Shown one piece after another: positions 1 through 62,407 of a DNA stretch of 62,407 bases (positions are counted from its first letter, which is position 1; every line of letters begins with the position of its first letter). The translations under genes and the position numbers were made by a program. Below the pieces are notes generated by a model that was not told the DNA's origin, made no database searches, and saw only the letters and a program-made list of their open reading frames with translations. This DNA comes from Candidatus Daviesbacteria bacterium (lineage in GTDB: Bacteria > Patescibacteriota > Microgenomatia > Daviesbacterales > UBA10151), in the NCBI GenBank assembly GCA_003519445.1, contig DOWS01000046.1, positions 1 to 62,407 of the forward strand, written 5' to 3'.

Positions 1-366
1 AATTTGTTTTGGGGGTGCTATACAAATTCTATCAAGGAAAATTTAATTCCGGAGTCAGTTACTAAAAATCAAGCTAAAGTCATTTACGCATCTGAAGCGG
101 ATATTCTCAATATGGCTCTATTCGGCAAGACCGCCCTGAATTGGAGAGATGAAAATAAAGGGAAAGAAGGTAATATCCGTGATTACTCTGATGTTACACA
201 ACTGGTGGTTTTGGCCAATCTTGAAGGGATCAATGCCGAGTTAATCCGTCAAGGTTTATCCCAATCGGAAAGATTAATTAAACTAAACAAAATTGCAATC
301 TCCCAAATGAGATCGCTGCTGGGAAGCCCTTCTTTAAAGAAACTATCAGAAAAAAATGTGGTTTGA
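1..366 (+). CDS. antirepressor-like protein, C-terminal part (KilAC/ORF6C-type); 5' end lies outside the window
   Basis: The frame is open from base 1; the tracker 'M' at 4 is a TTG. The C-terminal motif NIRDY..QLVVLANLEGINAELIRQG..ERL.KLN..A..QM resembles C-terminal domains of KilA-N/Bro-N antirepressor-type proteins (from memory, not searched). Confidence 0.4.
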   Translation, partial: NLFWGCYTNSIKENLIPESVTKNQAKVIYASEADILNMALFGKTALNWRDENKGKEGNIRDYSDVTQLVVLANLEGINAELIRQGLSQSERLIKLNKIAISQMRSLLGSPSLKKLSEKNVV

Positions 367-396
367 TATGGGAAGAAAATATGAAGTTAAATATTT

Positions 397-440
397 ACAT
401 TGGGCATAATCGAAATGTTCACATTGAGTGCAATCGAAAT
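397..440. promoter_or_regulatory. imperfect 20-nt direct repeat pair (ACATTG-N6-AATCGAAAT) upstream of the mazG-like operon; possible operator
   Basis: acattgggcataatcgaaat (397-416) and acattgagtgcaatcgaaat (421-440) match at 16/20 positions with a 24-nt period, about 70 nt upstream of the ATG at 511. Confidence 0.3.
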
Positions 441-510
441 ACTATCTAACTCCGCTCATTTTTGCCATAGTACTGAGCTTGCTTAGGTGCTAGAATTAAT
501 CTAAGAAAAT

Positions 511-858
511 ATGAAAGATACTAATGAATTAATAAGAAAAATAATTATTTTTCGTAATGAGCGTAACTGGCAGCAATTCCATAATCCAAAAGATTTGGCT
601 TTGTCGTTAGTTTTAGAAGCAACTGAGGTAATGGAACATTTTCAGTGGAAAAATAAAGAGGAAATTGAGAGATATATTAAAACTAATAAAACCGACATCG
701 GTGAAGAATTGGCTGATGTGCTTTATTGGGTTTTGCTTATGAGTCATGATTTGAAAATTGATGTTTTAGAAGCATTAGAGAGGAAGATTTTAAAAAATGA
801 AGAAAAATATCCGGTTGAAAAGGCAAAAGGAAAACATACGAAATATAATAAACTTTAA
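511..858 (+). CDS. MazG-like all-alpha NTP pyrophosphohydrolase (dCTPase/house-cleaning type)
   Basis: 115 aa. The EATEVMEHF (ExxE) and EELADVLYW (EExxD) helices are typical of the MazG/DCTPP1-type metal site. Confidence 0.85.
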   Translation: MKDTNELIRKIIIFRNERNWQQFHNPKDLALSLVLEATEVMEHFQWKNKEEIERYIKTNKTDIGEELADVLYWVLLMSHDLKIDVLEALERKILKNEEKYPVEKAKGKHTKYNKL

Positions 859-860
859 TT

Positions 861-2786
861 ATGGCAGTTATTTATTCATCCACAAAAACTGAATTTATGG
901 CAGATGTCGATATTGCTACAACAGTAGAAGCATCTTTTGTTAGAGAGGTTGGCTATCGACCATCACCCGCTCAAATTGGTGCATTTAGGAACTCATTGCC
1001 ATATATGAGAAGGGTTTTGGAGGTGCCTGAGATACCGGGTAATGTAGGTATCGCTATAGAATATAAAATTCCTTCTACTTCTAAAAGGATTGATTTTATT
1101 ATCACAGGGAAAAATGAAGATAATATACCAGTACTAGTTTTAGTTGAATTAAAACAGTGGAGTGAGAACATTTTTGTTACTAATATGGATGGTATTGTAA
1201 ATACCAAATTTTATGGCGATGTTGAACATCCGTCATACCAGGCTTGGTCTTATTCAACTTTATTAGAGGACTACAATAGTAATATTCAAGATAACCATAT
1301 TAGTATTAAACCGTGTGCCTATCTTCATAATTATCAAGAAGATAATGTTATTAAAAATGATTTTTATAAAGAATATACAGACAAAGCACCGGTATTTTTC
1401 AAGTCAGACTGCGAGAAACTTCAAAGTTTTATAAAAAAATTTGTTAAATATGGTGATAATAAAGAATCTTTGTATTCAATCGAAAAAGGAAAAATAAGAC
1501 CCTCCAAAGCACTGGCAGACAGCCTTGCTTCAATGTTTAAAAAAAATAAAAAAGAGTTTACTTTAATAGACGATCAGAAAATTGTTTATGAAAAAGCATT
1601 GCAACTTGCCAAGTTATCAAACAGTAGGAATAAAAATGTTTTAATAGTTCGTGGTGGGCCCGGTACCGGCAAATCTGTTGTTGCAATTAATTTACTTTCT
1701 GAACTAATAAATAAAAAAGCTGATAATAATGTAAGCTATGTTACTAAAAATTCAGCTCCTAGAAGAGTATTTCAAGTAATGTTAGCTGGTGTATTCACAC
1801 AAACAAGGATTTCAAATTTGTTTAGGTCGTCAGATTCTTTTCTGAATCTAGAACCTAATATATTTGACACACTAATAATAGATGAGGCGCATAGGGTTAC
1901 AAAACAGGGTGGTTTTATGGGTAACTTAGGTGAGAATCAAATTATGGAGTTAATTAAGGCGACAAAGTTTAGTATATTTTTTATTGATGAAGACCAAAGA
2001 GTAACACTGAAAGACATAGGAAGAGAATCTGAAATTTCAGACTGGGCCAAAAAATTAGGCGCGAATGTAAGCTTTATGGAACTCGCTTCTCAATTTAGAT
2101 GTAACGGCTCAGATGGTTATTTGCCATGGTTAGATAATCTATTACAAATTAAAGAAACTGCTAATGAGACTACAGAGGGTATTAATTATGATTTTAAAAT
2201 ATTTGATGATGTGAGATTGATGCACGATGAAATTATTAATAAGAATAAACAGAATAATAAATCTAGAATGGTTGCAGGTTATTGTTGGAAGTGGATTAGT
2301 CAAAATGATCCTAGTTTAAAGGATATAGTCATTGGTGATTACCAAGCTACTTGGAATTTGAAACAACATGGACAAGCTTGGCTAGTTCATCCTGAATCTG
2401 TTACTGAAGTTGGTTGTATTCATACATGTCAAGGACTAGATCTTGATTATGTGGGCGTGATTATTGGGCTAGATTTGATTATAAGAGACGGAAAAGTAAT
2501 AACAGATCCGACAAAAAGAGCAACAACAGATAGGTCTTTAAGGGGATTAAATAGATTGGTTGAAGAAAACCCGATTGAAGCAAATAGGTTAGCTGATAGT
2601 ATAATAAAAAATACCTACAGAACATTAATGACTAGAGGAATGAAGGGTTGTTATATTTACTCAGTTGATCCAGAGACGCAACGTTATTTCCAAGAGCACT
2701 TAAACAGCCAAATTTCTGACTCTACTATTTATACGGATGACTCTAATGGTGCTTCGTTTAATGTTGATAAACAGATAAATGAGTAA
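861..2786 (+). CDS. DUF2075-family P-loop ATPase (Schlafen group III helicase-like) with an N-terminal PD-(D/E)xK-like nuclease motif
   Basis: 641 aa. It carries KRIDFII...VLVELKQW (D...ExK), Walker A GGPGTGKS and Walker B LIIDEAHR. It also has the downstream motifs QFRCNGSDGY, GYCWKW, IHTCQGLDLDYVGVI and LMTRG. The ATG lies 2 nt after the mazG-like stop. Confidence 0.85.
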   Translation: MAVIYSSTKTEFMADVDIATTVEASFVREVGYRPSPAQIGAFRNSLPYMRRVLEVPEIPGNVGIAIEYKIPSTSKRIDFIITGKNEDNIPVLVLVELKQWSENIFVTNMDGIVNTKFYGDVEHPSYQAWSYSTLLEDYNSNIQDNHISIKPCAYLHNYQEDNVIKNDFYKEYTDKAPVFFKSDCEKLQSFIKKFVKYGDNKESLYSIEKGKIRPSKALADSLASMFKKNKKEFTLIDDQKIVYEKALQLAKLSNSRNKNVLIVRGGPGTGKSVVAINLLSELINKKADNNVSYVTKNSAPRRVFQVMLAGVFTQTRISNLFRSSDSFLNLEPNIFDTLIIDEAHRVTKQGGFMGNLGENQIMELIKATKFSIFFIDEDQRVTLKDIGRESEISDWAKKLGANVSFMELASQFRCNGSDGYLPWLDNLLQIKETANETTEGINYDFKIFDDVRLMHDEIINKNKQNNKSRMVAGYCWKWISQNDPSLKDIVIGDYQATWNLKQHGQAWLVHPESVTEVGCIHTCQGLDLDYVGVIIGLDLIIRDGKVITDPTKRATTDRSLRGLNRLVEENPIEANRLADSIIKNTYRTLMTRGMKGCYIYSVDPETQRYFQEHLNSQISDSTIYTDDSNGASFNVDKQINE

Positions 2787-3498
2787 TAAGAATATTCTTA
2801 ATTCAAGTATTAAAAAAATACACCCTTCGGAGGGACACAGAAAAAGACTTCGGGAAAAATTTCTTGAATTTGGCCTAAGTGGGTTTCTTGATTATGAGAT
2901 TGTTGAATTATTGCTAACATTAGGCACTCCACGCAAAGATTGCAAAGCAATAGCTAAAGAAGCTATAAAAAATTTTAAAACTCTAAAAGGTGTACTGGAT
3001 GCGGATGTATCCGAGCTAACTACGATTAATGGAATTGGTATGTCAAATGTTTTGGGGATAATTCTATTTCGAGCAATTTCTGAACAATACTCAAAAGAAA
3101 AAATCTCCCCCAAAATCTTATTAAATTCTTCTAAGTTGGTTGCTGAATATCTTCAAACAAAAATAGGAAACAAGAAGGAAGAACATTTTATGATCTTGTA
3201 CTTTGATACAAGAAATAAATTAATAAATGAAGAAATTTCTATTGGTACATTAAATGCAAGCCTGGTTCATCCAAGAGAGGTTTTTAAAAAGGCGATAAAA
3301 GATAATATTGCACAAATTATTGTTGCACACAATCATCCATCTGGTGATCCCAACCCTTCAGAGGAAGATATATCTACAACAAACAGGCTTATTGAGGTAG
3401 GTAAATTAGTAGGCATTTCTATAATTGATCATTTGGTGATTACTCTAAATGATTATTTCAGCTTCAAAGAGAAAGGTATTATTACAACTAAAATTTAG
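2779..3498 (+). CDS. radC: RadC-family JAB/JAMM domain protein
   Basis: 239 aa with the JAMM motif HNHPSGDPNPSEED and an N-terminal helix-hairpin-helix-like region. It overlaps the upstream gene by 8 nt. Confidence 0.9.
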   Translation: MSNKNILNSSIKKIHPSEGHRKRLREKFLEFGLSGFLDYEIVELLLTLGTPRKDCKAIAKEAIKNFKTLKGVLDADVSELTTINGIGMSNVLGIILFRAISEQYSKEKISPKILLNSSKLVAEYLQTKIGNKKEEHFMILYFDTRNKLINEEISIGTLNASLVHPREVFKKAIKDNIAQIIVAHNHPSGDPNPSEEDISTTNRLIEVGKLVGISIIDHLVITLNDYFSFKEKGIITTKI

Positions 3499-3524
3499 TG
3501 AATACTAGTTAAAGAAGTGCAACT

Positions 3525-3641
3525 ATGAAATTAAAACAAGAGTTAATATCTTATTCAAGTAAAATAAATGAAGAAGTTTATAAACTCTACGGCTTAACGC
3601 CGGAAGAAATTGCAAATGTGGAGGGGGTTGCTAAGAATTAG
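3525..3641 (+). pseudogene. orphan 38-codon ORF resembling the extreme C-terminus of a restriction-modification (type IIG/type I/BREX-like) methyltransferase
   Basis: It translates to MKLKQELISYSSKINEEVYKLYGLTPEEIANVEGVAKN. The '(V)Y.LYGLT.EEI..VEG' tail is a recurrent end of N6-adenine methyltransferase/specificity fusions. No methyltransferase body lies upstream. Confidence 0.35.
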
Positions 3642-4224
3642 ATTTGACTATTCCTTCTTTTACCAGCCTTCGGGCTAAAACATCACCGGAAACTTGGAAG
3701 ATATCGAGTAAATCTTCTGTAATTGTGGCAAAAATTTCGGGTGTTTCTTGAGAGGGGATTCTTCCTAACCTCTTCTTGAGTTCATTAATAAGCAGTTGGG
3801 TTGGAACTAAAACATGACTTGCAAAACTATATGCTTGATATTCGAGCCAGCCATGTTCTTCATCGGTTATTTTTGCCGCTAGGCTGTTTAAATCCTCAAC
3901 GGAGTTGATATTAAGATTTTTAAATAAATCACCATGTAATATAAAATGACCAATTTCATGGGCAATAGTAAACCGCGTTCTATTTTCAAAATTCATATAT
4001 AAGTTGAAATCTATAAAAATTGTAGTTAAATCAGAAATTAGGAACCCGTCCACGTCATAATCTTTTTTTAGATTTATTTGTTCATGAATTTTAAGATTAA
4101 GTTTTTGCTCGGCGATCTCTTCAATCGGTATTGGTAGTGAATTGCGGGGATGGTAATTGGTCAGAAATTGATCTGCTATTTCACCAATTCTTTTGTATGA
4201 AAGACATTGCAGGGTAATATTCAT
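3631..4224 (-). CDS. ImmA/IrrE-family zinc metallopeptidase (DUF955)
   Basis: 197 aa with the HEIGHFILH (HExxH) motif. Its ATG overlaps the stop of the upstream XRE gene (ATGA). Confidence 0.85.
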   Translation of the reverse strand: MNITLQCLSYKRIGEIADQFLTNYHPRNSLPIPIEEIAEQKLNLKIHEQINLKKDYDVDGFLISDLTTIFIDFNLYMNFENRTRFTIAHEIGHFILHGDLFKNLNINSVEDLNSLAAKITDEEHGWLEYQAYSFASHVLVPTQLLINELKKRLGRIPSQETPEIFATITEDLLDIFQVSGDVLARRLVKEGIVKSNS

Positions 4225-4610
4225 TCATTATTAATCAGATCAACCAATTCCTGGAGCTTTTTTTTGGATAGTCTTTGACCACGAGCAGTTCTAAAAAGTA
4301 AAGGTAAAAACCTTGGTGCTCGTGTGTTTGACAGTATATCTTCCGGTACTCTGCCCTTGGCAGCATGAGCAAGGTCAAAAAATATGGTCCATTCCTCGCT
4401 ATCTTTTGGAATTTTTAAGGCAACAGCATATCCTGCCAGTTTTTCTTTATCAATACTGGGCGAAAGGATATTTCTTTCGAGTCTGCTGATATTTCCCGGG
4501 TCATAACCGTATCTTTCGCAAAAAGATCGAAGGGTAAAACCAATAGCAACCCTTTTTTGTCTGAAGAATTCTCCGAATGATTGAACAGTAAAGACTTGAC
4601 TTTTTGCCAT
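4221..4610 (-). CDS. XRE-family helix-turn-helix transcriptional regulator
   Basis: The HTH region FRQKRVAIGFTLRSFCERYGYDPGNISRLERN is present. I prefer the ATG at 4610 (MAKSQVF...), because the tracker start at 4649 is a TTG that is itself the -35 hexamer of a consensus promoter. Confidence 0.8.
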   Translation of the reverse strand: MAKSQVFTVQSFGEFFRQKRVAIGFTLRSFCERYGYDPGNISRLERNILSPSIDKEKLAGYAVALKIPKDSEEWTIFFDLAHAAKGRVPEDILSNTRAPRFLPLLFRTARGQRLSKKKLQELVDLINNE

Positions 4611-4613
4611 ATC

Positions 4614-4649
4614 TGTTGTAATAATAGTACAACAGTTTTTATTTGTCAA
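4614..4649 (-). promoter_or_regulatory. sigma70-type promoter (TTGACA-17 nt-TATTAT) with a 7-bp palindromic operator bracketing the -10 box; near-leaderless XRE transcript
   Basis: On the minus strand, TTGACA is at 4649-4644 and TATTAT at 4626-4621, with a 17-nt spacer. The inverted repeat is tgttgta (4614-4620) / tacaaca (4628-4634). The ATG at 4610 is only 10 nt past the -10 box. Confidence 0.55.
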
Positions 4650-4663
4650 GGAGGTGATTGTTA

Positions 4664-4738
4664 ATGATGATATGGAAATGCCCTACATGTGGAGAAGCAA
4701 CCGGTTTCTATAGGTGCTCAAGTAAGGGTGGGTGGTAA
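4664..4738 (+). CDS. tiny 24-aa CxxC peptide ORF with a strong Shine-Dalgarno sequence (hypothetical)
   Basis: AAGGAGGTGA (4648-4657) sits 6 nt upstream of ATGATG. The ORF encodes MMIWKCPTCGEATGFYRCSSKGGW* and is divergent from the XRE promoter. Confidence 0.25.
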   Translation: MMIWKCPTCGEATGFYRCSSKGGW

Positions 4739-4937
4739 TGTTAATAATTCTGGGAGCATAAAAGTATTTCCTGATGGCAGATTCACAATAGACGGTAGTT
4801 TAATTAATACGGGTAGTTTAATCATAAATGACCCTGAGAAAATAAAACAATTACTTGTAGAATTAGTAAAAACTAGCGGGAATTTCGCCACATTAGGTAT
4901 GGAAGTGCTAAGAAGATTTTTTGGATTGAGGGAGTAA
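4689..4937 (+). CDS. hypothetical 82-aa protein (Gly/Asn-rich beta-strand repeats, bactofilin-like look)
   Basis: This ORF is from the tracker only. It has a GTG start, no SD and no recognisable family. Confidence 0.25.
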   Translation: MEKQPVSIGAQVRVGGNVNNSGSIKVFPDGRFTIDGSLINTGSLIINDPEKIKQLLVELVKTSGNFATLGMEVLRRFFGLRE

Positions 4938-5020
4938 AAAATTACCAATAAACAAGCTGGGGATTTTGGGGGAAGGGAGTCTTGACTTTCGGGTAATTTA
5001 TGGTTTAAAGTAGAGTATAT

Positions 5021-5275
5021 ATGAAAAAAGGCAAGCAAATTATTAAACAAAATGAGTTTACCGAGTTTTTACTTTACACAACGCCAAATGGAAAAGTAAA
5101 AGTTGAAATATTTCTTCATAATGAAAATATCTGGTTAACCCAAGCTAGAATTGCCGAACTTTTTGGAGTAAATCGTCCCGCCATTACTAAACATTTAAAA
5201 AACATATTTGAAACTAAGGAGTTGAACAAGAAATCAGTTAGTTCCATTTTGGAACATACTGCAAAAAACTTTTAA
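5021..5275 (+). pseudogene. RhuM-family protein, N-terminal fragment (truncated)
   Basis: 84 aa. FLLYTTPNGKVKVEIFLHNENIWLTQARIAELFGVNRPAITKHLKNIFETKEL matches the conserved RhuM N-terminus. Full-length members are several-fold longer, and this ORF stops where 'TA.DGK.Y' normally continues. Confidence 0.55.
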
Positions 5276-5293
5276 AAAAGGTTAAGAAATAAT

Positions 5294-6133
5294 ATGGATG
5301 CAAAATTAGCTGTTTTTGAAGGAAGAAAAATCCGCAGGCAATGGGATGGGAAAAAGGAAAAGTGGTATTTTTCCGTGGTTGATATTATACAGGCTTTGAT
5401 TCAACAGCCAGATTATCAAACCTCCAGAAAATACTGGAATAAATTAAAAGAAAGATTAAAGAAGGAAGGAAGTGAGTCGGTGACAAATTGTCACCAACTG
5501 AAAATGCAAGCAAGCGATGGAAAATTTTATAAAACAGATGTGGCTGATGTAGAAACTTTGTTTCGTCTGATTCAATCCGTTCCTAGTCCTAAAGCAGAAC
5601 CAATTAAACTTTGGCTGGCAAAAGTCGGGTATGAAAGATTACAAGAAATAGCTGATCCGGAAAAATCTATCAGCAGAGGCAGAACAAATTGGCAAAGAAT
5701 GGGCAGGAGCCAGAAATGGATCCAGCAGAGAATGATGGGTCAGGAAATCCGCAATAAACTGACTGATTATTGGAAAGATAATGAAGTTAGTCAAAAAGAT
5801 GAATATGCAATTTTGACAAATATTATTCATGAGGAATGGAGTGATCTATCGGTTAAGGAACACAAGTCGCTGAAAAATCTCAAGACAGAAAACTTGCGTG
5901 ATCATATGACAGATGCGGAACTGGTTTTTACGGCTTTGGCGGAACTTTCAACCAGGCAAATTGCAGAGGTAGATCAGGCCAAGGGTTTTGAAGAAAACAT
6001 AATTCCGGCCAAAAAAGGCGGACGGATTGCTAAAAATGCCCGGAAGGAGCTGGAGCAGAAAACCAGCAGAAAAGTTGTTTCAGGAGAAAATTTTAAGCTG
6101 CCGGGAAAGAAACTCCTAGACGGAGCATATTAA
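5294..6133 (+). CDS. Bro-N / DinD-like (DNA-damage-inducible protein D-like) protein
   Basis: 279 aa with an N-terminal Bro-N-like FEGRKIRRQWDGKKEKWYFSVVDIIQAL. The C-terminal helical region (LRDHMTDAELVFTALAELSTRQIAE) resembles E. coli DinD. Confidence 0.65.
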   Translation: MDAKLAVFEGRKIRRQWDGKKEKWYFSVVDIIQALIQQPDYQTSRKYWNKLKERLKKEGSESVTNCHQLKMQASDGKFYKTDVADVETLFRLIQSVPSPKAEPIKLWLAKVGYERLQEIADPEKSISRGRTNWQRMGRSQKWIQQRMMGQEIRNKLTDYWKDNEVSQKDEYAILTNIIHEEWSDLSVKEHKSLKNLKTENLRDHMTDAELVFTALAELSTRQIAEVDQAKGFEENIIPAKKGGRIAKNARKELEQKTSRKVVSGENFKLPGKKLLDGAY

Positions 6134-6394
6134 TGTAATTTAATTGATAGCTTCATCTCATATGCTCATGTCTGCGCCAACCTTTTGCGCGAAAGTGACG
6201 CATGGTAGGTATTCCAGAGTGTCGTTTGTGGTCATCATAGGCAGGCTCTCGTAAAAATTCGTCATGCTGTTTCCTTAAGCCTGCCTCTATATCAACAGGT
6301 GTTAATTTTGTTTCTCTTTCAACTGCTTACATATAGTTTCAGATTATAGCAAAAAAGTTGTTGAATTGGGGAAATTTGTGTTACTCTTAATTTA

Positions 6395-6640
6395 ATGTCC
6401 AAAAAGAGTTTTGTAATTATTTTAATTTTAAGTGTGGTGGTAACATGGTTAATTAAAGAGATTCAGGGGGTTTTGAAATTTTCTTTAGGTGGATTAGATG
6501 TAGGTTTACCGATAAGTTTTTATAAATGCTCTTTTATAAGCTCATGCACTATAGATTATGGAATGTTGGTAATTGATATAATTTTTTGGTTTGTGGTGAT
6601 TTGGGGAACTTGGAAAGGGGTTTCAAAAATTCGTTTCTAA
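6395..6640 (+). CDS. small hypothetical membrane protein (2-3 TM)
   Basis: The ORF has hydrophobic helices and no family recognised. Its 3' end overlaps the convergent lipase gene by 18 nt. Confidence 0.4.
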   Translation: MSKKSFVIILILSVVVTWLIKEIQGVLKFSLGGLDVGLPISFYKCSFISSCTIDYGMLVIDIIFWFVVIWGTWKGVSKIRF

Positions 6641-9364
6641 TTGACCTTTATTGGTTAATAACTGCAGTAAGATTATTCCGTTTCTTTCTTCAATTCTTTT
6701 CTCTTCACCTTGTTCTTTAATTTCTATTCTGGTTAAATCCTTTTTAGGATTATATTTAGCTTTTAATTTTTCTTCCCCTTTTATTTTAATGGTTTGATCT
6801 AAATCTTCCAGTCTGCCTGTTTTTTTATCTAACTTAAATTTAACCTCAAATTTATTATCAGGCAGGTTAATTGTTGGCCCGTCATTATAACTGATAGATT
6901 TGATTTCCAGTTTTTCCTTGCGCTTCTTATCCTTTGGTTCAACCTGTAATTTGGTGGTATTGCCTGCCTCATCAGTAATTATTATCTCTCCGGGGGTAAT
7001 TTCCTGGCCGTTTATTTCCAGATTTTGAGTAGTTAAATTAAACTGAACCATTGCTTCGGGCGGAGTTTTATCAATTTTAATTTCCTGCTCTTTGGGATTT
7101 TCTTCATTGCCTGCTTTATCAATACTCCTGAATTTTAGTTTTGAAATTCCTTCTTGGGAAATAGTAAATGGTTGGGAGTAAACCTGGATAGTAACTCCAT
7201 TATCCAAGGTATATTCAGTTTTTTCTATGCCTGATTCATCAGTTGCATTAAAGGTTACTGTTACATCTGATTTAAACCAGTTGTTTAATCCTTGGGTTCC
7301 TGATAACTGGACAGTGGTAACAGGGGGAGTTTCATCGTAATTAGCATTGCCGGTTAAGATAATCGTGGGATTAATTGTTTGCTGGTCAATTTGTAAAATT
7401 GGAGGTTCGGTGGAGCTAGTATCCAATACAGTTTGACCTTGGGAGGTAGAAGATATGGGGATGTCATTATACAAAACAGTTTCTGAATTGACATCGTTTT
7501 CAAATTTTCTGATTTTAAAATCAAAACTGCCATTATCCATTGCTTCAAATTTAATGGTGTATTGGCCGCTGTCAGGCAGCCAGATAAACTTGGCATCATC
7601 TAAAGTGTCATAACTGGAACCCGGAATATTTGCTTCAAAATCTCCATTTGGTAATGGCCCGGTATGGTTATCGGACGAGTCATAAACATGGATGTTGATA
7701 GGCGAATGAACAGAAACTTGCGTGCCGTTAAATGAATATGGTTGGTTTGATACCCCATTAGGTATCTGGTTATTTCCAGCCAAAATATTTTTAACTAAAT
7801 TTAAAGCAGGCCCGTTACCGGGTAATTCTCCGTGTTTTTGGTTAACATAAAAAACCGAGGAGGAGCCAAAAGAAGAACTCAAAAGAGGGACAGTATCATC
7901 ACCATTAATTCTAAACTCGTCTTTTTCCGGGATTTTAACTCCGGCAAAATCTATTTTGTATTTTTCAATAATTTGGCCAAGAGTGGCCATGCCGGAGCCG
8001 ACAATATTGGTAACTTCCACTCCGTTGGTGTTGGTTAAATTATTATCCAGACCATGGAATGTTTCAGATGGAGTAAATAAAGAAGTATTGTGGCCTAAAT
8101 TGGTCAAAAGAGTTTTTAATTGGGCATAGTTTAGCGCTCCAGTTACGTCATTGTTATCAATGTCTCTTAAATCAGCAAAAGGAAAAGGATGTTGATTATC
8201 CTGACCTGAATAAAAATTAAAGTATGTTTGGCTTGGAGCGAGTTGATAACCGCTAACCATATTTTGAATGACATCTTTAACTTCCGATGGAGCGAATTTG
8301 ATTAATCCAAATAGTAATACGGGATCTAGTTGTATTCCGTAATGTAAAGCTTTCAGGAAGTATGGGCTTCCCAAATGGGGAGTGCCTAAAGTAAATAATT
8401 TTCTGACATTTTGGGCTTTTGTTGCATCTGCAATGTAATTTCGGGCCACCAAACCGCCCATGGAATGGGCTACTATATCTACTTTTTGTGAACCTGTTTG
8501 AGTTTTTATTTGAGAAATCTTTTGATCCAGCAAATCCTTGGTTAAACTTAAATCTTTTCTCCAGTCATAAGGAAAGACAAAGAAATCTTGGTTTAGGATA
8601 TAGCTACTCCCTGTAAAAAAGTTAATAGCTCCCTGATAAGCCCCTGCATATAAATTTCCGGTTAAACCTAAACTAGCCTCGGAATTTATGCCATCAATTT
8701 TCATTCTTAACACATCAAAATAATCATCATTGCCGGGATTTCCTGCTTCCCCTTCATTAACCCAGACTTTCTCATCTTTGGGATAAGCATGGTTAAAAGT
8801 CCCACCATGTCCATCATCTTTATTCCAAATTGTATCCGCCTCAACTTTAAGTTCCGATCCCCCAATCCCCGGGATTAAAATTAAAGGGGTTTTGGTGAAA
8901 GGAGGTGGATCAGGAGCATTAGTATTAACTAAGTAGAGAGACGAACTGCCAATATATACTCCGCAAATATCAAAAAGTTTAACTTGGACTTGATTAACGC
9001 CTGGTTTAAAAAGGGAGGTAACATTCTGAGGAGGTTTATGAGAAATGAAAGCGCAGCCATTATCATATCTGAATGTGATAGATGCGGAAGTGCCATCTGG
9101 CCTCTTAACAACCCAAACCAGAGCCGCATCGTCTACGCCTGTACTGCCTGTCCCATCGGGATTTCCACTAAAAATCATTTGTCCGCTTCGATAGTCAATG
9201 TTAAAATTAACAGTTAAAAATGTTGCTCCCGAGGTAGTTGATTGTCCGGGGATGCCTGTGGTGATAGTATAGGGTATAGTTGCTGCAACAGCTGATTGGG
9301 GCAAGATTACCGGAAACAGAAAGACGGCGGAGATTATTGCAAGAAGCTTTAAAATTCTGGGCAT
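6623..9364 (-). CDS. secreted alpha/beta-hydrolase lipase/acyltransferase (LCAT/PGAP1-like) with Ig-like and OmpL47-type beta domains
   Basis: It has the signal-like N-terminus MPRILKLLAIISAVFLFPVILPQSAVAA, so I prefer the ATG at 9364 over the tracker start at 9430. The PLILIPGIGGSEL motif and the nucleophile elbow VAHSMGGLVAR are present, followed by GTPHLGSP. The C-terminal stretch 'PPVTTVQLSGTQGLNNWFKSDVTVTFNATDESGIEKTEYTLDNG...FRSIDKAGNEE' is OmpL47/chitobiase-type. Confidence 0.8.
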   Translation of the reverse strand: MPRILKLLAIISAVFLFPVILPQSAVAATIPYTITTGIPGQSTTSGATFLTVNFNIDYRSGQMIFSGNPDGTGSTGVDDAALVWVVKRPDGTSASITFRYDNGCAFISHKPPQNVTSLFKPGVNQVQVKLFDICGVYIGSSSLYLVNTNAPDPPPFTKTPLILIPGIGGSELKVEADTIWNKDDGHGGTFNHAYPKDEKVWVNEGEAGNPGNDDYFDVLRMKIDGINSEASLGLTGNLYAGAYQGAINFFTGSSYILNQDFFVFPYDWRKDLSLTKDLLDQKISQIKTQTGSQKVDIVAHSMGGLVARNYIADATKAQNVRKLFTLGTPHLGSPYFLKALHYGIQLDPVLLFGLIKFAPSEVKDVIQNMVSGYQLAPSQTYFNFYSGQDNQHPFPFADLRDIDNNDVTGALNYAQLKTLLTNLGHNTSLFTPSETFHGLDNNLTNTNGVEVTNIVGSGMATLGQIIEKYKIDFAGVKIPEKDEFRINGDDTVPLLSSSFGSSSVFYVNQKHGELPGNGPALNLVKNILAGNNQIPNGVSNQPYSFNGTQVSVHSPINIHVYDSSDNHTGPLPNGDFEANIPGSSYDTLDDAKFIWLPDSGQYTIKFEAMDNGSFDFKIRKFENDVNSETVLYNDIPISSTSQGQTVLDTSSTEPPILQIDQQTINPTIILTGNANYDETPPVTTVQLSGTQGLNNWFKSDVTVTFNATDESGIEKTEYTLDNGVTIQVYSQPFTISQEGISKLKFRSIDKAGNEENPKEQEIKIDKTPPEAMVQFNLTTQNLEINGQEITPGEIIITDEAGNTTKLQVEPKDKKRKEKLEIKSISYNDGPTINLPDNKFEVKFKLDKKTGRLEDLDQTIKIKGEEKLKAKYNPKKDLTRIEIKEQGEEKRIEERNGIILLQLLTNKGQLETNF

Positions 9365-9439
9365 TGATTTAATGATAATCAGAATCTTTAATTTTAACAA
9401 GACATAACAAGCAATTGCCAGAATATGCATTGATATTGG

Positions 9440-9454
9440 TATAATTGTTAAATG
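9440..9454 (+). promoter_or_regulatory. TATAAT box 6 nt upstream of the ATG at 9452; possible leaderless start of the long glycan operon
   Basis: The sequence ggTATAATtgttaaATG has no SD in between. The -35 is only weak (TTGCCA with a 19-nt spacer). Confidence 0.3.
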
Positions 9455-10954
9455 AGGTTTATTTTTAAATATAAATGGGGGATAGTCGTTGGCCTGGCAA
9501 TTATTGCTTTATTTTTTTTACTCCGTTTGCCCAATTTAACTTTGCAGCCTATTTTTGCCGACGAGGCTATTTATATCCGCTGGGCCCAGGTGATGAGAGC
9601 CGAGCCAACCCTGCGGTTTCTACCTTTATCCGATGGTAAAACCCCTCTTTTTATGTGGGCTATGATGCCTTTTCTGAAAGTATTTGAAGATCCTTTATTT
9701 GCCGGCAGGTTTTTATCTGTGGTAAGTGGATTTGTTACGCTTTTGGGAGTGTTTATGCTGACAAGAAAAGTATTTAATTTAAAAGCTGCTTTTTGGGCAA
9801 GCTTACTTTACGCGATAGTTCCTTATACGGTTTTTTTTGACCGGATGGCTTTAGTTGATTCCATGCTTTCTGCTTTTACTGTTTGGGCCCTGTATTTTGC
9901 CCTGTGGCTTGCAAGATCCCAAAGATTGGATATTTCTATGATTTTAGGATTTATTCTTGGGGGAGCGTGGCTTACCAAAACTCCGGCTGTTTTAAACCTG
10001 TTGCTTTTACCCGTATCCATACTGGCCTTTAAAAAAACAAAAGTAGAAAAGCATGCTTTTTTAAAACTTTTTTTGTTTTGGGCAGTGGCTATATTTATAG
10101 CATTGGCTATGTATAACCTCTTGCGGTTGGGGCCTAACTTTCATTTGCTTTCTTCCAGAAATGCCGACTATGTTTTTTCACCTCTTGAACTTGTAGGTAG
10201 GCCTCTTGATCCTTTTATTCCTCATTTTCATGATATTTCCGACTGGTTTCCCAAACTTTTAACTCTACCAGTATTGATTTTTTTGATAGGCGGAATAATT
10301 GAGGTTTTTATGGAAAAGAATAGAAAAGGATTGGTAGTTTTGCTGTGGGCTTTGATACCGCTGTTTTTGGCAATGGTATTTCTCCGGACTTTTACTGCTA
10401 GATACTTACTTTCCTCCATACCATTGCTTTTAATTTTTGGGGGATATTGTATTGAAGGGATAATAAAGTATTTAAAAAAAACAAAGGCATTAAGCGGAAA
10501 TTCTTTTTTGATACCTGGAGGACTTTTCCTGCTTTTAATGTATCCCGCAACACAGTTTAATTATCAACTTTTGACAAATCCCCCGCCGACATTTTTGCCA
10601 CAGGAGGAGAGGCTAGGTTATTTTGAACAGTGGACAGCAGGTTATGGCTTCAAAGAAATTGCCCGGTTTCTGATTGAACAAAAAACAAAAGGCTTGGTGG
10701 TTGTTGGTACAGAAGGCTTTTTCGGCACATTGCCGGATGGGCTCTATATTTATCTTGATAAATCCAATATTTCAGTTGTTGGCAGCCATGCTACAATTTC
10801 CGCCCAAGTCAGAAATGCTGCCAAAGATCATTTAACTTTCTTTGTGGGGAATAAAAGCAACCTGAAAGGTTCTGTTTCAGGGGTAGAGTTGATCAAAGAA
10901 TATCCCAAGGTTGGCTCTGATGCCACTGTTTTGTACAAAGTAGTGCCACGGTAA
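9452..10954 (+). CDS. GT-C membrane glycosyltransferase, GT39/ArnT-like (PMT_2-type)
   Basis: 500 aa and polytopic. The acidic first-loop motif FADEAIYIRWAQ sits after TM1, with the usual ArnT-like helix pattern. Confidence 0.8.
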   Translation: MRFIFKYKWGIVVGLAIIALFFLLRLPNLTLQPIFADEAIYIRWAQVMRAEPTLRFLPLSDGKTPLFMWAMMPFLKVFEDPLFAGRFLSVVSGFVTLLGVFMLTRKVFNLKAAFWASLLYAIVPYTVFFDRMALVDSMLSAFTVWALYFALWLARSQRLDISMILGFILGGAWLTKTPAVLNLLLLPVSILAFKKTKVEKHAFLKLFLFWAVAIFIALAMYNLLRLGPNFHLLSSRNADYVFSPLELVGRPLDPFIPHFHDISDWFPKLLTLPVLIFLIGGIIEVFMEKNRKGLVVLLWALIPLFLAMVFLRTFTARYLLSSIPLLLIFGGYCIEGIIKYLKKTKALSGNSFLIPGGLFLLLMYPATQFNYQLLTNPPPTFLPQEERLGYFEQWTAGYGFKEIARFLIEQKTKGLVVVGTEGFFGTLPDGLYIYLDKSNISVVGSHATISAQVRNAAKDHLTFFVGNKSNLKGSVSGVELIKEYPKVGSDATVLYKVVPR

Positions 10955-10959
10955 TTAAG

Positions 10960-12597
10960 ATGAAAAAAACTCTTTTAATTTTATTTTTAATAACTTTGCC
11001 GTCTCTTATTTCTTTTTTTAACACCCAATTTTTTTACACCCAGGATTATATATTTATAGCCCGGCTGCAGCAGATGAGCAAAGCTTTATCTGATGGTTAT
11101 TTTCCTGTCCGCTGGGCAGGCGATCTCCGTTTTGGCGAACCCCTTTTTAATTTTTACGCCCCCCTCCCCTATTATCTGGGAGCTTTGATAAAACTTTTAG
11201 GTTTTAACTATATTTGGGTGGCAAAAATACTTTTTATTTTATCAAGCTTTTTATCTGCCGTAACAATGTATCTTTTGTGCCGGAAACTTTTTAATCAAAA
11301 ATCTGCATTTTTGGCAACTGCCCTTTACATATGGGCTCCTTATAGGGCAGTTGATCTTTATGTAAGAGGTGCCTTGTCCGAGGCTTTTGCTTTTGTCTTT
11401 TTCCCGCTGATTTTTTATGCCTCGCTGCTTTTATCCCAAAAAATCACTTTGAGAAGGATTTCTTTTCTTTCTATTTCCCTGGCAGGTTTATTCCTGACGC
11501 ATAATGTGACAACCTTAATCTTTTTACCATTTTTATTTTTATGGTGGTTGTATTTGTGGATAAAACAAAAAAACCGGAGATTAATTCTGCACTTTTGCTC
11601 CTCATTGGTATTAGGTTTGGGATTATCAGCAACTTTTCTTCTTCCGGCAGTTTTTGAAAGAGGGTTTATCCAGACAAAATATTTGCTGGTAGGATATTTT
11701 GATTTTAGGGCTCATTTTGTGGCATTTTACCAGTTTTTCTCAACATTCTGGGGGTACGGGTCATCGCTATGGGGGCCAATAGATGATATGTCGTTTCAAG
11801 TGGGCTTAGCCCATTGGGTAGCAATGCTGTTTGCTTTGGTTGTCGGGTTTATTAAACGAAGCGATAAAAAAATATTACTACTTACTTCGTTTTTGTTTTT
11901 CAGTTTCTTTTTCTCTATTTTTTTGCAGCATAACAAATCAGCCTTTTTATGGGAAGCGATTCCTTTAATGGCTTTTATCCAGTTTCCCTGGAGATTTCTG
12001 GCAATTTCAATTTTTATTGTTTCTTTGTTCGGTGCGGTAGCCCTAAATCATTTAAAATGGAAGCCTAACATTATTTTTTTTATTGCACTTGCTGCAGTAA
12101 TCCTAATTAATTTTAATTATTTTAAACCAAGGAACTTTGTAGAAGATTCTTTTTTTGCCAAGTTTTTAAATACGGACAGCACGCACCGGGGAGTGGATTT
12201 GACCAAAGATTATTTTCCAATCTGGGTAAAATTTGACAGGGTAGAATATTTTCCAACTCCAAGGGCAAATAGCGGAGAAATTGAAGTTTTAAGTTTTGAA
12301 CAAAAAACAGCCAAAGCAAAAGGGGAGATTAAGGTTTTATCAGACGCTTTGGTAGAAGTGCCTATTACTTATTTTCCCGGCTGGGAAGTTAAGGCGAATG
12401 GCCTAAATATAAAATTGCAAGAACCTTCTTTGCAGGGACTGATTACTTTTGAGCTTCCCAAGGGGGACAACAGGATAGATTTGGTATTAAAAGACACTCC
12501 TGTTAGAATAATAGGTAATATTTTAAGTTTAACAAGTGCCGCAGCGCTCCTTATTTTTTTAGGATATGCCAAATTTAAATATGCTAAATCTAATTAA
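10960..12597 (+). CDS. polytopic membrane protein of the 'PTPS-related'/COG5617 type (putative GT-C)
   Basis: 545 aa. The YTQDYIFIARLQQMSKALSDGYFPVRWAGDL..GEPLFNFYAPLPYYLGA loop is followed by many TM helices and a C-terminal beta domain. Confidence 0.7.
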   Translation: MKKTLLILFLITLPSLISFFNTQFFYTQDYIFIARLQQMSKALSDGYFPVRWAGDLRFGEPLFNFYAPLPYYLGALIKLLGFNYIWVAKILFILSSFLSAVTMYLLCRKLFNQKSAFLATALYIWAPYRAVDLYVRGALSEAFAFVFFPLIFYASLLLSQKITLRRISFLSISLAGLFLTHNVTTLIFLPFLFLWWLYLWIKQKNRRLILHFCSSLVLGLGLSATFLLPAVFERGFIQTKYLLVGYFDFRAHFVAFYQFFSTFWGYGSSLWGPIDDMSFQVGLAHWVAMLFALVVGFIKRSDKKILLLTSFLFFSFFFSIFLQHNKSAFLWEAIPLMAFIQFPWRFLAISIFIVSLFGAVALNHLKWKPNIIFFIALAAVILINFNYFKPRNFVEDSFFAKFLNTDSTHRGVDLTKDYFPIWVKFDRVEYFPTPRANSGEIEVLSFEQKTAKAKGEIKVLSDALVEVPITYFPGWEVKANGLNIKLQEPSLQGLITFELPKGDNRIDLVLKDTPVRIIGNILSLTSAAALLIFLGYAKFKYAKSN

Positions 12598-14281
12598 ATC
12601 CCATAAAGTATTTACTATTGGTTTGATATTAACCCTGTCTTTGTTTTGGCCGCTTTTTTGGGCCCCGTTTTTTTCACATCATGACGATGTTCAAATTATC
12701 AGGCTTTACGAGATGGACAAGTGTATCAAGGATGGGCAAATTCCTTGCCGATGGGTGCCTGATTTAGGCGGTTTGTACGGTTACCCTATTTTTAACTACT
12801 ACGCCCCTCTTCCATATTATGTTGGTGAAATTTTTTATTTGATGACAGGCAGCCTGATTTTTTCCGTTAAGATGATGTTTGTCTTGCCTTTTGTTGGTTC
12901 CTACATATTTATGTTTCTTTTGGCCAGAAAATTTTGGGGAAAACTAGGAGGAAGTCTATCGGCAATTTTCTATAGTTTTGCCCCATACCATGCGCTTGAT
13001 TTTTATGCGAGGGGAGCCATGGGGGAGATGTGGGCTTTAATGGTTTTTCCGGCTTTGCTGTGGAGTTTTGTCAGAATGGGGGAGAAAACCTGTATTATAA
13101 ATCTAACTGTTTCTTCTTTATTAACTGCTTTCCTGATCACTTCCCATAATCTCTCCGCCATGTTATTTCTTCCTATACTTTTAATCTGGATTTTCATTTT
13201 GATGTTAAAAGCAAAAACCAGGAAATTTTTTCTTTATAGCATTCTTGCTATTTTGTTGGGAGTTTGCATTTCTGCTTTTTATCTTTTTCCAATGATATTT
13301 GAGAAGAATTTGGTGCATGTTGATACAACAACTTATGGATATTTTTCTTACACGGAACATTTTAAAGGATTTTCTAAATTACTGGAGAGGTCTTGGGGAT
13401 ATGGATCTTCCATCAGGGAAGTGCCCGGGGGAGAAAGAGACGGGTTGTCTTACCAGATTGGCTGGGTTCATCTTTTGGGCTGGGCTATTGCAATATATGC
13501 AGCCGTAAGGCTATGGCGTCCAAAGCGCTGGTTAGCTGTAGCGATAATTTTTTCCTCAATTCTTATAGCTTTAAGTATGTATATGATTAATCCCCGGTCG
13601 GTGTTTATCTGGAAATTTGTTGAACCAATAAAATTTCTGCAGTTTCCCTGGAGATTTTTATTAATTGTGAGCTTTTTTATTTCTTTTATTTCAGGAAGCG
13701 CAGTTTTAGTTTTAAAAAACAAGAAAATTTTGATTGCCCTAATTGTTTTGGTTGTGGCATTAAATTTTCTCTATTTCAGGCCGGAAAAATTTATTAATGT
13801 TACGGAAAAAGAACTTTTGTCAGGGGAATATTGGGATAAGCAAATTAAAAGATCTATTTTTGATTATTTGCCTATTTTTGCCAAGGAACCCCCGGCAGAA
13901 CTTGCCAAAGAGAGGTATCAAATTTTAACAGGAGAAACAAAAATAATTGATCTTAAAGAAGGCACTAACTGGTTTAACTTTAAGGCAGAAACCACCACCC
14001 ATACCATCATCCGCCTTTCCCAATATTATTTCCCTGACTGGAGGATAAAAGTTGACGGCAAGGAAGTGCCAATAGAATACAAAGATAATACTTTGGGTTT
14101 AATGACAATTATTTTAGGGAAAGGGAGCCACCAGATAAGCGGAAGATTATATGATACTCCTGTGAGAGTTGTTTCCAATTTTATCACTACGGTGACTTTT
14201 ATAGTTTTGGCTGTTGTGTTCATGTTCCAGATTAAGAGGATTAAAAAATGGCTTTTATACTATAGAAAAAGAATAGATTAA
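12566..14281 (+). CDS. paralogue of 10960..12597 (PTPS-related/COG5617-type membrane protein)
   Basis: 571 aa. It shares HHDDVQIIRLYEMDKCIKDGQIPCRWVPDLGG..GYPIFNYYAPLPYYVGE, FLQFPWRFL and C-terminal YFPGW/YFPDW motifs with its neighbour. Confidence 0.7.
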   Translation: MPNLNMLNLIKSHKVFTIGLILTLSLFWPLFWAPFFSHHDDVQIIRLYEMDKCIKDGQIPCRWVPDLGGLYGYPIFNYYAPLPYYVGEIFYLMTGSLIFSVKMMFVLPFVGSYIFMFLLARKFWGKLGGSLSAIFYSFAPYHALDFYARGAMGEMWALMVFPALLWSFVRMGEKTCIINLTVSSLLTAFLITSHNLSAMLFLPILLIWIFILMLKAKTRKFFLYSILAILLGVCISAFYLFPMIFEKNLVHVDTTTYGYFSYTEHFKGFSKLLERSWGYGSSIREVPGGERDGLSYQIGWVHLLGWAIAIYAAVRLWRPKRWLAVAIIFSSILIALSMYMINPRSVFIWKFVEPIKFLQFPWRFLLIVSFFISFISGSAVLVLKNKKILIALIVLVVALNFLYFRPEKFINVTEKELLSGEYWDKQIKRSIFDYLPIFAKEPPAELAKERYQILTGETKIIDLKEGTNWFNFKAETTTHTIIRLSQYYFPDWRIKVDGKEVPIEYKDNTLGLMTIILGKGSHQISGRLYDTPVRVVSNFITTVTFIVLAVVFMFQIKRIKKWLLYYRKRID

Positions 14282-14285
14282 ATTT

Positions 14286-15731
14286 ATGGAAGATTTATCT
14301 GTAGAGTTGGTAAAAAACAGAGCTATTAAAGGAGCTGCAATACTGACTGTCAGAAATATCCTAATTCAGGCAGTATCTTTTTTTTCAATTGCTCTTTTAA
14401 CTTTTCTTTTAGAGCCGCAGGATTACGGCGTATTTTTTATAGTTTCCGCTGTTGTTAGTTTTTTGGCATATTTTGGCGATATAGGTTTTGCCGCCAGCTT
14501 GATACAAAAAAAAGAAAAATTGCAGGATATTGAACTGCGGACTATTTTTACCGCTCAACAAATACTGGTGTTTTCTCTTGTCAGTATAGTTTTTCTGCTT
14601 ACCCCGGTTATTAGAAATTTCTATCATTTTGACAATGGGGCAATATATCTTCTTTGGGCCCTTGCTTTTTCGCTTGTTCTTTCATCATTAAAAACTATAC
14701 CTACAGTATTGTTAGAGAGAAAACTGGAGTTTAATAAATACATTATTCCTCAAATCCTGGAAGTTTTAGTTTTTAATATTACTGCGGTATTTTTTGCCTG
14801 GAGGGGCTTTGGAGTTACAAGTTTTACAATAGCCGTCATCTTGCGGGGATTTGTAGGTTTGGTGTCAACTTATATAGTTTCACCGTGGATCCCGAGGTTT
14901 GCATTCTCTGCCTCCTCCTTTAAATCTTTGTTAAAGTTTGGAATTCCTTATCAAGCAAATACTTTTCTTGCAATGATCAAAGATGATGGCATGACGCTAT
15001 TCTTGGGTGGGACGCTGGGTTCATCCGGAATAGGGCTTTTGGGATGGGCTCAAAAATGGGCTTTTGCGCCTCTGCGTTTTTTTATGGATCAGGTTATCAA
15101 AGTTACTTTTCCTGCTTTTTCCCGTATGCAGGATAATAAAAAAGAGTTATCCAATGCCTTATCAAAATCAATTTTTTATATTTGTCTTTTGGTATTTCCG
15201 GCCCTTACTTTTTTGATACTGGTTGCTCCGTCTTTGGTGGAGGTAATTCCAAAGTATAGCAAATGGAGCCCGGCGCTTTTGGCGCTGTCGTTTCTCTCCA
15301 TTACTTCCGCCTTAGCCGCGGTAGCAACCCCTTTAACTAATGCCTTCAATGCAATTGGAAAAATATCAGTAACTTTTAAATTAATGATTATGTGGACTGT
15401 GCTCACTTGGCTTTTTGTGCCGTTTTTATCTTCTGTATTTGGAGTAAATGGCGCGGCAGCGGGTTTTGCCCTGGTAGGACTTAGTTCGGTGGTAGTGATG
15501 TTTGTTGCCTTAAAATATGTTGAGATAAATTATTTGAAAATTGTTGGAAAGCCATTGCTTGTTTCAGTAATTACAGGTGGGGTAGTGTTGGTAATAAGAT
15601 CTTCTTTGCAGGTTTCATGGCAACAGGTTGCTTTTATGTGCGCTGGTGGATTAGTAACATATTTTACAACTGTTCTTATCCTAGAACCCAAACTTTTAAT
15701 TTTTCTTAAAATAAAAAAAAGAAATGCTTAA
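14286..15731 (+). CDS. MOP-superfamily oligosaccharide flippase (Wzx-like)
   Basis: 481 aa with about 12-14 TM helices. The N-terminus KNRAIKGAAILTVRNILIQAVSF is typical of Polysacc_synt flippases. Confidence 0.85.
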   Translation: MEDLSVELVKNRAIKGAAILTVRNILIQAVSFFSIALLTFLLEPQDYGVFFIVSAVVSFLAYFGDIGFAASLIQKKEKLQDIELRTIFTAQQILVFSLVSIVFLLTPVIRNFYHFDNGAIYLLWALAFSLVLSSLKTIPTVLLERKLEFNKYIIPQILEVLVFNITAVFFAWRGFGVTSFTIAVILRGFVGLVSTYIVSPWIPRFAFSASSFKSLLKFGIPYQANTFLAMIKDDGMTLFLGGTLGSSGIGLLGWAQKWAFAPLRFFMDQVIKVTFPAFSRMQDNKKELSNALSKSIFYICLLVFPALTFLILVAPSLVEVIPKYSKWSPALLALSFLSITSALAAVATPLTNAFNAIGKISVTFKLMIMWTVLTWLFVPFLSSVFGVNGAAAGFALVGLSSVVVMFVALKYVEINYLKIVGKPLLVSVITGGVVLVIRSSLQVSWQQVAFMCAGGLVTYFTTVLILEPKLLIFLKIKKRNA

Positions 15732-18700
15732 AATACTCTGTTTAATTTTTTTTATGTTTATTCTGCCTCAAACAATTTTTGCACAGGGGTCTTCATTTGT
15801 ATCAATTGTTAATCCTGTAAGGGGAGCGGATTTTTGGGATTTAAAAAATCAGGAGCCTTGGATCATGGTTTTGGGCCAAATAGAAACTTTAAAAAAATAC
15901 AATTTTCCTGCAACCTTCCTTCTCCGTTTTGATGCTTTATCAGATGATGTGATTATGCGGGCGCTAAATAAGGACCAGAATTTTGAAAAAGGATTATTTT
16001 TGGAAGTAACCCCGACACTAACAAATGCGGCAGGGGTAAGTTATCACAAATCTGATAATTGGCATGGCGCCGGAAGCGCTTTTTTAACAGGTTATGAGCC
16101 AGGAGATAGAGTAAAACTGATAGACGCTGCTTTTAAAAAATTTAAAAAAATTTTTGGTGATTATCCAAAATCAATAGGGGCATGGTGGGTTGACAGTTAT
16201 TCTTTGGAATATATGCAAAAAGAATACGGCATCAGCGCTTCTTTAATTGTATCTGACCAATACTCAACAGATAATTATCAAATCTGGGGGCAGTATTTTT
16301 CTACGCCGTATTATCCCTCCAAAAAAAATGCTTTGCATCCTGCTCAAACAATTGAAAATAAGATGTCGGTTGTAATGATGCAATGGGCCCCAAGAGACCC
16401 TGTTAATTCTTATGGAAACGGAGTTATGGAGAGTACTTATAGCGTTCAGGCAAATGATTATATTGATTATCACAATTTGGATACAAAGTATTTTACGAAT
16501 CTCTTAAATCTTTACACTAATCAGCCGCTTAATCAATTTAGTCATCTTGTGGTGGGATTGGAGAATTCTTATTCTTGGGAAAAATATAAAGCAGAATACA
16601 GTAATCAAATAGAAGCTTTATCAAAAAAGAAAAATATTGGAGAAGTATCTGTTGTTACCATGAAAGATTTTGCCTCCTGGTATAAAAACAGATTTCCCGG
16701 GCTTTCACTTCCTCAAATCATAGTAGCAGATGATCCTTTGGGATCTTTAAATAAAACAATTTGGTTTATGAACCCGTATTTTAGGGCAGGATGGTTTTTC
16801 AACAAGGATGGTTCCCTGTTTAGGGATATCAGGCAATATATTGACGGGGAACAAGAGCTATGTTTTCAAAGCCGCTGCGACAGCGTTAATTTTGCAACAA
16901 ATGCCACCAGGGTTTTGGATGAGGTAAGCTTCGGGCATAAATGGGTAATTGATGAGGGTAAAATTTCAGATTTTAAAGTTATAAAACAAGGGGATAATTT
17001 TGTTATTAATTATAAAAATGAGGCAGGTAATGCAAGGAAAATAGAATTTTTACCAAGGGATATTAGTATAGACGGGAAAATTTCATCTATTGACGGGGCA
17101 ATACTTGAGGCAACAAAACATCAACTAAACCAAAAAGAGCGGATTGATTTGAAAAAAGGTTGGTTTGAATGGTCTGCTCAAAGCATTGCTGCTAAAATCA
17201 TTAAATTTCTAATATTTATAATAATCGGTTGTTTGGTGCCGGGATTATTAATGATAAAAAAAGTGTTCTCCCAAGAGACACCTTTTTGGAAAAAAATTTC
17301 CCTAGCACTACCTTTAGGGTTTGTCCTGATTACCTTATTATTTTATCTTCTTTCTCTTGTTGATTTTAGACAGGGGATTTTCATTTACTTAATTTTTAAT
17401 CTTTTATTGCTGATAAAATCCAGGAAACAAATTTTTTCTGATTTTTCTTTAAAAATTAAGGATAAATACAGTTTTATTTTAATAGGCTTAATTGGAACAG
17501 GGACTATATTTCAACAACTGCCTGTATTTAAAAGCGGTCTTCATTTTCCCTATGGACTGGGTTTTTGGGGACCAAATACGCATGATGGAATATGGCATAT
17601 CAGTTTAATCAATCAGCTTGTTAAATCTACCCCGCCTGAAAATCCCATTTTTGCCAGAGAAGTTTTAACGAATTACCACTTTTTTTATGACTTATTTGTG
17701 GCTTTAACAAATTATGTATCAGCTATTCCTGTTGCTGATTTGCTGTTTAGATTTTACCCAATTATTTTTTCCCTGCTTTTGGGGATTTTGACTTACTTTT
17801 TGATTAATCTTTTGGTTACTGAAAAAAATCTTTGGAAGAAAAGATTAGCTTGTTTTTTTGGCATTTACCTGGTTTATTTTTCAGGAAGCTTTGGATGGAT
17901 AGTGGAGTTTATAAAGGTTAGGCATTTAGGCGGGGAATCTGCTTTTTGGGCAAATCAATCAATATCATTTAATTTAAATCCTCCATTTGCCATATCACTC
18001 CTTATTGTTATTGCCATACTCCAACTTTTGCCAAATCTTAAAAATAAATTATCCATTTTAATAATAACTATTCTTGCGGGAAGCCTAATTGCTTTTAAGG
18101 CATATCCGGCAATTTTAATTTTATTTTCTCTTGCAATAGTCGGAATCCTTAAAAAAAACAGACAATATATATTGGTATTTCTTTTTAGCGCTTTTTTATC
18201 CCTAATACTATTTCTTTTTAATTTTAGTGTTGATAAACAATTGATAATTTTTTCTCCTTTTTGGTTTATTCATTCCATGGTTGATTCGCCGGATCGGGTG
18301 GGGTGGGTTAGGTTATCTTTGGCAAGGGTGGCTGGATGGGAGAGCGGTAACTGGTTTAAATTTTTAACAGCAGAATTAATTAGTCTGGTGATTTTTATAT
18401 TGGGTAATTTGGGAACAAGGGTCTTTGCCCTACTCTATCTCCGTAAAATGAAACATATTGTGCGACATACAAATTATTTATTTCTATTTGTCTTTTCTCT
18501 CCTTTCATTAATTATTCCTGTTTTCTTTATTCAATCAGGAAATCCCTGGAATACAATCCAGTTTATTTATTACGGATTATATATATCAGCTGTGGCAGGA
18601 GGGATAATTTTTGCCCAAGTCATTAGCAGTATAAATAAAATTTTAGCATTAGTTTTTGCAGTATTATTTTTGCTCATTACTCCGATAAATTCCTGGGCCA

Positions 18701-19137
18701 CTGCTAATGGATATTTAAACTATCAGCCTCATGCTTTGGTAACCAATGAAGAATTAGAGGCGTTAAACTTTTTGAAAACTAAAGAGGACGGAGTGGTTTT
18801 AACTTATCCTTATGATCAAAAATTAAAGACTCAAATGGCCGAACCCTGGCCTATTTTAATATACGACAGCACCTCTTATGTGTCGGCATTGTCCGGTAAA
18901 GTTATCTTTGTTGAAGATGAACCGCAAAATCAAATTCTTTTGACAGATTATAAAAAAAGAATAGTGGCGGCAAAAGATTTTTTTAACGGATCTTTTGACA
19001 TTAATTTTTTATTAAATAACAATATAAAATATATTTACCTGCCAAAAATATATAATGCGTGGATTAAAGAAAACCCGGAGGTTATTAAAAATATATTTGA
19101 AAATGAGGAAGTGGTGATATATGAAGCAAATTTTTAA
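15724..19137 (+). CDS. large tripartite envelope protein: signal peptide + extracytoplasmic domain 'A' + polytopic domain 'B' + C-terminal soluble domain 'C' (function unknown)
   Basis: 1137 aa. Domain A (about 15.78-17.16 kb) is paralogous to the N-terminus of 43038..45056. Domains B and C (about 17.17-19.14 kb) are paralogous to 21507..23522. Confidence 0.8.
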   Translation: MLKILCLIFFMFILPQTIFAQGSSFVSIVNPVRGADFWDLKNQEPWIMVLGQIETLKKYNFPATFLLRFDALSDDVIMRALNKDQNFEKGLFLEVTPTLTNAAGVSYHKSDNWHGAGSAFLTGYEPGDRVKLIDAAFKKFKKIFGDYPKSIGAWWVDSYSLEYMQKEYGISASLIVSDQYSTDNYQIWGQYFSTPYYPSKKNALHPAQTIENKMSVVMMQWAPRDPVNSYGNGVMESTYSVQANDYIDYHNLDTKYFTNLLNLYTNQPLNQFSHLVVGLENSYSWEKYKAEYSNQIEALSKKKNIGEVSVVTMKDFASWYKNRFPGLSLPQIIVADDPLGSLNKTIWFMNPYFRAGWFFNKDGSLFRDIRQYIDGEQELCFQSRCDSVNFATNATRVLDEVSFGHKWVIDEGKISDFKVIKQGDNFVINYKNEAGNARKIEFLPRDISIDGKISSIDGAILEATKHQLNQKERIDLKKGWFEWSAQSIAAKIIKFLIFIIIGCLVPGLLMIKKVFSQETPFWKKISLALPLGFVLITLLFYLLSLVDFRQGIFIYLIFNLLLLIKSRKQIFSDFSLKIKDKYSFILIGLIGTGTIFQQLPVFKSGLHFPYGLGFWGPNTHDGIWHISLINQLVKSTPPENPIFAREVLTNYHFFYDLFVALTNYVSAIPVADLLFRFYPIIFSLLLGILTYFLINLLVTEKNLWKKRLACFFGIYLVYFSGSFGWIVEFIKVRHLGGESAFWANQSISFNLNPPFAISLLIVIAILQLLPNLKNKLSILIITILAGSLIAFKAYPAILILFSLAIVGILKKNRQYILVFLFSAFLSLILFLFNFSVDKQLIIFSPFWFIHSMVDSPDRVGWVRLSLARVAGWESGNWFKFLTAELISLVIFILGNLGTRVFALLYLRKMKHIVRHTNYLFLFVFSLLSLIIPVFFIQSGNPWNTIQFIYYGLYISAVAGGIIFAQVISSINKILALVFAVLFLLITPINSWATANGYLNYQPHALVTNEELEALNFLKTKEDGVVLTYPYDQKLKTQMAEPWPILIYDSTSYVSALSGKVIFVEDEPQNQILLTDYKKRIVAAKDFFNGSFDINFLLNNNIKYIYLPKIYNAWIKENPEVIKNIFENEEVVIYEANF

Positions 19138-20065
19138 GAACCAATTTTTATTGGCTATTATCGCTTATCTTTTTATTGTTGGAGTTATTACGGCTTTTGT
19201 TTTTGGTTTCCTTCAGAAGATTAAGCTTGCAAATTTAGCAGAACAAGAAAAACTCTCAATTTATCAAAACCTGAAAATTAAAGACCAACAATTTGAGCAG
19301 AGCTTTCAAAAGGTGACTTGTGACGGCAATTTATTTTTTCAAGCAGGGGCTTCTGTAACAGCAATCTATATTAGTCAAAAACATCTTTATTTATCTCAAG
19401 TAGACAATAAGCTAACAGTAATTAACTTAGATGCCCCGGAAAAAATTGTAAGTTTTGCATTGCCTGTTTTAACGGATATTTATTCTGATGGCACTGATAT
19501 TTATGGTACGGATTTCTTTAATGATAAAGTTGTCCGGCTTATTTTTGAAAAAGGAGAAGTTGTTGCCGGAAAGTATTATCCTAAAATTGGCCGGGCCTCG
19601 GCTTTAGCACGGGACGCCAGGGGTTATTTTTATGTTTCCGGTTATGCCTCGGGGAATACCACCAAAATTATCGGTAGAGACGGTTTTCTTTTCCTTTCAG
19701 GATTGGATAAAATTGTTGATTTGGAAGCAAGCGGTAGTAGTTATTTATTGGCGGCCCGCTACGGCAGTAAACCAACGCTTATTAGTATAGATTTAAACGG
19801 CAATAAACAAACTATTCTTGAACAAAACAAAAGTATTTCATCGCTTTTTCTTGACAATGACATCTTCTGGGTGGCATACAATCAGGCCGGCCAGTCCCAA
19901 ATTGGCAAAGTGATTGGAGAAAAACTGGTAAATATACAGGTTTTAGATTGCCCGTTTCCTTTAAAAATCGCTGCTTCGCCGGACAAATTGTTTTATACTT
20001 CGTTAAGCGACAGCGAGGGGAAGGTTTACTGGATTAATAAGAACCTCCAAAGCAGTGGTATATAA
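19121..20065 (+). CDS. membrane-anchored hypothetical protein (possible beta-propeller ectodomain)
   Basis: 314 aa with one N-terminal TM helix (LLAIIAYLFIVGVITAFVFGF), followed by repetitive beta-strand-like segments. No motif was recognised. Confidence 0.45.
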   Translation: MKQIFKNQFLLAIIAYLFIVGVITAFVFGFLQKIKLANLAEQEKLSIYQNLKIKDQQFEQSFQKVTCDGNLFFQAGASVTAIYISQKHLYLSQVDNKLTVINLDAPEKIVSFALPVLTDIYSDGTDIYGTDFFNDKVVRLIFEKGEVVAGKYYPKIGRASALARDARGYFYVSGYASGNTTKIIGRDGFLFLSGLDKIVDLEASGSSYLLAARYGSKPTLISIDLNGNKQTILEQNKSISSLFLDNDIFWVAYNQAGQSQIGKVIGEKLVNIQVLDCPFPLKIAASPDKLFYTSLSDSEGKVYWINKNLQSSGI

Positions 20066-21480
20066 GCATTGCTGAAAAATGTCCCAGATCCCAAGGGGAA
20101 AGATTTTGATTCGCTGGCTATTGGAAAAGCCGAATAAATTGCCTGGGTATTTAAGAAAAAGCCCATGATAATTACGCCCACAAGGACTATCTTTGTTAGT
20201 TTCTGAAAAATAGGTTTTTTGAAGAGGAAATAGAGTATTGCAGGAGAGATTAGCGTAGTAATGATAAGGCGGAATTTTACAGGTTCTATTTGAGGTTTGA
20301 ATTCGTTTGAAAGGAAAGACCTGCCGGACAGGAGAAGACCAACGGCTAAAATAGTTGTAATTAGATTTGGTTGTTTGATGATTTCAGAAAGTAAGAGCGC
20401 CGCGGCGATCGAGAGGAAAGGGAACAAAGGATAATGATACCAAAGCAAAGTATCAGTCTGGCCGCCGGAAAAAACAACCACCATTGCCCAAAAAATAAAA
20501 GCCAGAGATATTAATTGAAACCGTTTGTCGTTAAATTTTGCAATGCCCAAGTAAATTGCGGCAAAAAGAGAAAAGATATACCAGCCGTCATAGAAAAAAT
20601 CTATACTGTAACCGGGGCTGCTTAAAAGAAAAGGCAACCCCAAAAAACCAATCGGCCTGTTGCCTTGCTGCAAATTAATTTGGAGAAATAAATTCCAGTC
20701 AACAGCTGCGCCGTAAGCAAAAAGTATTCCAACAAACCAACCAACCCCCAATAAAACAAAAACAGCTTCTTTCCATAATTTATTTTTGATCAAAAGAAAG
20801 ATAATAAAAAAAACAATCAAGAATCCGGTTTGTTTCATTAACCCGGCTAAACCAATGAGAATTGGCATAAATGACAGCAGATACCACTTTTGTTTTTCAA
20901 GATAGAGAATAGTCAAATAAATAACCAAAATATAAAAAAAGGTAATGCCGTTTTCCGCCACAGAGAGCCGTTGACTGAAAACAAAAAGCGGCGCGAGAGA
21001 GTAAATGGTTGTAGATAGCATTGCCATCCAAAAACCAAAGAGCTTTTTGGTTAGCAAAAAGAGAATTATAGTGGTTAAAAAGGCAAAAAATAAGGTAGGC
21101 AAGCGGATATAGGAGGCTGGTAAAATTGACCATTTATTAGCTCCGTAAAGATGAGCCGCGCCTCCTGACAAAAGGCCGTAAAGCGGCGGTAAATCAAGCC
21201 AAGGAGAGAGAATGTCAACGCTTAATTCCGCATTATAATCTTTTATTTTGCCGCTGAAGGCAATATCCTGAACAGGGAATTTACCTGTTGGAGACCAGGT
21301 TCGGGGAATGCCGGTTTCGATTAAATGAATTCCCATCCAGGAATAAGCATATTCTTCAAGATGACCCATTAAGGGATAACGGTCATAATTAACGCTTTTG
21401 ATGGTAAAGAAAAAGGTGAAAGCTACAAAAACAAGTAAACAGCGGAACACTAATGAATTATGCATAGATTTTAGGGTCAT
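20026..21480 (-). CDS. GT-C membrane glycosyltransferase, GT39/ArnT-like
   Basis: 484 aa and polytopic, with the first-loop acidic motif GHLEEYAYSWMGIHL. It is the only minus-strand gene between 9.4 and 47.2 kb. Confidence 0.7.
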   Translation of the reverse strand: MTLKSMHNSLVFRCLLVFVAFTFFFTIKSVNYDRYPLMGHLEEYAYSWMGIHLIETGIPRTWSPTGKFPVQDIAFSGKIKDYNAELSVDILSPWLDLPPLYGLLSGGAAHLYGANKWSILPASYIRLPTLFFAFLTTIILFLLTKKLFGFWMAMLSTTIYSLAPLFVFSQRLSVAENGITFFYILVIYLTILYLEKQKWYLLSFMPILIGLAGLMKQTGFLIVFFIIFLLIKNKLWKEAVFVLLGVGWFVGILFAYGAAVDWNLFLQINLQQGNRPIGFLGLPFLLSSPGYSIDFFYDGWYIFSLFAAIYLGIAKFNDKRFQLISLAFIFWAMVVVFSGGQTDTLLWYHYPLFPFLSIAAALLLSEIIKQPNLITTILAVGLLLSGRSFLSNEFKPQIEPVKFRLIITTLISPAILYFLFKKPIFQKLTKIVLVGVIIMGFFLNTQAIYSAFPIASESKSFPLGSGTFFSNAYIPLLWRFLLIQ

Positions 21481-21506
21481 TTCTATAGTAAGCTTAAGAC
21501 ATAATT

Positions 21507-23522
21507 ATGTTAATAGCAAACACTTTTCTTTTTGGCATTTTTTTCTTAATTCTTGCGTTGTTTATTTTTTATAACACCGGTTACGGTGTATTATCTTCTA
21601 AAATAAAAGAGCTTGAGGATCAGGAAATAATAGTTTTGGCTTTTTCTTTGGGGCTGGTTATTTTTGTGGGAATTGCTGTTTTTCTGGGGGTTTTTAATTT
21701 AAGATGGCTTCTTTTGCCGGTTTTTCTGGCAACCGGATTTTATAGTTTGATTAAATATAAAGAAAAATTATTTGTTCCATGGAGAATATTTATCCGGTGT
21801 AAGTCCTTACTGTTGTTGATTATTTTAGGTATTTTAGTCCAGGGATTTATCAATTTCCCGAGCGGATTTCACTACTCCGAAGGACTGCTTTTTTGGAGTT
21901 CCCAAGGCCACGACGGATTATGGCATGTGAGTTTAATGGAAGAGATTAGAAAAAATTTTCCTCCGCAAAACCCCATTTTTTCAGGAGAAAAGCTTTTAAA
22001 TTATCATTTTTTGGTTGATGTTTTAATGGGGGAAACATACCGGATTTTCCCGTTTTTTTCTCCGCTGGACCTGTATTTTAGGTTCTTTCCAATAATTTTT
22101 TCTTTCCTTTTCGGCCTTGGAGTTTTCTCATTTGTTAAAAGATGGCAAGAGAGTCAAGCTGTAGGTTACTTGGCAATATTTTTTACATATTTTACAGGCA
22201 GCTTTGGCTATTTTGTAACTTTTTTCAGGAATAAAAATTTATTTGGAGGCGAAACGGTTTTTTGGGCTTCTCAAGAAAATACTTTATTAGGGAATCCCCC
22301 GCATGCCATTGCCCATATTTTTCTGGTTGGAATACTGTTTTGTCTGTTGCTGTATTTTCAAAAAAGGCGGATATTCTGGTTAGTTATTTCATTTATTTTA
22401 GGAGGTTTACTGGCCGGTTTTAAGGTTTCCGGAGGGTTGATTATGCTAGTGAGTGTGGGAGCTGCCGCGATAGTAGACCTGTCTTTTTTAAGGAAATGGC
22501 ATTTAATCCTGCTTACCGTAGCATTGGGGACTGCTAACTTTATAACTTTTAAAGCCATGACTTCACAAGAAGCAGCCTCGTTTTTAATGTTTTTGCCATG
22601 GTGGTTTATAAGAACCATGGTGGTGGATAAGCTGGGTTGGATGGATATGGAATTTAGAAGACAACACTATCTTTCCAAAGGAACATGGCATGCTTATTTA
22701 AGAGTTGCGCAGTTAGAAACAACGGCTTTTCTGATATTTATAGTAGGAAATTTTGGAATGAGAGTATTGGGGTTTTACAGTATTGCAAAAGACGGATTTA
22801 AGAAAAAACTTATCAGGAGTCCTATTGACGCAATGCTTTTTGCGTCGCTTCTTACGGGAATTTTAATGGTGACTATTTTTGTGCAAAAAGGGCTTATCTA
22901 CAACAACATCCAATTTATTCAGTATTCTTTGCTTATCATGGGTTTTTATGCCGCAGTGTCGGCTTACCAGATGATTATTTTGTTTAAAAAAAAGTTAATA
23001 AGGGTGATTATTTTGTTAATGATAGTTTTGTTTTCAGTGCCAACAGTGATAGGAAATTTAAATGAGTTTTACGGGCCCGGCAGGAAACCCCTGGCTATTA
23101 TCAGCAATCAACAGATGGAAGCGTTAAATTTTCTAAGAACAAACAGCCAACCGCAGGATATTATTTTAACAATTCCATTTAATAAATATTTAAAAGATCA
23201 ATATAAGAGCGAACCAAGGCCAATAAATGCCTGGTATTCTACCGCCTATGTTTCTGCTCTTACCGGAAGAAGCACATATTTTACTTCGGAGGAGCAGGCA
23301 TTAATCACAGGTTATCCTGTTGATAAAAAGTTGGCTAGGGTAAAAGAGTTTTTTGCGCAGACGGATTTTTCCTTTAATAAAAAATTCCTGCAAGAAGAAG
23401 GAATAAAATATCTATATATTGCCAAGGATGAGTTGGATAAATTGATAAATGTTCAGGAAAATAATCTGGAAATTATGTTTGAAAATAAAGAAGTAATAGT
23501 ATATAGAATAATAAACGGGTAA
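21507..23522 (+). CDS. polytopic membrane protein, domains 'B'+'C' (paralogue of the C-terminal 650 aa of 15724..19137)
   Basis: 671 aa. Shared blocks include FW..GHDG(L/I)WH(V/I)SL....PP(Q/E)NPIF.....L.NYHF, GSFG(Y/W)..., (E)(S/T).FWA.Q and the C-terminal (E/M)EALNFL(R/K)T...IKY(L/I)Y(I/L). Confidence 0.75.
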   Translation: MLIANTFLFGIFFLILALFIFYNTGYGVLSSKIKELEDQEIIVLAFSLGLVIFVGIAVFLGVFNLRWLLLPVFLATGFYSLIKYKEKLFVPWRIFIRCKSLLLLIILGILVQGFINFPSGFHYSEGLLFWSSQGHDGLWHVSLMEEIRKNFPPQNPIFSGEKLLNYHFLVDVLMGETYRIFPFFSPLDLYFRFFPIIFSFLFGLGVFSFVKRWQESQAVGYLAIFFTYFTGSFGYFVTFFRNKNLFGGETVFWASQENTLLGNPPHAIAHIFLVGILFCLLLYFQKRRIFWLVISFILGGLLAGFKVSGGLIMLVSVGAAAIVDLSFLRKWHLILLTVALGTANFITFKAMTSQEAASFLMFLPWWFIRTMVVDKLGWMDMEFRRQHYLSKGTWHAYLRVAQLETTAFLIFIVGNFGMRVLGFYSIAKDGFKKKLIRSPIDAMLFASLLTGILMVTIFVQKGLIYNNIQFIQYSLLIMGFYAAVSAYQMIILFKKKLIRVIILLMIVLFSVPTVIGNLNEFYGPGRKPLAIISNQQMEALNFLRTNSQPQDIILTIPFNKYLKDQYKSEPRPINAWYSTAYVSALTGRSTYFTSEEQALITGYPVDKKLARVKEFFAQTDFSFNKKFLQEEGIKYLYIAKDELDKLINVQENNLEIMFENKEVIVYRIING

Positions 23523-23527
23523 AATTT

Positions 23528-25129
23528 ATGCAAACTAAAATTATTGTAACAGTTATTTTGATTTTGGGTTTTCTGCTGCGGGTTATAAACATTTCCAACA
23601 ACCCGCTTTCCCTTTATGGCGATGAACTGACAATTGTCCAGGATGCTTATTCTCTCTATAAAACAGGATCCGATCAACTGGGCAACAGGTTTCCTTTAAC
23701 TTTTCAAATGGGTGCCGGCAGACCGGCAGGTTATGTTTATGCATCCATTCCATTTGTTGCGTTCTTTGGTCCAACTGCTCTGGCTGTAAGAATGCTATCA
23801 ATTCTGTCAGGGTTAGGGATTATAGCATTGATTTATCTTTTGGGTAAAAGACTATTTTCGCAAAAAGTAGGTCTTTGCGCAGCATTTATAGCAGCAGTTT
23901 CACCTTGGGATATTGCTTTAAGCAGAGGAGGATTTGAAGCTCATTTTGCTTTGTTTTTGGTACTCTTGGGAACATATTTTTTCATCAAAGCAAAAGAAAA
24001 TACTTTATTTTATTTAATTTCTGCTTTAAGTTTTGGATTAACCTTGCACACTTATCCAACATATAAAATAAGCCTTGTTTTATTTCTGCCGCTTTTGCTT
24101 TGGTATCAAGGCGGCGCAGGTAAAAAGCATTTTTTTGCCGGAATGGTTGTCTTTTTCCTGTTAGGCATTTTAGCTTTTAGTCAAACCTTCATTGGCGGAT
24201 CAGAAGTAAGATTTTCCGCGATCAATGTTTTTTCTCAAGAAAAATTAAAAGAAGAAATCCTGCAAAAGATTAACTTTGAAAGAACTATTAGTTCTTTGCC
24301 TGCAAACCTGGTTCCGTATTTTCACAACAAACCGGTGGAGTATGCAAAAGTTTTGATAGGTAATTATTTACAAAATTTTTCCATGGATTTTTTAATTTTA
24401 CATGGGGATAGAAACCCGAGACACAATATGGCGACCATGGGTGAAATTTATTTCGTGGAAATAATTTTTATTTTTATAGGATTACTAACGCTTTGGCAAA
24501 AAAATAGAAAAATATTTGTTTTTATTGTTTCCTGGTTGGTATTGGCGCCTATTCCTACGGCCATTGTGGATTTGCCGCACGCCTTGAGGAGCTCTTTCAT
24601 GCTGCCTCCGCTGGTGATTATTTCCGCCATTGGGCTGAATTTTTTAATAAATAAAAAAATGCAAATTATTCTTGCGGTTTTATTTTTTGTATTTATAATA
24701 CAGTTTGCATTCTTTATTCAAAAATTATATTTTCTAGCCCCAAGTGAATATAGCAATTTTTGGTCATACTCCGCAAAAGTTGCATCAGGGTTGGCAATGC
24801 AGGGCCAATCAAAATATAAATATATTTTTCTTTCAGATGCAATAGACAGCATTGAATTTGCCTATCCTGTTTATAGTAAAGTTGACCCTGCACAAGTTAT
24901 TCTTCAAAATAAAGATAATATAAAAATAGGCAATTACAAATTTAAGAAATTTGATAATGTTTACATTGGCCATATTCCAAAAGGAGACATCAATCAGTTT
25001 GTTGAAAATTTGGATGGAACGGTTTTATTTATAGGCAATCCCGATTTAAAAGATGCCATAAGAAATTACGAGACTATCCTAGATCAAAAAGGACTGTCGA
25101 TTTTAGCAATTAAAAAAGTATACAAGTGA
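23528..25129 (+). CDS. GT-C glycosyltransferase, GT39/PMT_2-like (paralogue family 1 of 6)
   Basis: 533 aa with YGDELTIVQDAYSL..GSDQLGNRFPL, ISPWDIALSRGGFEA and PHALRSSFMLPP motifs. Confidence 0.8.
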   Translation: MQTKIIVTVILILGFLLRVINISNNPLSLYGDELTIVQDAYSLYKTGSDQLGNRFPLTFQMGAGRPAGYVYASIPFVAFFGPTALAVRMLSILSGLGIIALIYLLGKRLFSQKVGLCAAFIAAVSPWDIALSRGGFEAHFALFLVLLGTYFFIKAKENTLFYLISALSFGLTLHTYPTYKISLVLFLPLLLWYQGGAGKKHFFAGMVVFFLLGILAFSQTFIGGSEVRFSAINVFSQEKLKEEILQKINFERTISSLPANLVPYFHNKPVEYAKVLIGNYLQNFSMDFLILHGDRNPRHNMATMGEIYFVEIIFIFIGLLTLWQKNRKIFVFIVSWLVLAPIPTAIVDLPHALRSSFMLPPLVIISAIGLNFLINKKMQIILAVLFFVFIIQFAFFIQKLYFLAPSEYSNFWSYSAKVASGLAMQGQSKYKYIFLSDAIDSIEFAYPVYSKVDPAQVILQNKDNIKIGNYKFKKFDNVYIGHIPKGDINQFVENLDGTVLFIGNPDLKDAIRNYETILDQKGLSILAIKKVYK

Positions 25130-26295
25130 GAAAGATTTTTCTTAAAGAGAATATTCTATTTTTAATTATTTATGGATTTAGTCTAATTTTTTCCGCTTTA
25201 TTAATAAGGGCAATTTATCCAATACAGTTACAACTGCAAAAACCAATATTTTTTGACCTTATTGAATTAAATGTAATTATTCCCTATTGGCTAATTTATT
25301 TTGCCGGATCTATAAATATTTTTTTGATTTGGATGATTGCAAAAAGGTTTATTATTGGACATCTAGCTTTAATTCCCGTACTAATTTACTGTTTTTCCCC
25401 CTGGTCATTTTATCTCGTGGTTACAAATTCTTTTTATGTGTATCTCCTGACATTTATCTTAATAATCTTTCAGGGGATTTTATTAATCAAATCAAGAAGA
25501 TTCAGGTGGGGGATGGCGGCTTTTATTTTAGGAAGTATCTTATTTTTGTATAGTTTTGTTTTAGGTATTTTTATTTTTCCAATTCTTATAACAGGGTTAA
25601 GTCTAATTAAATTTGTGAGTTTTAAAAAAATACGGCCCGCGCTTTTCATAATTTCTTTTCTTTGTTTACCGTTACTTATTGCAAATTTCAAAAATCAAGC
25701 CGGAACTGGAAATATTTATAATAATCAGGTAGCTTTATTTAAGGATCCGGGACACATGAATGCTGTCAATGTTTTTCAGGGGGAGTCAAGAAAAGCAGGG
25801 TATAGTTTTATAGTAAAATTAGGAGAGAATAGATATATATATTTTTCAAAATACGCATTTTTTAAAGCCATTAAGCATTTTACGCCATCAACTTATTTTA
25901 CGGGACAGGAGGGTCTCTTAAAATTTTCCTTCAGCCCCCCTGTTTATTTTGGATTTTTAATCCCCTTTTTATATGGTCTATCTTTGATTTTTAAATCCCC
26001 CGCCTTAAGAAATGGTTTAGCAGTTTCGTTTATATTATTAGTACCCTCCTTTGTCTCAAAAACATTGGTAAACTTAAACCGCTTGGTACTTTTCGAGCCG
26101 GTTATTGTTTTTGTGATTAGTTTAGGGATGATAAAAATTATTCAAAACAGGAAAGAGAGAATTTTTAAATTAATGTTGTTTTTAACAATAATTTTAGTTT
26201 CAGTTCAATTATTAGTTACTGTTTTTGATATAAATTTTAGGGAGTATATCAGATATGAACGATACCTTGGTGGAGCCTTGCAGATTGGAGATTAA
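25126..26295 (+). CDS. polytopic membrane protein, truncated/degenerate GT39-like paralogue lacking the acidic first loop
   Basis: 389 aa with a GTG start overlapping the upstream TGA. It keeps the CFSPWSFYLVVTNSFYVYLLTFILIIFQG block (compare ISPWHI..R.S.ES), but no WDE/GDE loop and no PHALRS motif are visible. Confidence 0.6.
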   Translation: MRKIFLKENILFLIIYGFSLIFSALLIRAIYPIQLQLQKPIFFDLIELNVIIPYWLIYFAGSINIFLIWMIAKRFIIGHLALIPVLIYCFSPWSFYLVVTNSFYVYLLTFILIIFQGILLIKSRRFRWGMAAFILGSILFLYSFVLGIFIFPILITGLSLIKFVSFKKIRPALFIISFLCLPLLIANFKNQAGTGNIYNNQVALFKDPGHMNAVNVFQGESRKAGYSFIVKLGENRYIYFSKYAFFKAIKHFTPSTYFTGQEGLLKFSFSPPVYFGFLIPFLYGLSLIFKSPALRNGLAVSFILLVPSFVSKTLVNLNRLVLFEPVIVFVISLGMIKIIQNRKERIFKLMLFLTIILVSVQLLVTVFDINFREYIRYERYLGGALQIGD

Positions 26296-27917
26296 TGAAC
26301 AAAAACTTAAAAATCTTATTAACAGTCTCTATGTTAACTCTAATTGGGGGGTTTTTAAGATTTTATAATAATACCCAAAACCATATCAGCCTAAATATTG
26401 ATGAGGTTTCATATGGATATAGCGCTTATTCAATACTTAAAACAGCCCGTGATGAAAATGGGGTATTTATGCCCCTTGCATTTCAATCAACAGGAGATTA
26501 CAAAAGTCCGGTACTAATTTATTCACTTGTCCCATCAATTGCCATATTTGGATTAAATGAATTTGGTGTAAGGTTTACAACAGCATTGGCAGGCATATTA
26601 TCAATTCCGGTATTCTTTCTACTGCTTAAGAAACTCGTGAAAAATATTAACATTGCTTTAATAGGTGCTGCATTACTGGCTATTTCTCCATGGCATATTT
26701 TTTATTCCAGGTTGGCATCAGAGAGTCTTATGAGTACTTTTTTTCTAATGCTGGGGGTCTTATTTTTCCTAAAAATGTTTGAGGGTGGAAAAATTTGGGC
26801 AGCAGGGGCGTCAATTTTTTTAACAGTATCAATGTATACATATCATTCACAAAGGTTATTCATACCAATCTTTATATTTTTATATCTTCTTACAGGTTTT
26901 AAAAGATTTAAGTCAAACATATCAAATATAAGGATATTTATATTGGGGAGTTTTTTATTAGTCCTCCCCCTTTTTTATATGACAATATTTGGATCTGCCG
27001 GTACCAGAATAGGAATGGTTTTTTTATCACAGGATATTGAATTCACAAGATATGTGATACTTGATCATATTCAAAGAGCTGGAGAGCAATTCCTGCTGTT
27101 TTTCTTTTGGATTAAGAGATACTTAAATTATTTTCAACCGGATTTTTTATTTTTTACAGGTTTAAATATGACACTTCCCGGAACCATAGGTTTAGGTGTG
27201 TTGTTTCTTTTTGAGCTGCCATGGCTATTTTTAGGAATTATTAAATTATTTAAGAATATTTCCTCAAGATTAATTATCTTGTGGATTTTACTTGGGATTA
27301 TACCCGCATCCCTTGCAAACAACGACCAAAGTTCAGTTAGAAGCCTGCTTATTTTGCCGGCACTACTTGTAATTGTAAGCTTAGGAGCACAAAGATTTCT
27401 TGAAATAGCGCAGAGTTTGTCTAATAAATTTATTAAATTAGGTTTTTTCAGTTTTTATGGATTTTTTATAATTATTATCCTTATTCAAGCATATTTAATT
27501 TTTGCCGTGCATTTTCCGATACAACAGGGAGAAGCTTTTATGGAGGGGACAAAGGAGACTGTTTTGTATGCGCTGGATAATAAAGATAAATACCAAGAGA
27601 TTGTATATGATCCGTACAGGGGCATAGAGGCGCCCTATATAGTAAATATACCACATATGTATATCCTTTTTTATTCGAAGTATGACCCCGCAAAATATCA
27701 AACAGAAGCTAAACATTTTGGAAAAGATACTTTTGGTTTTGACAAATTTACGATTAGGAAAATTGATTGGAGAGAAGATCGGTTTAAGAAAGGTATCTTA
27801 TTTATTGGAAGCCCTTGGAGTTTACCGGAAAATGACTTAGCCGAAGCCGAAATATTAAAAAAAATCTATCTTGGTAGTGGCAGACTGGCATTTTTTATAG
27901 TTTCTCCAAAAGAGTGA
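26295..27917 (+). CDS. GT-C glycosyltransferase, GT39/PMT_2-like (paralogue family)
   Basis: 540 aa with NIDEVSYGYSAYSILKTARDENGVFMPLAFQSTGDYKSP, FGLNEFGVRF, ISPWHIFYSRLASES and a C-terminal YSKYDPAKYQ domain. Confidence 0.8.
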   Translation: MNKNLKILLTVSMLTLIGGFLRFYNNTQNHISLNIDEVSYGYSAYSILKTARDENGVFMPLAFQSTGDYKSPVLIYSLVPSIAIFGLNEFGVRFTTALAGILSIPVFFLLLKKLVKNINIALIGAALLAISPWHIFYSRLASESLMSTFFLMLGVLFFLKMFEGGKIWAAGASIFLTVSMYTYHSQRLFIPIFIFLYLLTGFKRFKSNISNIRIFILGSFLLVLPLFYMTIFGSAGTRIGMVFLSQDIEFTRYVILDHIQRAGEQFLLFFFWIKRYLNYFQPDFLFFTGLNMTLPGTIGLGVLFLFELPWLFLGIIKLFKNISSRLIILWILLGIIPASLANNDQSSVRSLLILPALLVIVSLGAQRFLEIAQSLSNKFIKLGFFSFYGFFIIIILIQAYLIFAVHFPIQQGEAFMEGTKETVLYALDNKDKYQEIVYDPYRGIEAPYIVNIPHMYILFYSKYDPAKYQTEAKHFGKDTFGFDKFTIRKIDWREDRFKKGILFIGSPWSLPENDLAEAEILKKIYLGSGRLAFFIVSPKE

Positions 27918-27954
27918 ATTTTACTTAATGTATTTTAATTGGTAAGATTTAGAG

Positions 27955-28848
27955 ATGACCCAGAAAATTTCTGTTGTAATAAATACCTTTAACGAGGAGG
28001 CAAACATGGAAAAAGCCATAAAAAGTGTATCATGGGCCGATGAAACTATTATTTGTGATATGCATTCGGGGGATAATACGGTTGCAATTGCTAAAAAGTT
28101 AGGTGCCAAAATATTTTTTCACGAACAAGTAGATTATGTTGAGCCTGCCAGAAATTTTGCTATCTCTCAAGCAACAGGAGATTGGATTTTAGTTTTGGAT
28201 GCGGATGAAAGGATTCCCCAAACTTTAGCCAAAAGACTGCAGGAAATTGCCGCTAATATGAAGCAAATTAGTAGTGTAAAGTTACCGAGAAAAAATATAA
28301 TTTTCGGTAAATGGATGAAGACTTCTATGTGGTGGCCGGATTACCAAATAAGATTTTTTAAAGCGGGAAAGGTTAAGTGGAGAAATGAAATACACAGTAA
28401 GCCGGAGATAGAAGGCGGGAGTATTGATTTGGAACCAGAAGAGAAATGGGCATTAATTCACTATAATTATAATAATCTGTCTCAATATATCGGAAGGATG
28501 AACAGGTATACTGACATAGAAGCTAAAGAGCTTATTAATAATGGTTATAAATTCTGTTGGCAGGATATAATCCAAAAACCTTTATCTGAATTTTTAAGCA
28601 GATTTTTTGCTGGTAGAGGTTTTGAGGATGGGCTGCACGGTTTGGCTCTTTCCATGCTTCAGGCTTTTTCTTTTTTGGCAGTTTATTTAAAAGTATGGGA
28701 AATTGAAAAATTTGGTCAGCAAGAACTTAATCTGGAAGAGCTGGAAATTATTAAAAACAAAGGCGGTAGGGAATTAAATTATTGGTTTAAAAAATCAGGA
28801 TCAAACGGAAATATATTTAAATCTTTTTTAAAGAAATTTAATAACTAA
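27955..28848 (+). CDS. glycosyltransferase family 2 (soluble GT-A)
   Basis: 297 aa with ISVVINTFNEE, LDADE and a C-terminal RMNRYTDIEA region. Confidence 0.85.
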   Translation: MTQKISVVINTFNEEANMEKAIKSVSWADETIICDMHSGDNTVAIAKKLGAKIFFHEQVDYVEPARNFAISQATGDWILVLDADERIPQTLAKRLQEIAANMKQISSVKLPRKNIIFGKWMKTSMWWPDYQIRFFKAGKVKWRNEIHSKPEIEGGSIDLEPEEKWALIHYNYNNLSQYIGRMNRYTDIEAKELINNGYKFCWQDIIQKPLSEFLSRFFAGRGFEDGLHGLALSMLQAFSFLAVYLKVWEIEKFGQQELNLEELEIIKNKGGRELNYWFKKSGSNGNIFKSFLKKFNN

Positions 28849-28849
28849 C

Positions 28850-29641
28850 ATGTTAAGCATTATTATTATTACCAAAAACGAGGAAAAAAGAATTAGGGCA
28901 TGCTTGGAATCAGTCAAGTGGGCAGATGAAATTTTAATTTTGGATAATGGTTCAGACGATAAAACTTTACAAATTGCCAAAGAGTACACGGATAAGATAT
29001 TTAAATTTCAAAACGAAGATTTTGCCACTTTGCGCAACAAAGGTATGGAACAATCAAAAGGAGAATGGGTACTGTATGTGGATGCGGACGAGAGAGTATT
29101 GGATGATTTGAGGAAAGAAATAGAGGCTACGATAACTTTTTCTGATTTTGGAGCATTTGCCATTTCCAGAAAAAATATTATTTTTGGGAAAGAGATAAAC
29201 TTTGGTTCTTATAAAAAAGACTGGGTAATTAGATTGCTTAGAAAAAAAGATTTCGAAACTTGGGTTGGTAAGATACATGAGTATCCGAAATTTAAAGGTG
29301 AGCTAGGTTATACAAAAAATTCTTTTCTTCATTTAACTCACCGAGATGTTGATCAAATAGTTTTAAAGAGTTTGGAATGGTCAAAAATCGATGCCAGGCT
29401 TCGTCTGGAAGCAGGTCATCCAAAAATGTCCGGATGGAGATTTTTAAGAATTTTAATTTCTGAAACATTTAATCAGGGAATTAAAAGAAAGGGTTTTTTC
29501 AACGGCACTATTGGAGTAATGGATGCTCTCTTGCAGGTTTTTAGCCTGTTTATTACCTACATCAGGTTGTGGCAAATGCAGCAACCCAAGCCTTTGGAAA
29601 AAATCTACGATGAAATAGATGAACAGTTTTTAAAAAAATGA
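28850..29641 (+). CDS. glycosyltransferase family 2 (soluble GT-A), tandem paralogue of 27955..28848
   Basis: 263 aa with LSIIIITKNEEKRI, LDNGSDDKT and VDADE. Confidence 0.85.
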   Translation: MLSIIIITKNEEKRIRACLESVKWADEILILDNGSDDKTLQIAKEYTDKIFKFQNEDFATLRNKGMEQSKGEWVLYVDADERVLDDLRKEIEATITFSDFGAFAISRKNIIFGKEINFGSYKKDWVIRLLRKKDFETWVGKIHEYPKFKGELGYTKNSFLHLTHRDVDQIVLKSLEWSKIDARLRLEAGHPKMSGWRFLRILISETFNQGIKRKGFFNGTIGVMDALLQVFSLFITYIRLWQMQQPKPLEKIYDEIDEQFLKK

Positions 29642-30720
29642 AAATAGCAGTCTATTCGTCTTATTTGGATACATTTGGAGGCGGAGAAAGATACATTGCC
29701 ACTATTGCCGGAACGCTTTCATTTGATCACCATGTTGATTTGCTTTTGGATAAACATTTAACAAAAATAGGATCTGATTATTTAAAATCAAATCTCTCCC
29801 AAAGATTTAATCTAAATTTGGATAAAGTTAATATTATTGTTGATTCTCCCATTGGGAAAGATTCCAGTTTTTTTTCCAGAGCCTTGTTTTTAAAAAAATA
29901 TGATTTTTTGTTTTATCTGACCGACGGGAGCATTTTTTATCCTACAGCCGGGAAAAACATTTTACATATTCAATCGCCAATTGAGGGTCAGCCTGCGCAA
30001 AGTGTCTGGGGAAAAATAAAATTAAAAAAATGGGATTTAATTATTTACAATTCAAAATTTACCAGAAATCATTCTTTAAAAAACTGGCCATTGTTTTCGA
30101 AAGTAATTTACCCGCCTGTTGATACGGAGTCAATAAAACCTCTGCAGAAGAAAAAATATATCCTGTCTGTCGGACGGTTTTTTGGCTATCTTAAAGACAA
30201 AAAACATGAGATTTTGATCAAAGCTTTTGAGAGACTTAAGCAAAATAAAAAAAGTTTGGGTTGGAGTTTACATTTGGCTGGCGCTGCCAAAGAAGGTGAT
30301 GAAAATTATCTTAAAGAATTAAAAAACAGAGCAAAAGATTTGGAGGTAAAATTTTATCCAAATTTAGGTTATGAGGAGCTAATTAAGCTTTTTGGCTACT
30401 CATCCGTTTATTGGCATGCTGCAGGTTTTGGAGAGCAAGAACCCACTAAAATGGAACATTTCGGAATATCTGTGGCTGAAGCTATGGCAGGCGGTTCTGT
30501 GCCGGTGGTTGTGGATAAAGGGGGTCTTACAGAGATTGTTAATGATGGGATAAATGGTTTTCTATGGAGCGACCTGCGGGATTTTGAAAGCAAAACCCTT
30601 GAGCTTTTGTCAAATAAATCCTTATGGCATAAAATGTCAGTAGAAGCTATAAAAAAAGCCGGCAATTTTAGTAAAGAAAATTTTGAGATAAGTATTAGGA
30701 ATTTAATCAAAACAATATGA
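29638..30720 (+). CDS. glycosyltransferase family 4 (GT-B)
   Basis: 360 aa with an E-x7-E region, EHFGISVAEAMAGGSVPVV. Its start overlaps the upstream stop (ATGA). Confidence 0.85.
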   Translation: MKIAVYSSYLDTFGGGERYIATIAGTLSFDHHVDLLLDKHLTKIGSDYLKSNLSQRFNLNLDKVNIIVDSPIGKDSSFFSRALFLKKYDFLFYLTDGSIFYPTAGKNILHIQSPIEGQPAQSVWGKIKLKKWDLIIYNSKFTRNHSLKNWPLFSKVIYPPVDTESIKPLQKKKYILSVGRFFGYLKDKKHEILIKAFERLKQNKKSLGWSLHLAGAAKEGDENYLKELKNRAKDLEVKFYPNLGYEELIKLFGYSSVYWHAAGFGEQEPTKMEHFGISVAEAMAGGSVPVVVDKGGLTEIVNDGINGFLWSDLRDFESKTLELLSNKSLWHKMSVEAIKKAGNFSKENFEISIRNLIKTI

Positions 30721-31823
30721 ACAAGATACTAATTATTCTTTTAGCAGGTATATTATTAAGGCTATTTTTAGCTTTTTCTACAATTCATTCTGATTTGACA
30801 GTGTTTCATGTGGCCGGGAAAGTGATAGGGGAAGGACACATTTTTAATCTGTATGATTATTCCTCGGATGCGGCAACTTTCAACTATCCGCCCTTAATTT
30901 ATTGGTTTTTTGGCATATTTAATTTTTTATCAAACTGGGGGATATGGCTGCTAAAACTGCCCTATCTTATTTTTGATTTATCTTTAGGGTTGCTGCTTTA
31001 TAAAGTGGTTGAAGAAAAAAGGAAAGCATTGGTTTTTGGGCTTTGGATGTTTAATCCAATCAGCCTTTATGCTACATACATGATGGGCCAGTTTGACATT
31101 ATCCCTGCTTTTTTTACAATGCTATCTTTTTATCTGGTAGTACAAAAAAAGCTTAAGTGGTCTGCCCTTGCTTTGGGCTTTGGTATTGCTTTTAAACTTT
31201 ACCCCGTATTCCTTCTTATCCCGCTACTAATCATAGCCAAAAGTTTTATTACAAGAATTAAATTAGTGCTTATTGCAGCTTTGCCGTATTTTATTTCCGT
31301 ACTTCCTTATCTTTCGTCTGAAAGTTTCAGGTCAAATGCTTTATTTGCGAGTCAAAGTTCAAAAAGTCTTTATGCTGGTATTCAGGTATCGGGAGGAGAA
31401 TCGATTTTATTATTTCCTTTTTTCCTGCTGCTTTTTTATCTCTATATTTGGAACAATCAGAGCAGTGGGATAAATCTATGGAAAGTTTTCTTAATTCCGC
31501 TGCTGTTATTTTTTATTTTTACCCATTACCATCCGCAGTGGTTAATTTGGGTTACTCCATTTCTGGTTTTGGATTTAAGTTTTGAAAGATTTAAAAATTT
31601 ATTGCCGATTTTTTTAATGATTATAACCTGGATTGCTTCGCTTTTCTTTTTTGATCCCTCCTTAACTATAGGCATATTTTCTCCCCTTTTTCCTGCTCTA
31701 AAAAATATTACGCTAAATATAAATGCAGATTATAATTTTTCAAGAAGCATCTTACAAACTGTTTTTGCCTCAAGCGCTTTCTATCTAGTATTTAAAACCT
31801 TCCCCCGAAAAATAAATGATTAA
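30717..31823 (+). CDS. polytopic GT-C-like protein, DUF2029/GT87-like
   Basis: 368 aa with LYDYSSDAATFNYPPLIYWFFG and FGIAFKLYPVFLLIPLL motifs, reminiscent of DUF2029 mannosyltransferases. Confidence 0.6.
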   Translation: MNKILIILLAGILLRLFLAFSTIHSDLTVFHVAGKVIGEGHIFNLYDYSSDAATFNYPPLIYWFFGIFNFLSNWGIWLLKLPYLIFDLSLGLLLYKVVEEKRKALVFGLWMFNPISLYATYMMGQFDIIPAFFTMLSFYLVVQKKLKWSALALGFGIAFKLYPVFLLIPLLIIAKSFITRIKLVLIAALPYFISVLPYLSSESFRSNALFASQSSKSLYAGIQVSGGESILLFPFFLLLFYLYIWNNQSSGINLWKVFLIPLLLFFIFTHYHPQWLIWVTPFLVLDLSFERFKNLLPIFLMIITWIASLFFFDPSLTIGIFSPLFPALKNITLNINADYNFSRSILQTVFASSAFYLVFKTFPRKIND

Positions 31824-33270
31824 GAAACTAATTGTTGTTTTTGTTGTCACTACCTTTCTTTGGTTTTTATTTACATTTAAGCTAACAGATGTTCCGTCGG
31901 GTATTAACGGAGATGAAGCTGTTATTGGCTACAATGCTGTTTTAATTTCTCAAACAGGTAAAGATGCAAGAGGAAATTTTCTGCCGCTTTTTTCCTCCAA
32001 CACGGATTCTTTTGACTGGAAACAACCGGTAACTGTTTATGCCACAGTTACAGCCTTTAAACTCTTTGGCCCATCTTATTTTACATTGCGGGCAGTCAGT
32101 GTATTTTTTGCGTTTTTGTCCGCATCACTCATTTTTTTATTAATAAATCAAATTAAAGGATTTAAGTTAGCCTTGGTGGGGTTACTTATTTTTGTAACAA
32201 CCCCCATTATTATGATTCAATCTCATTTGGCTCTGGAAAATATTGCCCCGGTACCTTTTATATCTTTCTGGCTTTTAATGCTTTATAAATACTTTAAAAA
32301 ACAGAACTTAAGATATATTATTTTTGCGGCCGTAAGTTTGGGTTTTGCTCTCTATTCTTATCTTGGTTTAAGACTGATGATTATACCGCTTATCATTCTT
32401 TCCATATCATTTTTATATTTTATTGATCGTAGAAGAGTATGGTTTACCTTTATTATCTCTGTCTCTCCTTTTATCATTCTGTTATTTTTGGTTAAAAGCC
32501 AATACCCGGGAGCAGTGTTGGGTTTGTTTAGGCCACACAGCATTGCTTCTTATCAAGAACTCATCATGCCTTATATTTCTTCTTTTGACCTTTCTTTTTT
32601 GTTTATCACCGGTGACATCACTCCATATCATTCTACAGGCAAGCATGGAGTATTTTTACTTGCATCCCTGCCGCTTTTTATTTTAGGAATAATCAGAATT
32701 ATTCAAAAAAGAAATCCTTTTTTAATTTTTGTTTTAACAGCCTTTTTTACAATTCCATTATTTTTTGGTTTGGGGTCAAATATTCACCGGGGAAGCAGGT
32801 TGTTAAGCCTGATACCTTTGTTTGTGACAGTGGCCACAGTGGGTTTTGAATATATTTTGGCTTTCAAAAATATGCTATTTAAAACTTTTTCAATATTTCT
32901 TGTAATTTTTCTGATGACATTAAATTATGGAGATTTTTTAAACGATTATTGGTACTACTATCCCCAAAGAGTGAAGCAAGAGTTTGCTGCGCCTATCCAT
33001 AGAGTTTTTATATTACTGGAAAAACTGTCAAAAGAAAATAATTTAAAACCGTTAATTCAAAATGACATACCTTTACAAAATCCCAATGCCTTCTTATTTT
33101 TTGAACAGGCCTATTTCCCAAATAAATTGGAGAAGTGGATGAAAAATGATTTATTACCTAACAGGAGTGTGGTATTTGTTGATTCAACAGGTATGGCTTT
33201 GATAAATATATCTAAAATAAGGATGGAAAAAATCGAAGGAACAGATTATGCTTTAGTAAGAAATAAATAA
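31816..33270 (+). CDS. GT-C glycosyltransferase, GT39/PMT_2-like (divergent paralogue)
   Basis: 484 aa with INGDEAVIGYNAVLISQTGKDARGNFLPLF, and polytopic. Confidence 0.75.
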   Translation: MIKKLIVVFVVTTFLWFLFTFKLTDVPSGINGDEAVIGYNAVLISQTGKDARGNFLPLFSSNTDSFDWKQPVTVYATVTAFKLFGPSYFTLRAVSVFFAFLSASLIFLLINQIKGFKLALVGLLIFVTTPIIMIQSHLALENIAPVPFISFWLLMLYKYFKKQNLRYIIFAAVSLGFALYSYLGLRLMIIPLIILSISFLYFIDRRRVWFTFIISVSPFIILLFLVKSQYPGAVLGLFRPHSIASYQELIMPYISSFDLSFLFITGDITPYHSTGKHGVFLLASLPLFILGIIRIIQKRNPFLIFVLTAFFTIPLFFGLGSNIHRGSRLLSLIPLFVTVATVGFEYILAFKNMLFKTFSIFLVIFLMTLNYGDFLNDYWYYYPQRVKQEFAAPIHRVFILLEKLSKENNLKPLIQNDIPLQNPNAFLFFEQAYFPNKLEKWMKNDLLPNRSVVFVDSTGMALINISKIRMEKIEGTDYALVRNK

Positions 33271-33286
33271 ATTAATTAATTAATTA

Positions 33287-34936
33287 ATGAGAAAAGTCTT
33301 TTTGGCGCTTATATTGATAATTCTTCTGGCCTTTATACTGCGGTTTTATAGGATAACGAGCATTCCTCCTTCTTTAAACTGGGACGAGGTTTCTATTGGC
33401 TATAATGCCTATTCTGTGCTAAATTCAGGCAGAGATGAATGGGGGCAATTTCTGCCGGTCCATTTTAAATCTTATGGGGAATATAAATTGCCCGGACAAG
33501 TCTATTTATCCGTTCCCGGGATTGCCCTGTTTGGATTAAACGAGTTTGGGGTGCGGATTACTCCGGTAATTTATGGCACTTTGACAGTCCTGGTGATGTT
33601 TTTTTTGGGAAGAAATTTATTCAGTAGCAGTTTAGCCGGATTGGCATCGGCTTTTTTGTTGGTTATTTCGCCTTGGCATATCCAACTCACCAGGGCCTCG
33701 TTTGAATCATCCCTGGCTACCTTTTTTGCTACAGCGGGCATTTGGTTTTTAATCAAAGGATTTAGGCAGCAGAAGTGGTTTGTTATATCAATGATTCCGT
33801 TTGCCCTTTCTGTTTTTACATATAATTCTGCCAGAATTTTTACCCCGATGTTTTTAGTAGCCATGCTTTTTATCTATTGGAAAAAATTAATTAAATTTAA
33901 GAAATTTATCGTACTTTCACTCATTATTTTTTTAGCTTTATTAACTCCACTTACTCCTTATTTTTTTTCCGGAGAGAGAAGTGCCAGATATAAGTTAGTT
34001 AGCATAACAGACGATCCGGGACTGATCCCTAGGATTAATGAAAACAGGGGAAATTCCAAGTTACCTTACCCGCTGCCCCGTTTAATTAATAATAAAGTTA
34101 CTTATTTAAGTTTTTACTTTACCAGAAATTATTTGTCTCATTTTACCCCTCAATTTTTATTTTTATCCGGCGCTCCCCATAAACAACACCATGTGCAGGA
34201 AATGGGCGAGCTTTATTTATTCCAGGCACCGTTTCTGTTGATTGGCCTTTGGGGTCTATTTAGATACAAGCATAAATTTAAGGGTTTGCTTATCTCTTGG
34301 TTGCTACTTGCATTTGTGCCCGTTTCTGCAACAGGAGACAGTATACCGCATGCCTTAAGAACTCTGATTGCCGCGCCATTTTATCAATTGGTCTCTGCAT
34401 TTGGTTTTGTAATAATTCTTGAGAAAATTAAAAAAATTTCTTTTGTTTTTAAAATATCTTTTGCTACAGCATTTTTTGTGATTGTTGCTTTAAGTTTGAT
34501 TTACTATTTAAATCAGTATTACAATATTTATCCTTACAAATACTCAAAAGATTGGCAGTATGGAAACAAGCAGGTTGTTGAATATATAAAAGATCACCAG
34601 GATGAATATGATTTGATAGTTTTTACCCGCCACTACGGGGAGCCGCACATGTTTACCTTATTTTATTTAAATTATGACCCAAGCAAGTATCAAAATGATC
34701 CTAATTTAGTCAGGTTTGAAACTAATAACTGGGTAAGGGTATTAAATTTTGACAAATTTTATTTTCCTGATTTAGGGGATAAAGGAACGCAGCAAAAAGA
34801 TATATTAGAAAGATACAAAGACAAAAAGATATTGTTGATCGGAAAACCCGGGGATTTCCCTTATGGCGGTAGAAGTCTTCTCAAAATAAATTTCCTGGAC
34901 GGAAGCCCGGCTTTTGAAATTGTGGATAATAAATGA
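33287..34936 (+). CDS. GT-C glycosyltransferase, GT39/PMT_2-like (tandem triplet, copy 1)
   Basis: 549 aa with LNWDEVSIGYNAYSVLNSGRDEWGQFLPVHFKSYGEYKLP, FGLNEFGVR, ISPWHIQLTRASFES, PHALRTLIAAP and the C-terminal WQYGNKQ...FYLNYDPSKYQ. Confidence 0.85.
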   Translation: MRKVFLALILIILLAFILRFYRITSIPPSLNWDEVSIGYNAYSVLNSGRDEWGQFLPVHFKSYGEYKLPGQVYLSVPGIALFGLNEFGVRITPVIYGTLTVLVMFFLGRNLFSSSLAGLASAFLLVISPWHIQLTRASFESSLATFFATAGIWFLIKGFRQQKWFVISMIPFALSVFTYNSARIFTPMFLVAMLFIYWKKLIKFKKFIVLSLIIFLALLTPLTPYFFSGERSARYKLVSITDDPGLIPRINENRGNSKLPYPLPRLINNKVTYLSFYFTRNYLSHFTPQFLFLSGAPHKQHHVQEMGELYLFQAPFLLIGLWGLFRYKHKFKGLLISWLLLAFVPVSATGDSIPHALRTLIAAPFYQLVSAFGFVIILEKIKKISFVFKISFATAFFVIVALSLIYYLNQYYNIYPYKYSKDWQYGNKQVVEYIKDHQDEYDLIVFTRHYGEPHMFTLFYLNYDPSKYQNDPNLVRFETNNWVRVLNFDKFYFPDLGDKGTQQKDILERYKDKKILLIGKPGDFPYGGRSLLKINFLDGSPAFEIVDNK

Positions 34937-36498
34937 ATAAAACTTGGACAAAAATTTTGTTGTTTGCAATAATACTTCTTTTTCTATTGACCAGGCTTTA
35001 CAAAATAGCCGAGATTCCCCCATCGGTTTATTGGGATGAAGCTTCCATTGGATATAATGCGTATTCTATTGCGGAAACAAGTAAAGACGAGTGGGGAGAA
35101 TTTTTGCCTCTGCATTTTAGGGCATTTGGGGAATTTAAGTTGCCGGTTTATATTTACGCAACAGCGGTTTCTGTTAAACTTTTTGGGTTAAATGAGTTTG
35201 CGGTAAGGTTGCCATCAGTTATTTTTTCTTTGGGAATAGTCATTTTAACTTATTTTTTAGCAAAGAGGTTATTTAATAATACTTTAGTAGCATTATTTAG
35301 CAGTTTTTTTATTACTATCTCCCCCTGGTTTTTTATTTTTTCCAGAACCGGTTATGAAGCAACAGCAGGACTATTCTTTTTTTTACTGGGAATATTTTTC
35401 TGGTTAAAGTTTCAAAAATCATCAGTCTTTATTATACTTTCGTGCTTATCTTTTGTTTTTAGCGCATACAGTTATAATAGTTTCCGGGTTTTGCTCCCTT
35501 TTTTACTTCCCGGATTATTTTTGCTACTGTTTATACATAGAAATAAATCCAGAAAAGTCCTAATAATAAGTTTGATATTGGGAATTGGCATCCTGATTTT
35601 TGGATTTATCCCGATTATTGAATTTCTTTCTAAAGGTGAGGGTAACAGACTTGATGTGATAGGCATATTTGACAGTCAGAAGAAAAATATTCAGATCTTT
35701 CATACTTTTGCAACTAATTATATGGCCCATTTTAATCCAAAATTTTTACTTACCAGCGGTGATGTTAATCTACGCAGCCAGCAAAGTAATTTTGGGGAAA
35801 TTTATTTAGTAGAATTCCCCTTCCTTTTAATGGGACTTTTATCTCTTTATAAAACAAAAAAGATGCAAAATTTAATCCTGATATATCTTTTTTTTATCTC
35901 CTTTATTCCATCTGCCATTACCAGAGAGGCTCCTCATGCCCTGCGGTCGGTTTTGTCAGCTCCTTTAATCAGTATTATATCTTCTTTTGGAATTTATTCT
36001 TTCTATCAGACATTAACAAAGGCTAAATCAAAAGTTGTAAATAATTTTTTTATAATAATAATTTTATTTTTTGTATTTTCTTTTGGCTGGTACTTTTTTA
36101 AATTCTTGTTTAGTTATAACAAGGAAGCGGCAGAACACTGGCAATATGGCTACAAGAGAATTTTTTTAGATCATGTGGAAGAATTTGATAGTTTTGACAA
36201 TATTGTAATATCGGATAGATACAATCAGCCATATATTTTTGCGCTCTTTTATCTAAAATATGACCCGATTAACTTTAGAAAAGAAGTTCGGTATAATCAA
36301 ACAATAAGGAAAGCAACTTCGCTTGTTAAAGGATTTAATAAATTTAGTTTTACAAATATTGATTACTATAATCTTCCAAAAGGTAAGAGTCTGATTTTTG
36401 CTCATCCAACTGATAAAATGGATGAGATGCAAAGCCAAGAAGTTATTTTAAATCCGGATAAGTCAGTAGCAGTTTATGTTTATGAATACACAAAATAA
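34933..36498 (+). CDS. GT-C glycosyltransferase, GT39/PMT_2-like (tandem triplet, copy 2)
   Basis: 521 aa with VYWDEASIGYNAYSIAETSKDEWGEFLPLHFRAFGEFKLP, FGLNEFAVR, PHALRSVLSAP and WQYGYKR...FYLKYDP. Confidence 0.85.
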   Translation: MNKTWTKILLFAIILLFLLTRLYKIAEIPPSVYWDEASIGYNAYSIAETSKDEWGEFLPLHFRAFGEFKLPVYIYATAVSVKLFGLNEFAVRLPSVIFSLGIVILTYFLAKRLFNNTLVALFSSFFITISPWFFIFSRTGYEATAGLFFFLLGIFFWLKFQKSSVFIILSCLSFVFSAYSYNSFRVLLPFLLPGLFLLLFIHRNKSRKVLIISLILGIGILIFGFIPIIEFLSKGEGNRLDVIGIFDSQKKNIQIFHTFATNYMAHFNPKFLLTSGDVNLRSQQSNFGEIYLVEFPFLLMGLLSLYKTKKMQNLILIYLFFISFIPSAITREAPHALRSVLSAPLISIISSFGIYSFYQTLTKAKSKVVNNFFIIIILFFVFSFGWYFFKFLFSYNKEAAEHWQYGYKRIFLDHVEEFDSFDNIVISDRYNQPYIFALFYLKYDPINFRKEVRYNQTIRKATSLVKGFNKFSFTNIDYYNLPKGKSLIFAHPTDKMDEMQSQEVILNPDKSVAVYVYEYTK

Positions 36499-38044
36499 AA
36501 TAGCTTTAATAGTAATTATTTTATTGGCTGTATCTTTACGTTTTTTTAAGCTTAGCGAAGTTCCGCCGGCAATTTCCTGGGATGAGGCTGCTGTTGGATA
36601 TAATGCCTGGACTATTGCCAATTTCGGACAGGATGAATATGGCAATGGTTTTCCTTTGATGTTTAAATCCTTTGGTGAATATAAAAACCCGGTAGATATT
36701 TATGCAACAGCTCTTTCAGTAAAACTTTTCGGACTTTCGGAATTTAGCACAAGGCTTCCAGTGGCTTTATTTGGAGTTTTTAATGTAATACTTTTATTTT
36801 TTCTTACAAAAGCCTTGCTTAACAATAATTTGATAGCTCTCGCGGCAGCATTTTTTTTAAGTATTTCCCCCATGAATATCCATTTCTCGCATTTTAATCA
36901 TGAGGCTAATTTGGCTTTATTTTTCTTCATGCTGGGGTTTTATTTATTTATGTTGACTATTAAAGGGAAAAAGTTTTTACTATTTGCATTTATTTGTTTT
37001 ATCTTGAGTTTTTTTTCTTACAATGCGCCAAAAATGTTTATTCCGGTATTTATATTTTTTTTAATCGTTATCTATAGAAAAGAACTTTTAAAGCTTTCCG
37101 GGCAGCAGCTATTTTTTTCAATATGTTTGATAGTTTTTTTCTCGTTTATTTTATTCTTAAACCCTCATGCCCTGGGGATAGACAGGGCTGCTCAAACTAT
37201 TTCTTTTAAATTAAATAAAAATGAATTATTTGGGCAGATTAATTTGGTTGCAGCTCAATATTCGCTACATTTTCTTCCTGATTTTCTAATTATAAGAGGA
37301 GATAAAAATCCCCGCTTATCGGCTCAAGTAACAGGGGAATTTTACTATTTGGATATTGTTTTTCTTATTGCGGGTGTAATCTTTATTTTTAGAAAAAGAT
37401 CAAAGGAATTACTAATACTGTTTTTATGGGCATTTATTGCACCGCTACCGTCAAGCATTACTGCCGAGGCACCACATGCCGGACGGGCGATGTTTATGAT
37501 GGGAAGCTGGCAGATTATTTCTGCCATTGGATTTTACTCGGTAATTAGTTTATTCCGTAAAAAAGCCTTCAAATTGACTGTGATTATTATTTGTTTGGTG
37601 ATTTTTGGTTTTTCGTCTTTTAATTTTTTATCCTATTATTTTGGAGAGTACAACAAAAGATACGCAATAGAATGGCAATATGGTATGAAGCAAATCGTGG
37701 AGTTTGTCAAATTACACCCGGAGTACCATGTTGTTTATATGACAGATGTAAGGGATCAGCCGTACATATTCTTTCTTTATTATTTAAAAACCTTGCTACC
37801 GGATTATTTGCAAAGCGTCACTTATAATAAAGAAGAAAGCAAAAGTCATAATAATGTCTTCTTTTTTGACAAATATTTTTTTGGCGGGTGGAACAGTGTT
37901 GAAAGCATGCCGCAGCGGAATGTGTTGTATGTTTTTACACCCAGCCAATATGATGGGTTAAGATATAAGCTGCAGTTTGATATCAAAGAGATAATCTATT
38001 ATCCTAATGAAACAGTAGCTTTTTACTTGGTAAGCATAAAATGA
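36476..38044 (+). CDS. GT-C glycosyltransferase, GT39/PMT_2-like (tandem triplet, copy 3)
   Basis: 522 aa with ISWDEAAVGYNAWTIANFGQDEYGNGFPLMFKSFGEYKNP, FGLSEFSTR, PHAGRAMFMM and WQYGMKQ. Confidence 0.85.
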   Translation: MFMNTQNKIALIVIILLAVSLRFFKLSEVPPAISWDEAAVGYNAWTIANFGQDEYGNGFPLMFKSFGEYKNPVDIYATALSVKLFGLSEFSTRLPVALFGVFNVILLFFLTKALLNNNLIALAAAFFLSISPMNIHFSHFNHEANLALFFFMLGFYLFMLTIKGKKFLLFAFICFILSFFSYNAPKMFIPVFIFFLIVIYRKELLKLSGQQLFFSICLIVFFSFILFLNPHALGIDRAAQTISFKLNKNELFGQINLVAAQYSLHFLPDFLIIRGDKNPRLSAQVTGEFYYLDIVFLIAGVIFIFRKRSKELLILFLWAFIAPLPSSITAEAPHAGRAMFMMGSWQIISAIGFYSVISLFRKKAFKLTVIIICLVIFGFSSFNFLSYYFGEYNKRYAIEWQYGMKQIVEFVKLHPEYHVVYMTDVRDQPYIFFLYYLKTLLPDYLQSVTYNKEESKSHNNVFFFDKYFFGGWNSVESMPQRNVLYVFTPSQYDGLRYKLQFDIKEIIYYPNETVAFYLVSIK

Positions 38045-38805
38045 CTAAAATTTCCGTAGTTTTGGCAGTATTTAATGAAGAGGAGAATTTAAGGCAATGC
38101 CTTGATTCTATCAGGGATTTAGCATGGGAAATAGTAATAGTAGACGGGGGATCAACAGATAAGACTTTGGAAATTGCCAGAGATTTTGGGGCCAGGTTAC
38201 TTAAAACAGATAACCCTCCTATTTTTCATATCAACAAAAACAAAGCAATAGACGCAGCAGTAGGTGATTGGATACTACAGCTTGATGCGGATGAAGTAGT
38301 GACCGGAGAATTGAAAAAAGAGATAATGGAAGTTACAAAACAAAAAAGCGATTTTAATGGATTTTGGATTCCCAGGAAAAATTTTTTCCTGGGAAGATTT
38401 CTTAAAAAGGGGGGGCAGTATCCTGATTATACGGTGAGACTTTATAAAAAGGGTAAAGGCAGGCTGCCCGCAAAAGATGTTCATGAACAAGCAGTTGTAG
38501 AAGGCAAGATGGGGTATCTAAAGGCTGATTTATTGCACTTTAGAGACAAAACATTTGCAAAATATTTGGAGGGATTTAACAGGTATACTGATATAATGGT
38601 GATGCAGATTGAACACAAAGACCTTAAAAATAATTTTTTTGCAATTTTGAATTTTCTTTTTCTAAAACCATTTTTTTGGTTTATTAAAGCCTATTTCCGT
38701 CATTTGGGTTTTATGGACGGTTTTCCCGGTTTTATTTTTGCCCTTTTTTCATCCTTGCGGTTTCCTGTATCATATATAAAATACCGCATTAATTACACAA
38801 GATGA
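38041..38805 (+). CDS. glycosyltransferase family 2 (soluble GT-A), paralogue of 27955/28850
   Basis: 254 aa with ISVVLAVFNEEENL, VDGGSTDKT, LDADE and GFNRYTDIM. It contains a G7 tract at 38409-38415. Confidence 0.85.
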   Translation: MTKISVVLAVFNEEENLRQCLDSIRDLAWEIVIVDGGSTDKTLEIARDFGARLLKTDNPPIFHINKNKAIDAAVGDWILQLDADEVVTGELKKEIMEVTKQKSDFNGFWIPRKNFFLGRFLKKGGQYPDYTVRLYKKGKGRLPAKDVHEQAVVEGKMGYLKADLLHFRDKTFAKYLEGFNRYTDIMVMQIEHKDLKNNFFAILNFLFLKPFFWFIKAYFRHLGFMDGFPGFIFALFSSLRFPVSYIKYRINYTR

Positions 38806-39872
38806 AAATAGCATTTAATCCCACTCCTCTGAAATCAGCCCACAAAGAAAGGGGTATTGGTTATTATACCAAGAATTTACTGGATAATTTAAAGAAAGAT
38901 CCGGATTTGGAAATTATTGAATTTACTAATCCTGCGGATATCAAAAAAGATGTTGATTGCGCGCATTTTCCCTGGTTTGATCTTTATTTTCATACCTTAC
39001 CTCTTAATACTCATTGTCCCGTTGTTGTAACCATTCATGATGTGATCCCGCTTATTTTTAAAGAGCATTATCCTGTGGGATTACGGGGAAAAATTAATTT
39101 TATTCTTCAAAAATTAGCACTAAACCGTTGCAAGAGAATTATAACTGACTCTTTCGTATCTAAGGCTGATATTGTTAAATATTTGAAAATAGATGAAAGC
39201 AAAATAGTTGTTATTCCCTTGGCCTCCGACTCAATTTTTAGAGTATTAAATGAGTCGAAATTATTACTGGTAAAAAGAAAATATAATTTGCCGGACCGGT
39301 TTTTATTATATGTTGGTGATGCCAACTTTGTGAAAAATTTGCCGTTTCTGATAGATTGTTTTAATGATTTAGTAAAATTGCCGGATTTTGTTGATTTAAA
39401 ATTAATTTTGGCTGGGGGGGTATTTTTAAAAAATGTAGAAAATATTGACCACCCGGAACTTATAAGTTTAAAAAAAGTTTTAAGAATGATTAAGGATTAT
39501 GGTTTGGAGGGCAAAGTTCTAAGGTCGGGAAGATTGGATTTGGAGGATCTGGTAGCTTATTATAATTTGGCAGCTTTGTATATCCAGCCATCTTTATATG
39601 AAGGGTTTGGTTTGCCTGTACTTCAGGCGTTTACCTGCGGTACTCCGGTTTTATCCTCTAATAAAGGCGCTCTTCCTGAAGTTGGCGGTAATGCCGCCTT
39701 GTATTTTGATCCTGGAAATAAAACACAATTTAATTCTCTTGTTGTAGAAGCTTTGCAAAATAAGTCATTGCGCAGTAAATTATCAAGGCTAGGATTTATA
39801 CAAGCCGCAAAATTTTCCTGGGAAAAAACAGCGCAGGAGACAAAATTAGTCTATGCAAAAATTAAATCCTGA
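38802..39872 (+). CDS. glycosyltransferase family 4 (GT-B)
   Basis: 356 aa with YEGFGLPVLQAFTCGTPVLSS (E-x7-E region). It contains a G7 tract at 39414-39420. Confidence 0.85.
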   Translation: MKIAFNPTPLKSAHKERGIGYYTKNLLDNLKKDPDLEIIEFTNPADIKKDVDCAHFPWFDLYFHTLPLNTHCPVVVTIHDVIPLIFKEHYPVGLRGKINFILQKLALNRCKRIITDSFVSKADIVKYLKIDESKIVVIPLASDSIFRVLNESKLLLVKRKYNLPDRFLLYVGDANFVKNLPFLIDCFNDLVKLPDFVDLKLILAGGVFLKNVENIDHPELISLKKVLRMIKDYGLEGKVLRSGRLDLEDLVAYYNLAALYIQPSLYEGFGLPVLQAFTCGTPVLSSNKGALPEVGGNAALYFDPGNKTQFNSLVVEALQNKSLRSKLSRLGFIQAAKFSWEKTAQETKLVYAKIKS

Positions 39873-41007
39873 CACCCTGCGTATTATATTGATGTTTTTG
39901 CTGTGGCAAGTAGCGCTTGTAATTGTACTTATTTTTGCTATAAATTTTATTCCACTCCAATACAAAGATAGATTTTTGGGGGGTGGATATATTAATCATC
40001 AACTGGCACCCGAACTTTTCTCGTGGGCTAATTTTGACGGCGAACACTATTTGGCTATTGCTATTTTTGGGTATAAGGAAAGAGAACAGGCATTTTTTCC
40101 CGTTTATCCGGGAATGATATCTTTTTTGGCTAAACCTTTTTCTCCGGATCTGCTTTCGTTTCTTGTCAATTCGACAATTGCAGGTTTAGTGATTTCCAAT
40201 TTATCTTTTCTTCTTGCGTTAATGATTCTGTGGAATTTAATAACAATTGACTATTCAAAAAAAATAGCTCTTTTTACTCTCGCAGCTATTCTTTTGTTTC
40301 CAACTTCTTTTTATTTCGGCGCAGTTTACAGCGAATCCTTGTTTCTGCTGCTATCTGTTAGTTCATTTTATCTGGCAAGAAAAAGGCATTGGTTTAGCGC
40401 GTCATTTTTGGGAGCTGTTGCCTCTGCCACCAGAGTATTTGGGGTGTTGCTTCTGGTAGCATTATTAATAGAGGCTTGGGAGCAAAAGGCAAAGCTTTCA
40501 AAATCGTTTTGGATTTTTCTGATTCCCTCGGGCCTTTTAATTTATATGTTTTATCAATATTTTACCGTAGGGGATCCGTTAGCCTTTTACAATTTGCAAG
40601 GTCAGGTAGGTGAACAACACCAATCAGGACTGGTTTTATTGCCTCAAGTATTTTTCCGTTATGCTAAGATGCTACTGACTGTAGACTCGGGTCAACTGAT
40701 CTATAAAACAGTTATTTTGGAATTTTTGGTAGGTTTAATATTTTTCTTATTGCCGATTTACGGATACTTTAAAAAGATGAGACTGTCTTATTTAACATAT
40801 GCTATGCTGGGATTTTTATTACCCTCATTAACAGGCAGTTTTTCTTCGGTGCCAAGGTATGTAACTGTCCTTTTTCCCTCTTTTTTGATTATGGCAGTAA
40901 TCATAAATAAATTACCGAATTTATTGAGGATTATTATTTTAAGTTTTTCCGCGCTGGTTCTTATGGTGGAGACAGCTTTATTTCTAAGGGGGTATTGGGT
41001 AGCATGA
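39853..41007 (+). CDS. polytopic GT-C-like protein, PIG-V/Mannosyl_trans2-like
   Basis: 384 aa. WANFDGEHYLAIAIFGY...QAFFPVYPGMISFL matches the hallmark loop of PIG-V-type mannosyltransferases. Confidence 0.65.
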   Translation: MQKLNPDTLRIILMFLLWQVALVIVLIFAINFIPLQYKDRFLGGGYINHQLAPELFSWANFDGEHYLAIAIFGYKEREQAFFPVYPGMISFLAKPFSPDLLSFLVNSTIAGLVISNLSFLLALMILWNLITIDYSKKIALFTLAAILLFPTSFYFGAVYSESLFLLLSVSSFYLARKRHWFSASFLGAVASATRVFGVLLLVALLIEAWEQKAKLSKSFWIFLIPSGLLIYMFYQYFTVGDPLAFYNLQGQVGEQHQSGLVLLPQVFFRYAKMLLTVDSGQLIYKTVILEFLVGLIFFLLPIYGYFKKMRLSYLTYAMLGFLLPSLTGSFSSVPRYVTVLFPSFLIMAVIINKLPNLLRIIILSFSALVLMVETALFLRGYWVA

Positions 41008-42275
41008 AAAAAATTTCTAATTTAATTAACAATCCTTTGTTTACAGGTAGTATGGTAATGATAATAGGAAGTAATTTGGTCAATTTTTTAAATTACTTAT
41101 ATCATCTGATTATAGGAAGAATGCTTGGCCCGTCGGATTATGGTGAGTTAGCAGCCATTATATCTTTGATAGGTTTACTAGGAATTATTCCGGCGCCACT
41201 TGGCACATCGATTATAAAGTATATCTCATCAGCAAAAAACAATACGGAGAGTGCTAATATGATAAGTTGGCTTAAGATAAAATATTTTCAGGGATCCTTT
41301 ATATTCTTTGTGATTGTTCTTGTGATATCGCCTGTTATATCCTCATTTTTAAAAATTCATAACATTTCTTATTTTATTTTGATTGCTGTATCGTTCTTAT
41401 TTAGCCTACAATCAGGGTTAAATCGATCAATATTGCAAGGATTACTAAGGTTTAAAGAAATGGTTATAACTGTATTGGCAGAAAATAGCACAAAATTGAT
41501 CTTAAGTATAGGTTTTGTTTATCTCGGATTCAAAGTGGGTGGCGCAATTTTTGCTTTGGTTGTTGCAGCATTATTAGGTTGGTATGTAACAAAGCAATAC
41601 TTAAGGTATTCTAAAACCAGAAAGCCAAATTTTACACCGGATATAAAATCCATGCTAATGTTTACCATACCGGTATTTATCCAAAATTTTGCAACCACAT
41701 CTCTTTATTCTTCAGATGTAATATTAGTTAAACATTTTTTTTCCTCTCATGATGCCGGGATTTATGCAGCTCTCTCCACTTTAGGAAAAATTATTTTTTT
41801 CGCCGCAGGTCCCATTGGTGCTGTGATGTTTCCTTTGGTTTCAAAACGGAGCGCTAAAGGAGAAAATTATAAAAGAGTATTTAAGTTTAGTTTCGTAGCA
41901 ACGGTGTTTTTGTCCGGAGCGATTCTTTCAGTTTATCTCCTGTTTCCTTCCCTGGCAATTCAACTTCTTTACGGATCGCTTTTTCTTGAGGCTTCCAGCC
42001 TTTTGCTTTGGTTTGGAATCTTTATAACTTTTTTTACACTAGCATCTCTAATTATCAACTATACTCTTTCTCTGGGTAGAACTAGAGTTGTAATTTTTCC
42101 TGCAATTGCTGCAGTATTTCAAATTGTACTAATTTGGTTTTTCCATGACAGCTTATTTTCAATCATACTAATCTCTATTTTAGTTAACGCTTTACTACTT
42201 GTTGCTTTGCTAATATACTCTATCTATTCTAACAATGGACATAAAGCTAATTTCAGTCATAGTGCCGGCATATAA
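41004..42275 (+). CDS. MOP-superfamily oligosaccharide flippase (Wzx/MurJ-like)
   Basis: About 423 aa and polytopic. I prefer the ATG at 41004, which overlaps the upstream TGA (ATGA), over the tracker TTG at 40995. Confidence 0.8.
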   Translation: MKKISNLINNPLFTGSMVMIIGSNLVNFLNYLYHLIIGRMLGPSDYGELAAIISLIGLLGIIPAPLGTSIIKYISSAKNNTESANMISWLKIKYFQGSFIFFVIVLVISPVISSFLKIHNISYFILIAVSFLFSLQSGLNRSILQGLLRFKEMVITVLAENSTKLILSIGFVYLGFKVGGAIFALVVAALLGWYVTKQYLRYSKTRKPNFTPDIKSMLMFTIPVFIQNFATTSLYSSDVILVKHFFSSHDAGIYAALSTLGKIIFFAAGPIGAVMFPLVSKRSAKGENYKRVFKFSFVATVFLSGAILSVYLLFPSLAIQLLYGSLFLEASSLLLWFGIFITFFTLASLIINYTLSLGRTRVVIFPAIAAVFQIVLIWFFHDSLFSIILISILVNALLLVALLIYSIYSNNGHKANFSHSAGI

Positions 42276-43041
42276 GCAGGAAAAAACTATAGTCCGGGAT
42301 TTACAAAGAATAAAAGAAGTTCTGGATAAATTACGCTACCCCAGTGAACTTATTTTAGTGGTAGACGGTAAGGTTGATAAAACTTTTAAACAAGCTTTGA
42401 AGTTTGCAGAAAGAAACCGCAATGTCAAAGTAATTGGTTATGATCATAATAAGGGTAAAGGTTATGCTATCCGTTTTGGAATGGCTGAAAGCAAAGGAGA
42501 GTTAATTGGTTTTATTGATGCGGGGATGGATCTTAATCCGCAAGGCATCCTGCTGTTATTGGAGCAATTTGAGTTTCATAATGCTGATATAATAGTTGGT
42601 TCAAAGAGACACCCCCTTTCTAAAGTTTTTTATCCTTGGCAGAGAAAAATCCTTTCATTTGGTTATCAGATGCTGGTTTGGTTACTTTTCGGATTAAAGG
42701 TAAAAGATACTCAAGTGGGAATGAAATTTTTTAAAAGAGAAGTATTGGAAAAAGTGCTTCCGAGGCTTTTAGTAAAGCGGTTTGCTTTTGATGTTGAAAT
42801 ACTGGCTGTTGCCAGTTCTTTAGGTTATAAAAGAATATATGAAGCGCCGGTTGGTATCAAACTCCGTTTTGGAGGAGCGTCTACTATTACCAGCCAAAAA
42901 TTTTTAAGAACAGTTTTTGCAATGCTTTTGGATACGCTGGCAATTTTTTACAGGCTAAAAATACTGGGATATTATTCAGATAAAAACAAAAGAAAATGGA
43001 GATTTGATCCCGAGTTGAATTTTAAGGTAAATATAGGATGA
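42235..43041 (+). CDS. GT2 polyprenol-phosphate sugar synthase-like (DPM1/ArnC/GtrB-type)
   Basis: 268 aa with ISVIVPAYKQEKTI, VVDGKVDKT, HNKGKGYAIR, FIDAGMDL and VGSKRHPLS. Confidence 0.85.
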   Translation: MDIKLISVIVPAYKQEKTIVRDLQRIKEVLDKLRYPSELILVVDGKVDKTFKQALKFAERNRNVKVIGYDHNKGKGYAIRFGMAESKGELIGFIDAGMDLNPQGILLLLEQFEFHNADIIVGSKRHPLSKVFYPWQRKILSFGYQMLVWLLFGLKVKDTQVGMKFFKREVLEKVLPRLLVKRFAFDVEILAVASSLGYKRIYEAPVGIKLRFGGASTITSQKFLRTVFAMLLDTLAIFYRLKILGYYSDKNKRKWRFDPELNFKVNIG

Positions 43042-45056
43042 AATTTCTTCTTTTTGGATTCGCTTTTCTTCTGCTGGTGCCTTTTGCAAAAATTGCCTCG
43101 GCTCAATTTGTTAATGTTGTTAATCCTGTCAGAATCTCTTCTTATACCAAGGATCCAAAAAAAGCTCTTTTAGCGCAGTATAAACAAGTTAATATAAGAA
43201 ATCTGCCGGCCACCTGGCTTTTGACCTATGATGTTTTGGTAAATCCCGATACTCGGCCTGATATTTTGGGGTTTGATAATTTGCAGGAAACCGGAGTTTT
43301 TCTGGAAGTCACTCCGAAATTTGCCGGTGCGGCAGGGGTTTTGTATAGCAAGACAGACTCGTGGCATAGGGCAAATGCGGTTTTTCTATCGGGATATGTC
43401 CAGGAAGACAGGATAAAATTGATAGATACAATTTTTGAAGAATTCAAAAAAGCCTTTGGGTTTTATCCGGCATCAGTCGGAGCCTGGTGGGTTGATAGTT
43501 TCTCCCTTGATTATATGAAGAAAAAGTATGACATATTGGCCAATTTAACAGTTGCCGATCAATTTTCCACCGACGGTTACAAACTTTGGGGGCAGTTTTG
43601 GTCTGTGCCTTTTTACCCCAATAAATATCATGCGGGAGTGCCTGCAAGGACAGTTGAAAATAAGTTGGATTTGGTTACTATCCAGTGGGCGTCAAGAGAT
43701 CCTTTAAACGGTTATGGCAGGGCAGGGGAGAGTACCTTTAGTACGCAGGATTATTTTACCAGAAATTTGTCAGATGATTATTTTGAAAAACTGGTTGATT
43801 TATATACAAAGCAAGACGGAAATATGTTTGGACAGGTCACTATTGGATTGGAAGGTGATTTTACGCCGGAAGTCTATGGCGGCAACTACAGTAGACAACT
43901 TGATATTATCAAGGAAAAGCAGGATGCAGGGCAAATTAGGGTTTTGACAATGAAGGATTTTAGTAATAAATACAGAAACATGTTTCCAAAGCTTTCTCCT
44001 GTACAGATTGTTCAAACAGACGACCTGTTAGGGAAAAATATGAAAACTTTTTGGTTTCAGTCGCTTGCCTACAGAATTAACATAACTTATGACTATGAAT
44101 TGAATAAGACTTATGTTAATGATTTTAGGAGCTATCACTCTGATTTTGAAGAACCCTATTATTTTTCCCCAAATAGGGATCTGAATTTGCATATTAATAT
44201 TCCCCCGATAATTGATTCTGCCGGTAATCCCGAGGAGAAATGGTTAATAACCGATACGAAACTTAAGTCCGCCGACATAAAAGACCATAAGCTTTTCCTG
44301 AATTTTGAAAAAGTACAAATACTGTTGGAGGAGGAAAAAATTACTATTCTTGGTAAGATTAATTCTTTGCCGGAAAGTTTAATCCGTTCTCCTTACCTGC
44401 AAGTAGCAAAAAAAGGAGAAAAAATAGAGCTTCAGCCAAAAATAAAATGGCCGTACCCTAAAGATGGTTTTAAGTTTAGAGAGTTAACTCAAGAAGCAAC
44501 ATTTTTCTTAAAACAAAGAAAAGTTATTTTATCGATAACACTAATAATTTTAGGCTTAATTTTGACTTCTACAGTGATTAAAAAAAGCAAACTCCCTTTA
44601 GGATTTAAAGTTTTATTTTTTTTATTTTGGGTGATTTTTTTTGGAGGGATGTATATTAAATTATATTTGCCAAATACAAGAGAATATTTTGTTAATCAGG
44701 GAGAACTGGATGCCCTGATCCGTCTTAAGTTGATGGATGGGAAAAGGATTGTGGTAATGGATAGAGTTTGCCTCCAATGCTCCTGGCATACTAAAGATAT
44801 GCCGGCAATTTTTGCCAATAAACGGGATTATGTGAAAAAGATAACCGGAAAAGAAATAGTTTATAATCTAGATGTGTTTAATGCCAAAACAAGAGAAGAG
44901 GGGAGAAATAATCTGAAGAAACTAAACGCCGATTATATTTATGTGGTGCGGTTTGAGGATTATGCGGAAAAGATACCCTTTTCTCCGGGTGATTTGAACA
45001 TAGAAGAAGTTTACTCAAATGCCAATGCGGAGATTTGGAGGATAAAGAAAAATTGA
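43038..45056 (+). CDS. envelope protein: signal peptide + domain 'A' + 2 TM helices + domain 'C' (function unknown)
   Basis: 672 aa. Its domain A shows strong similarity to the N-terminus of 15724..19137, for example GAWWVDSFSLDYMKKKYDILANLTVADQFSTDGYKLWGQFWSVPFYP versus GAWWVDSYSLEYMQKEYGISASLIVSDQYSTDNYQIWGQYFSTPYYP. Confidence 0.75.
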   Translation: MKFLLFGFAFLLLVPFAKIASAQFVNVVNPVRISSYTKDPKKALLAQYKQVNIRNLPATWLLTYDVLVNPDTRPDILGFDNLQETGVFLEVTPKFAGAAGVLYSKTDSWHRANAVFLSGYVQEDRIKLIDTIFEEFKKAFGFYPASVGAWWVDSFSLDYMKKKYDILANLTVADQFSTDGYKLWGQFWSVPFYPNKYHAGVPARTVENKLDLVTIQWASRDPLNGYGRAGESTFSTQDYFTRNLSDDYFEKLVDLYTKQDGNMFGQVTIGLEGDFTPEVYGGNYSRQLDIIKEKQDAGQIRVLTMKDFSNKYRNMFPKLSPVQIVQTDDLLGKNMKTFWFQSLAYRINITYDYELNKTYVNDFRSYHSDFEEPYYFSPNRDLNLHINIPPIIDSAGNPEEKWLITDTKLKSADIKDHKLFLNFEKVQILLEEEKITILGKINSLPESLIRSPYLQVAKKGEKIELQPKIKWPYPKDGFKFRELTQEATFFLKQRKVILSITLIILGLILTSTVIKKSKLPLGFKVLFFLFWVIFFGGMYIKLYLPNTREYFVNQGELDALIRLKLMDGKRIVVMDRVCLQCSWHTKDMPAIFANKRDYVKKITGKEIVYNLDVFNAKTREEGRNNLKKLNADYIYVVRFEDYAEKIPFSPGDLNIEEVYSNANAEIWRIKKN

Positions 45057-46162
45057 AGATCTTAATACTATCTTGGAGAGGCCCAAAACATCCCAATGCG
45101 GGCGGTGCAGAAACTTCAACTCACGAACATGCCAAAGGTTGGGTTAGGGCCGGACATTCAGTAACACTTTTTACCTCTGATTACAAAGGAGCAAAGAAAC
45201 AGGAGGCTATAGACGGAGTTAGCATTATAAGATCCGGTTCCCAGGTACTTGGGGTTCAAATTGCGGTGCTAAAATGGTATCTTTTTGCAGCCCATCCTAA
45301 ATTTGATTTGGTAATAGATCAATTTCACGGCATCCCCTTTTTTACACCCTTTTTTGTGAGGGTTAAAAAAATGGCCTTTATCCATGAGGTCACAAAGGAA
45401 ATATGGAAATTTAATCCCTGGCCAAAACCCTGGTATTTTATTCCTGCCCTGCTCGGAAGTTTGCTGGAGCCTTTGATATTTAGGTTTCTTTATCAAAACA
45501 TTCCCTTTATGACGGTTTCAGAATCTACAAAAAAAGATCTAATTTCCTGGGGGATAAGTGATGGGAATATTACTGTAATACACAATGGGATAACAATTCC
45601 AAAACTAAAAATTCCGGAAAAAGAAAACAAAAAAACTTTAATTTATTTGGGAAGTTTAAGTAAAGATAAAGGAATAGAAGATGCTTTAAAAGTTTTTTCT
45701 TTGTTAAAAAATAAAGACTTCAGGTTTTGGGTAGCGGGAAAATCAGATCCGGGATATTTAAAATTCTTAAAGACAAAGAGTCAAAAATTGGACATTGGCA
45801 AAAGAGTAAAATTTTTTGGTTTTGTTTCGGAGATTAGAAAATTTGAATTGTTAGCAAAAGCGCATCTTTTAATTAACCCTTCTGTCCGGGAAGGATGGGG
45901 GCTGGTGGTAATTGAAGCGGCCAGAATGGGTACTCCATCTGTTGCTTATAATGTAGCTGGATTAAAAGATTCAGTGATAAACAATAAAACCGGCATTCTT
46001 TGTAATAATATGACACATGCAAATTTGGTAGAGGAAATTTTAAAGCTGCTTGAAGATGAAGAAAAACTACAAGAGATGAGTAAACAGGCAATTGCCTGGA
46101 GTAAAAAATTTAGATGGCATGAATCCGTAGCAAAAAGCCTTAAGTTGATTGACAAAGTGTAG
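45053..46162 (+). CDS. glycosyltransferase family 4 (GT-B)
   Basis: It has GPKHPNAGGAE near the N-terminus and REGWGLVVIEAARMGTPSVA. The start is uncertain: either the TTG at 45053 overlapping the upstream TGA (giving MKILILSW), or the tracker TTG at 45035. Confidence 0.85.
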   Translation: MKILILSWRGPKHPNAGGAETSTHEHAKGWVRAGHSVTLFTSDYKGAKKQEAIDGVSIIRSGSQVLGVQIAVLKWYLFAAHPKFDLVIDQFHGIPFFTPFFVRVKKMAFIHEVTKEIWKFNPWPKPWYFIPALLGSLLEPLIFRFLYQNIPFMTVSESTKKDLISWGISDGNITVIHNGITIPKLKIPEKENKKTLIYLGSLSKDKGIEDALKVFSLLKNKDFRFWVAGKSDPGYLKFLKTKSQKLDIGKRVKFFGFVSEIRKFELLAKAHLLINPSVREGWGLVVIEAARMGTPSVAYNVAGLKDSVINNKTGILCNNMTHANLVEEILKLLEDEEKLQEMSKQAIAWSKKFRWHESVAKSLKLIDKV

Positions 46163-46186
46163 ATATCTCTGCTATAAAATTACTTT

Positions 46187-47218
46187 ATGTCAAAAGATTA
46201 TAATTTAAAAGGCAAAAGGATTTTAATTACAGGAGGGGCATCTTTTATCGGGTCGCATCTTATTGATCATCTTTTGCCCAAAAAACCTAAAAACATTAGG
46301 GTTGTGGATGATCTGTCGGCCGGAAAAAAAGAGAATATTGCCGGATACATTAAATCTAAAACAGTAGAATTTATTTTAGGTGATTTAAAGCAGCAATCAG
46401 TTACCAGAAAAGCCGTTAAAAACATTGATTTAATTTTTCATTTGGCAGCAGATCATGGAGGAAGAGGTTATGTTGATCTTCACCAATCAGGTCCGGCTTC
46501 CAATAATTTTTTATCAGGATTGATATTTTGGGAAGCACTGTTGGCCGGAGTGGAGAAAATAGTCTATGCGTCATCGGGCTGCGTTTATCCAAATCATATC
46601 CAAAAAGATCCAAAAAAGATTCTTTATTTAACCGAAGATATGGTTGGTCCGCCTTTTGATCCGGATAATGAATATGGTTGGGAAAAGTTAACCAGCGAAA
46701 GAGTGCTTCGGGCATATTGCAAAGAAAGAGGTTTGAGAGCTGCTTCCTGCAGGTATTTTACTGTTTACGGACCAAAAGGCAAAGAAGATCATGCGGTGAT
46801 TGCTTTTATAGCGAGAGCTTTCATCGGTCAGGATCCGTTTGAAGTTTGGGGCAATGGTAAACAAATTAGAAACTGGACTTATGTTTCTGATATTGCCAAG
46901 GGAACAATTTTGGCGGCGGAGAAAATTGACAACGGAGCCGGCATCAATTTGGGGACAATGGAAAGAGTAACAGTATTAGAGGCGGTTGCGGAGGTTTTAA
47001 AGTACACCGGGCATAAAACTAGGATTAAACTGTTAAAAAATATGCCTACAGGTCCCATGAACAGAGTGGCAGATAATAGTTTGGCTAAAAAGCTTTTGGG
47101 TTGGGAGCCGGAAGTTAAATTTAATGAGGGACTGCATAAAACTATTGACTGGTATTTTGCCAATAAAACCAGAGAAGAAGTTAGAAACAAGTTTGCGCAG
47201 AAATTAACGGAGAGATGA
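46187..47218 (+). CDS. NAD-dependent nucleotide-sugar epimerase/dehydratase (extended SDR)
   Basis: 343 aa with GGASFIGSHL, a YASSGCVYP serine region and YGWEK (YxxxK). Confidence 0.85.
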   Translation: MSKDYNLKGKRILITGGASFIGSHLIDHLLPKKPKNIRVVDDLSAGKKENIAGYIKSKTVEFILGDLKQQSVTRKAVKNIDLIFHLAADHGGRGYVDLHQSGPASNNFLSGLIFWEALLAGVEKIVYASSGCVYPNHIQKDPKKILYLTEDMVGPPFDPDNEYGWEKLTSERVLRAYCKERGLRAASCRYFTVYGPKGKEDHAVIAFIARAFIGQDPFEVWGNGKQIRNWTYVSDIAKGTILAAEKIDNGAGINLGTMERVTVLEAVAEVLKYTGHKTRIKLLKNMPTGPMNRVADNSLAKKLLGWEPEVKFNEGLHKTIDWYFANKTREEVRNKFAQKLTER

Positions 47219-47920
47219 GTACTTCGGCAGGTTTGAAAAATAAACTTTCCAGATAGCTTTTAAAACATTAATTCCGTCTTGCAATGCTCTAATTCCGGAG
47301 GTTCCGCCCACTCTTTTGGTATAAGTTATAGGGATTTGCACTAAATTCATGCCCATCCGGCAAGCTTTGGTGACTGTTTCCGCTTCATATTCAAAATGTC
47401 TTTCTTTTAAATCAAGTGCCAAGAAAGCATTTCTTTTAAATCCTTTGAAACCGGCCATAACATCGGTAATCCGTTTTCCGCAGCCAATGGAGGTAGCAGC
47501 AGACATTACCCAGTTGCCAAAGTAGTTTTGAAAAGTGATAGACCCCTTTTCTATTTTGCCGTTACTAAATCTGGTGCCGATAACGACATCAGCCCCTTTA
47601 TCAAGCGCCTCTACAAATAAGGGAATCTCAAAGGGCTGAAATTGATGATCCGTATCGATTTGGATAATATAGTCGCCTGTAGCCAAAAGCCCTCCCGCCC
47701 AAAAATCAGCCCCCTTGCCTCTTTTAAAGGGGAAACGCAAGATTCTATCTACCCGCATTCTTTTGGCAATCTCTATAGTTTTATCTTTGGATGCGGCATC
47801 TGCCACAATAATTTCTATTGGAAAAAATTTCTTTAAGACTCGACAATCCTTAATAGTTCTTCCAATATTTTTTTCCTCATTATAGGAGGTTAAAATTATA
47901 CTGACTAGTTTTGCTTTCAT
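47204..47920 (-). CDS. GT2 polyprenol-phosphate sugar synthase-like (DPM1-type)
   Basis: 238 aa with VSIILTSYNEEKNI, ADAASKDKT, RGKGADF and IQIDTDHQ. Its 3' end overlaps 46187..47218 by 15 nt. Confidence 0.85.
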   Translation of the reverse strand: MKAKLVSIILTSYNEEKNIGRTIKDCRVLKKFFPIEIIVADAASKDKTIEIAKRMRVDRILRFPFKRGKGADFWAGGLLATGDYIIQIDTDHQFQPFEIPLFVEALDKGADVVIGTRFSNGKIEKGSITFQNYFGNWVMSAATSIGCGKRITDVMAGFKGFKRNAFLALDLKERHFEYEAETVTKACRMGMNLVQIPITYTKRVGGTSGIRALQDGINVLKAIWKVYFSNLPKYSSLR

Positions 47921-47991
47921 GGCATTTTGGTAAAGTTTAGCTTATCTTATAGCCTTGTTTCTGTCAATAATCGAAAAATCTGTGATTGACA

Positions 47992-49023
47992 TTAAGGAAA
48001 ATAATTAAGGTGGCATTGCGGATATGCACCCCGAGCATAATGATAAGCGCCATTGGTTGTAATTCTAACTTCTTCCATGCGTAGATTGATTCCTTTTATC
48101 GTAAACCATGCTCCAATAAATTCTTTGCACTCTTCTGTAATTCCAAAGGGGGGTCTTTTCTTGTCAAACCAAAATTGCATACTTGGTCCTGCTCCGGAAA
48201 CAGCAAGAGCAATGCGGTATTTTTCATAAAGCTCATGCTTCAATGCGGCAAATTCACTTGCCGAAAAATTTCCATATATCCCCTCTTCTGCTCGCCGTGG
48301 TTCATGGTATTCGTCTCCTAGGACAAACTTTAGGAAATCACCTACATTGCCTCTTTCTAATGATAAAGCTCCTGCTACTGCTCGCCCAACTTGCCTGACT
48401 AAAAGTTTTCCTTCCACAGGATCTTCAAGAACTTTCCTGGTACTTTCTGTTCCTTCCGTCTTTTGATGGGAAGAAAAACCTATTGCCAAACCTAAGTCTC
48501 TTGGAGGTGGTACTTGGACAACAAACAATTCCTTGCTACTGGGCACATCAGATAAAAAGACTATTCCTCCTAATACTGATGGTGCTACATTATCTTTATG
48601 TTCTTGTGGTTCACCTTTTGCGCTGGCTATAATTATATCTCGGGTAGAAACAGATTGTCCGAATAAAACAGCCGCAGCAATAACAGCTCCTGTAGCTTCT
48701 GCTCCGGAAGAACCGGTTCCTCCACTCAAAAAACCTTCTCTGCTGATATCCTTAATGGTTAATCTACAGCCTTGTTGCCCTTTGTCTATGCTTTTAAGAT
48801 ATTGCTCCAATGCTCTTACTCCTGCATATCCCCGTTCCCGTCCTCTAGGAACAGGAATATCACTTATTGCTAGCAAATCAATAGCATTTCCATCAATTAG
48901 CTCAAGAGTAACTTCTAACATCCAATCTTGGATTGCTGCGCCGGCTCTATCAAAATAGGGTCCTAAATTTGCTGTTGAACCGGGAACTTGAATAGTCACC
49001 CGATCAAGGTGTTCAATTGCCAT
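47992..49023 (-). CDS. GHMP-family kinase, homoserine-kinase (ThrB)-like
   Basis: It has VPGSTANLGPYFD (motif I), an atypical motif II GGTGSSGAEATGAVIAAAV, EHKDNVAPSVLGG and VSGAGPS. I prefer the ATG at 49023 (MAIEHLD...), because the tracker's N-terminal 21 aa run into a repeat element. Confidence 0.8.
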   Translation of the reverse strand: MAIEHLDRVTIQVPGSTANLGPYFDRAGAAIQDWMLEVTLELIDGNAIDLLAISDIPVPRGRERGYAGVRALEQYLKSIDKGQQGCRLTIKDISREGFLSGGTGSSGAEATGAVIAAAVLFGQSVSTRDIIIASAKGEPQEHKDNVAPSVLGGIVFLSDVPSSKELFVVQVPPPRDLGLAIGFSSHQKTEGTESTRKVLEDPVEGKLLVRQVGRAVAGALSLERGNVGDFLKFVLGDEYHEPRRAEEGIYGNFSASEFAALKHELYEKYRIALAVSGAGPSMQFWFDKKRPPFGITEECKEFIGAWFTIKGINLRMEEVRITTNGAYHYARGAYPQCHLNYFP

Positions 49024-49091
49024 AATTACAGGACAGAAGTAAAATATAACAAAAATCACGCTAAAAGTCAAACACGAGTTTCGCACTTGTC

Positions 49092-49111
49092 ATTCCTGCG
49101 AATGCAGGAAT
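49092..49111. repeat. perfect palindromic hairpin attcctgc-gaat-gcaggaat
   Basis: It has an 8-bp stem and a 4-nt loop. It belongs to the 'VIPA.AGI'-type GC-rich palindrome family that generates spurious ORFs in many genomes. Confidence 0.8.
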
Positions 49112-49143
49112 CTAATTAACAACTTATGCTTATTCGTAATTGG

Positions 49144-49163
49144 ATCCCCGCCTGCGCGGGGAT
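49144..49163. repeat. perfect palindromic hairpin atccccgc-ctgc-gcggggat
   Basis: It has an 8-bp stem and a 4-nt loop, and is of the 'RLRGDD'-type GC-rich palindrome family. Confidence 0.8.
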
Positions 49164-49261
49164 GACGGGAAAAACCAAAGATGAGAAATACTGCGAAACT
49201 TGTGTCAAAATGCGAAATCATATTGATTTTGGCAATGCTTTGTAGTAGGATCGTTTAGTTT

Positions 49262-50590
49262 ATGGATGATAAAAAGATTGCTATTTTTGGGGTGGGAAGA
49301 GTAGGGCTGCCATTAGCTTTGGTTTTGGCAGAAAAAGGATTTGTTGTTACAGGTATTGATGTTGACCCTTACAGGATAAATCTTTTAAAACATAAAATTA
49401 TGCCTTTTATGGAAGAAGGCGCAGCACAGCTTTTGGAAAAACACAGCGGTAAAAATTTTCAAGTTTTTTCTCAAGAACATATAGATAGGATAGTAGCCGA
49501 AAACGCAGTAATTATCTTTACTCTGGGTACACCGATAGATGACACATATAGTCCTAATTTTTCCGATATAGAAAAATTAATCAGGAGAATCTCCCCGGTT
49601 ATTAAATCCGGACATACTATAATTTTACGGAGTACGGTTTCTCCCGGCGCTACCGAGCAGCTGGCAAGACAATTGGAAGAGCAAACAAAACTGATTTTGG
49701 GGAAAACCTTATTTTTAGCATATTGTCCCGAGAGAATTGCAGAAGGTAAATCTGTGGAAGAACTGGGGCAAATACCGCAAATTATTGGCAGTTTGGAAGA
49801 AAGTAGCGCCAAAAAAGCCGCAAACATTTTTGAAAAGATTGCCCCAAAGATTTTATTTACCAACACCAGATCTGCAGAACTGGCCAAGTTATTTTGCAAT
49901 ATGTACCGCTACATAGATTTTGCCATTGGTAATGAATTCATGATGATTGCGGAAAGTTATGGATGTGATATTTACGACGTATTAAAGCTTGTTAATAACG
50001 ACTACAAAAGGGCAGGGCTAAAATCACCGGGATTAACAGCAGGGCCATGTCTTGTCAAAGATGGTTTCTTTTTGATAGACAAGAGCCCTTATATGGAACT
50101 GGTCACAGCGGCCTGGAGATTAAACGAGAATATCCCCGGGTATCTACTATCAAGAATAAAGGAACAAGTTGGGGATTTAACCAAGAAAAAAGTAGCTATT
50201 TTAGGTCTGGCTTTTAAAAAAAATATAGACGATACCCGCTATTCACTGTCTCCCAAACTAAAAAGATATTTTCTGGCAGAAGGCGCCAAGGTTTCTGTCA
50301 GTGATCCTTTTATCGATTCCCAGCCGCTTGAAGATGCCCTTTTGGGTGCGGAGATTTTAATTATCGGAGTGAATCACGATGTTTTTAAAAATATCACTTT
50401 TGAATACCTCTCAAAATTTGTCTCTTCCGATTGCATTATTGCGGATATCTGGAATATTTTCCAAACCGGTAAGATTGTTTTTTATTTTAAGGATGTTTTA
50501 AAAAAGGGTAAGACCGAAATCAAACCCAACGGAGAGATGAAAACCTATGAAAAAAATAAGCACTTGGAACGGAGAAGAGTATCGGCGTGA
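49262..50590 (+). CDS. nucleotide-sugar 6-dehydrogenase (UDP-glucose/GDP-mannose dehydrogenase family)
   Basis: 442 aa with the Rossmann motif IAIFGVGRVGLPLALVLAEKGF, CPERIAEGK and KLFCNMYRY. The possible promoter TTGATT-17 nt-TAGGAT is at 49223-49251. Confidence 0.9.
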   Translation: MDDKKIAIFGVGRVGLPLALVLAEKGFVVTGIDVDPYRINLLKHKIMPFMEEGAAQLLEKHSGKNFQVFSQEHIDRIVAENAVIIFTLGTPIDDTYSPNFSDIEKLIRRISPVIKSGHTIILRSTVSPGATEQLARQLEEQTKLILGKTLFLAYCPERIAEGKSVEELGQIPQIIGSLEESSAKKAANIFEKIAPKILFTNTRSAELAKLFCNMYRYIDFAIGNEFMMIAESYGCDIYDVLKLVNNDYKRAGLKSPGLTAGPCLVKDGFFLIDKSPYMELVTAAWRLNENIPGYLLSRIKEQVGDLTKKKVAILGLAFKKNIDDTRYSLSPKLKRYFLAEGAKVSVSDPFIDSQPLEDALLGAEILIIGVNHDVFKNITFEYLSKFVSSDCIIADIWNIFQTGKIVFYFKDVLKKGKTEIKPNGEMKTYEKNKHLERRRVSA

Positions 50591-51537
50591 AAACAAAAGT
50601 GCTAGTTACAGGTGGCGCGGGGTTTATTGGTAGCGAAGTGGTTAAACAACTTCTGGAAAAAGGGTATCAAGTTCGCGTTGCTGATGATTTATCCAAAAAA
50701 GAAGCAAAAGTACCTGCGAATTGCGAATTTTTAAGAGTGGATCTGACAAATAAAGATGCGGCAGTAAGAGCTATGGATGAAGTTGATTATTGCATCCATC
50801 TGGCTGCCAAAATTGGGGGGATAGGCTATTTTCATAAATACCCTGCCACAATTTTATCCGAAAACAATAAAATGTACTCAAGCGTTTTTGAAGCGGCAGT
50901 TGCAAAAAAGATCAAGAGAATAATCTATCTTTCTTCATCAATGGTTTTTGAATCAACAGATAGTTTTCCAAGCAAAGAGAAAGATATTGGTAAGATCCCT
51001 CCGCCGGTTTCAAGTTACGGATTTTCAAAACTGGTAGGCGAGTGGTATTGCAGATCATTCTTTGATGAACATGGACTTAAATATACTATTATCAGGCCTT
51101 TTAATGCCTATGGAATTAATGAAGCGCCGGGTGAGGAAGTGGGGTATGCCCATGTTATACCGGATCTAATAAAAAAGATTTTAGCCGGCCAATATCCGCT
51201 TGCGCTTTTAGGTGACGGTAAACAAACCAGATGTTTTACTCATGTATCGGATATTGCCCAAGGGATTATTCTGGCCATGGAATCAAGCAAGGCGGAAAAC
51301 GAAGATTTTAATATCGGCTCGGAGAAGGAAATGACAATGTTGCAGCTGGCAAAGTTGCTTTGGGAAAAATGCCAAATGAAAAAGGCTTTTAAGGTAAAAT
51401 ATGTCCCCGGCTTTAAATATGATATAAGAAAAAGAGTGCCTTCTTCAAAAAAAGCAAAAAAAGTTTTGGGGTGGATTGAGAAGAAAAAATTTGCAGAAGA
51501 GTTGCCAAAAGTGATAGAGTGGATTAAAATGCAGTAA
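50587..51537 (+). CDS. NAD-dependent nucleotide-sugar epimerase/dehydratase (extended SDR)
   Basis: 316 aa with GGAGFIGSE and YGFSK (YxxxK). Its GTG start overlaps the upstream TGA. Confidence 0.9.
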   Translation: MKTKVLVTGGAGFIGSEVVKQLLEKGYQVRVADDLSKKEAKVPANCEFLRVDLTNKDAAVRAMDEVDYCIHLAAKIGGIGYFHKYPATILSENNKMYSSVFEAAVAKKIKRIIYLSSSMVFESTDSFPSKEKDIGKIPPPVSSYGFSKLVGEWYCRSFFDEHGLKYTIIRPFNAYGINEAPGEEVGYAHVIPDLIKKILAGQYPLALLGDGKQTRCFTHVSDIAQGIILAMESSKAENEDFNIGSEKEMTMLQLAKLLWEKCQMKKAFKVKYVPGFKYDIRKRVPSSKKAKKVLGWIEKKKFAEELPKVIEWIKMQ

Positions 51538-51538
51538 A

Positions 51539-52036
51539 ATGAATATGAGTAAATTAATTATTAAAATAACTTCTTTTTTAATAATCCCCTTGTTGATAAC
51601 AGGGCTGGTTTTTGCAGACAATGCATCTTTAAGTTTACCAAATACCAAAATAAATCCGGGCTCTTTTTACTATCCTGTAAAAAGATTATGGGAAAAAGGG
51701 CAGGAGAAATTACAATTTAGTAAACAGGCGAAAATAAATTTCTATCAGTCCTTATTAAAAACTAAGCTATCAGAATTAAATTATGTTGTAGAAAAAAAAT
51801 TTCTGTCAGAGGTACAAAGTGCCAGTGAACGGTTTGCCTACCAAGCAGGAATTTTGACAGAGGAGCTAATAAGACAAAATAAATCTGCAGATAAAGAAAA
51901 TGTTATAAAAGAATTTGAGAGATTTAGTCCATTTTTAGATACCCTACGGGATAAGTATGAAGCGAATTCCAGTTATTGGATGCTGATTCAGCATGATATT
52001 AATACTCTGGGAATACTTTCAGCGCAGCTTAAATAA
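51539..52036 (+). CDS. secreted hypothetical protein, DUF5667-like
   Basis: 165 aa with a signal/TM N-terminus. The PGSFYYPVKRLWEKGQE motif is typical of the DUF5667 N-terminus common in CPR genomes. Confidence 0.5.
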   Translation: MNMSKLIIKITSFLIIPLLITGLVFADNASLSLPNTKINPGSFYYPVKRLWEKGQEKLQFSKQAKINFYQSLLKTKLSELNYVVEKKFLSEVQSASERFAYQAGILTEELIRQNKSADKENVIKEFERFSPFLDTLRDKYEANSSYWMLIQHDINTLGILSAQLK

Positions 52037-52039
52037 TTT

Positions 52040-52735
52040 CTATCGAATAAATCTTTCTTGCCCAATTGGTCCGACAAACAACTTGCCTATATCTCTTGCT
52101 TTCAGATAAGTAAATAATTCATCAAAACTTGCTAATTCACCTGTGGCTTGATATCGAAAAACTCTTTCAAGTTCATCCCGAATATGGTCAACTCTGGGTT
52201 TTTCCTGAAAACCTTGATTGCCTCTCACTTCTGCTTGCCACGGAGTATCAGGAGGAGCAGCGGTATAAATAGCCATCATATATCCGGATTGTTCCATCGC
52301 CTGTACCATTCCTAGAGTGGCCCGCAAAAGCTGATGTGGTTGAGCCAAAATAACCCCGCTTAACCATCCTCTTTCTTCAGCCTGTTTCACGAAGGCCTCA
52401 TTTTCATGTCGGGTGTGAAATGCTCTCATATCGGGATGTAGAATTTTTTCAGGTGGAACCCTATGTTTTTGAGTTAATTGATTAATACACCAGCTCATAC
52501 CCGGATTTGCCTCATAAGGAGTGGTGCTGCCAACTCTTTCGCCTTCGTTATTTGTAATTGTTATGAATCCCACTTGTCTAATCATTGCCCTGGCTATTTC
52601 AAAAAGGCCGGTATAATCCCCAAAAGAACGGTTATGAAAAAAAAGCACATCAACTCCCCCTCTAGGTTGTCCACTTAAAAGCATTACAGTTGCTTGATAA
52701 AGCCTTAACTCTTCGCTAGGATTGTCTAAAAGCAT
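52040..52735 (-). CDS. DUF218/YdcF-like protein (tentative)
   Basis: 231 aa with HTRHENEAFV (compare T.eNa) and ILAQPHQLLRA (compare vT..H..Ra). It is visibly more G+C-rich than its neighbours. Confidence 0.45.
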   Translation of the reverse strand: MLLDNPSEELRLYQATVMLLSGQPRGGVDVLFFHNRSFGDYTGLFEIARAMIRQVGFITITNNEGERVGSTTPYEANPGMSWCINQLTQKHRVPPEKILHPDMRAFHTRHENEAFVKQAEERGWLSGVILAQPHQLLRATLGMVQAMEQSGYMMAIYTAAPPDTPWQAEVRGNQGFQEKPRVDHIRDELERVFRYQATGELASFDELFTYLKARDIGKLFVGPIGQERFIR

Positions 52736-52804
52736 AGTTACAAATTATATCACTATAGGGTCGTAGTTTCAACTATTGAAATAACTACTTTCTCAAAGTA
52801 GAAT

Positions 52805-54049
52805 ATGCCAGTGAGTAAAAAAGAAGTAGTGAAATTAGATAATTGTAGGGCTTGTGACAGTAGCGACCTATTACTTTTTCTTCAATTGGGACCGACACCC
52901 GTACCAAATGGATTTTTAAAGGCACACCACCGGCATAAGGCAGAAAAGTTTTATCCTTTGGATGTTTGTTTTTGTAAAGATTGCGGATTGGTACAATTGG
53001 CCCATGTTGTTTCCCCCAAAGTAATGTTTAAAAATTATGTATATATTCCTTCAACTTCCGAAACTATGCGTATTCATTTTACATCCCTTACAAAACAGGC
53101 AATTAAGAAAACAAATGCTAAAGAGGAAGATATGGTTTTGGATATTGGTTCAAATGACGGTACCCTTCTAAATGCATTCAAAATACAAAAAATGAAAATA
53201 TTAGGTGTTGACCCGGCGGAGAATCTTGCCAAAAAAGCCAATAAAGAGGGAATTAATACTATATGCGCTTTGTTTACAAAAGAGTTGGCAAAAAAAATAA
53301 AAAAAGAATACGGCCAAGTAAAAATTATTACAGCTACCAATGTAGTGGCTCACATACACGACCTGCATGATTTTTTGGAAGGAATAAAAATTTTACTTTC
53401 CGGTAAGGGATTATTTATTGCAGAATTTCCCTATCTTTGTGATTTAATTGAGGAAGTGGAATTTGATACAATTTATCAAGAACATCTTTCATATTTTTCA
53501 ATTTCGCCGTTTGATAAACTTCTAAAAAAACACGGTTTAAAGTTAATAGATGTTGAAAGACTCTCTGTACATGGGGGTTCGGTCAGAGTATTTATCAGTA
53601 ATAAAGGTGTAAACAGCCTTGAGGTAAAGAAACTATTGCAACTGGAGAAAAATAAAAAACTTTTGAGTCCGGAGACATACCTGAAATTCAGAAGAAAAGT
53701 AGATAAAATTCGACATGAATTGGTTCAACAGCTTTGGAGCTTGCGCCTTAAAGGTAAAAGTATTGTCGGATATGGTGCATCGGCGAAAGGGAATGTAATG
53801 CTTAATTATTGCAGAATTGGACCTGAAACTCTTGATTATATAGTAGATTCAATTCCCTATAAGCAGGGAAAATATACCCCGGGGATGCATATTCCAATAT
53901 ATCCGGAGGCCAAGTTACTGGAAGATATGCCGGATTATACATTGCTTTTGGCATGGAATTTTGCAGACGAGATTATCAAGAAACAAGCAGAGTATCGCAA
54001 AAGGGGCGGAAAATTTATACTGGCTATTCCAAAACTCGCAATTGTTTAG
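52805..54049 (+). CDS. NDP-hexose C-methyltransferase (TylCIII/NovU-type, SAM-dependent)
   Basis: 414 aa. It has the N-terminal Zn-ribbon CRACDSSDL...LGPTPVPNGF...CKDCGLVQL, followed by YIPSTSETM, DIGSNDGTLL and a C-terminal Methyltransf_14-like domain. Confidence 0.8.
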   Translation: MPVSKKEVVKLDNCRACDSSDLLLFLQLGPTPVPNGFLKAHHRHKAEKFYPLDVCFCKDCGLVQLAHVVSPKVMFKNYVYIPSTSETMRIHFTSLTKQAIKKTNAKEEDMVLDIGSNDGTLLNAFKIQKMKILGVDPAENLAKKANKEGINTICALFTKELAKKIKKEYGQVKIITATNVVAHIHDLHDFLEGIKILLSGKGLFIAEFPYLCDLIEEVEFDTIYQEHLSYFSISPFDKLLKKHGLKLIDVERLSVHGGSVRVFISNKGVNSLEVKKLLQLEKNKKLLSPETYLKFRRKVDKIRHELVQQLWSLRLKGKSIVGYGASAKGNVMLNYCRIGPETLDYIVDSIPYKQGKYTPGMHIPIYPEAKLLEDMPDYTLLLAWNFADEIIKKQAEYRKRGGKFILAIPKLAIV

Positions 54050-54908
54050 CTAGAATTTCAATTGTTTCCTCCCATTTTAAAAATTTTAAATCAAGTATTT
54101 TTTGAGTTTTTTCCACTTTGAGTCCGCCGTATTGAGGGTATCTAATAGGACTATCTTTTAGAAAACTTTCAATACTATTTGGTTTTACAGCATTCTTAAT
54201 ACCTCTTGCTTTTTCTATTAGATAATTTGCTAATTTATAGGGGGTAAAAATATTAACGCTGGAAGTATGAAAAATTCCGGTTGATCTTTTTGCCAAAAGA
54301 GCTTTCAAAGTTTCCGTAACCTCATTAATATAAGTGAGCGTTAAATACTGATCATTAAACATAGGATAAAGTTTCCCCATATCATAAAGCTTAAGAATTT
54401 TGCGGACATAATCCGGTTTTGGAGCATATTTAGTTCTTGAGGGATTGGAAATCCGCAAAATCGCGGCATTTTTTAGGTTATTCATCACCAGTTTTTCCGC
54501 TTCTTTTTTAGTCCAGCCATACCATGATAGAAAATCAAGGTTTTCTTCCGGTGAATCGTCTTCTGAATATGGTCCCGGATTTTCCTTTTTTCCGGAAAAA
54601 ACTACATCTGTAGAAATATAAATAAAATAAGTATCGGGATGTACTGCTCGAATCAGGTTAGCGGTTCCTTCTGCATTTACGATCCAACAGGGAGCTTTTT
54701 TGTTATTCCGTTGCTCCTCCGCCGCTGTTACATCTGTAAAAGCAGCAAAATGAATGATTATTTCCGGATCGTTCAATCTGAAAAATTTTTCCAGGGATTT
54801 TTCATCCGTAATATCTAATTCGTTTACGGGGGGGGATAAGACATCCGGGTAATTCTCAATGAAATGAGAACCAACCAAACCATTACCGCCGGTGACTAAT
54901 ATGTTCAT
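54024..54908 (-). CDS. RmlD-like NAD(P)-dependent sugar reductase (SDR)
   Basis: 294 aa with MNILVTGGNGLVGSH and an RmlD_sub_bind-like layout. It contains a C8 tract (coding strand) at 54828-54835. Confidence 0.7.
   Translation of the reverse strand: MNILVTGGNGLVGSHFIENYPDVLSPPVNELDITDEKSLEKFFRLNDPEIIIHFAAFTDVTAAEEQRNNKKAPCWIVNAEGTANLIRAVHPDTYFIYISTDVVFSGKKENPGPYSEDDSPEENLDFLSWYGWTKKEAEKLVMNNLKNAAILRISNPSRTKYAPKPDYVRKILKLYDMGKLYPMFNDQYLTLTYINEVTETLKALLAKRSTGIFHTSSVNIFTPYKLANYLIEKARGIKNAVKPNSIESFLKDSPIRYPQYGGLKVEKTQKILDLKFLKWEETIEILAKQLRVLE
54828..54835. repeat. homopolymeric G8 (C8 on the coding strand) inside 54024..54908
   Basis: The sequence cgtttacGGGGGGGGataag encodes S-P-P (tcc ccc ccc) about 25 codons from the start. 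Confidence 0.9.
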
Positions 54909-55639
54909 ATAAAAAGATTTATCTTAAATCCTAATCTGGCTAAAATAAAAAGCCCCAGTACTTTGAATGTGCCCAATGCATATTTGATACTATTTTTTAA
55001 GCTGGCTCCCCTTTTTTTACCTATATAACTCGTTTCAACAGGCACTTGAGCTATTCTGATTTTATGATAAACCGCCTGGGCAATTAGTTCAAAGCTAAAT
55101 AAATAATTATTAGAATTTACCTGATAATTTATTTTTTCCAGCATTTTTGCGGTATATACCCTAAAACCCTGATGAAAGTCATCTAAATTTACTCCCAGCA
55201 TAATTTTGTCTATATAATTTAATAATCTAATAGGTATCCATTTCCAATAATACATGCCGGATCTTAACGGATTGTCTAGAGTTGTGAAGCGGTTGCCTAA
55301 AATAAACTCTGTGCCGGATTTAATCTTTTTAATAGCCAATGGGATAGCAGAAGGCTTATATTCACCATCCGGATGAATATCAATGATTATATCTGCTCCA
55401 GCTTTAAGGGCCAGATTTAAAGCCTTTTTCATATTACCTCCATAACCTAAATTAAATGAATTACGGTATGAGTGAATCCCTAGTTTTTTCGCCAGCATAT
55501 AGGTTTTATCTTTGGATGCATCATCAACTAAGATTATCTCATCAACTAAATTTTTAGGAAAATCATGATAAAATTTCTCCAGAGTTTGGGAAGCATTAAA
55601 TGCTAAAAAAATTGTAATAATTTTTAGTCGTTTTTTCAT
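54905..55639 (-). CDS. GT2 polyprenol-phosphate sugar synthase-like (DPM1-type)
   Basis: 244 aa with LVDDASKDKT, NLGYGGN and DIHPDGEYKP. It is a paralogue of 58481..59239. Confidence 0.85.
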   Translation of the reverse strand: MKKRLKIITIFLAFNASQTLEKFYHDFPKNLVDEIILVDDASKDKTYMLAKKLGIHSYRNSFNLGYGGNMKKALNLALKAGADIIIDIHPDGEYKPSAIPLAIKKIKSGTEFILGNRFTTLDNPLRSGMYYWKWIPIRLLNYIDKIMLGVNLDDFHQGFRVYTAKMLEKINYQVNSNNYLFSFELIAQAVYHKIRIAQVPVETSYIGKKRGASLKNSIKYALGTFKVLGLFILARLGFKINLFI

Positions 55640-55693
55640 ATGATATTATTGGCAAACATTATCACCAAATCAAAAATTTGGCAAGCAAAAATA

Positions 55694-56587
55694 TTAATAA
55701 TTTTTCTCTTTCTTGTTTTTAGCAATAATTAACCCAATGGGGGACTGATTAATCAAATACAAAAAAATCTGCCAAAGAAGCACTATCATCAGTATTGGTG
55801 AGGCAATTACTAAGTAAAGCAGGGAAACATTTTTTTTAAACAAGGCTGAAGTATTAATTCTTAAAACTGCCAAAATACTGGCCACAAAACCACCTAATGA
55901 GTATTCAGGGGCTATGACACTTTGGCAAGAGAGTATCTTAAGATTATTATTTTTAAGTACTTTAATGAGTCCTTTTATCGTAAGATGAGATAAATGTCTG
56001 GGGGGGTCCAGATGAAACCAATATTTTGAAAATATTTTTGATTCTAAACTGTTATATCTGGGAAATTCAATCATAATAAGACCGTTTTTATTTAGAAGCG
56101 AGCTTGCTTTTTTAATATATTCTGCAGAATTTGAAATATGCTCCAGACTTTCCCAAAAAACCACGGCATCGAATTTTTGTTTTATTTGCCACTTAATAAA
56201 GTCTTTTTTAATGACATCTGGGTTTTTAATTTCAGCACCCGGGATGTCTAAATTAATTACCTTAAATTGATTGGATAAAGATCTACCGAATATTCCTTCG
56301 CCAGAGCCTACATCCAAAATTTTCCCTGTACTTAAGTATTTTTTTATCCATTTTTTTCTACGGGCTTGGAATAATTGATATAACATTTCTTTTAATATTC
56401 CGGTTACGCCGGGACTTTTCCAATAAATATCAGAGTAATATTTTCCAATATTTTTAGGTACAGGATAGGTAAATCCTAGAAAACAGTTGTTGCAATAAAG
56501 AATATGAAATTTTTGGTTGAGTGTAGGTAGAGTTAGGGTAGTATTTGTTTGACACTGCGGGCATCTTAGTTTATTCTTTGATTTCAT
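55694..56587 (-). CDS. class I SAM-dependent methyltransferase with an N-terminal Zn-ribbon and C-terminal TM anchor
   Basis: It has CPQCQT...YCNNCF, ILDVGSGEGIFG and a C-terminal hydrophobic tail. I prefer the ATG at 56587, because the tracker start at 56617 is a TTG. A C7 tract (coding strand) lies at 56000-56006. Confidence 0.8.
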   Translation of the reverse strand: MKSKNKLRCPQCQTNTTLTLPTLNQKFHILYCNNCFLGFTYPVPKNIGKYYSDIYWKSPGVTGILKEMLYQLFQARRKKWIKKYLSTGKILDVGSGEGIFGRSLSNQFKVINLDIPGAEIKNPDVIKKDFIKWQIKQKFDAVVFWESLEHISNSAEYIKKASSLLNKNGLIMIEFPRYNSLESKIFSKYWFHLDPPRHLSHLTIKGLIKVLKNNNLKILSCQSVIAPEYSLGGFVASILAVLRINTSALFKKNVSLLYLVIASPILMIVLLWQIFLYLINQSPIGLIIAKNKKEKNY

Positions 56588-56616
56588 CTCGTGGGATTTA
56601 TTATATAATAATTTCA

Positions 56617-58491
56617 ATGAACAAAACTATTAAATTAGTTCAAAATACGGTATTGCTTGCATTATTAATAGTTACGGTTGCTATTTCCAACTATTATCTG
56701 TTAAGTGATTCGCTGACTTTGGGTTTTAAGCCGGATGATTGGATTCTATATTTTTCCTATAAGGCTCTTGGCACGAATCCTCTTTCTCAAATTGTATCGG
56801 TTTGGGCTGAAAGGGGAATATATACCACATACCAGGTTTACTATATGGGTTTTTTGGATAGCCTTTTTGGCTTGAATTATTATTCATTTCACTTTGTTAA
56901 CTTAATCTTTAAGATTGTTGCCACCATAAGTTTATACCCTTTAATTCTCGTACTGTCTAAAAACAAGTTACTGGCAGTTTTATCCGTAATTCTGTTTGCT
57001 ATTAGTCATTCAACAGTAGGCCCCTTAGAGCTTGTTGTTAAGGGGAGCGATTATTTAGCCATCATTTGGATGAACCTTTTTTTGATAGTGTACTATCTGA
57101 TAATTGTAGATAAGCTGGTTGGATTAAAATACCACCTTCTTTTATTTATTCTTTTTATTCTATCTTTGGCTTTTTCACCAATTAGAATTTTCCCACTTAT
57201 AGTAATTCCACCTATGGTTGAAATATTTTTGATATTAAAACACTTTGATTGGACTGCAATTAAAAAGTCTTTTATCAGGCTTGTAGTTCTTTATTGGCCC
57301 TTTATTGTTTTAATTCTATATTCTCCCATTTCCGTATTAGGGAATGCCGGAGGTCCTTTTGGAGTCTTTGAACAAGTTTCAAAAGGTAATTGGTTTTATG
57401 TTTTAGCACCAATTTCAGGAATAGGTTACACTTTCATAGCCAATGATTATTGGGGTAAAATTTTCGGTTTGTTAATAACAGATAATTTTAAAAATTATCT
57501 GTATTTTTTATCAGGAGGACCCACAATTATTTGTGGAGCATTAACTGCAGCAGTAGCTTGGTCAAGAATTCCAAAACGGAAACTCCTTTTTTTTATTCTG
57601 ACTACCGCATTGAATTTTATTCTGCAAATACTTTTTTTCTTTATTGCTTTTCACCACTTAGGAATTACTTCTTCAAATGTAAATTATGATCCCTCAAATC
57701 TTTATTCAGTAATTTTTGGAGGATATATAGTGGTATCCGGTTTTATGGTATTTCTAAATTGGTTAAAATGGGGGGGGAGCGATAGAGTTTTAGCTTTACT
57801 TTGGATTGGTTCAGTTTTTTTGTTTATTTTTACTTTCCTGACATGGGTTTTTGCACCCTTGGGGACAGGATTTAGCAGTACAAGCTATTATTTGGTGGTT
57901 GCCTCAATTGGATCTTCCCTTATGATTGCAACTTTTTTAGTGTCAATCTATGAAAAGATAAAGCATCGGTTAAAATTGTTAGCTTTTTTACCATTCTTGA
58001 TTATTATCTTGATTTTTGGAATGAGTAGTCACGAGATCCGGCAGAGGTTTTCCAGTCTAAATAAGGATGGCCGTGGTGCGGTGGGACAGATTATAATGCA
58101 AGAGGAAGCAAGACGGGTTTTGAAAGATTACAAGGTGGGAGATTTAATCTTGGTTTATTTTGATACTTCGGATATTAGCGGTAATGGGCAGTTCTATTCA
58201 GAGGGATTTCTGACAAGCCTTCCTTTTTTTATGCATTTTCGTGATAACAAAATAGTTGACGGTTGCATTGGAGTAATCTTTGAAGATAGTAACATGGTAG
58301 AATTAAGGAAATTGGTTCAAGCTCAAAATGGAATAAAAGGATTTAATTACCCGAGTTTATGTATAACTGAAGGAAAAAGTAGCTTAAGAACCTTATTTTT
58401 TACTCAAGATCACTTTTATGCATTCAAAATTAAGGATAGAAAACTGATTGATATTAAAGAGAGTGTTTTGAATCAGTTACATGTTAAGTAA
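56617..58491 (+). CDS. polytopic membrane protein, putative GT-C of an unrecognised family ((D/E)DW first-loop motif) with a C-terminal soluble domain
   Basis: I prefer the ATG at 56617 (MNKTIKLV...). The FKPDDWILYFSY motif follows TM1, and there are more than 10 TM helices. It is a paralogue of 59252..61141 and contains a G8 tract at 57770-57777. Confidence 0.65.
   Translation: MNKTIKLVQNTVLLALLIVTVAISNYYLLSDSLTLGFKPDDWILYFSYKALGTNPLSQIVSVWAERGIYTTYQVYYMGFLDSLFGLNYYSFHFVNLIFKIVATISLYPLILVLSKNKLLAVLSVILFAISHSTVGPLELVVKGSDYLAIIWMNLFLIVYYLIIVDKLVGLKYHLLLFILFILSLAFSPIRIFPLIVIPPMVEIFLILKHFDWTAIKKSFIRLVVLYWPFIVLILYSPISVLGNAGGPFGVFEQVSKGNWFYVLAPISGIGYTFIANDYWGKIFGLLITDNFKNYLYFLSGGPTIICGALTAAVAWSRIPKRKLLFFILTTALNFILQILFFFIAFHHLGITSSNVNYDPSNLYSVIFGGYIVVSGFMVFLNWLKWGGSDRVLALLWIGSVFLFIFTFLTWVFAPLGTGFSSTSYYLVVASIGSSLMIATFLVSIYEKIKHRLKLLAFLPFLIIILIFGMSSHEIRQRFSSLNKDGRGAVGQIIMQEEARRVLKDYKVGDLILVYFDTSDISGNGQFYSEGFLTSLPFFMHFRDNKIVDGCIGVIFEDSNMVELRKLVQAQNGIKGFNYPSLCITEGKSSLRTLFFTQDHFYAFKIKDRKLIDIKESVLNQLHVK
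57770..57777. repeat. homopolymeric G8 inside 56617..58491
   Basis: The sequence aaaatGGGGGGGGagc encodes W-G-G (tgg ggg ggg). Confidence 0.9.
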
Positions 58492-59239
58492 AATGATACA
58501 TTATAAAAATAAAGGTTCTGAAGTTATAGTGGTAATTCCTGCATATAATTCAGAGAAAACAATTGAAAAAGTATATAAGAATATACCCACAGGATTAGTT
58601 GATGAAGTTATCATAGTTGATGACGGATCAAAGGATAATACCGTAGCAGTTATAAAAGAATTAGGTATAAAGCCGATTATTCATACAAAAAACTTGGGGT
58701 ATGGAGCAAACCAAAAAACTTTATATACTAATGCAATAAATTCAGGGGCAAAATATGTAATTATGCTTCACCCTGACGGCCAGTATGATCCCCGGGACCT
58801 GCCAAAATTTATTAATGCTTTAAAAGCCGGTAAAGGAGACCTGATTTTAGGGTCGCGTTTTTTGTCAAAGGGGGTTAACGAAACTCCGGGATATAAATCA
58901 ATTTCGTTAAAATTGATAGCAGTACTTTTTAATCTAGTGTTGGGTTTAAATTTATCTGAAGTTAATACAGGATACCGAGGTTATACTGCTAAATTATTAA
59001 GAGTGATTCCCTTTATGAAAAACGGCAATGGATATATTTTTGATCCCCAACTTATTATTCAAGCGGTTTATTTCGGTTTCAAAATTGCCGAAGTGCCGGT
59101 TTCCAAAAAATATAACAAAGAGGCCATCTCGCCCAATTTTTCTAAGTCTATTCAGCACGGGTTTGAGAATATGCAGCTTTTAATAGAATATATTCTGCAC
59201 CGTCTGAAATTGAAACAGGCTACTTTTTTAACAGCTTAA
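58481..59239 (+). CDS. GT2 polyprenol-phosphate sugar synthase-like (DPM1/ArnC-type)
   Basis: 252 aa with VVIPAYNSEKTI, VDDGSKDNT, NLGYGANQ and LHPDGQYDP. Confidence 0.85.
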   Translation: MLSKMIHYKNKGSEVIVVIPAYNSEKTIEKVYKNIPTGLVDEVIIVDDGSKDNTVAVIKELGIKPIIHTKNLGYGANQKTLYTNAINSGAKYVIMLHPDGQYDPRDLPKFINALKAGKGDLILGSRFLSKGVNETPGYKSISLKLIAVLFNLVLGLNLSEVNTGYRGYTAKLLRVIPFMKNGNGYIFDPQLIIQAVYFGFKIAEVPVSKKYNKEAISPNFSKSIQHGFENMQLLIEYILHRLKLKQATFLTA

Positions 59240-59251
59240 TTTAACAGGTAT

Positions 59252-61141
59252 ATGAAAATGAAATTGTGGATATTTTTGTTCTTAATCGGTTTAGTTTTTT
59301 TTATCCAATTTACCCTCTTACAACCAATCATTCAATACAGATTATTTGTAGAAGATTGGACTATGCTTACAGGTTATAAATATCTCTATCCTAACCCCTT
59401 TTTAAGATTTGTAGATGTTTGGACGGGCAGTGGTGGCCTGCACACTACTGCACAAATATATTATATAGGGATATTATCCGATTTTTTGGGCTATAATTAT
59501 CGAGCTTTTCATGTTATCAATGTAATATTAAAAGGCATAGCTACTTTGACACTTTTTCCATTGGTATTGATTCTGTTTAGAAATAAACTGCTTGCTTTTT
59601 TGACTACTATTTTCTACGCAATTAGCGCCGGCTCGGCAGGACCTTTGATAATGGTAATTAAAGGCGGGGAGTATTTGGCGGTATCAGCATTAAATATATT
59701 CTTAATTGTTTATTATTATGCGATTTCTAAAAAGTCGATTTTTCTTGTTGCTCTTTCGTCTTTTTTATTTCTTCTTACTTTTCTTCTTTCCCCATCAAGG
59801 ATGTTCCCAATTTTTTTTCTGGTTTTACTCGTAGAAATATTTTGGTTAGTAAAGTCTGGAAGTCTTAAGAATTTAAAGTTTTCCCTATTAAGACTTTTAT
59901 GTTTTTATATTCCGGTTTTTTTGATTGCAAGATCTGCTCCTGTTTCTTCATGCTGCCCATTTGCTTCCCGCCCGCCTATTATTTTAAAAGAAATTCTTGA
60001 CGGTAATTGGCATAATCTCCTTGTTCCATTCGCCGGAATCGGTTATTCGCTTTTGACTACGGATTTTTGGAAATATTTTGGTTTTATTGATATGGCAACT
60101 TTCATGGATTTTGGCAAGTATCTGTTTTTGCTTTTCAGGAGCTCTGCAATTTTCTTTTTTGTAACTATATTGATTTCAATAATAATTTCAAAAAAGCCCG
60201 GTAAATTTTTCATTTTAGTTTTTGCCACAAATTTTATTCTGGATGTTTTAATGTTTTTTGTAGCAAGTCACCATTTTTATATACCAGATAAGCTTAGATC
60301 GTTTATGGATCCTTCTTTCTATCTAATTACCAAATACCCGGCATTAGTGGCTCTTTATGTATTTACTGTATCCTTTTTTGCATTTTTAGAATGGAAAAAA
60401 TCCGAAAGCAATAAACCTTTACTTATGGCTTTGTGGGTAGGCCCGGTTTTTTCGGTTGCTTTCTTGTGGCCAACTTGGTTAGTTATAGGGACATTGATAG
60501 GTTATTATACCAGTGTTAGTTGGTACTTAATTATACCCCCAATAGGCCTTTCGTTATTTATATCTGCGGTTCTAGTTTTGTTCTACGAGAAATTAAAATA
60601 TACAAGTGCGTTGAGGAGTATTGCCATATTAGTTATATGTGCCATAATTTTCGTTTTATATAAAACAAGCGGGATGGAAATTACCAGAGCTTTTATGGGT
60701 ATAAATCCGCAAAGAGTCAAGATTACCGATCAAGGATTACTGCAGGATAAATTACTGGCAAAAATCGGCGGCCGCTATAAAAGCGGAAACCTTTTTGTCT
60801 ATTTTGATATAGAAAATGATGTTAAATATTCTAAACAGTATTACCAGGACGCACTGTCTTTAGATCATTTTGAATATTGGATGCATATTAGAAGATCAGA
60901 TGGTTTGGGTGGTTGCGTTTCAGGTATAAGCAATAAGGATGTTTTAAGAAAAGCTGTTAAATCTAGTGACGCGAAAGTGGAATTTGTTTACAAAGGAATT
61001 TGTATGGAGATGGATAAGAAGGAAGTCCAAAAGTCTGACGATGCTATAGTTTACGATGTTAATGATTTCTACGCCTATAAATTAGAAAACGGAGAGTTTA
61101 TAGATATTAAGGAACAGACGCTTAAGGAGATAAATCCTTAA
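59252..61141 (+). CDS. polytopic membrane protein, paralogue of 56617..58491 (putative GT-C, (D/E)DW family)
   Basis: 629 aa with FVEDWTMLTGY after TM1. Shared blocks include YY(M/I)G.L......NY..FH..N...K..AT..L(Y/F)PL.L.L..NKLLA and the C-terminal FYA(F/Y)K......IDIKE. Confidence 0.65.
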   Translation: MKMKLWIFLFLIGLVFFIQFTLLQPIIQYRLFVEDWTMLTGYKYLYPNPFLRFVDVWTGSGGLHTTAQIYYIGILSDFLGYNYRAFHVINVILKGIATLTLFPLVLILFRNKLLAFLTTIFYAISAGSAGPLIMVIKGGEYLAVSALNIFLIVYYYAISKKSIFLVALSSFLFLLTFLLSPSRMFPIFFLVLLVEIFWLVKSGSLKNLKFSLLRLLCFYIPVFLIARSAPVSSCCPFASRPPIILKEILDGNWHNLLVPFAGIGYSLLTTDFWKYFGFIDMATFMDFGKYLFLLFRSSAIFFFVTILISIIISKKPGKFFILVFATNFILDVLMFFVASHHFYIPDKLRSFMDPSFYLITKYPALVALYVFTVSFFAFLEWKKSESNKPLLMALWVGPVFSVAFLWPTWLVIGTLIGYYTSVSWYLIIPPIGLSLFISAVLVLFYEKLKYTSALRSIAILVICAIIFVLYKTSGMEITRAFMGINPQRVKITDQGLLQDKLLAKIGGRYKSGNLFVYFDIENDVKYSKQYYQDALSLDHFEYWMHIRRSDGLGGCVSGISNKDVLRKAVKSSDAKVEFVYKGICMEMDKKEVQKSDDAIVYDVNDFYAYKLENGEFIDIKEQTLKEINP

Positions 61142-62127
61142 TTATCTCGTTCCGGCCCTTTGCCGGATCCTTCCAGTGTTTTCGTCATTGTCTCTTGCCA
61201 TCCCTTAAGATATTGTAACGATCTTTGCAATTCTCTTTGAAAACTTTCTTCTTTTTGGAGATTAAAACCAAATATATTCAGATGATTTTGTAAAAGTTTA
61301 AGATACTGCCTTTCTGTTTCAAAGCGTAATCCCCATTCTTTAGGATTTTTGTTGCTTGCGGCTCCAAGAGTAGTCATATAAGCTTGTTGTAATAAAGAAT
61401 AATCTCCTGTAATTTTAGCGTCTAACGACATAATAAATTGTAACGGTGTTTCAAATGTCAATACATTATGAGTTTCAGCAGATTTGATAGTTGCTCCTCC
61501 CTCTTTTGCAATAATAATCCATTTGGGTTGGGGGAAACTAATTGGTTCCATCTCTGGAGAGCGTCTTAGTATTTCTTCTACCACATCAGCCGACATAACA
61601 TGAGCAGTACTGCCAATATCTAGCGGTATTCCAAATGCTTTACTATATAATCCTTTGAACTCCGTCTCTGTATGGACTAAAGGGGGATGATGAGCTAAAA
61701 AATCTTTTAGACTCCTGCGGAGATTTAAGTAGCTACCGGTATCGCCAATATTTGCTGCCATTTCTGCCATTTCTGACAAATCCTTTGGATAATACTTTGC
61801 GGCAACAACAATTCTGTCCCAATCAGTATATTGAATTTTACTAATTCCTAATTCCCTGGTAACAGCAAGTGCTTTGCGCAAGGCATTCAGGTGATTATTT
61901 TCAATTTCGTTGTCAACGATGGGGCTTGTTAAATCAGGCTCTGTAATATAAATTCCCCGTTCTCCTTTAGATCTAAGCAATTCTTTTACAAGAGGATCTG
62001 TTGTTGCAGTAATACTGAAAACCCACCCGCGGTAATTTGACAAAACAACATCCACTGCCTGTTGCAGAGGTTTTAATAGCGCTCCTTTTGGATCATGTAG
62101 CGTTGAGGTTAATAGGACATTTTGCAT
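61138..62127 (-). CDS. hypothetical soluble protein (no family recognised)
   Basis: This is a long 329-aa ORF with composition more G+C-rich than the membrane genes. I could not recognise any diagnostic motif. Confidence 0.55.
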   Translation of the reverse strand: MQNVLLTSTLHDPKGALLKPLQQAVDVVLSNYRGWVFSITATTDPLVKELLRSKGERGIYITEPDLTSPIVDNEIENNHLNALRKALAVTRELGISKIQYTDWDRIVVAAKYYPKDLSEMAEMAANIGDTGSYLNLRRSLKDFLAHHPPLVHTETEFKGLYSKAFGIPLDIGSTAHVMSADVVEEILRRSPEMEPISFPQPKWIIIAKEGGATIKSAETHNVLTFETPLQFIMSLDAKITGDYSLLQQAYMTTLGAASNKNPKEWGLRFETERQYLKLLQNHLNIFGFNLQKEESFQRELQRSLQYLKGWQETMTKTLEGSGKGPERDN

Positions 62128-62132
62128 AATTT

Positions 62133-62407
62133 TTACCCATTGAGCATTTGATTCTTAAATCTTTTTAATGCTTCATCTATGTTAGTGATATGGAATCCAA
62201 GAGACTCTATTTTTTCTGTACTTAACCAGGTATTTTTGGGTCTTGGCGCAACCCTTTTTCTTGATAAATTTAAAAATGAAATTGGTTTTATTAAAGATGT
62301 GTCCAGATTCATTGTATTGGCAATTTTCTGGGCAAATCGCAAAGGAGTTATATGCTCATTGGGGGAATAATTACCTGCTACATGGAACTGGTTTCAAAAC
62401 TATAGTT
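62133..62407 (-). CDS. dTDP-4-dehydrorhamnose reductase (RmlD)-like, C-terminal part; 5' end lies outside the window
   Basis: The minus-strand frame stays open to the window edge (...FHVAGNYSPNEHITPLRFAQKIA...). The tail RVAPRPKNTWLSTEKIESLGF resembles RmlD 'R.A.RP.ns.L...K'. Confidence 0.65.

Follow-up and report, generated by a model that had tools for sequence, protein, structure and literature searches.

The window, a 62,407-nt stretch of DNA (positions 1 to 62,407 of contig DOWS01000046.1, Candidatus Daviesbacteria bacterium), contains close to its start a run of three open reading frames, all on the + strand, at 511-858 (115 aa), 861-2786 (641 aa), and 2779-3498 (239 aa). The encoded proteins, their motifs, and the neighboring features are as follows.

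4-366: KilA-N-type gene, truncated at position 1 of the window; its homologue in locus L002 is KilA-N
418..445, + strand: weak sigma-70-like promoter match, TTCACA-16-TACTAT, 9/12 positions, candidate only
511..858, + strand: gene 1, MazG-like all-alpha NTP pyrophosphatase of the DCTPP1/RS21-C6 type, 115 aa (PF12643, PDB matches)
613-642: metal-binding motif E36/E39/E42 of gene 1
703-720: metal-binding motif E65/E66...D69 of gene 1
805-813: C-terminal KYP motif of gene 1
861..2786, + strand: gene 2, complete coding region of the nuclease-helicase, 641 aa; short form, lacking a C-terminal S24 domain
861..1565, + strand: predicted NERD-like PD-(D/E)xK nuclease domain, residues 1-235 of gene 2 (invariant motifs, AlphaFold2 model)
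1086-1097, 1146-1160, and 1227-1253: nuclease motif residues D78 (RIDF), E96-L-K98, and Q127xxxY131, respectively, to which E67 is added
1632..2669, + strand: DUF2075/Schlafen-group-III SF1 helicase-ATPase domain, residues 258-603 of gene 2 (full PF09848 profile)
1653-1676: helicase Walker A, GGPGTGKS, residues 265-272
1875-1895: helicase Walker B, IIDEAHR (DE, residues 341-342)
1977-2000: helicase motif FFIDEDQR
2779..3498, + strand: gene 3, full-length RadC, 239 aa (PF04002, 6e-44; PF20582, 6e-10; NCBIfam equivalog)
3328-3369: JAMM-type motif HNHPSGDPNPSEED (HxH...D), RadC residues 184-197
3631-4649, - strand: ImmA/M78 and XRE pair
5021-5275: truncated RhuM N-terminus
5294-6133: Bro-N gene

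The proposed coupling of the three genes is borne out by the ORF coordinates and by direct reading of both junctions. Only 'tt' separates the TAA of gene 1 from the ATG at 861, a gap of 2 nt, and the sequence ATGAGTAA contains both the start of radC and the stop of the helicase gene, which overlap by 8 nt. The promoter match in the 144-nt gap 5' of the MazG-like gene is only a candidate, because such matches are no commoner here than in shuffled sequence. According to the initial annotation the trio resides in an island of antirepressor-type genes, restriction-modification debris, and XRE/ImmA genes. The KilA-N-type gene, the RhuM N-terminus, the Bro-N gene, and the ImmA/XRE pair are indeed present, but no restriction-modification debris was found in the window, which encodes glycosyltransferase and polysaccharide genes from 6.6 kb onward. 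The ImmA/XRE pair matches the PADLOC models for capP (8e-19) and, weakly, capH (0.01). It was rejected as a regulator of the trio, because it is convergent with the three genes and not conserved with them: it lies 3' of the trio and is missing in the relatives L081, L083, and L085. A CapH/CapP-regulated operon was also rejected, since this arrangement has a divergent HTH and ImmA-like protease pair, whereas the pair in the window is convergent and downstream. In L099 and L100, the ImmA/XRE pair remains linked to the 3' end of radC.

The assignment of gene 1 to the MazG-like pyrophosphatases, made from the letters alone, stands up to comparison with PF12643 (3e-16, 59.8 bits, Pfam cutoff 27) and the PDB, where the best matches are the pyrophosphatase 4qgp (6e-19) and mouse/human dCTP pyrophosphatase 1 (8e-16). 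The residues of its catalytic and metal-binding motifs are at least 90% conserved across 66 partner proteins. The protein resembles DCTPP1/RS21-C6 and the house-cleaning MazG enzymes in its all-alpha NTP pyrophosphatase fold, acidic metal-binding residues, and KYP motif, but differs from them in being encoded in a mobile operon together with a nuclease-helicase. It may deplete or sanitize dNTPs.

Gene 2 codes for a protein of two halves. The D...ExK motif in its N-terminal half is real, as D78, E96, and K98 (the latter two within E96-L-K98) are invariant in four alignments of 25, 60, 82, and 46 sequences; in alignments A1, A3, A4, and A5, none of the nuclease motif residues varies. In an AlphaFold2 model of this half (pLDDT 87.4), D78 opens the strand 77-84 and E96 and K98 are located in the next strand, 90-98; the topology of the model is that of PD-(D/E)xK enzymes. 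The best structural match of the model is a phage 'Nuclease-related domain protein' (BFVD; E 6e-3, probability 0.95, TM 0.43), and the Pfam NERD family matches gene 2 below threshold (E 0.0036). Foldseek against the PDB returned nothing significant, with EndoMS and MspJI as the top entries, and PDB sequence searches with the single sequence and with a profile of the N-terminal half found nothing. Structure prediction, which had been suggested as a check of this domain, thus yielded a confident model and a NERD match, but because the PDB fold matches are non-significant, the evidence for a nuclease fold is moderate and not strong. The C-terminal half is the Schlafen-group-III-like P-loop ATPase that had been postulated: the match to PF09848 (SLFN-g3_helicase, 2e-102) spans residues 258-603 and covers the whole profile, and Walker A, Walker B, and FFIDEDQR are invariant among the aligned relatives. 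A full-length AlphaFold2 model of gene 2 is poor (pLDDT 62), and its top Foldseek matches, SLFN11, RecD, Pif1, and Upf1, therefore bear on the helicase half only.

The combination of nuclease and helicase, which the initial annotation had regarded as typical of defense proteins, is that of Nhi from S. epidermidis (SERP2475; Bari et al., 2022) and Nhi-like from B. cereus FSL H8-0482 (Millman et al., 2022), two validated single-protein anti-phage enzymes (Bari et al., 2022; Millman et al., 2022). Like the window protein, whose ATPase motifs are intact, these have a PD-(D/E)xK-type nuclease at the N-terminus and, after it, a DUF2075 SF1 helicase. The sequences, however, are distant. The PADLOC Nhi HMM aligns only positions 133-333 of 470 with residues 179-417 (~1e-11 to 6e-11), and identity to Nhi-like amounts to 22% over 242 aa (BLASTP, E 5e-7). 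Moreover, Nhi works as a single gene, whereas the family of the window protein is nearly always accompanied by the pyrophosphatase and often by a peptidase module. The PADLOC search that had been recommended also recovered PDC-S41 (3e-16; residues 2-306 against profile positions 3-283 of 657) and AbiO (1e-11) besides Nhi (6e-11), but all matches are weak and partial and none is full-length. PDC-S41 is matched by 46/46 diverse family members (best 2e-21) and AbiO by 44/46; since these matches are likewise weak and partial, the window family is a sister of these systems and not a member. Eukaryotic Schlafen group III proteins share the homologous helicase domain (PF09848, 2e-102; SLFN11 as the top Foldseek match), but the window protein lacks the Schlafen core/AlbA_2 nuclease domain (Pfam) and has the NERD-like PD-(D/E)xK N-terminus. 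The removal of dNTPs during infection by dCTP deaminase/dGTPase and PUA-Calcineurin-CE/MazG-HAD systems is possibly analogous to the action of gene 1, and MazG-like domains that replace a dNTP-degrading effector have been described (2026 preprint). In contrast to these systems, the pyrophosphatase in the window is not on its own but comes with an effector that targets DNA, and membership in the dNTP-depletion defenses was rejected because homology to dCTP deaminase or dGTPase is lacking.

Conservation of the locus was surveyed across many bacterial phyla and archaea, in 80 species-representative loci with 51-65% identity, and gene linkage was counted in the 74 loci with sufficient upstream sequence. 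A MazG-like gene lies directly upstream of the helicase gene, on the same strand, in 64 of these 74 loci and elsewhere within the module in four more (68/74); the median gap between the two genes is 0 nt, and 26 junctions overlap. The six loci without a MazG-like gene are all high-GC. In addition, the divergence of one protein tracks that of the other (Mantel r = 0.32; none of 999 permutations as high). MazG-like protein and nuclease-helicase are a widely conserved two-gene core, and their adjacency, which the initial annotation had suggested as a check, is found across many bacterial phyla and archaea. More distant relatives also encode an NTP pyrophosphatase beside a DUF2075 helicase, accompanied by genes for modification readers or nucleases; Priestia, for example, has MrcB_N-MazG-DUF2075, and B. 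thuringiensis has PRA-PH-HNH-DUF2075. Patescibacteria (CPR) commonly carry the family, and archaea have it as well. No relatives occur in complete E. coli genomes, and a handy E. coli homologue is therefore not at hand.

The third gene has a different distribution. Its identification as RadC/JAB was correct: an HhH/UPF0758_N domain (residues 21-89) precedes the JAB domain (residues 116-233), the score for the NCBIfam RadC equivalog NF000642 is 216.8 vs a cutoff of 180, and the RadC homologue 2qlc in the PDB matches at 3e-30. Judged by its sequence, the protein belongs to the long chromosomal type of RadC and not to the short type of mobile elements. The trio, however, is not the conserved neighborhood that had been suspected, because RadC accompanies the core pair in only 7/80 species-representative loci, in addition to the closest relatives, and the RadC-bearing loci form one clade in one region of the helicase tree. 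With this restricted occurrence in mind, one could argue that the pair alone is functional and that RadC is a passenger or housekeeping gene downstream of it in one lineage. The match to a general RadC equivalog would be in line with this explanation, as would the RadC homologues of 30-48% identity, none of which (0/11) is located beside a DUF2075 gene. We nevertheless consider it unlikely. Close relatives that are 72-88% identical all keep RadC adjacent despite wholly different flanks, the stop and start codons of helicase and RadC overlap in the window, L083, and L085, and in L016 and L046 RadC has its place inside the module, between the MazG-like gene and the helicase. Furthermore, all full-length RadC relatives with at least 81% identity (6/6) are encoded directly 3' of the helicase. 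RadC is a clade-specific add-on to the two-gene core.

In RadC's stead, 36 of the 80 relatives have a LexA-like S24 peptidase domain fused to the C-terminal end of the helicase. Within this domain, Ser119 of the catalytic dyad is conserved in 36/36 and Lys156 in 35/36 sequences, and the extension also carries an AAG/ACG cleavage-like motif. Both features, the Ser/Lys dyad and the Ala/Cys-Gly cleavage-like motif, are those of LexA, UmuD, and CI. In contrast to these, the S24 domain of the sister proteins is fused to a nuclease-helicase and not to a DNA-binding repressor domain, and the window protein itself has no S24 domain. RadC is absent from the S24-fused forms (0/36) vs 7/44 of the others (one-sided hypergeometric p ~0.012 with phylogeny ignored), which again speaks against a mere passenger. 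The loci show that the third module is swappable, with RadC in one clade and the S24 domain in others.

The comparison of loci also shows that the cassette is a mobile accessory that has spread horizontally. Its flanks vary among relatives of 72-88% identity, family members occur on plasmids beside restriction-modification genes, and in a related genome the cassette has been lost and a radC stump alone is left. Conflict genes are also frequent around these relatives. Among the immediate neighbors in the 80 loci are Fic/SoFic, HNH, RhuM, Type IV methyl-directed restriction, nSTAND3, PDC-S05, and PDC-S23 genes, a TOTE primase-helicase is found near 11 loci, and SocA/Panacea antitoxin genes are near others (a neighbor survey without a matched genomic control); toxin-antitoxin and AbiE genes are further conflict genes in the flanks. 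A mobile cassette might instead serve the element that carries it, in replication, anti-restriction, or counter-defense, comparable to phage MazG or the RadC/ArdB 'moron' modules. RadC-like genes are known from anti-restriction modules of mobile elements, MazG genes are common in phages, one GenBank record labeled as phage carries the pair, and KilA-N, Bro-N, and ImmA/XRE genes are nearby in the window. Still, a role of this kind appears very improbable: no relative was found among 2.9 million viral contigs in IMG/VR, 50,697 phage records contained only four weak or isolated matches, integrase or replication genes are not consistently near the relatives' loci, and the RadC in the window resembles the long chromosomal and not the short mobile-element type.

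The initial annotation did not recognize the trio as a named system, but its core pair is not new as a defense candidate. It corresponds to 'Pyrophosphatase', one of 45 candidate systems selected for genomic co-localization with known defense genes (Millman et al., 2022, Table S2; bioRxiv 10.1101/2022.05.11.491447). This candidate also consists of a MazG-like protein of ~100 aa beside a DUF2075 protein of ~640 aa, adjacent and co-oriented, but without a RadC gene and without an S24 domain. Of the two constructs, SG192 from Bacillus firmus LK28 conferred no observed defense under its native promoter in E. coli or B. subtilis hosts against 26 phages, and for SG193 from B. thuringiensis Lr3/2 the entry reads 'Cloning failed' (Millman et al., 2022). 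The DUF2075 protein of SG192 is 52% identical to the window protein (E 1e-131 in an alignment of 396 residues) and its pyrophosphatase is 46% identical to the MazG-like protein (E 8e-29). The form used in this negative screen was short and carried neither of the two peptidase modules, and the panel comprised 26 phages. The candidate is neither named nor described in the main text of that study (Millman et al., 2022), and literature searches on PDC-S41 and on MazG in combination with DUF2075 or Schlafen brought up no further account, the link being present only in the supplementary table.

A function in defense against phages or other invading DNA is most likely. Specifically, we favor, with a probability of roughly 0.55, an Nhi-type defense module that is equipped with a nucleotide-hydrolyzing partner and a swappable peptidase regulator. 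The ATP-driven nuclease-helicase would load on foreign DNA or replication intermediates and degrade them. The pyrophosphatase could hydrolyze canonical dNTPs and thereby starve replication or, alternatively, hydrolyze the 5-modified or otherwise non-canonical dNTPs that phages produce as a protection of their own DNA. The effector would be gated by the peptidase module, which is a separate RadC in the window and a fused LexA-like S24 domain elsewhere. In RadC, this gate would be composed of the HhH DNA-binding domain and the JAB metallopeptidase-like domain, and its trigger may be ssDNA or DNA damage. Against defense speak the negative result for SG192, the only family member tested, and the weak, partial similarity to validated or catalogued defense models; the structural scores for the nuclease fold are marginal. 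Every component of the cassette also has DNA-repair associations.

A competing explanation of the cassette as a whole is a mobile module for DNA damage tolerance or repair, for which the mobile umuDC and imuABC cassettes offer an analogy. The pyrophosphatase would then clean the dNTP pool, the nuclease-helicase would process damaged or stalled replication intermediates, and RadC or S24 would tie the activity to RecA or ssDNA signals. Removal of damaged dNTPs is the house-cleaning function described for MazG and DCTPP1, and gene 1 is a DCTPP1-type homologue with conserved catalytic residues. A LexA-like S24 domain with intact dyad and cleavage-like motif in 36/80 relatives, a canonical RadC of full length, which historically carries the annotation of a DNA repair protein, and the lack of defense by SG192 would also fit. 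We regard this explanation as possible yet clearly the less probable one, because the cassette is patchily distributed, horizontally transferred, and lost from a related genome, toxin-antitoxin, Fic, RhuM, restriction, and TOTE genes predominate in its variable flanks, its plasmid-borne members adjoin restriction systems, and its architecture is common to the validated anti-phage Nhi proteins. A more elaborate form of the defense reading unites all components in a three-part immunity. The pyrophosphatase would destroy the non-canonical dNTPs with which phages disguise their DNA, such as 5-hydroxymethyl-dCTP or 5-hydroxymethyl-dUTP, and thus expose the phage genome to the nuclease-helicase, and the RadC or S24 peptidase, on sensing ssDNA or RecA filaments, would unlock the effector by proteolysis. 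In this detail the scheme is a long shot, but it would, if true, give RadC its first defined biochemical role.

To our knowledge, few defense systems have been characterized in Patescibacteria (CPR) and archaea. If the module defends its hosts, the Nhi/Schlafen-type nuclease-helicase defenses would gain an enzyme that acts on the nucleotide pool, and these effectors would be gated by interchangeable peptidase modules, either RadC/JAB or LexA-like S24. Human SLFN11 is linked to DNA damage or ssDNA sensing; bacterial Schlafen-like helicases would be tied to such sensing as well. A defensive role would also provide a handle on RadC, a protein that has been without a known function for decades.

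The three forward-strand open reading frames proposed as a defense module in the initial annotation were recovered at their coordinates and with their tight spacing when ORF positions and both junctions were read, and profile searches confirmed their assignment to the MazG, DUF2075, and RadC families:

511-858, forward strand: MazG-like gene (115 aa; PF12643, 3e-16)
861-2786, forward strand: nuclease-DUF2075 helicase gene (641 aa; PF09848, 2e-102, residues 258-603)
2779-3498, forward strand: radC (239 aa; HhH/UPF0758_N domain and RadC JAB domain)

The first junction reads TAA-tt-ATG and the second ATGAGTAA, where the start of RadC overlaps the stop of the helicase gene by 8 nt. The middle protein contains a full-length Schlafen-group-3/DUF2075 helicase domain, and a NERD nuclease match in its N-terminal region stayed below threshold in the profile search. 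RadC is canonical and full-length (NCBIfam RadC equivalog 216.8 against a cutoff of 180) and matches PDB 2qlc at 3e-30.

Across four alignments, with identities as low as 25%, residues E67, D78, E96-L-K98, and Q127xxxY131 of the N-terminal domain are invariant or nearly so, as are Walker A (GGPGTGKS) and Walker B (DE) in the helicase half. We take the QxxxY motif to be akin to that of RecB-family nucleases. An AlphaFold2 model of residues 1-240, obtained with 82 homologues, is confident (pLDDT 87.4, pTM 0.83); D78 starts one strand and E96/K98 lie in the next, preceded by a long helix and the first strand. The modeled topology is the alpha-beta-beta-beta-alpha-beta core expected for PD-(D/E)xK nucleases. 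The best match in a viral structure library was a "Nuclease-related domain protein" (E 6e-3, probability 0.95, TM 0.43). The top PDB fold matches, EndoMS and MspJI, are PD-(D/E)xK enzymes but lacked significance. The nuclease domain claimed initially is supported by motif residues and predicted topology, whereas the fold comparison backs it only moderately. The full-length model is poor (pLDDT 62), and its best fold matches, SLFN11, RecD, Pif1, and Upf1, fit the helicase assignment.

At least 8000 database matches place the middle protein in a large family; many of them show 62-68% full-length identity and originate from Patescibacteria and other lineages. Its N-terminal domain forms 1481 clusters at 50% identity and is always N-terminal, in proteins that are either about 620-650 or about 790-815 residues long. 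Scanning one genome per species yielded 80 loci whose middle protein is 51-65% identical to that of the window. The hosts comprise Gamma-, Beta-, Alpha-, and Zetaproteobacteria, Desulfobacterota, Bacteroidota, Elusimicrobia, Verrucomicrobia/Kiritimatiellia, Lentisphaerae, Nitrospira, Acidobacteria, Armatimonadetes, many Patescibacteria, and Methanobacterium. Culturable carriers of the cassette include Rufibacter glacialis, Pedobacter sp. CAN_A7, and Mucilaginibacter agri. Where at least 450 nt of upstream sequence were available (74 loci), the MazG-like gene lies directly upstream of the helicase gene on the same strand in 64, with a median gap of 0 nt and 26 overlapping junctions; two further loci have RadC inserted between both genes, and in two others the MazG-like gene is downstream. 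Pairwise identities of the two proteins correlate (Mantel r = 0.32, reached by 0/999 permutations). The MazG-DUF2075 neighborhood is therefore conserved elsewhere.

Among the all-alpha NTP pyrophosphatases, the nearest branch for the MazG-like protein is DCTPP1/RS21-C6 (PDB matches: 4qgp, 6e-19; dCTP pyrophosphatase 1, 8e-16). Across 66 partner proteins from related loci, conservation of the acidic metal-binding residues and of a C-terminal KYP motif is 90% or higher, which argues for an active enzyme. At L001, the closest species-representative locus, a gene of the cytidine/dCMP deaminase family (1458-1901; PF00383, 9e-8) is the closest ORF called upstream of the MazG-like gene, which places another pyrimidine-nucleotide enzyme beside the cassette. 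In five other loci (L010, 5567-6994; L039; L051; L065; L072) a TPR-repeat protein with an HExxH motif is encoded directly upstream of the MazG-like gene; in L086 (3632-5650), a Microcystis "phage" record, this place is taken by a TPR protein. It could be a further accessory module.

The third gene is far less constant. RadC adjoins the core pair in only 7 of the 80 loci, besides the closest metagenomic relatives (72-88% identical), and RadC-linked helicases occupy one region of the distance tree, so that the trio does not hold as a conserved unit. Those closest relatives keep the whole trio between completely different flanks: a ribosomal operon with Fic and PIN/Phd in one case, AbiEi/AbiEii and NYN in another, Bro-N and DUF2779 in a third; the trio is mobile. 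In the reverse search, the six full-length RadC relatives with at least 81% identity all lie directly downstream of the helicase, while none of 11 homologues at 30-48% identity does. That RadC is a mere passenger is doubtful, a judgment made separately from any reading of the cassette's function.

Many relatives carry another peptidase-type module instead, as a C-terminal extension of the middle protein:

C-terminal 150-200 aa of the DUF2075 protein: Peptidase_S24 (LexA-like) fusion in 36 of 80 loci, including L009-L012, L015, L017-L021, L023, and L024

Peptidase_S24 E-values in these extensions reach 3e-25. S24-fused homologues come, for instance, from Geobacter sp. OR-1 (L019) and Limnobacter (L080). 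An alignment to E. coli LexA shows the catalytic Ser119 in 36/36 and Lys156 in 35/36 (LexA numbering), and most extensions have an AAG or ACG motif at the LexA/CI/UmuD self-cleavage position. RadC and the S24 fusion never occur together (RadC at 0/36 S24 loci versus 7/44 others; hypergeometric p ~0.012), although this exclusion is weak evidence because RadC marks essentially one clade. The distribution suggests a two-gene core to which a peptidase module is added recurrently and in interchangeable form. Neither the RadC link nor the S24 fusion was found described in the searchable literature. Convergent with radC in the window are two genes that overlap by 4 nt:

3631-4224, reverse strand: ImmA/IrrE-type M78 peptidase gene (PADLOC capP, 8e-19)
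4221-4649, reverse strand: XRE HTH gene (PADLOC capH, 0.01)

In a related genome (L099, 4551-5572; L100), only the JAB-encoding 3' half of radC precedes the same ImmA/XRE pair, without a MazG-like or DUF2075 gene. This arrangement resembles what a deletion of the cassette would leave.

Beyond the core, and RadC in its clade, no neighbor is conserved across loci, and the neighbors are typical of conflict islands. A TOTE conflict-system primase-helicase occurs in 11 of the 80 loci, about 1 kb downstream of the cassette (L009, 6155-8590, PF22548 2e-104, and ten others) and often along with a Fic gene; RhuM, Fic, HNH, XRE-SocA/Panacea, and a second DUF2075 paralogue are also among the neighbors. 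This divergent nuclease-DUF2075 paralogue lies directly downstream in L014 (9887-11776), L030 (9863-11845), L060, L076, and L088 (8095-9984), and is about 30% identical to the family member in the N-terminal domain, forming a tandem pair of Nhi-like genes. Pfam and PADLOC annotation of the 137 nearest neighbors, taken from family loci alone, gave Fic/SoFic (6), HNH (6), RhuM (4), Type IV methyl-directed restriction with DUF3427 (4), nSTAND3 (3), PDC-S05, and PDC-S23. Plasmid-borne members adjoin restriction-modification genes. In more distant DUF2075 relatives an NTP pyrophosphatase is retained and accompanied by a modification reader or nuclease, for instance in MrcB_N-MazG-DUF2075 (Priestia), PRA-PH-HNH-DUF2075 (B. 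thuringiensis), and NOV_C/DUF3883-DUF2075 (Streptomyces), which echoes the modification-dependent endonucleases noted beside DUF2075 NTPases by Lutz et al. (2019). Viral data contain next to no members of the family: IMG/VR has no relatives, and GenBank phage records gave a single good match. A selfish role, in which the cassette serves the mobile element itself, appears very improbable. The surroundings in the window are as follows:

4-366, forward strand: KilA-N-type ORF running off the window start, homologous to the C-terminal part of the KilA-N domain protein (5264-6103) that locus L002 encodes 1.5 kb upstream of its copy of the cassette
5021-5275, forward strand: RhuM-like ORF of 84 aa resembling the N-terminus of RhuM-family proteins, probably a truncated remnant
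5294-6133, forward strand: Bro-N domain protein gene following the RhuM-like ORF, with a weak AbiJ_NTD4 match
6623-47218, mostly forward strand: run of large genes for PMT_2-type glycosyltransferases, YfhO/PTPS-related membrane proteins, a polysaccharide flippase-like protein, and an LCAT-like esterase

The last stretch is devoted to cell-envelope glycosylation, as is typical of a small Patescibacteria-like genome; within it, the large ORFs 15724-19137 and 21507-23522 gave no Pfam match.

Two validated single-protein defenses, Nhi (Bari et al.) and Nhi-like (Millman et al.), share the nuclease-DUF2075 architecture of the middle protein. PADLOC models for Nhi and PDC-S41 match 46/46 diverse family members and AbiO 44/46, all weakly and partially, and identity between the window protein and the validated Nhi-like protein of B. 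cereus is 22% over 242 residues. The trio had not been recognized as a named system. This stands for the RadC link as far as the literature was searchable, but the core pair corresponds to the candidate "Pyrophosphatase" in Table S2 of Millman et al. (2022; bioRxiv 10.1101/2022.05.11.491447), and was thus already predicted, tested once, and not verified. Their construct SG192 (Bacillus firmus LK28) encodes a pyrophosphatase of 98 aa and a DUF2075 protein of 643 aa, 46% (E 8e-29) and 52% (E 1e-131) identical to the window proteins, respectively. Its "observed defense" entry is "x", and SG193 (B. thuringiensis Lr3/2) is listed as "Cloning failed". The 45 candidates of that study were picked by co-localization with known defense genes and assayed under native promoters in E. 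coli and B. subtilis with 26 phages; according to its authors, candidates without verification may still be defensive. Since the single phage test of a family member was negative, and since MazG, RadC, S24, and nuclease-helicases are all associated with repair, a mobile module for DNA-damage tolerance or repair is the main rival explanation, which we nevertheless regard as unlikely.

The defense interpretation thus holds in part, for the domains and the conservation of their catalytic residues, MazG-DUF2075 linkage, mobility, and conflict-type context, but not for the trio as a conserved unit. A mobile Nhi-type defense module is the best-supported reading, with a probability of roughly 0.55. 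In such a module, the ATP-driven nuclease-helicase would act as the effector on its presumed target, with the putative dNTP pyrophosphatase as its partner, and a peptidase module, RadC in the clade of the window and S24 elsewhere, would gate the effector in many lineages. An attractive idea is that the pyrophosphatase might hydrolyze modified dNTPs, because distant relatives pair with modified-cytosine readers and the protein is homologous to DCTPP1-type enzymes. The cassette can be described as an Nhi-like nuclease-helicase with a near-constant pyrophosphatase partner and swappable peptidase modules, its core having been flagged previously.

Follow-up and report, generated by a model that had tools for sequence, protein, structure and literature searches.

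The DNA from position 9452 onwards in the window (the whole stretch of 62,407 nucleotides analysed here) is probably one large, mostly co-directional locus for cell-envelope glycan assembly that would work in two layers, and it is an enlarged form of a cluster kept in 76 Microgenomates loci. The source genome is that of Candidatus Daviesbacteria RIFCSPLOWO2_02_FULL_38_18 (CPR, Microgenomates), which bears out the CPR host conjectured in an earlier interpretation made from the sequence alone (the sequence-only reading). This host is a groundwater bacterium with a tiny genome, and the 53-kb glycan cluster probably takes up about 5% of it.

The coding fraction of the locus is 99.5%, and 17 GT-C-like genes span 28.4 kb, or 54% of the interval 9452-62127. 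Between 21507 and 47218, 21 plus-strand genes follow one another with gaps of at most 37 nt, an operon-like packing, and over the initial 38 kb of the locus the sole minus-strand gene is 20026 (genes are named here by their first coordinate and lie on the plus strand unless marked (-)). Recomputed ORF coordinates agree with those of the sequence-only reading; ATG starts lie 3' of the longest-ORF start at 41004 and 56617, the latter start being used in metagenome gene calls too, and 45053 has a TTG start. Eight contigs, assembled from independent samples of ENA and JGI, repeat the gene order, and it is matched on a 192-kb contig of a 90%-identical relative, in which the locus runs on beyond the window edge. 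Taking into account that the paralogues in the window are just 21-38% identical to each other, their duplications must be ancient.

The synteny comparison that the sequence-only reading had proposed reveals a conserved core formed by a Wzx flippase, a DUF3863-fused GT-C, two GT2s and a GT4. Wzx adjoins the B-type GT-C in 59 of the 76 loci, the GT2-GT2-GT4 trio appears in 56, and both elements occur together in 49. The lineages recovered were Daviesbacteria, Woesebacteria, Shapirobacteria and Amesbacteria, that is, every named Microgenomates lineage returned, and the synteny reaches complete genomes. A mere strain oddity was rejected on the grounds of this spread. The number of GT-C-like genes per 22 kb in the related loci has a median of 6.5 (range 1 to 12), and a GT2p-PMT_2 adjacency is found in 27 of the 76. 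Both this Microgenomates-wide core and the continuation of the locus past the window go beyond the sequence-only reading.

That reading had counted about 17 polytopic GT-C proteins, and the count stands: 12 exceed Pfam gathering cut-offs (eight PMT_2, two PTPS_related/YfhO, one GT87 and one PIG-V-like), four lacking a Pfam model are backed by AF2 models and Foldseek, and one is a truncated PMT_2-like core detected by hhalign. All 17 candidates have 6-13 TM segments in a crude hydropathy scan, and the acidic first-loop motif ascribed to all of them follows TM1 in 16.

The first of the families without a Pfam model, the "B-domain" or B-type GT-Cs, includes what is, to judge from synteny, the central enzyme of the conserved cluster. 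This fusion protein (15724-19137), recognised by paralogy, profile match and synteny, comprises an N-terminal TM segment, a DUF3863-like ectodomain (approximately residues 22-477) and a B-type GT-C (residues 511-1134); its N-terminal half is 40% identical to 43038 and its C-terminal half 33% identical to 21507, and such fused forms are common within the B-type family. The stand-alone paralogue (21507-23522; AF2 pLDDT 92) carries HDGxWH, invariant in its family, within the first of the conserved outer loops and has a predicted DPY19/OST-like fold, its model matching in Foldseek DPY19 (E 4e-9) as well as AglB, STT3, PglB, AftD/AftA and ArnT, while its C-terminal domain resembles 3vu0, the globular C-terminal domain of AglB (Foldseek probability 1.0, TM 0.52). 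The DW family is formed by 56617-58491 (motif KPDDW) and 59252-61141 (AF2 pLDDT 91), 34% identical across about 600 residues, so that the fold of the former is taken from the model of the latter. In the 59252 family alignment, D35-W36 is kept in at least 90% of rows, and Cys555 and Cys584 of the C-terminal domain are invariant; its model matches STT3, PglB, DPY19, AglB, Pmt4, ArnT and EmbB with Foldseek probability 1.0. The B and DW models match GT-C enzymes at this same probability, with TM scores that are moderate (0.35-0.48). Neither Pfam nor NCBIfam has a match for the C-terminal half of 15724, 21507, 56617 or 59252, and profile-profile comparison of both families with the PMT_2 paralogues was not significant; it is predicted structure, then, that would place them among the GT-Cs. 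Membership of GT66 was rejected, since the STT3 Pfam model fails to match these proteins even at E 1 and a WWDYG-like motif is absent from all window proteins and from the 81 members aligned for the two families.

The DUF3863-like ectodomain shared by 15724 and 43038, which the sequence-only reading missed, matches 3lm3/DUF3863 (PDB 3lm3, E 1.2e-7 for 43038), and PF12979 is matched by 20 of 31 homologues of 43038. Besides this ectodomain, the membrane protein 43038-45056 has two more TM segments and a C-terminal domain containing Cys. Its family keeps at least 46% identity across the best 120 matches, and the B-type GT-C at least 46-47% across its own best 120; such strong conservation argues for a core role of both in the envelope.

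Among the genes with Pfam support, all eight proposed as GT39/ArnT-like score above gathering thresholds for PMT_2 (ArnT/PMT-like) or PMT. Two are distant paralogues: 9452-10954 (PMT_2 53 bits, PMT 24.5 bits; motif FADEA; at least 6 TM segments) and 20026-21480 (-) (PMT_2 48.8 bits; 10 TM segments). The others form a six-member paralogue clade consisting of 23528-25129 (PMT_2 39.8 bits; YGDEL), 26295-27917 (PMT 40.8 and PMT_2 41.1 bits; NIDEV), 31816-33270 (PMT_2 38.4 bits; NGDEA), 33287-34936 (PMT_2 43.4 and PMT 38 bits; NWDEV), 34933-36498 (PMT_2 39.2 and PMT 37.5 bits; YWDEA) and 36476-38044 (PMT_2 48.4 bits; SWDEA). The two PTPS-related proteins, 10960-12597 (PTPS_related 36.6 bits, with a YfhO C-terminal match of 29.1 bits) and 12566-14281 (29.3 bits), are 31% identical paralogues, both above the gathering score. 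The gene read as DUF2029-like (30717-31823), of PimE type, matches GT87 with 30.7 bits (cut-off 25 bits), with an additional weak PIG-U match, and the PIG-V-like protein (39853-41007; 7 TM segments) matches Mannosyl_trans2 (PF04188) with 38.3 bits (cut-off 22.4 bits). The seventeenth candidate, 25126-26295, had rightly been called a degenerate copy: its alignment to the PMT_2 paralogue profile (hhalign probability 84%, E 8e-6) begins only at column 81, so that TM1 and the first loop with its acidic motif are left out, and it has no C-terminal domain either. It is probably non-catalytic, and in 10 related loci there are ORFs that match it best, flanked in 8 of these by a PMT_2 gene on either side.

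The cytoplasmic glycosyltransferases and the flippases proposed earlier all find Pfam matches. The conserved trio comprises a soluble GT2 without TM segments (27955-28848; Glycos_transf_2 E 8e-21), a second GT2 (28850-29641; E 8.5e-21) with one C-terminal hydrophobic segment at residues 220-238 according to the crude scan, and a GT4 of GT-B fold (29638-30720; Glycos_transf_1 E 6e-24), all three being supported by synteny as well. A further soluble GT2 (38041-38805; E 8.5e-24) is 32-33% identical to the two GT2s of the trio, and GT4s are also encoded at 38802-39872 (Glycos_transf_1 E 4e-26) and 45053-46162 (Glycos_transf_1 E 4e-37; Glyco_transf_4 E 8e-16). The MOP/Wzx-type flippase of the core is 14286-15731 (Polysacc_synt_3 E 1e-54; NCBIfam MOP flippase 148 bits), and a second MOP/Wzx-like protein is found at 41004-42275 (Polysacc_synt E 1e-20; O-glycosylation flippase model 38.6 bits).

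Four other GT2s most closely resemble polyprenyl-phosphate-sugar synthases, as had been suggested, all of them scoring far below NCBIfam equivalog cut-offs. These are 47204-47920 (-), TM-less and AglJ/Dol-P-hexose-synthase-like (TIGR04182 AglJ 115.6 bits; Dol-P-hexose transferase 73 bits); 54905-55639 (-), TM-less and PpgS/AglJ/DPMS-like (PpgS 65 bits, AglJ 60 bits; Pyrococcus DPMS PDB 5mlz, E 1.3e-6), the cassette partner of the DW GT-C 56617; 58481-59239 (PpgS 88.6 bits, AglJ 85 bits), 38% identical to the former and immediately upstream of the DW GT-C 59252; and the TM-less 42235-43041 (Glycos_transf_2 E 2e-22), whose likeness to a synthase is weak and ambiguous, PgfS being its best NCBIfam model (52 bits), with ArnC (40.7 bits) lower down. 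None of the four has a C-terminal membrane anchor in the crude hydropathy scan, the single hydrophobic segment of 58481 (residues 140-158) lying within the catalytic domain.

A nucleotide-sugar toolkit was likewise recognised. It includes an SDR epimerase/4,6-dehydratase (46187-47218; Epimerase E 2e-45; best NCBIfam dTDP-glucose 4,6-dehydratase, 132 bits, below cut-off); an NDP-sugar 6-dehydrogenase (49262-50590; TIGR03026 300 bits, cut-off 189.8 bits), nearest at equivalog level to UDP-ManNAc dehydrogenase and also matching the AglM model; an SDR epimerase/dehydratase/decarboxylase-like protein (50587-51537; Epimerase E 7e-59; GalE, LegB, Fcl and UDP-xylose-synthase models, each below cut-off); an NDP-hexose C-methyltransferase-type enzyme (52805-54049; Methyltransf_14 E 5e-58, Methyltransf_13 E 2e-21); an RmlD-like 4-keto-sugar reductase (54024-54908 (-); RmlD_sub_bind E 7e-45; TIGR01214 139.8 bits, below cut-off); and a SAM methyltransferase with two predicted TM segments (55694-56587 (-); Methyltransf_23 E 3e-19), called as 297 aa in metagenomes. 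The GHMP kinase 47992-49086 (-) (GHMP_kinases_N; ThrB models 113 and 81 bits, below cut-off) appears homoserine-kinase-like and is not an obvious sugar kinase. The remaining genes encode a single-TM protein (19121-20065; weak beta-propeller-like DUF5050 match, 22.5 bits, below cut-off) with counterparts in loci L036, L037 and L043; a small DUF5667 protein anchored by 1 TM segment (51539-52036; 35.9 bits); and two soluble proteins without Pfam or NCBIfam matches. The first of these, 52040-52735 (-), is syntenic in the relative and has counterparts in L001, L002 and L005; the second, of 329 aa (61138-62127 (-)), has no counterpart at that position in the 90%-identical relative, and in L005 an SDR is found there. 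It is this L005 SDR, the gene after the DW gene, that 62133-62390 (-) matches with 74% identity over 81 aa, as a C-terminal remnant of an RmlD-like SDR gene broken by stop codons close to the contig end.

The components that the sequence-only reading had been unable to recognise, namely an initiating phosphoglycosyltransferase (PGT), Wzy, Wzz, an ABC exporter and a ligase, are also missing here: no such family was matched by window ORFs of at least 100 aa, nor in the next 10 kb of the 90%-identical relative, nor, in the 76 related loci, up to about 10 kb from the gene for the B-type GT-C. Nor is there a GtrA-type small flippase for polyprenyl-phosphate monosaccharides among the ORFs of 50-99 aa, which were checked separately. 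Larger genes overlap all of these but two, both located at the very 3' edge of the window: 62133-62342 (-) belongs to the SDR remnant, and the other is 62179-62370 (+). The contrast drawn earlier with classical O-antigen or capsule loci holds as regards PGT, Wzy and Wzz, although the conserved Wzx/GT2/GT2/GT4 core is more "classical" than had been allowed. Wzx proteins are usually assigned to diphosphate-linked oligosaccharides, which together with the lack of a GtrA-type flippase counts against the two-layer scheme proposed below. E. coli O-antigen clusters depend on a wecA located elsewhere, so the absence of a PGT from the cluster does not prove a PGT-free pathway.

Taking gene content, folds, paralogy, synteny and taxonomic spread as what has been observed, we infer all substrates, the carrier lipid, the order of the steps and the acceptor in the following scheme. 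In a first layer, to which synteny and folds point, the trio (27955-30720) would assemble, on the cytoplasmic side of the membrane, a short oligosaccharide attached to a lipid carrier; the flippase 14286 would then flip it, and the B-type GT-C 15724 and its paralogue 21507 would act on it outside, either by en bloc transfer to an acceptor or by polymerisation. The conserved core suggests such a cytoplasmic lipid-linked-oligosaccharide branch, and, as no initiating enzyme for it was found, this layer is left without its first step. In a second layer, suggested by family membership, the dehydrogenase, SDRs, RmlD-like reductase and C-/O-methyltransferases would supply cytoplasmic nucleotide sugars, with which the four TM-less DPMS/AglJ/PpgS-like GT2s would charge polyprenyl phosphate with single sugars. 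Once flipped, these would be used by the GT-Cs of the PMT_2 (eight), PTPS/YfhO-like (two), GT87-like, PIG-V-like and DW (two) families, every enzyme contributing a single type of sugar or linkage to the glycan outside. Our committed guess is that the product would be a branched surface heteropolysaccharide, lipid- or wall-anchored, by a logic like that of lipomannan/arabinogalactan assembly, and it may also be moved onto surface proteins. This logic has precedents in CsbB/GtcA/YfhO, which are multi-component systems for transmembrane glycosylation (PMC5836110, PMC8035078), and in the assembly of LM/LAM by GT-C arrays (PMC3123699, PMC12041525). A lone locus could equally house several independent systems.

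A possible but rather unlikely explanation is that the locus serves chiefly to glycosylate proteins, in which case the B-type GT-C would be an oligosaccharyltransferase that transfers the flipped oligosaccharide to surface proteins (for example S-layer proteins or pilins) and the PMT_2, DW and other GT-Cs would draw on polyprenyl-phosphate sugars to O-glycosylate proteins or lengthen protein-bound glycans. Its logic would be that of the archaeal Agl pathway, which requires no PGT: AglJ initiates on a monophosphate carrier, soluble GTs extend, the Wzx-like AglR flips, AglB transfers, and AglD/AglS add the last sugar outside. The PGT-free surroundings of the cluster in 76 loci fit this, as do the nearness of 47204 to AglJ (115 bits), the AglM match of the dehydrogenase, the "O-glycosylation flippase" model matched by Wzx, and the fact that protein O-mannosyltransferases belong to PMT_2 and PMT families. 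DPY19, AglB, STT3 and PglB are the top structural matches of 21507, whose C-terminal domain resembles that of AglB, and STT3 and PglB come first for 59252; however, Foldseek ranking among similar-sized GT-C_A enzymes is not function-specific, the glycan- or lipid-acting AftA/AftD, Emb and ArnT match too, and the sequences fall outside GT66. Furthermore, no conserved candidate acceptor protein was found in the cluster, and eight diverged PMT_2 paralogues would suit a multi-linkage polysaccharide more than protein O-monoglycosylation.

It is less probable still that independent decoration modules, each a GT2 synthase plus a GT-C in the manner of Gtr, ArnC/ArnT or CsbB/YfhO, lie side by side and modify a polymer made elsewhere, be it peptidoglycan, a teichoic-acid-like polymer or an Und-PP-linked Wzx/Wzy polysaccharide, with its PGT and polymerase encoded elsewhere in the genome. 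PGTs often lie outside glycan clusters, as wecA does, and a content that varies between genomes, from 1 to 12 GT-C-like genes in a locus, is expected of swappable decorations. PTPS_related/YfhO- and PMT_2-type GT-Cs with GT2s are indeed the hallmark of such modules (PMC5836110, PMC8035078), but 17 GT-Cs against only four synthase candidates do not allow a simple 1:1 arrangement, no GtrA/GtcA-type flippase accompanies them, and the core, which stays together in 49 of the 76 loci, is packed tightly with other GT-Cs. As for an artefact of assembly or binning, or a heap of decaying paralogues without coherent function, there is next to no chance of it: the window is a metagenome-assembled contig, with a copy lacking its catalytic loop (25126) and a gene remnant at the contig end, yet the order is shared by the eight independent-sample contigs, the relative's 192-kb contig and complete genomes, the ORFs are long and intact, the paralogues are well diverged, and even the truncated copy recurs in related loci in a largely constant position. 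This reading is already essentially refuted.

Returning to the two-layer assembly of a surface glycan, DAGK_prokar and PAP2 genes found in some related loci are candidates for recycling of the carrier lipid. In line with the claim that the cluster is undescribed, no description of it, nor of the B and DW GT-C families, was found in the full-text literature searched. The kinds of components are already known, and it is the system and its two GT-C families that are apparently new. The cluster and its smaller versions in the related lineages point to an undescribed surface glycan.

The glycan locus extends from 9452 to 62127, a stretch in which the ORF map places 41 genes at 99.5% coding density, in agreement with the gene coordinates of the sequence-only reading. 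Neighbouring genes mostly overlap or lie a few bases apart, and a run of 21 plus-strand genes between 21507 and 47218 has gaps of 37 nt at most. The GC content ranges from 0.31 to 0.40, with no sharp change where the locus begins, and no tRNA or Rfam element that could have caused a contig break or regulated the locus was found in the window. Taking the 0.77-0.92 Mb contigs and the complete genomes of relatives as a yardstick, this cluster of more than 53 kb represents roughly 5% of the genome.

Seventeen polytopic proteins of this locus (named here by the start coordinates of their genes) had been proposed to be GT-C-like, and this number is upheld. By a crude Kyte-Doolittle scan, all of them have 6-13 TM segments; an acidic motif (DE, EE, DD or D) follows TM1 in 16, with 25126 as the exception, and 12 score above the Pfam gathering thresholds. 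These 12 are the PMT_2/PMT genes 9452, 20026 (minus strand), 23528, 26295, 31816, 33287, 34933 and 36476; the PTPS_related genes 10960, which also has a YfhO C-terminal match, and 12566; the GT87 gene 30717; and the PIG-V-type Mannosyl_trans2 gene 39853. The GT-C relationship of the other five comes from predicted structure, in the case of the B and DW families, and from hhalign, in the case of 25126; the Pfam and AlphaFold/Foldseek searches therefore support, rather than refute, a GT-C assignment for most of these proteins. Of the PMT_2 genes, six fall into one paralogue clade with identities of 21-35%, and 9452 and 20026 are more distant. In all eight, a DE or EE motif directly follows TM1, and the clade has D33-E34 as an invariant pair.

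The ORF 25126-26295 aligns with the PMT_2 clade profile from column 81 on only (hhalign 84%, E 8e-6), so that neither TM1 and the acidic loop nor the C-terminal domain is present; its tie to the GT-C superfamily comes from hhalign only, at that same 84%. A decaying pseudogene can be ruled out, since the ORF is intact and recurs in 10 related loci where it is the best window match, flanked by two PMT_2 genes in 8 of them (besides the window, such ORFs are recorded in L012, L014-L017, L023, L038, L050 and L061). 25126 is thus a conserved, probably non-catalytic relative of PMT_2, which could be acting as a partner or scaffold subunit.

Two families fall outside the existing domain models. The B domain is found in 21507 and in residues 511-1134 of 15724 (33% identical), and the DW family consists of 56617 and 59252 (34% identical). 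No Pfam or NCBIfam match was obtained for these genes even at E 1, nor any Pfam match at E ≤1 across 37 B-family members. Searches against PDB sequences with single sequences or with the B and DW profiles gave nothing relevant, the profiles retrieving no oligosaccharyltransferase at E ≤10, and hhalign showed no significant similarity of either profile to that of the PMT_2 paralogues. AlphaFold2 models, built with 37 homologues for 21507 and 44 for 59252, reached pLDDT values of 92.1 and 91.1, respectively, with a pTM of 0.91, and consist in both cases of a multi-helix bundle followed by a C-terminal mixed alpha/beta domain. When compared with the PDB using Foldseek, the 21507 model matches DPY19 (E 4e-9, TM 0.47), AglB, STT3, PglB, AftD, AftA and ArnT, and its C-terminal domain separately matches the C-terminal globular domain of AglB (3vu0, TM 0.52). 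The 59252 model matches STT3, PglB, DPY19, AglB, Pmt4, ArnT and EmbB, with a best E of 2e-5. The Foldseek probability is 1.0 for most GT-C matches (for the 59252 model, 0.98 with ArnT and 0.69-0.90 with EmbB), and their TM values of 0.28-0.48 compare with about 0.1 for non-GT-C matches. Whole-chain matches to oligosaccharyltransferases lie at TM 0.35-0.47, those to DPY19, AftA/AftD and ArnT being comparable. Thus, there is good evidence that both families have a predicted GT-C fold, a placement made by predicted structure only that implies no specific activity; we take this fold to be of the A class in the published classification.

Membership of the STT3 family (GT66) was also considered for B and DW, and rejected. 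The WW[DN][YWF]G motif is absent from the 37 B-family and 44 DW-family sequences, a looser form is absent from all window proteins, and there is no STT3 family match, so these proteins are not STT3-family oligosaccharyltransferases. The B family has invariant HDGxWH (D136), NYH, ExxFW and PWWF motifs. In the DW family, D35-W36 is retained by 90% or more of the aligned rows, and the C-terminal domain has two cysteines that never vary. An exhaustive profile search recovered 1,722 B-family clusters at 50% identity, 855 of them with E ≤1e-30, in a stand-alone form of about 560-680 aa and an N-terminally extended form of about 1,000-1,160 aa. Another Daviesbacteria genome (L006) encodes five DW-family paralogues together with GT2s. 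Between those GT2s and the five paralogues lies an RGP-family gene (PF03214, the UDP-arabinopyranose mutase family; L006:7350-8498, minus strand), which hints at furanose sugars among the donors.

The GT2 genes 42235, 47204, 54905 and 58481 had been read as polyprenol-phosphate-sugar synthases. Their products (238-268 aa) have no C-terminal membrane anchor, and in a crude hydropathy scan a single hydrophobic segment appears only in 58481 (residues 140-158). The best NCBIfam matches of 47204, 54905 and 58481 are in the range of 60-116 bits (AglJ, PpgS, Dol-P-hexose transferase). Thus, 47204 matches AglJ with 115.6 bits and Dol-P-hexose transferase with 73; 58481 matches PpgS with 88.6 and AglJ with 85; 54905 matches PpgS with 65 and, in addition, Pyrococcus DPMS (5mlz) at E 1e-6; and 42235 gives weak matches to PgfS, PgaC and ArnC (41-52 bits). 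All four miss the equivalog cut-offs by far (115.6 versus 325 bits for AglJ, 88.6 versus 370 for PpgS), for which reason they should be called synthase-like and not members of those families. The original assignment is retained for the three proteins closest to characterised synthases, and is weak for 42235. The proteins 54905 and 58481 are 38% identical and each is encoded beside a DW gene, 58481 directly upstream of 59252 and 54905 divergent from 56617. A synthase-like GT2 is next to a PMT_2 gene in 27 of the 76 related loci, and adjoins DW genes in L006 and in a 90%-identical relative (L005). The presence of these GT2s is the sole indication that the GT-Cs may use putative polyprenyl-phosphate sugars as donors.

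Among the remaining components, the two proposed Wzx-like flippases were recognised by MOP models, 14286 by Polysacc_synt_3 (E 1e-54) and 41004 by Polysacc_synt (E 1e-20). The soluble GT2s 27955, 28850 and 38041 (29-33% identical) and the three GT4s are generic. The nucleotide-sugar toolkit described earlier is also present, comprising an NDP-sugar dehydrogenase (TIGR03026, above cut-off), two SDR epimerase/dehydratases, an RmlD-like reductase, an NDP-hexose C-methyltransferase-type protein and a membrane-associated SAM methyltransferase. A GHMP kinase gene (47992-49086, minus strand) is nearest to homoserine kinase (113 bits, below cut-off) and not to sugar kinases; its substrate might be a hydroxy-amino-acid or sugar substituent. 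The membrane protein 43038 and the N-terminal half of 15724 have in common a 450-residue ectodomain (40% identity), whose family profile matches the DUF3863 structure 3lm3 with E 1.2e-7 over about 240 positions. PF12979 (DUF3863) is matched by 20 of 31 ectodomain homologues (best E 1.8e-4), the window protein itself being unmatched, and this fold may be glycoside-hydrolase/deacetylase-like. No family could be assigned from Pfam or NCBIfam to 52040 and 61138, and 19121 is likewise without an assigned function.

The components that the sequence-only reading had failed to recognise were also missing from the domain searches. In window ORFs of at least 100 aa there is no initiating phosphoglycosyltransferase (PGT) of the WecA/MraY (PF00953) or WbaP/PglC (PF02397) type, and none was found among the recurrent or rare neighbours in the 76 related loci. 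The window gave no match to Wzy_C, O-antigen polymerase or Wzz, no ABC exporter or ligase, and no GtrA match that would indicate a small flippase of the GtrA/GtcA/ArnE-F type; in the related loci, one neighbour family, present in 4 of them, has a weak sub-threshold match to EpsG (E 4e-4). All ORFs of 50-99 aa in 9400-62407 overlap a larger gene, with the exception of two at the extreme 3' end, 62133-62342 (minus strand), which is part of an SDR remnant, and 62179-62370 (plus strand). It has to be considered that PGTs are often encoded away from glycan clusters, and therefore the lack of one here is no proof of a PGT-free pathway.

Comparison of synteny across Patescibacteria, put forward in the sequence-only reading as a check, showed that the cluster recurs. 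A scan with the B-family profile, using one genome per species, gave 119 matches, from which 76 distinct loci were kept, and their ORFs were compared with the window proteins by BLAST. The specifically named records belong mostly to Daviesbacteria, Woesebacteria, Shapirobacteria, Amesbacteria and the "Microgenomates/Patescibacteria group", and include two single chromosome-scale sequences of about 0.9 Mb from Woesebacteria, CP055307 (titled complete genome) and CP066693. About half of the 76 loci have generic or discordant taxon labels. Many cluster-bearing MAGs are titled "uncultured Gammaproteobacteria" or "Pseudomonadales", and there are single titles such as "Bathyarchaeia archaeon" (L022), "Clostridia bacterium" (L025) and "Spirochaetia bacterium" (L033); these discordant titles are probably placeholder or wrong labels, and not a sign of horizontal transfer.

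The recurrent gene order, with optional members in brackets, is (synthase-like GT2-PMT_2), one to three PTPS genes, Wzx, the DUF3863+B fusion, (B), PMT_2, GT2, GT2, GT4, (GT87) and further PMT_2 genes. Wzx adjoins a B-type GT-C in 59 of the 76 loci, the GT2-GT2-GT4 trio is present in 56, and both features occur together in 49. Per 22 kb, the loci have a median of 6.5 GT-C-like genes, and 12 at most. Taking this order and these counts into account, the window is the most expanded example found here of a clade-wide cluster. Neighbours without a homologue in the window are further PMT_2, YfhO and GT2 genes, followed by methyltransferases, DHH, NUDIX, DAGK_prokar and PAP2. DAGK_prokar (diacylglycerol/undecaprenol kinase family) and PAP2 phosphatase were seen in two scanned neighbour ORFs each, and a cluster-linked recycling of the carrier lipid is possible.

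The real locus is larger than what the window shows, since in the 90%-identical relative GCA_964625535.1 (192-kb contig), syntenic over the equivalent of 49262-61141, it runs for at least 10 kb further, with an RmlD-like SDR, a DegT-type aminotransferase, two more DW-family genes, a 765-aa protein without assignment, a GT2 and a GT4. No PGT is encoded in those 10 kb of the relative. The gene 59252 is carried by eight contigs from independent ENA and JGI samples; the four of them listed have the same gene order and end 1.2-1.4 kb beyond it, at the window edge or within about 125 nt of it. In the last 260 nt of the window (62133-62407) lies what is left of the C-terminal part of the RmlD-like SDR gene with which the continuation in the relative begins, here broken by stop codons. 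The absence of 61138 at this site in the 90%-identical relative suggests that the window ends at a point of strain variation or rearrangement.

Upstream of the glycan genes, positions 1-6133 look like a defence or mobile island, with a MazG-like gene (511-858), a 641-aa Schlafen-group-3 helicase with a weak NERD match (861-2786), RadC (2779-3498), an M78 peptidase and HTH pair (3631-4649, minus strand) and a Bro-N protein (5294-6133), the last also recurring as a neighbour in 4 related loci. The start of the locus is abutted by a gene (6623-9430, minus strand) whose 935-aa product is anchored in the membrane and has Ig-like domains and an LCAT/PGAP1-like alpha/beta-hydrolase domain. It was rejected as a locus member because none of the 76 related loci has a homologue, and it is probably outside the system.

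The PIM-LM-LAM and arabinogalactan of mycobacteria and corynebacteria are made by the GT4s PimA and PimB, Ppm1, the GT87 PimE, MptA-D and the Emb and Aft GT-Cs. The locus resembles this system in having GT4 steps on a lipid in the cytoplasm, a polyprenyl-phosphate-sugar synthase without TM segments, and an array of different GT-Cs, with a GT87-like member, extending the glycan outside the membrane; moreover, the B and DW models structurally match AftA/AftD and Emb. LM/LAM elongation itself does not require a PGT (PMC3123699, PMC12041525). However, PMT_2 dominates here, and not GT53, GT85 or GT89, no equivalog-level match to any mycobacterial enzyme exists, and the genes are gathered in one operon-like cluster whereas they are scattered in mycobacteria. 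Two Wzx flippases, the conserved GT2-GT2-GT4 block, a CPR host and the absence of any phosphatidylinositol-related gene seen are further differences.

As in the GtrA/B/C, ArnC/ArnE-F/ArnT and CsbB/GtcA/YfhO systems, GT2 synthase genes lie beside GT-C genes (58481/59252, 54905 near 56617, and 27 related loci), and PMT_2 and PTPS_related/YfhO are the Pfam families of ArnT and YfhO (PMC5836110, PMC8035078). Unlike GtrB, ArnC and CsbB, the GT2s studied here have no C-terminal TM helices, a small flippase of the GtrA/GtcA/ArnEF type is missing, 17 GT-Cs correspond to four synthases, and the GT2/GT-C pairs are embedded in a larger conserved cluster. The likeness to Wzx/Wzy O-antigen or capsule loci is limited to MOP/Wzx flippases, soluble GT2s and GT4s, and nucleotide-sugar genes, since neither the window nor the related loci have PGT, Wzy, Wzz, export or ligase domains, and GT-Cs take up more than half of the DNA here.

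N-glycosylation in Haloferax, which needs no PGT, involves AglJ, AglG/I/E, AglR, AglB, AglD/AglS, AglM and AglP. The locus has in common with it an AglJ-like GT2, soluble GT2s and GT4s, a Wzx-like flippase, SAM methyltransferases, an NDP-sugar dehydrogenase that also matches AglM, a large GT-C for which the model matches AglB, also in the C-terminal domain, and further GT-Cs as possible users of polyprenyl-phosphate sugars outside the cell. Nevertheless, there is no WWDYG and no STT3 family match, and all scores with Agl models are far below their cut-offs; the likeness to the Agl pathway in logic is a putative one.

From the conserved core, a lipid-linked oligosaccharide route can be proposed. 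GT2, GT2 and GT4 would assemble an oligosaccharide inside the cell and Wzx would flip it, whereupon the B-type GT-C together with the ectodomain partner would transfer or polymerise it outside. The four synthase-like GT2s would load single sugars, supplied by the nucleotide-sugar genes, onto polyprenyl phosphate, and the remaining GT-Cs would add these sugars outside, with a GT2/GT-C pair logic as in the Gtr, Arn and CsbB-YfhO systems (PMC5836110, PMC8035078). The number of diverged GT-Cs suggests that the glycan may contain many distinct linkages, for which LM/LAM and arabinogalactan are precedents (PMC3123699, PMC12041525). The main rival to this route is protein glycosylation with an Agl-like logic, a reading to which the DPY19, AglB and STT3 fold matches and the AglJ-like GT2 lend themselves, although such matches are not function-specific and the WWDYG motif is missing.

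Taking the lipid-linked oligosaccharide route further, a joint reading can be formulated which, as a whole, we consider unlikely. According to it, the B-type GT-C of 21507 and of the C-terminal half of 15724, from a family of about 1,700 clusters (50% identity) that lacks a Pfam model and has a DPY19/AglB-like predicted fold, would be the catalytic subunit of an unrecognised bacterial oligosaccharyltransferase or polymerase system. Its donor would be built by GT2-GT2-GT4 on polyprenyl monophosphate, free of any PGT, and flipped by Wzx, in an archaeal-style, Agl-like manner conserved across Microgenomates and needed for the CPR surface, DW being a second new GT-C family.

With genomes of about 1 Mb, CPR bacteria depend on other cells or live in attachment to them, and to our knowledge hardly anything has been established on the chemistry of their surface. 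In a 2024 study of cultivated Saccharibacteria, their glycosylation processes were called "unexplored" (PMC11623550). In the full-text literature searched, whose coverage excludes most subscription journals, neither the cluster nor its conservation among Microgenomates was found described, and the same holds for the B and DW GT-C families and for the fusion of DUF3863 with a GT-C; the nearest statements are brief mentions that Peregrinibacteria and Saccharibacteria have several copies of Dol-P-Man synthase. Every component is of a known kind; it is the cluster and its two GT-C families that were not found described.

In sum, a dense, GT-C-based glycan assembly cluster is conserved across the lineages of the CPR superphylum recovered here, and expanded in Daviesbacteria. 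It provides gene targets for research on the CPR envelope, on attachment to hosts and on recognition by phages or the immune system. It also yields two GT-C families that have confident structure models but are not covered by Pfam, together with one conserved ectodomain partner, and it offers a natural test case for whether a bacterial lipid-linked oligosaccharide pathway can run without a PGT.
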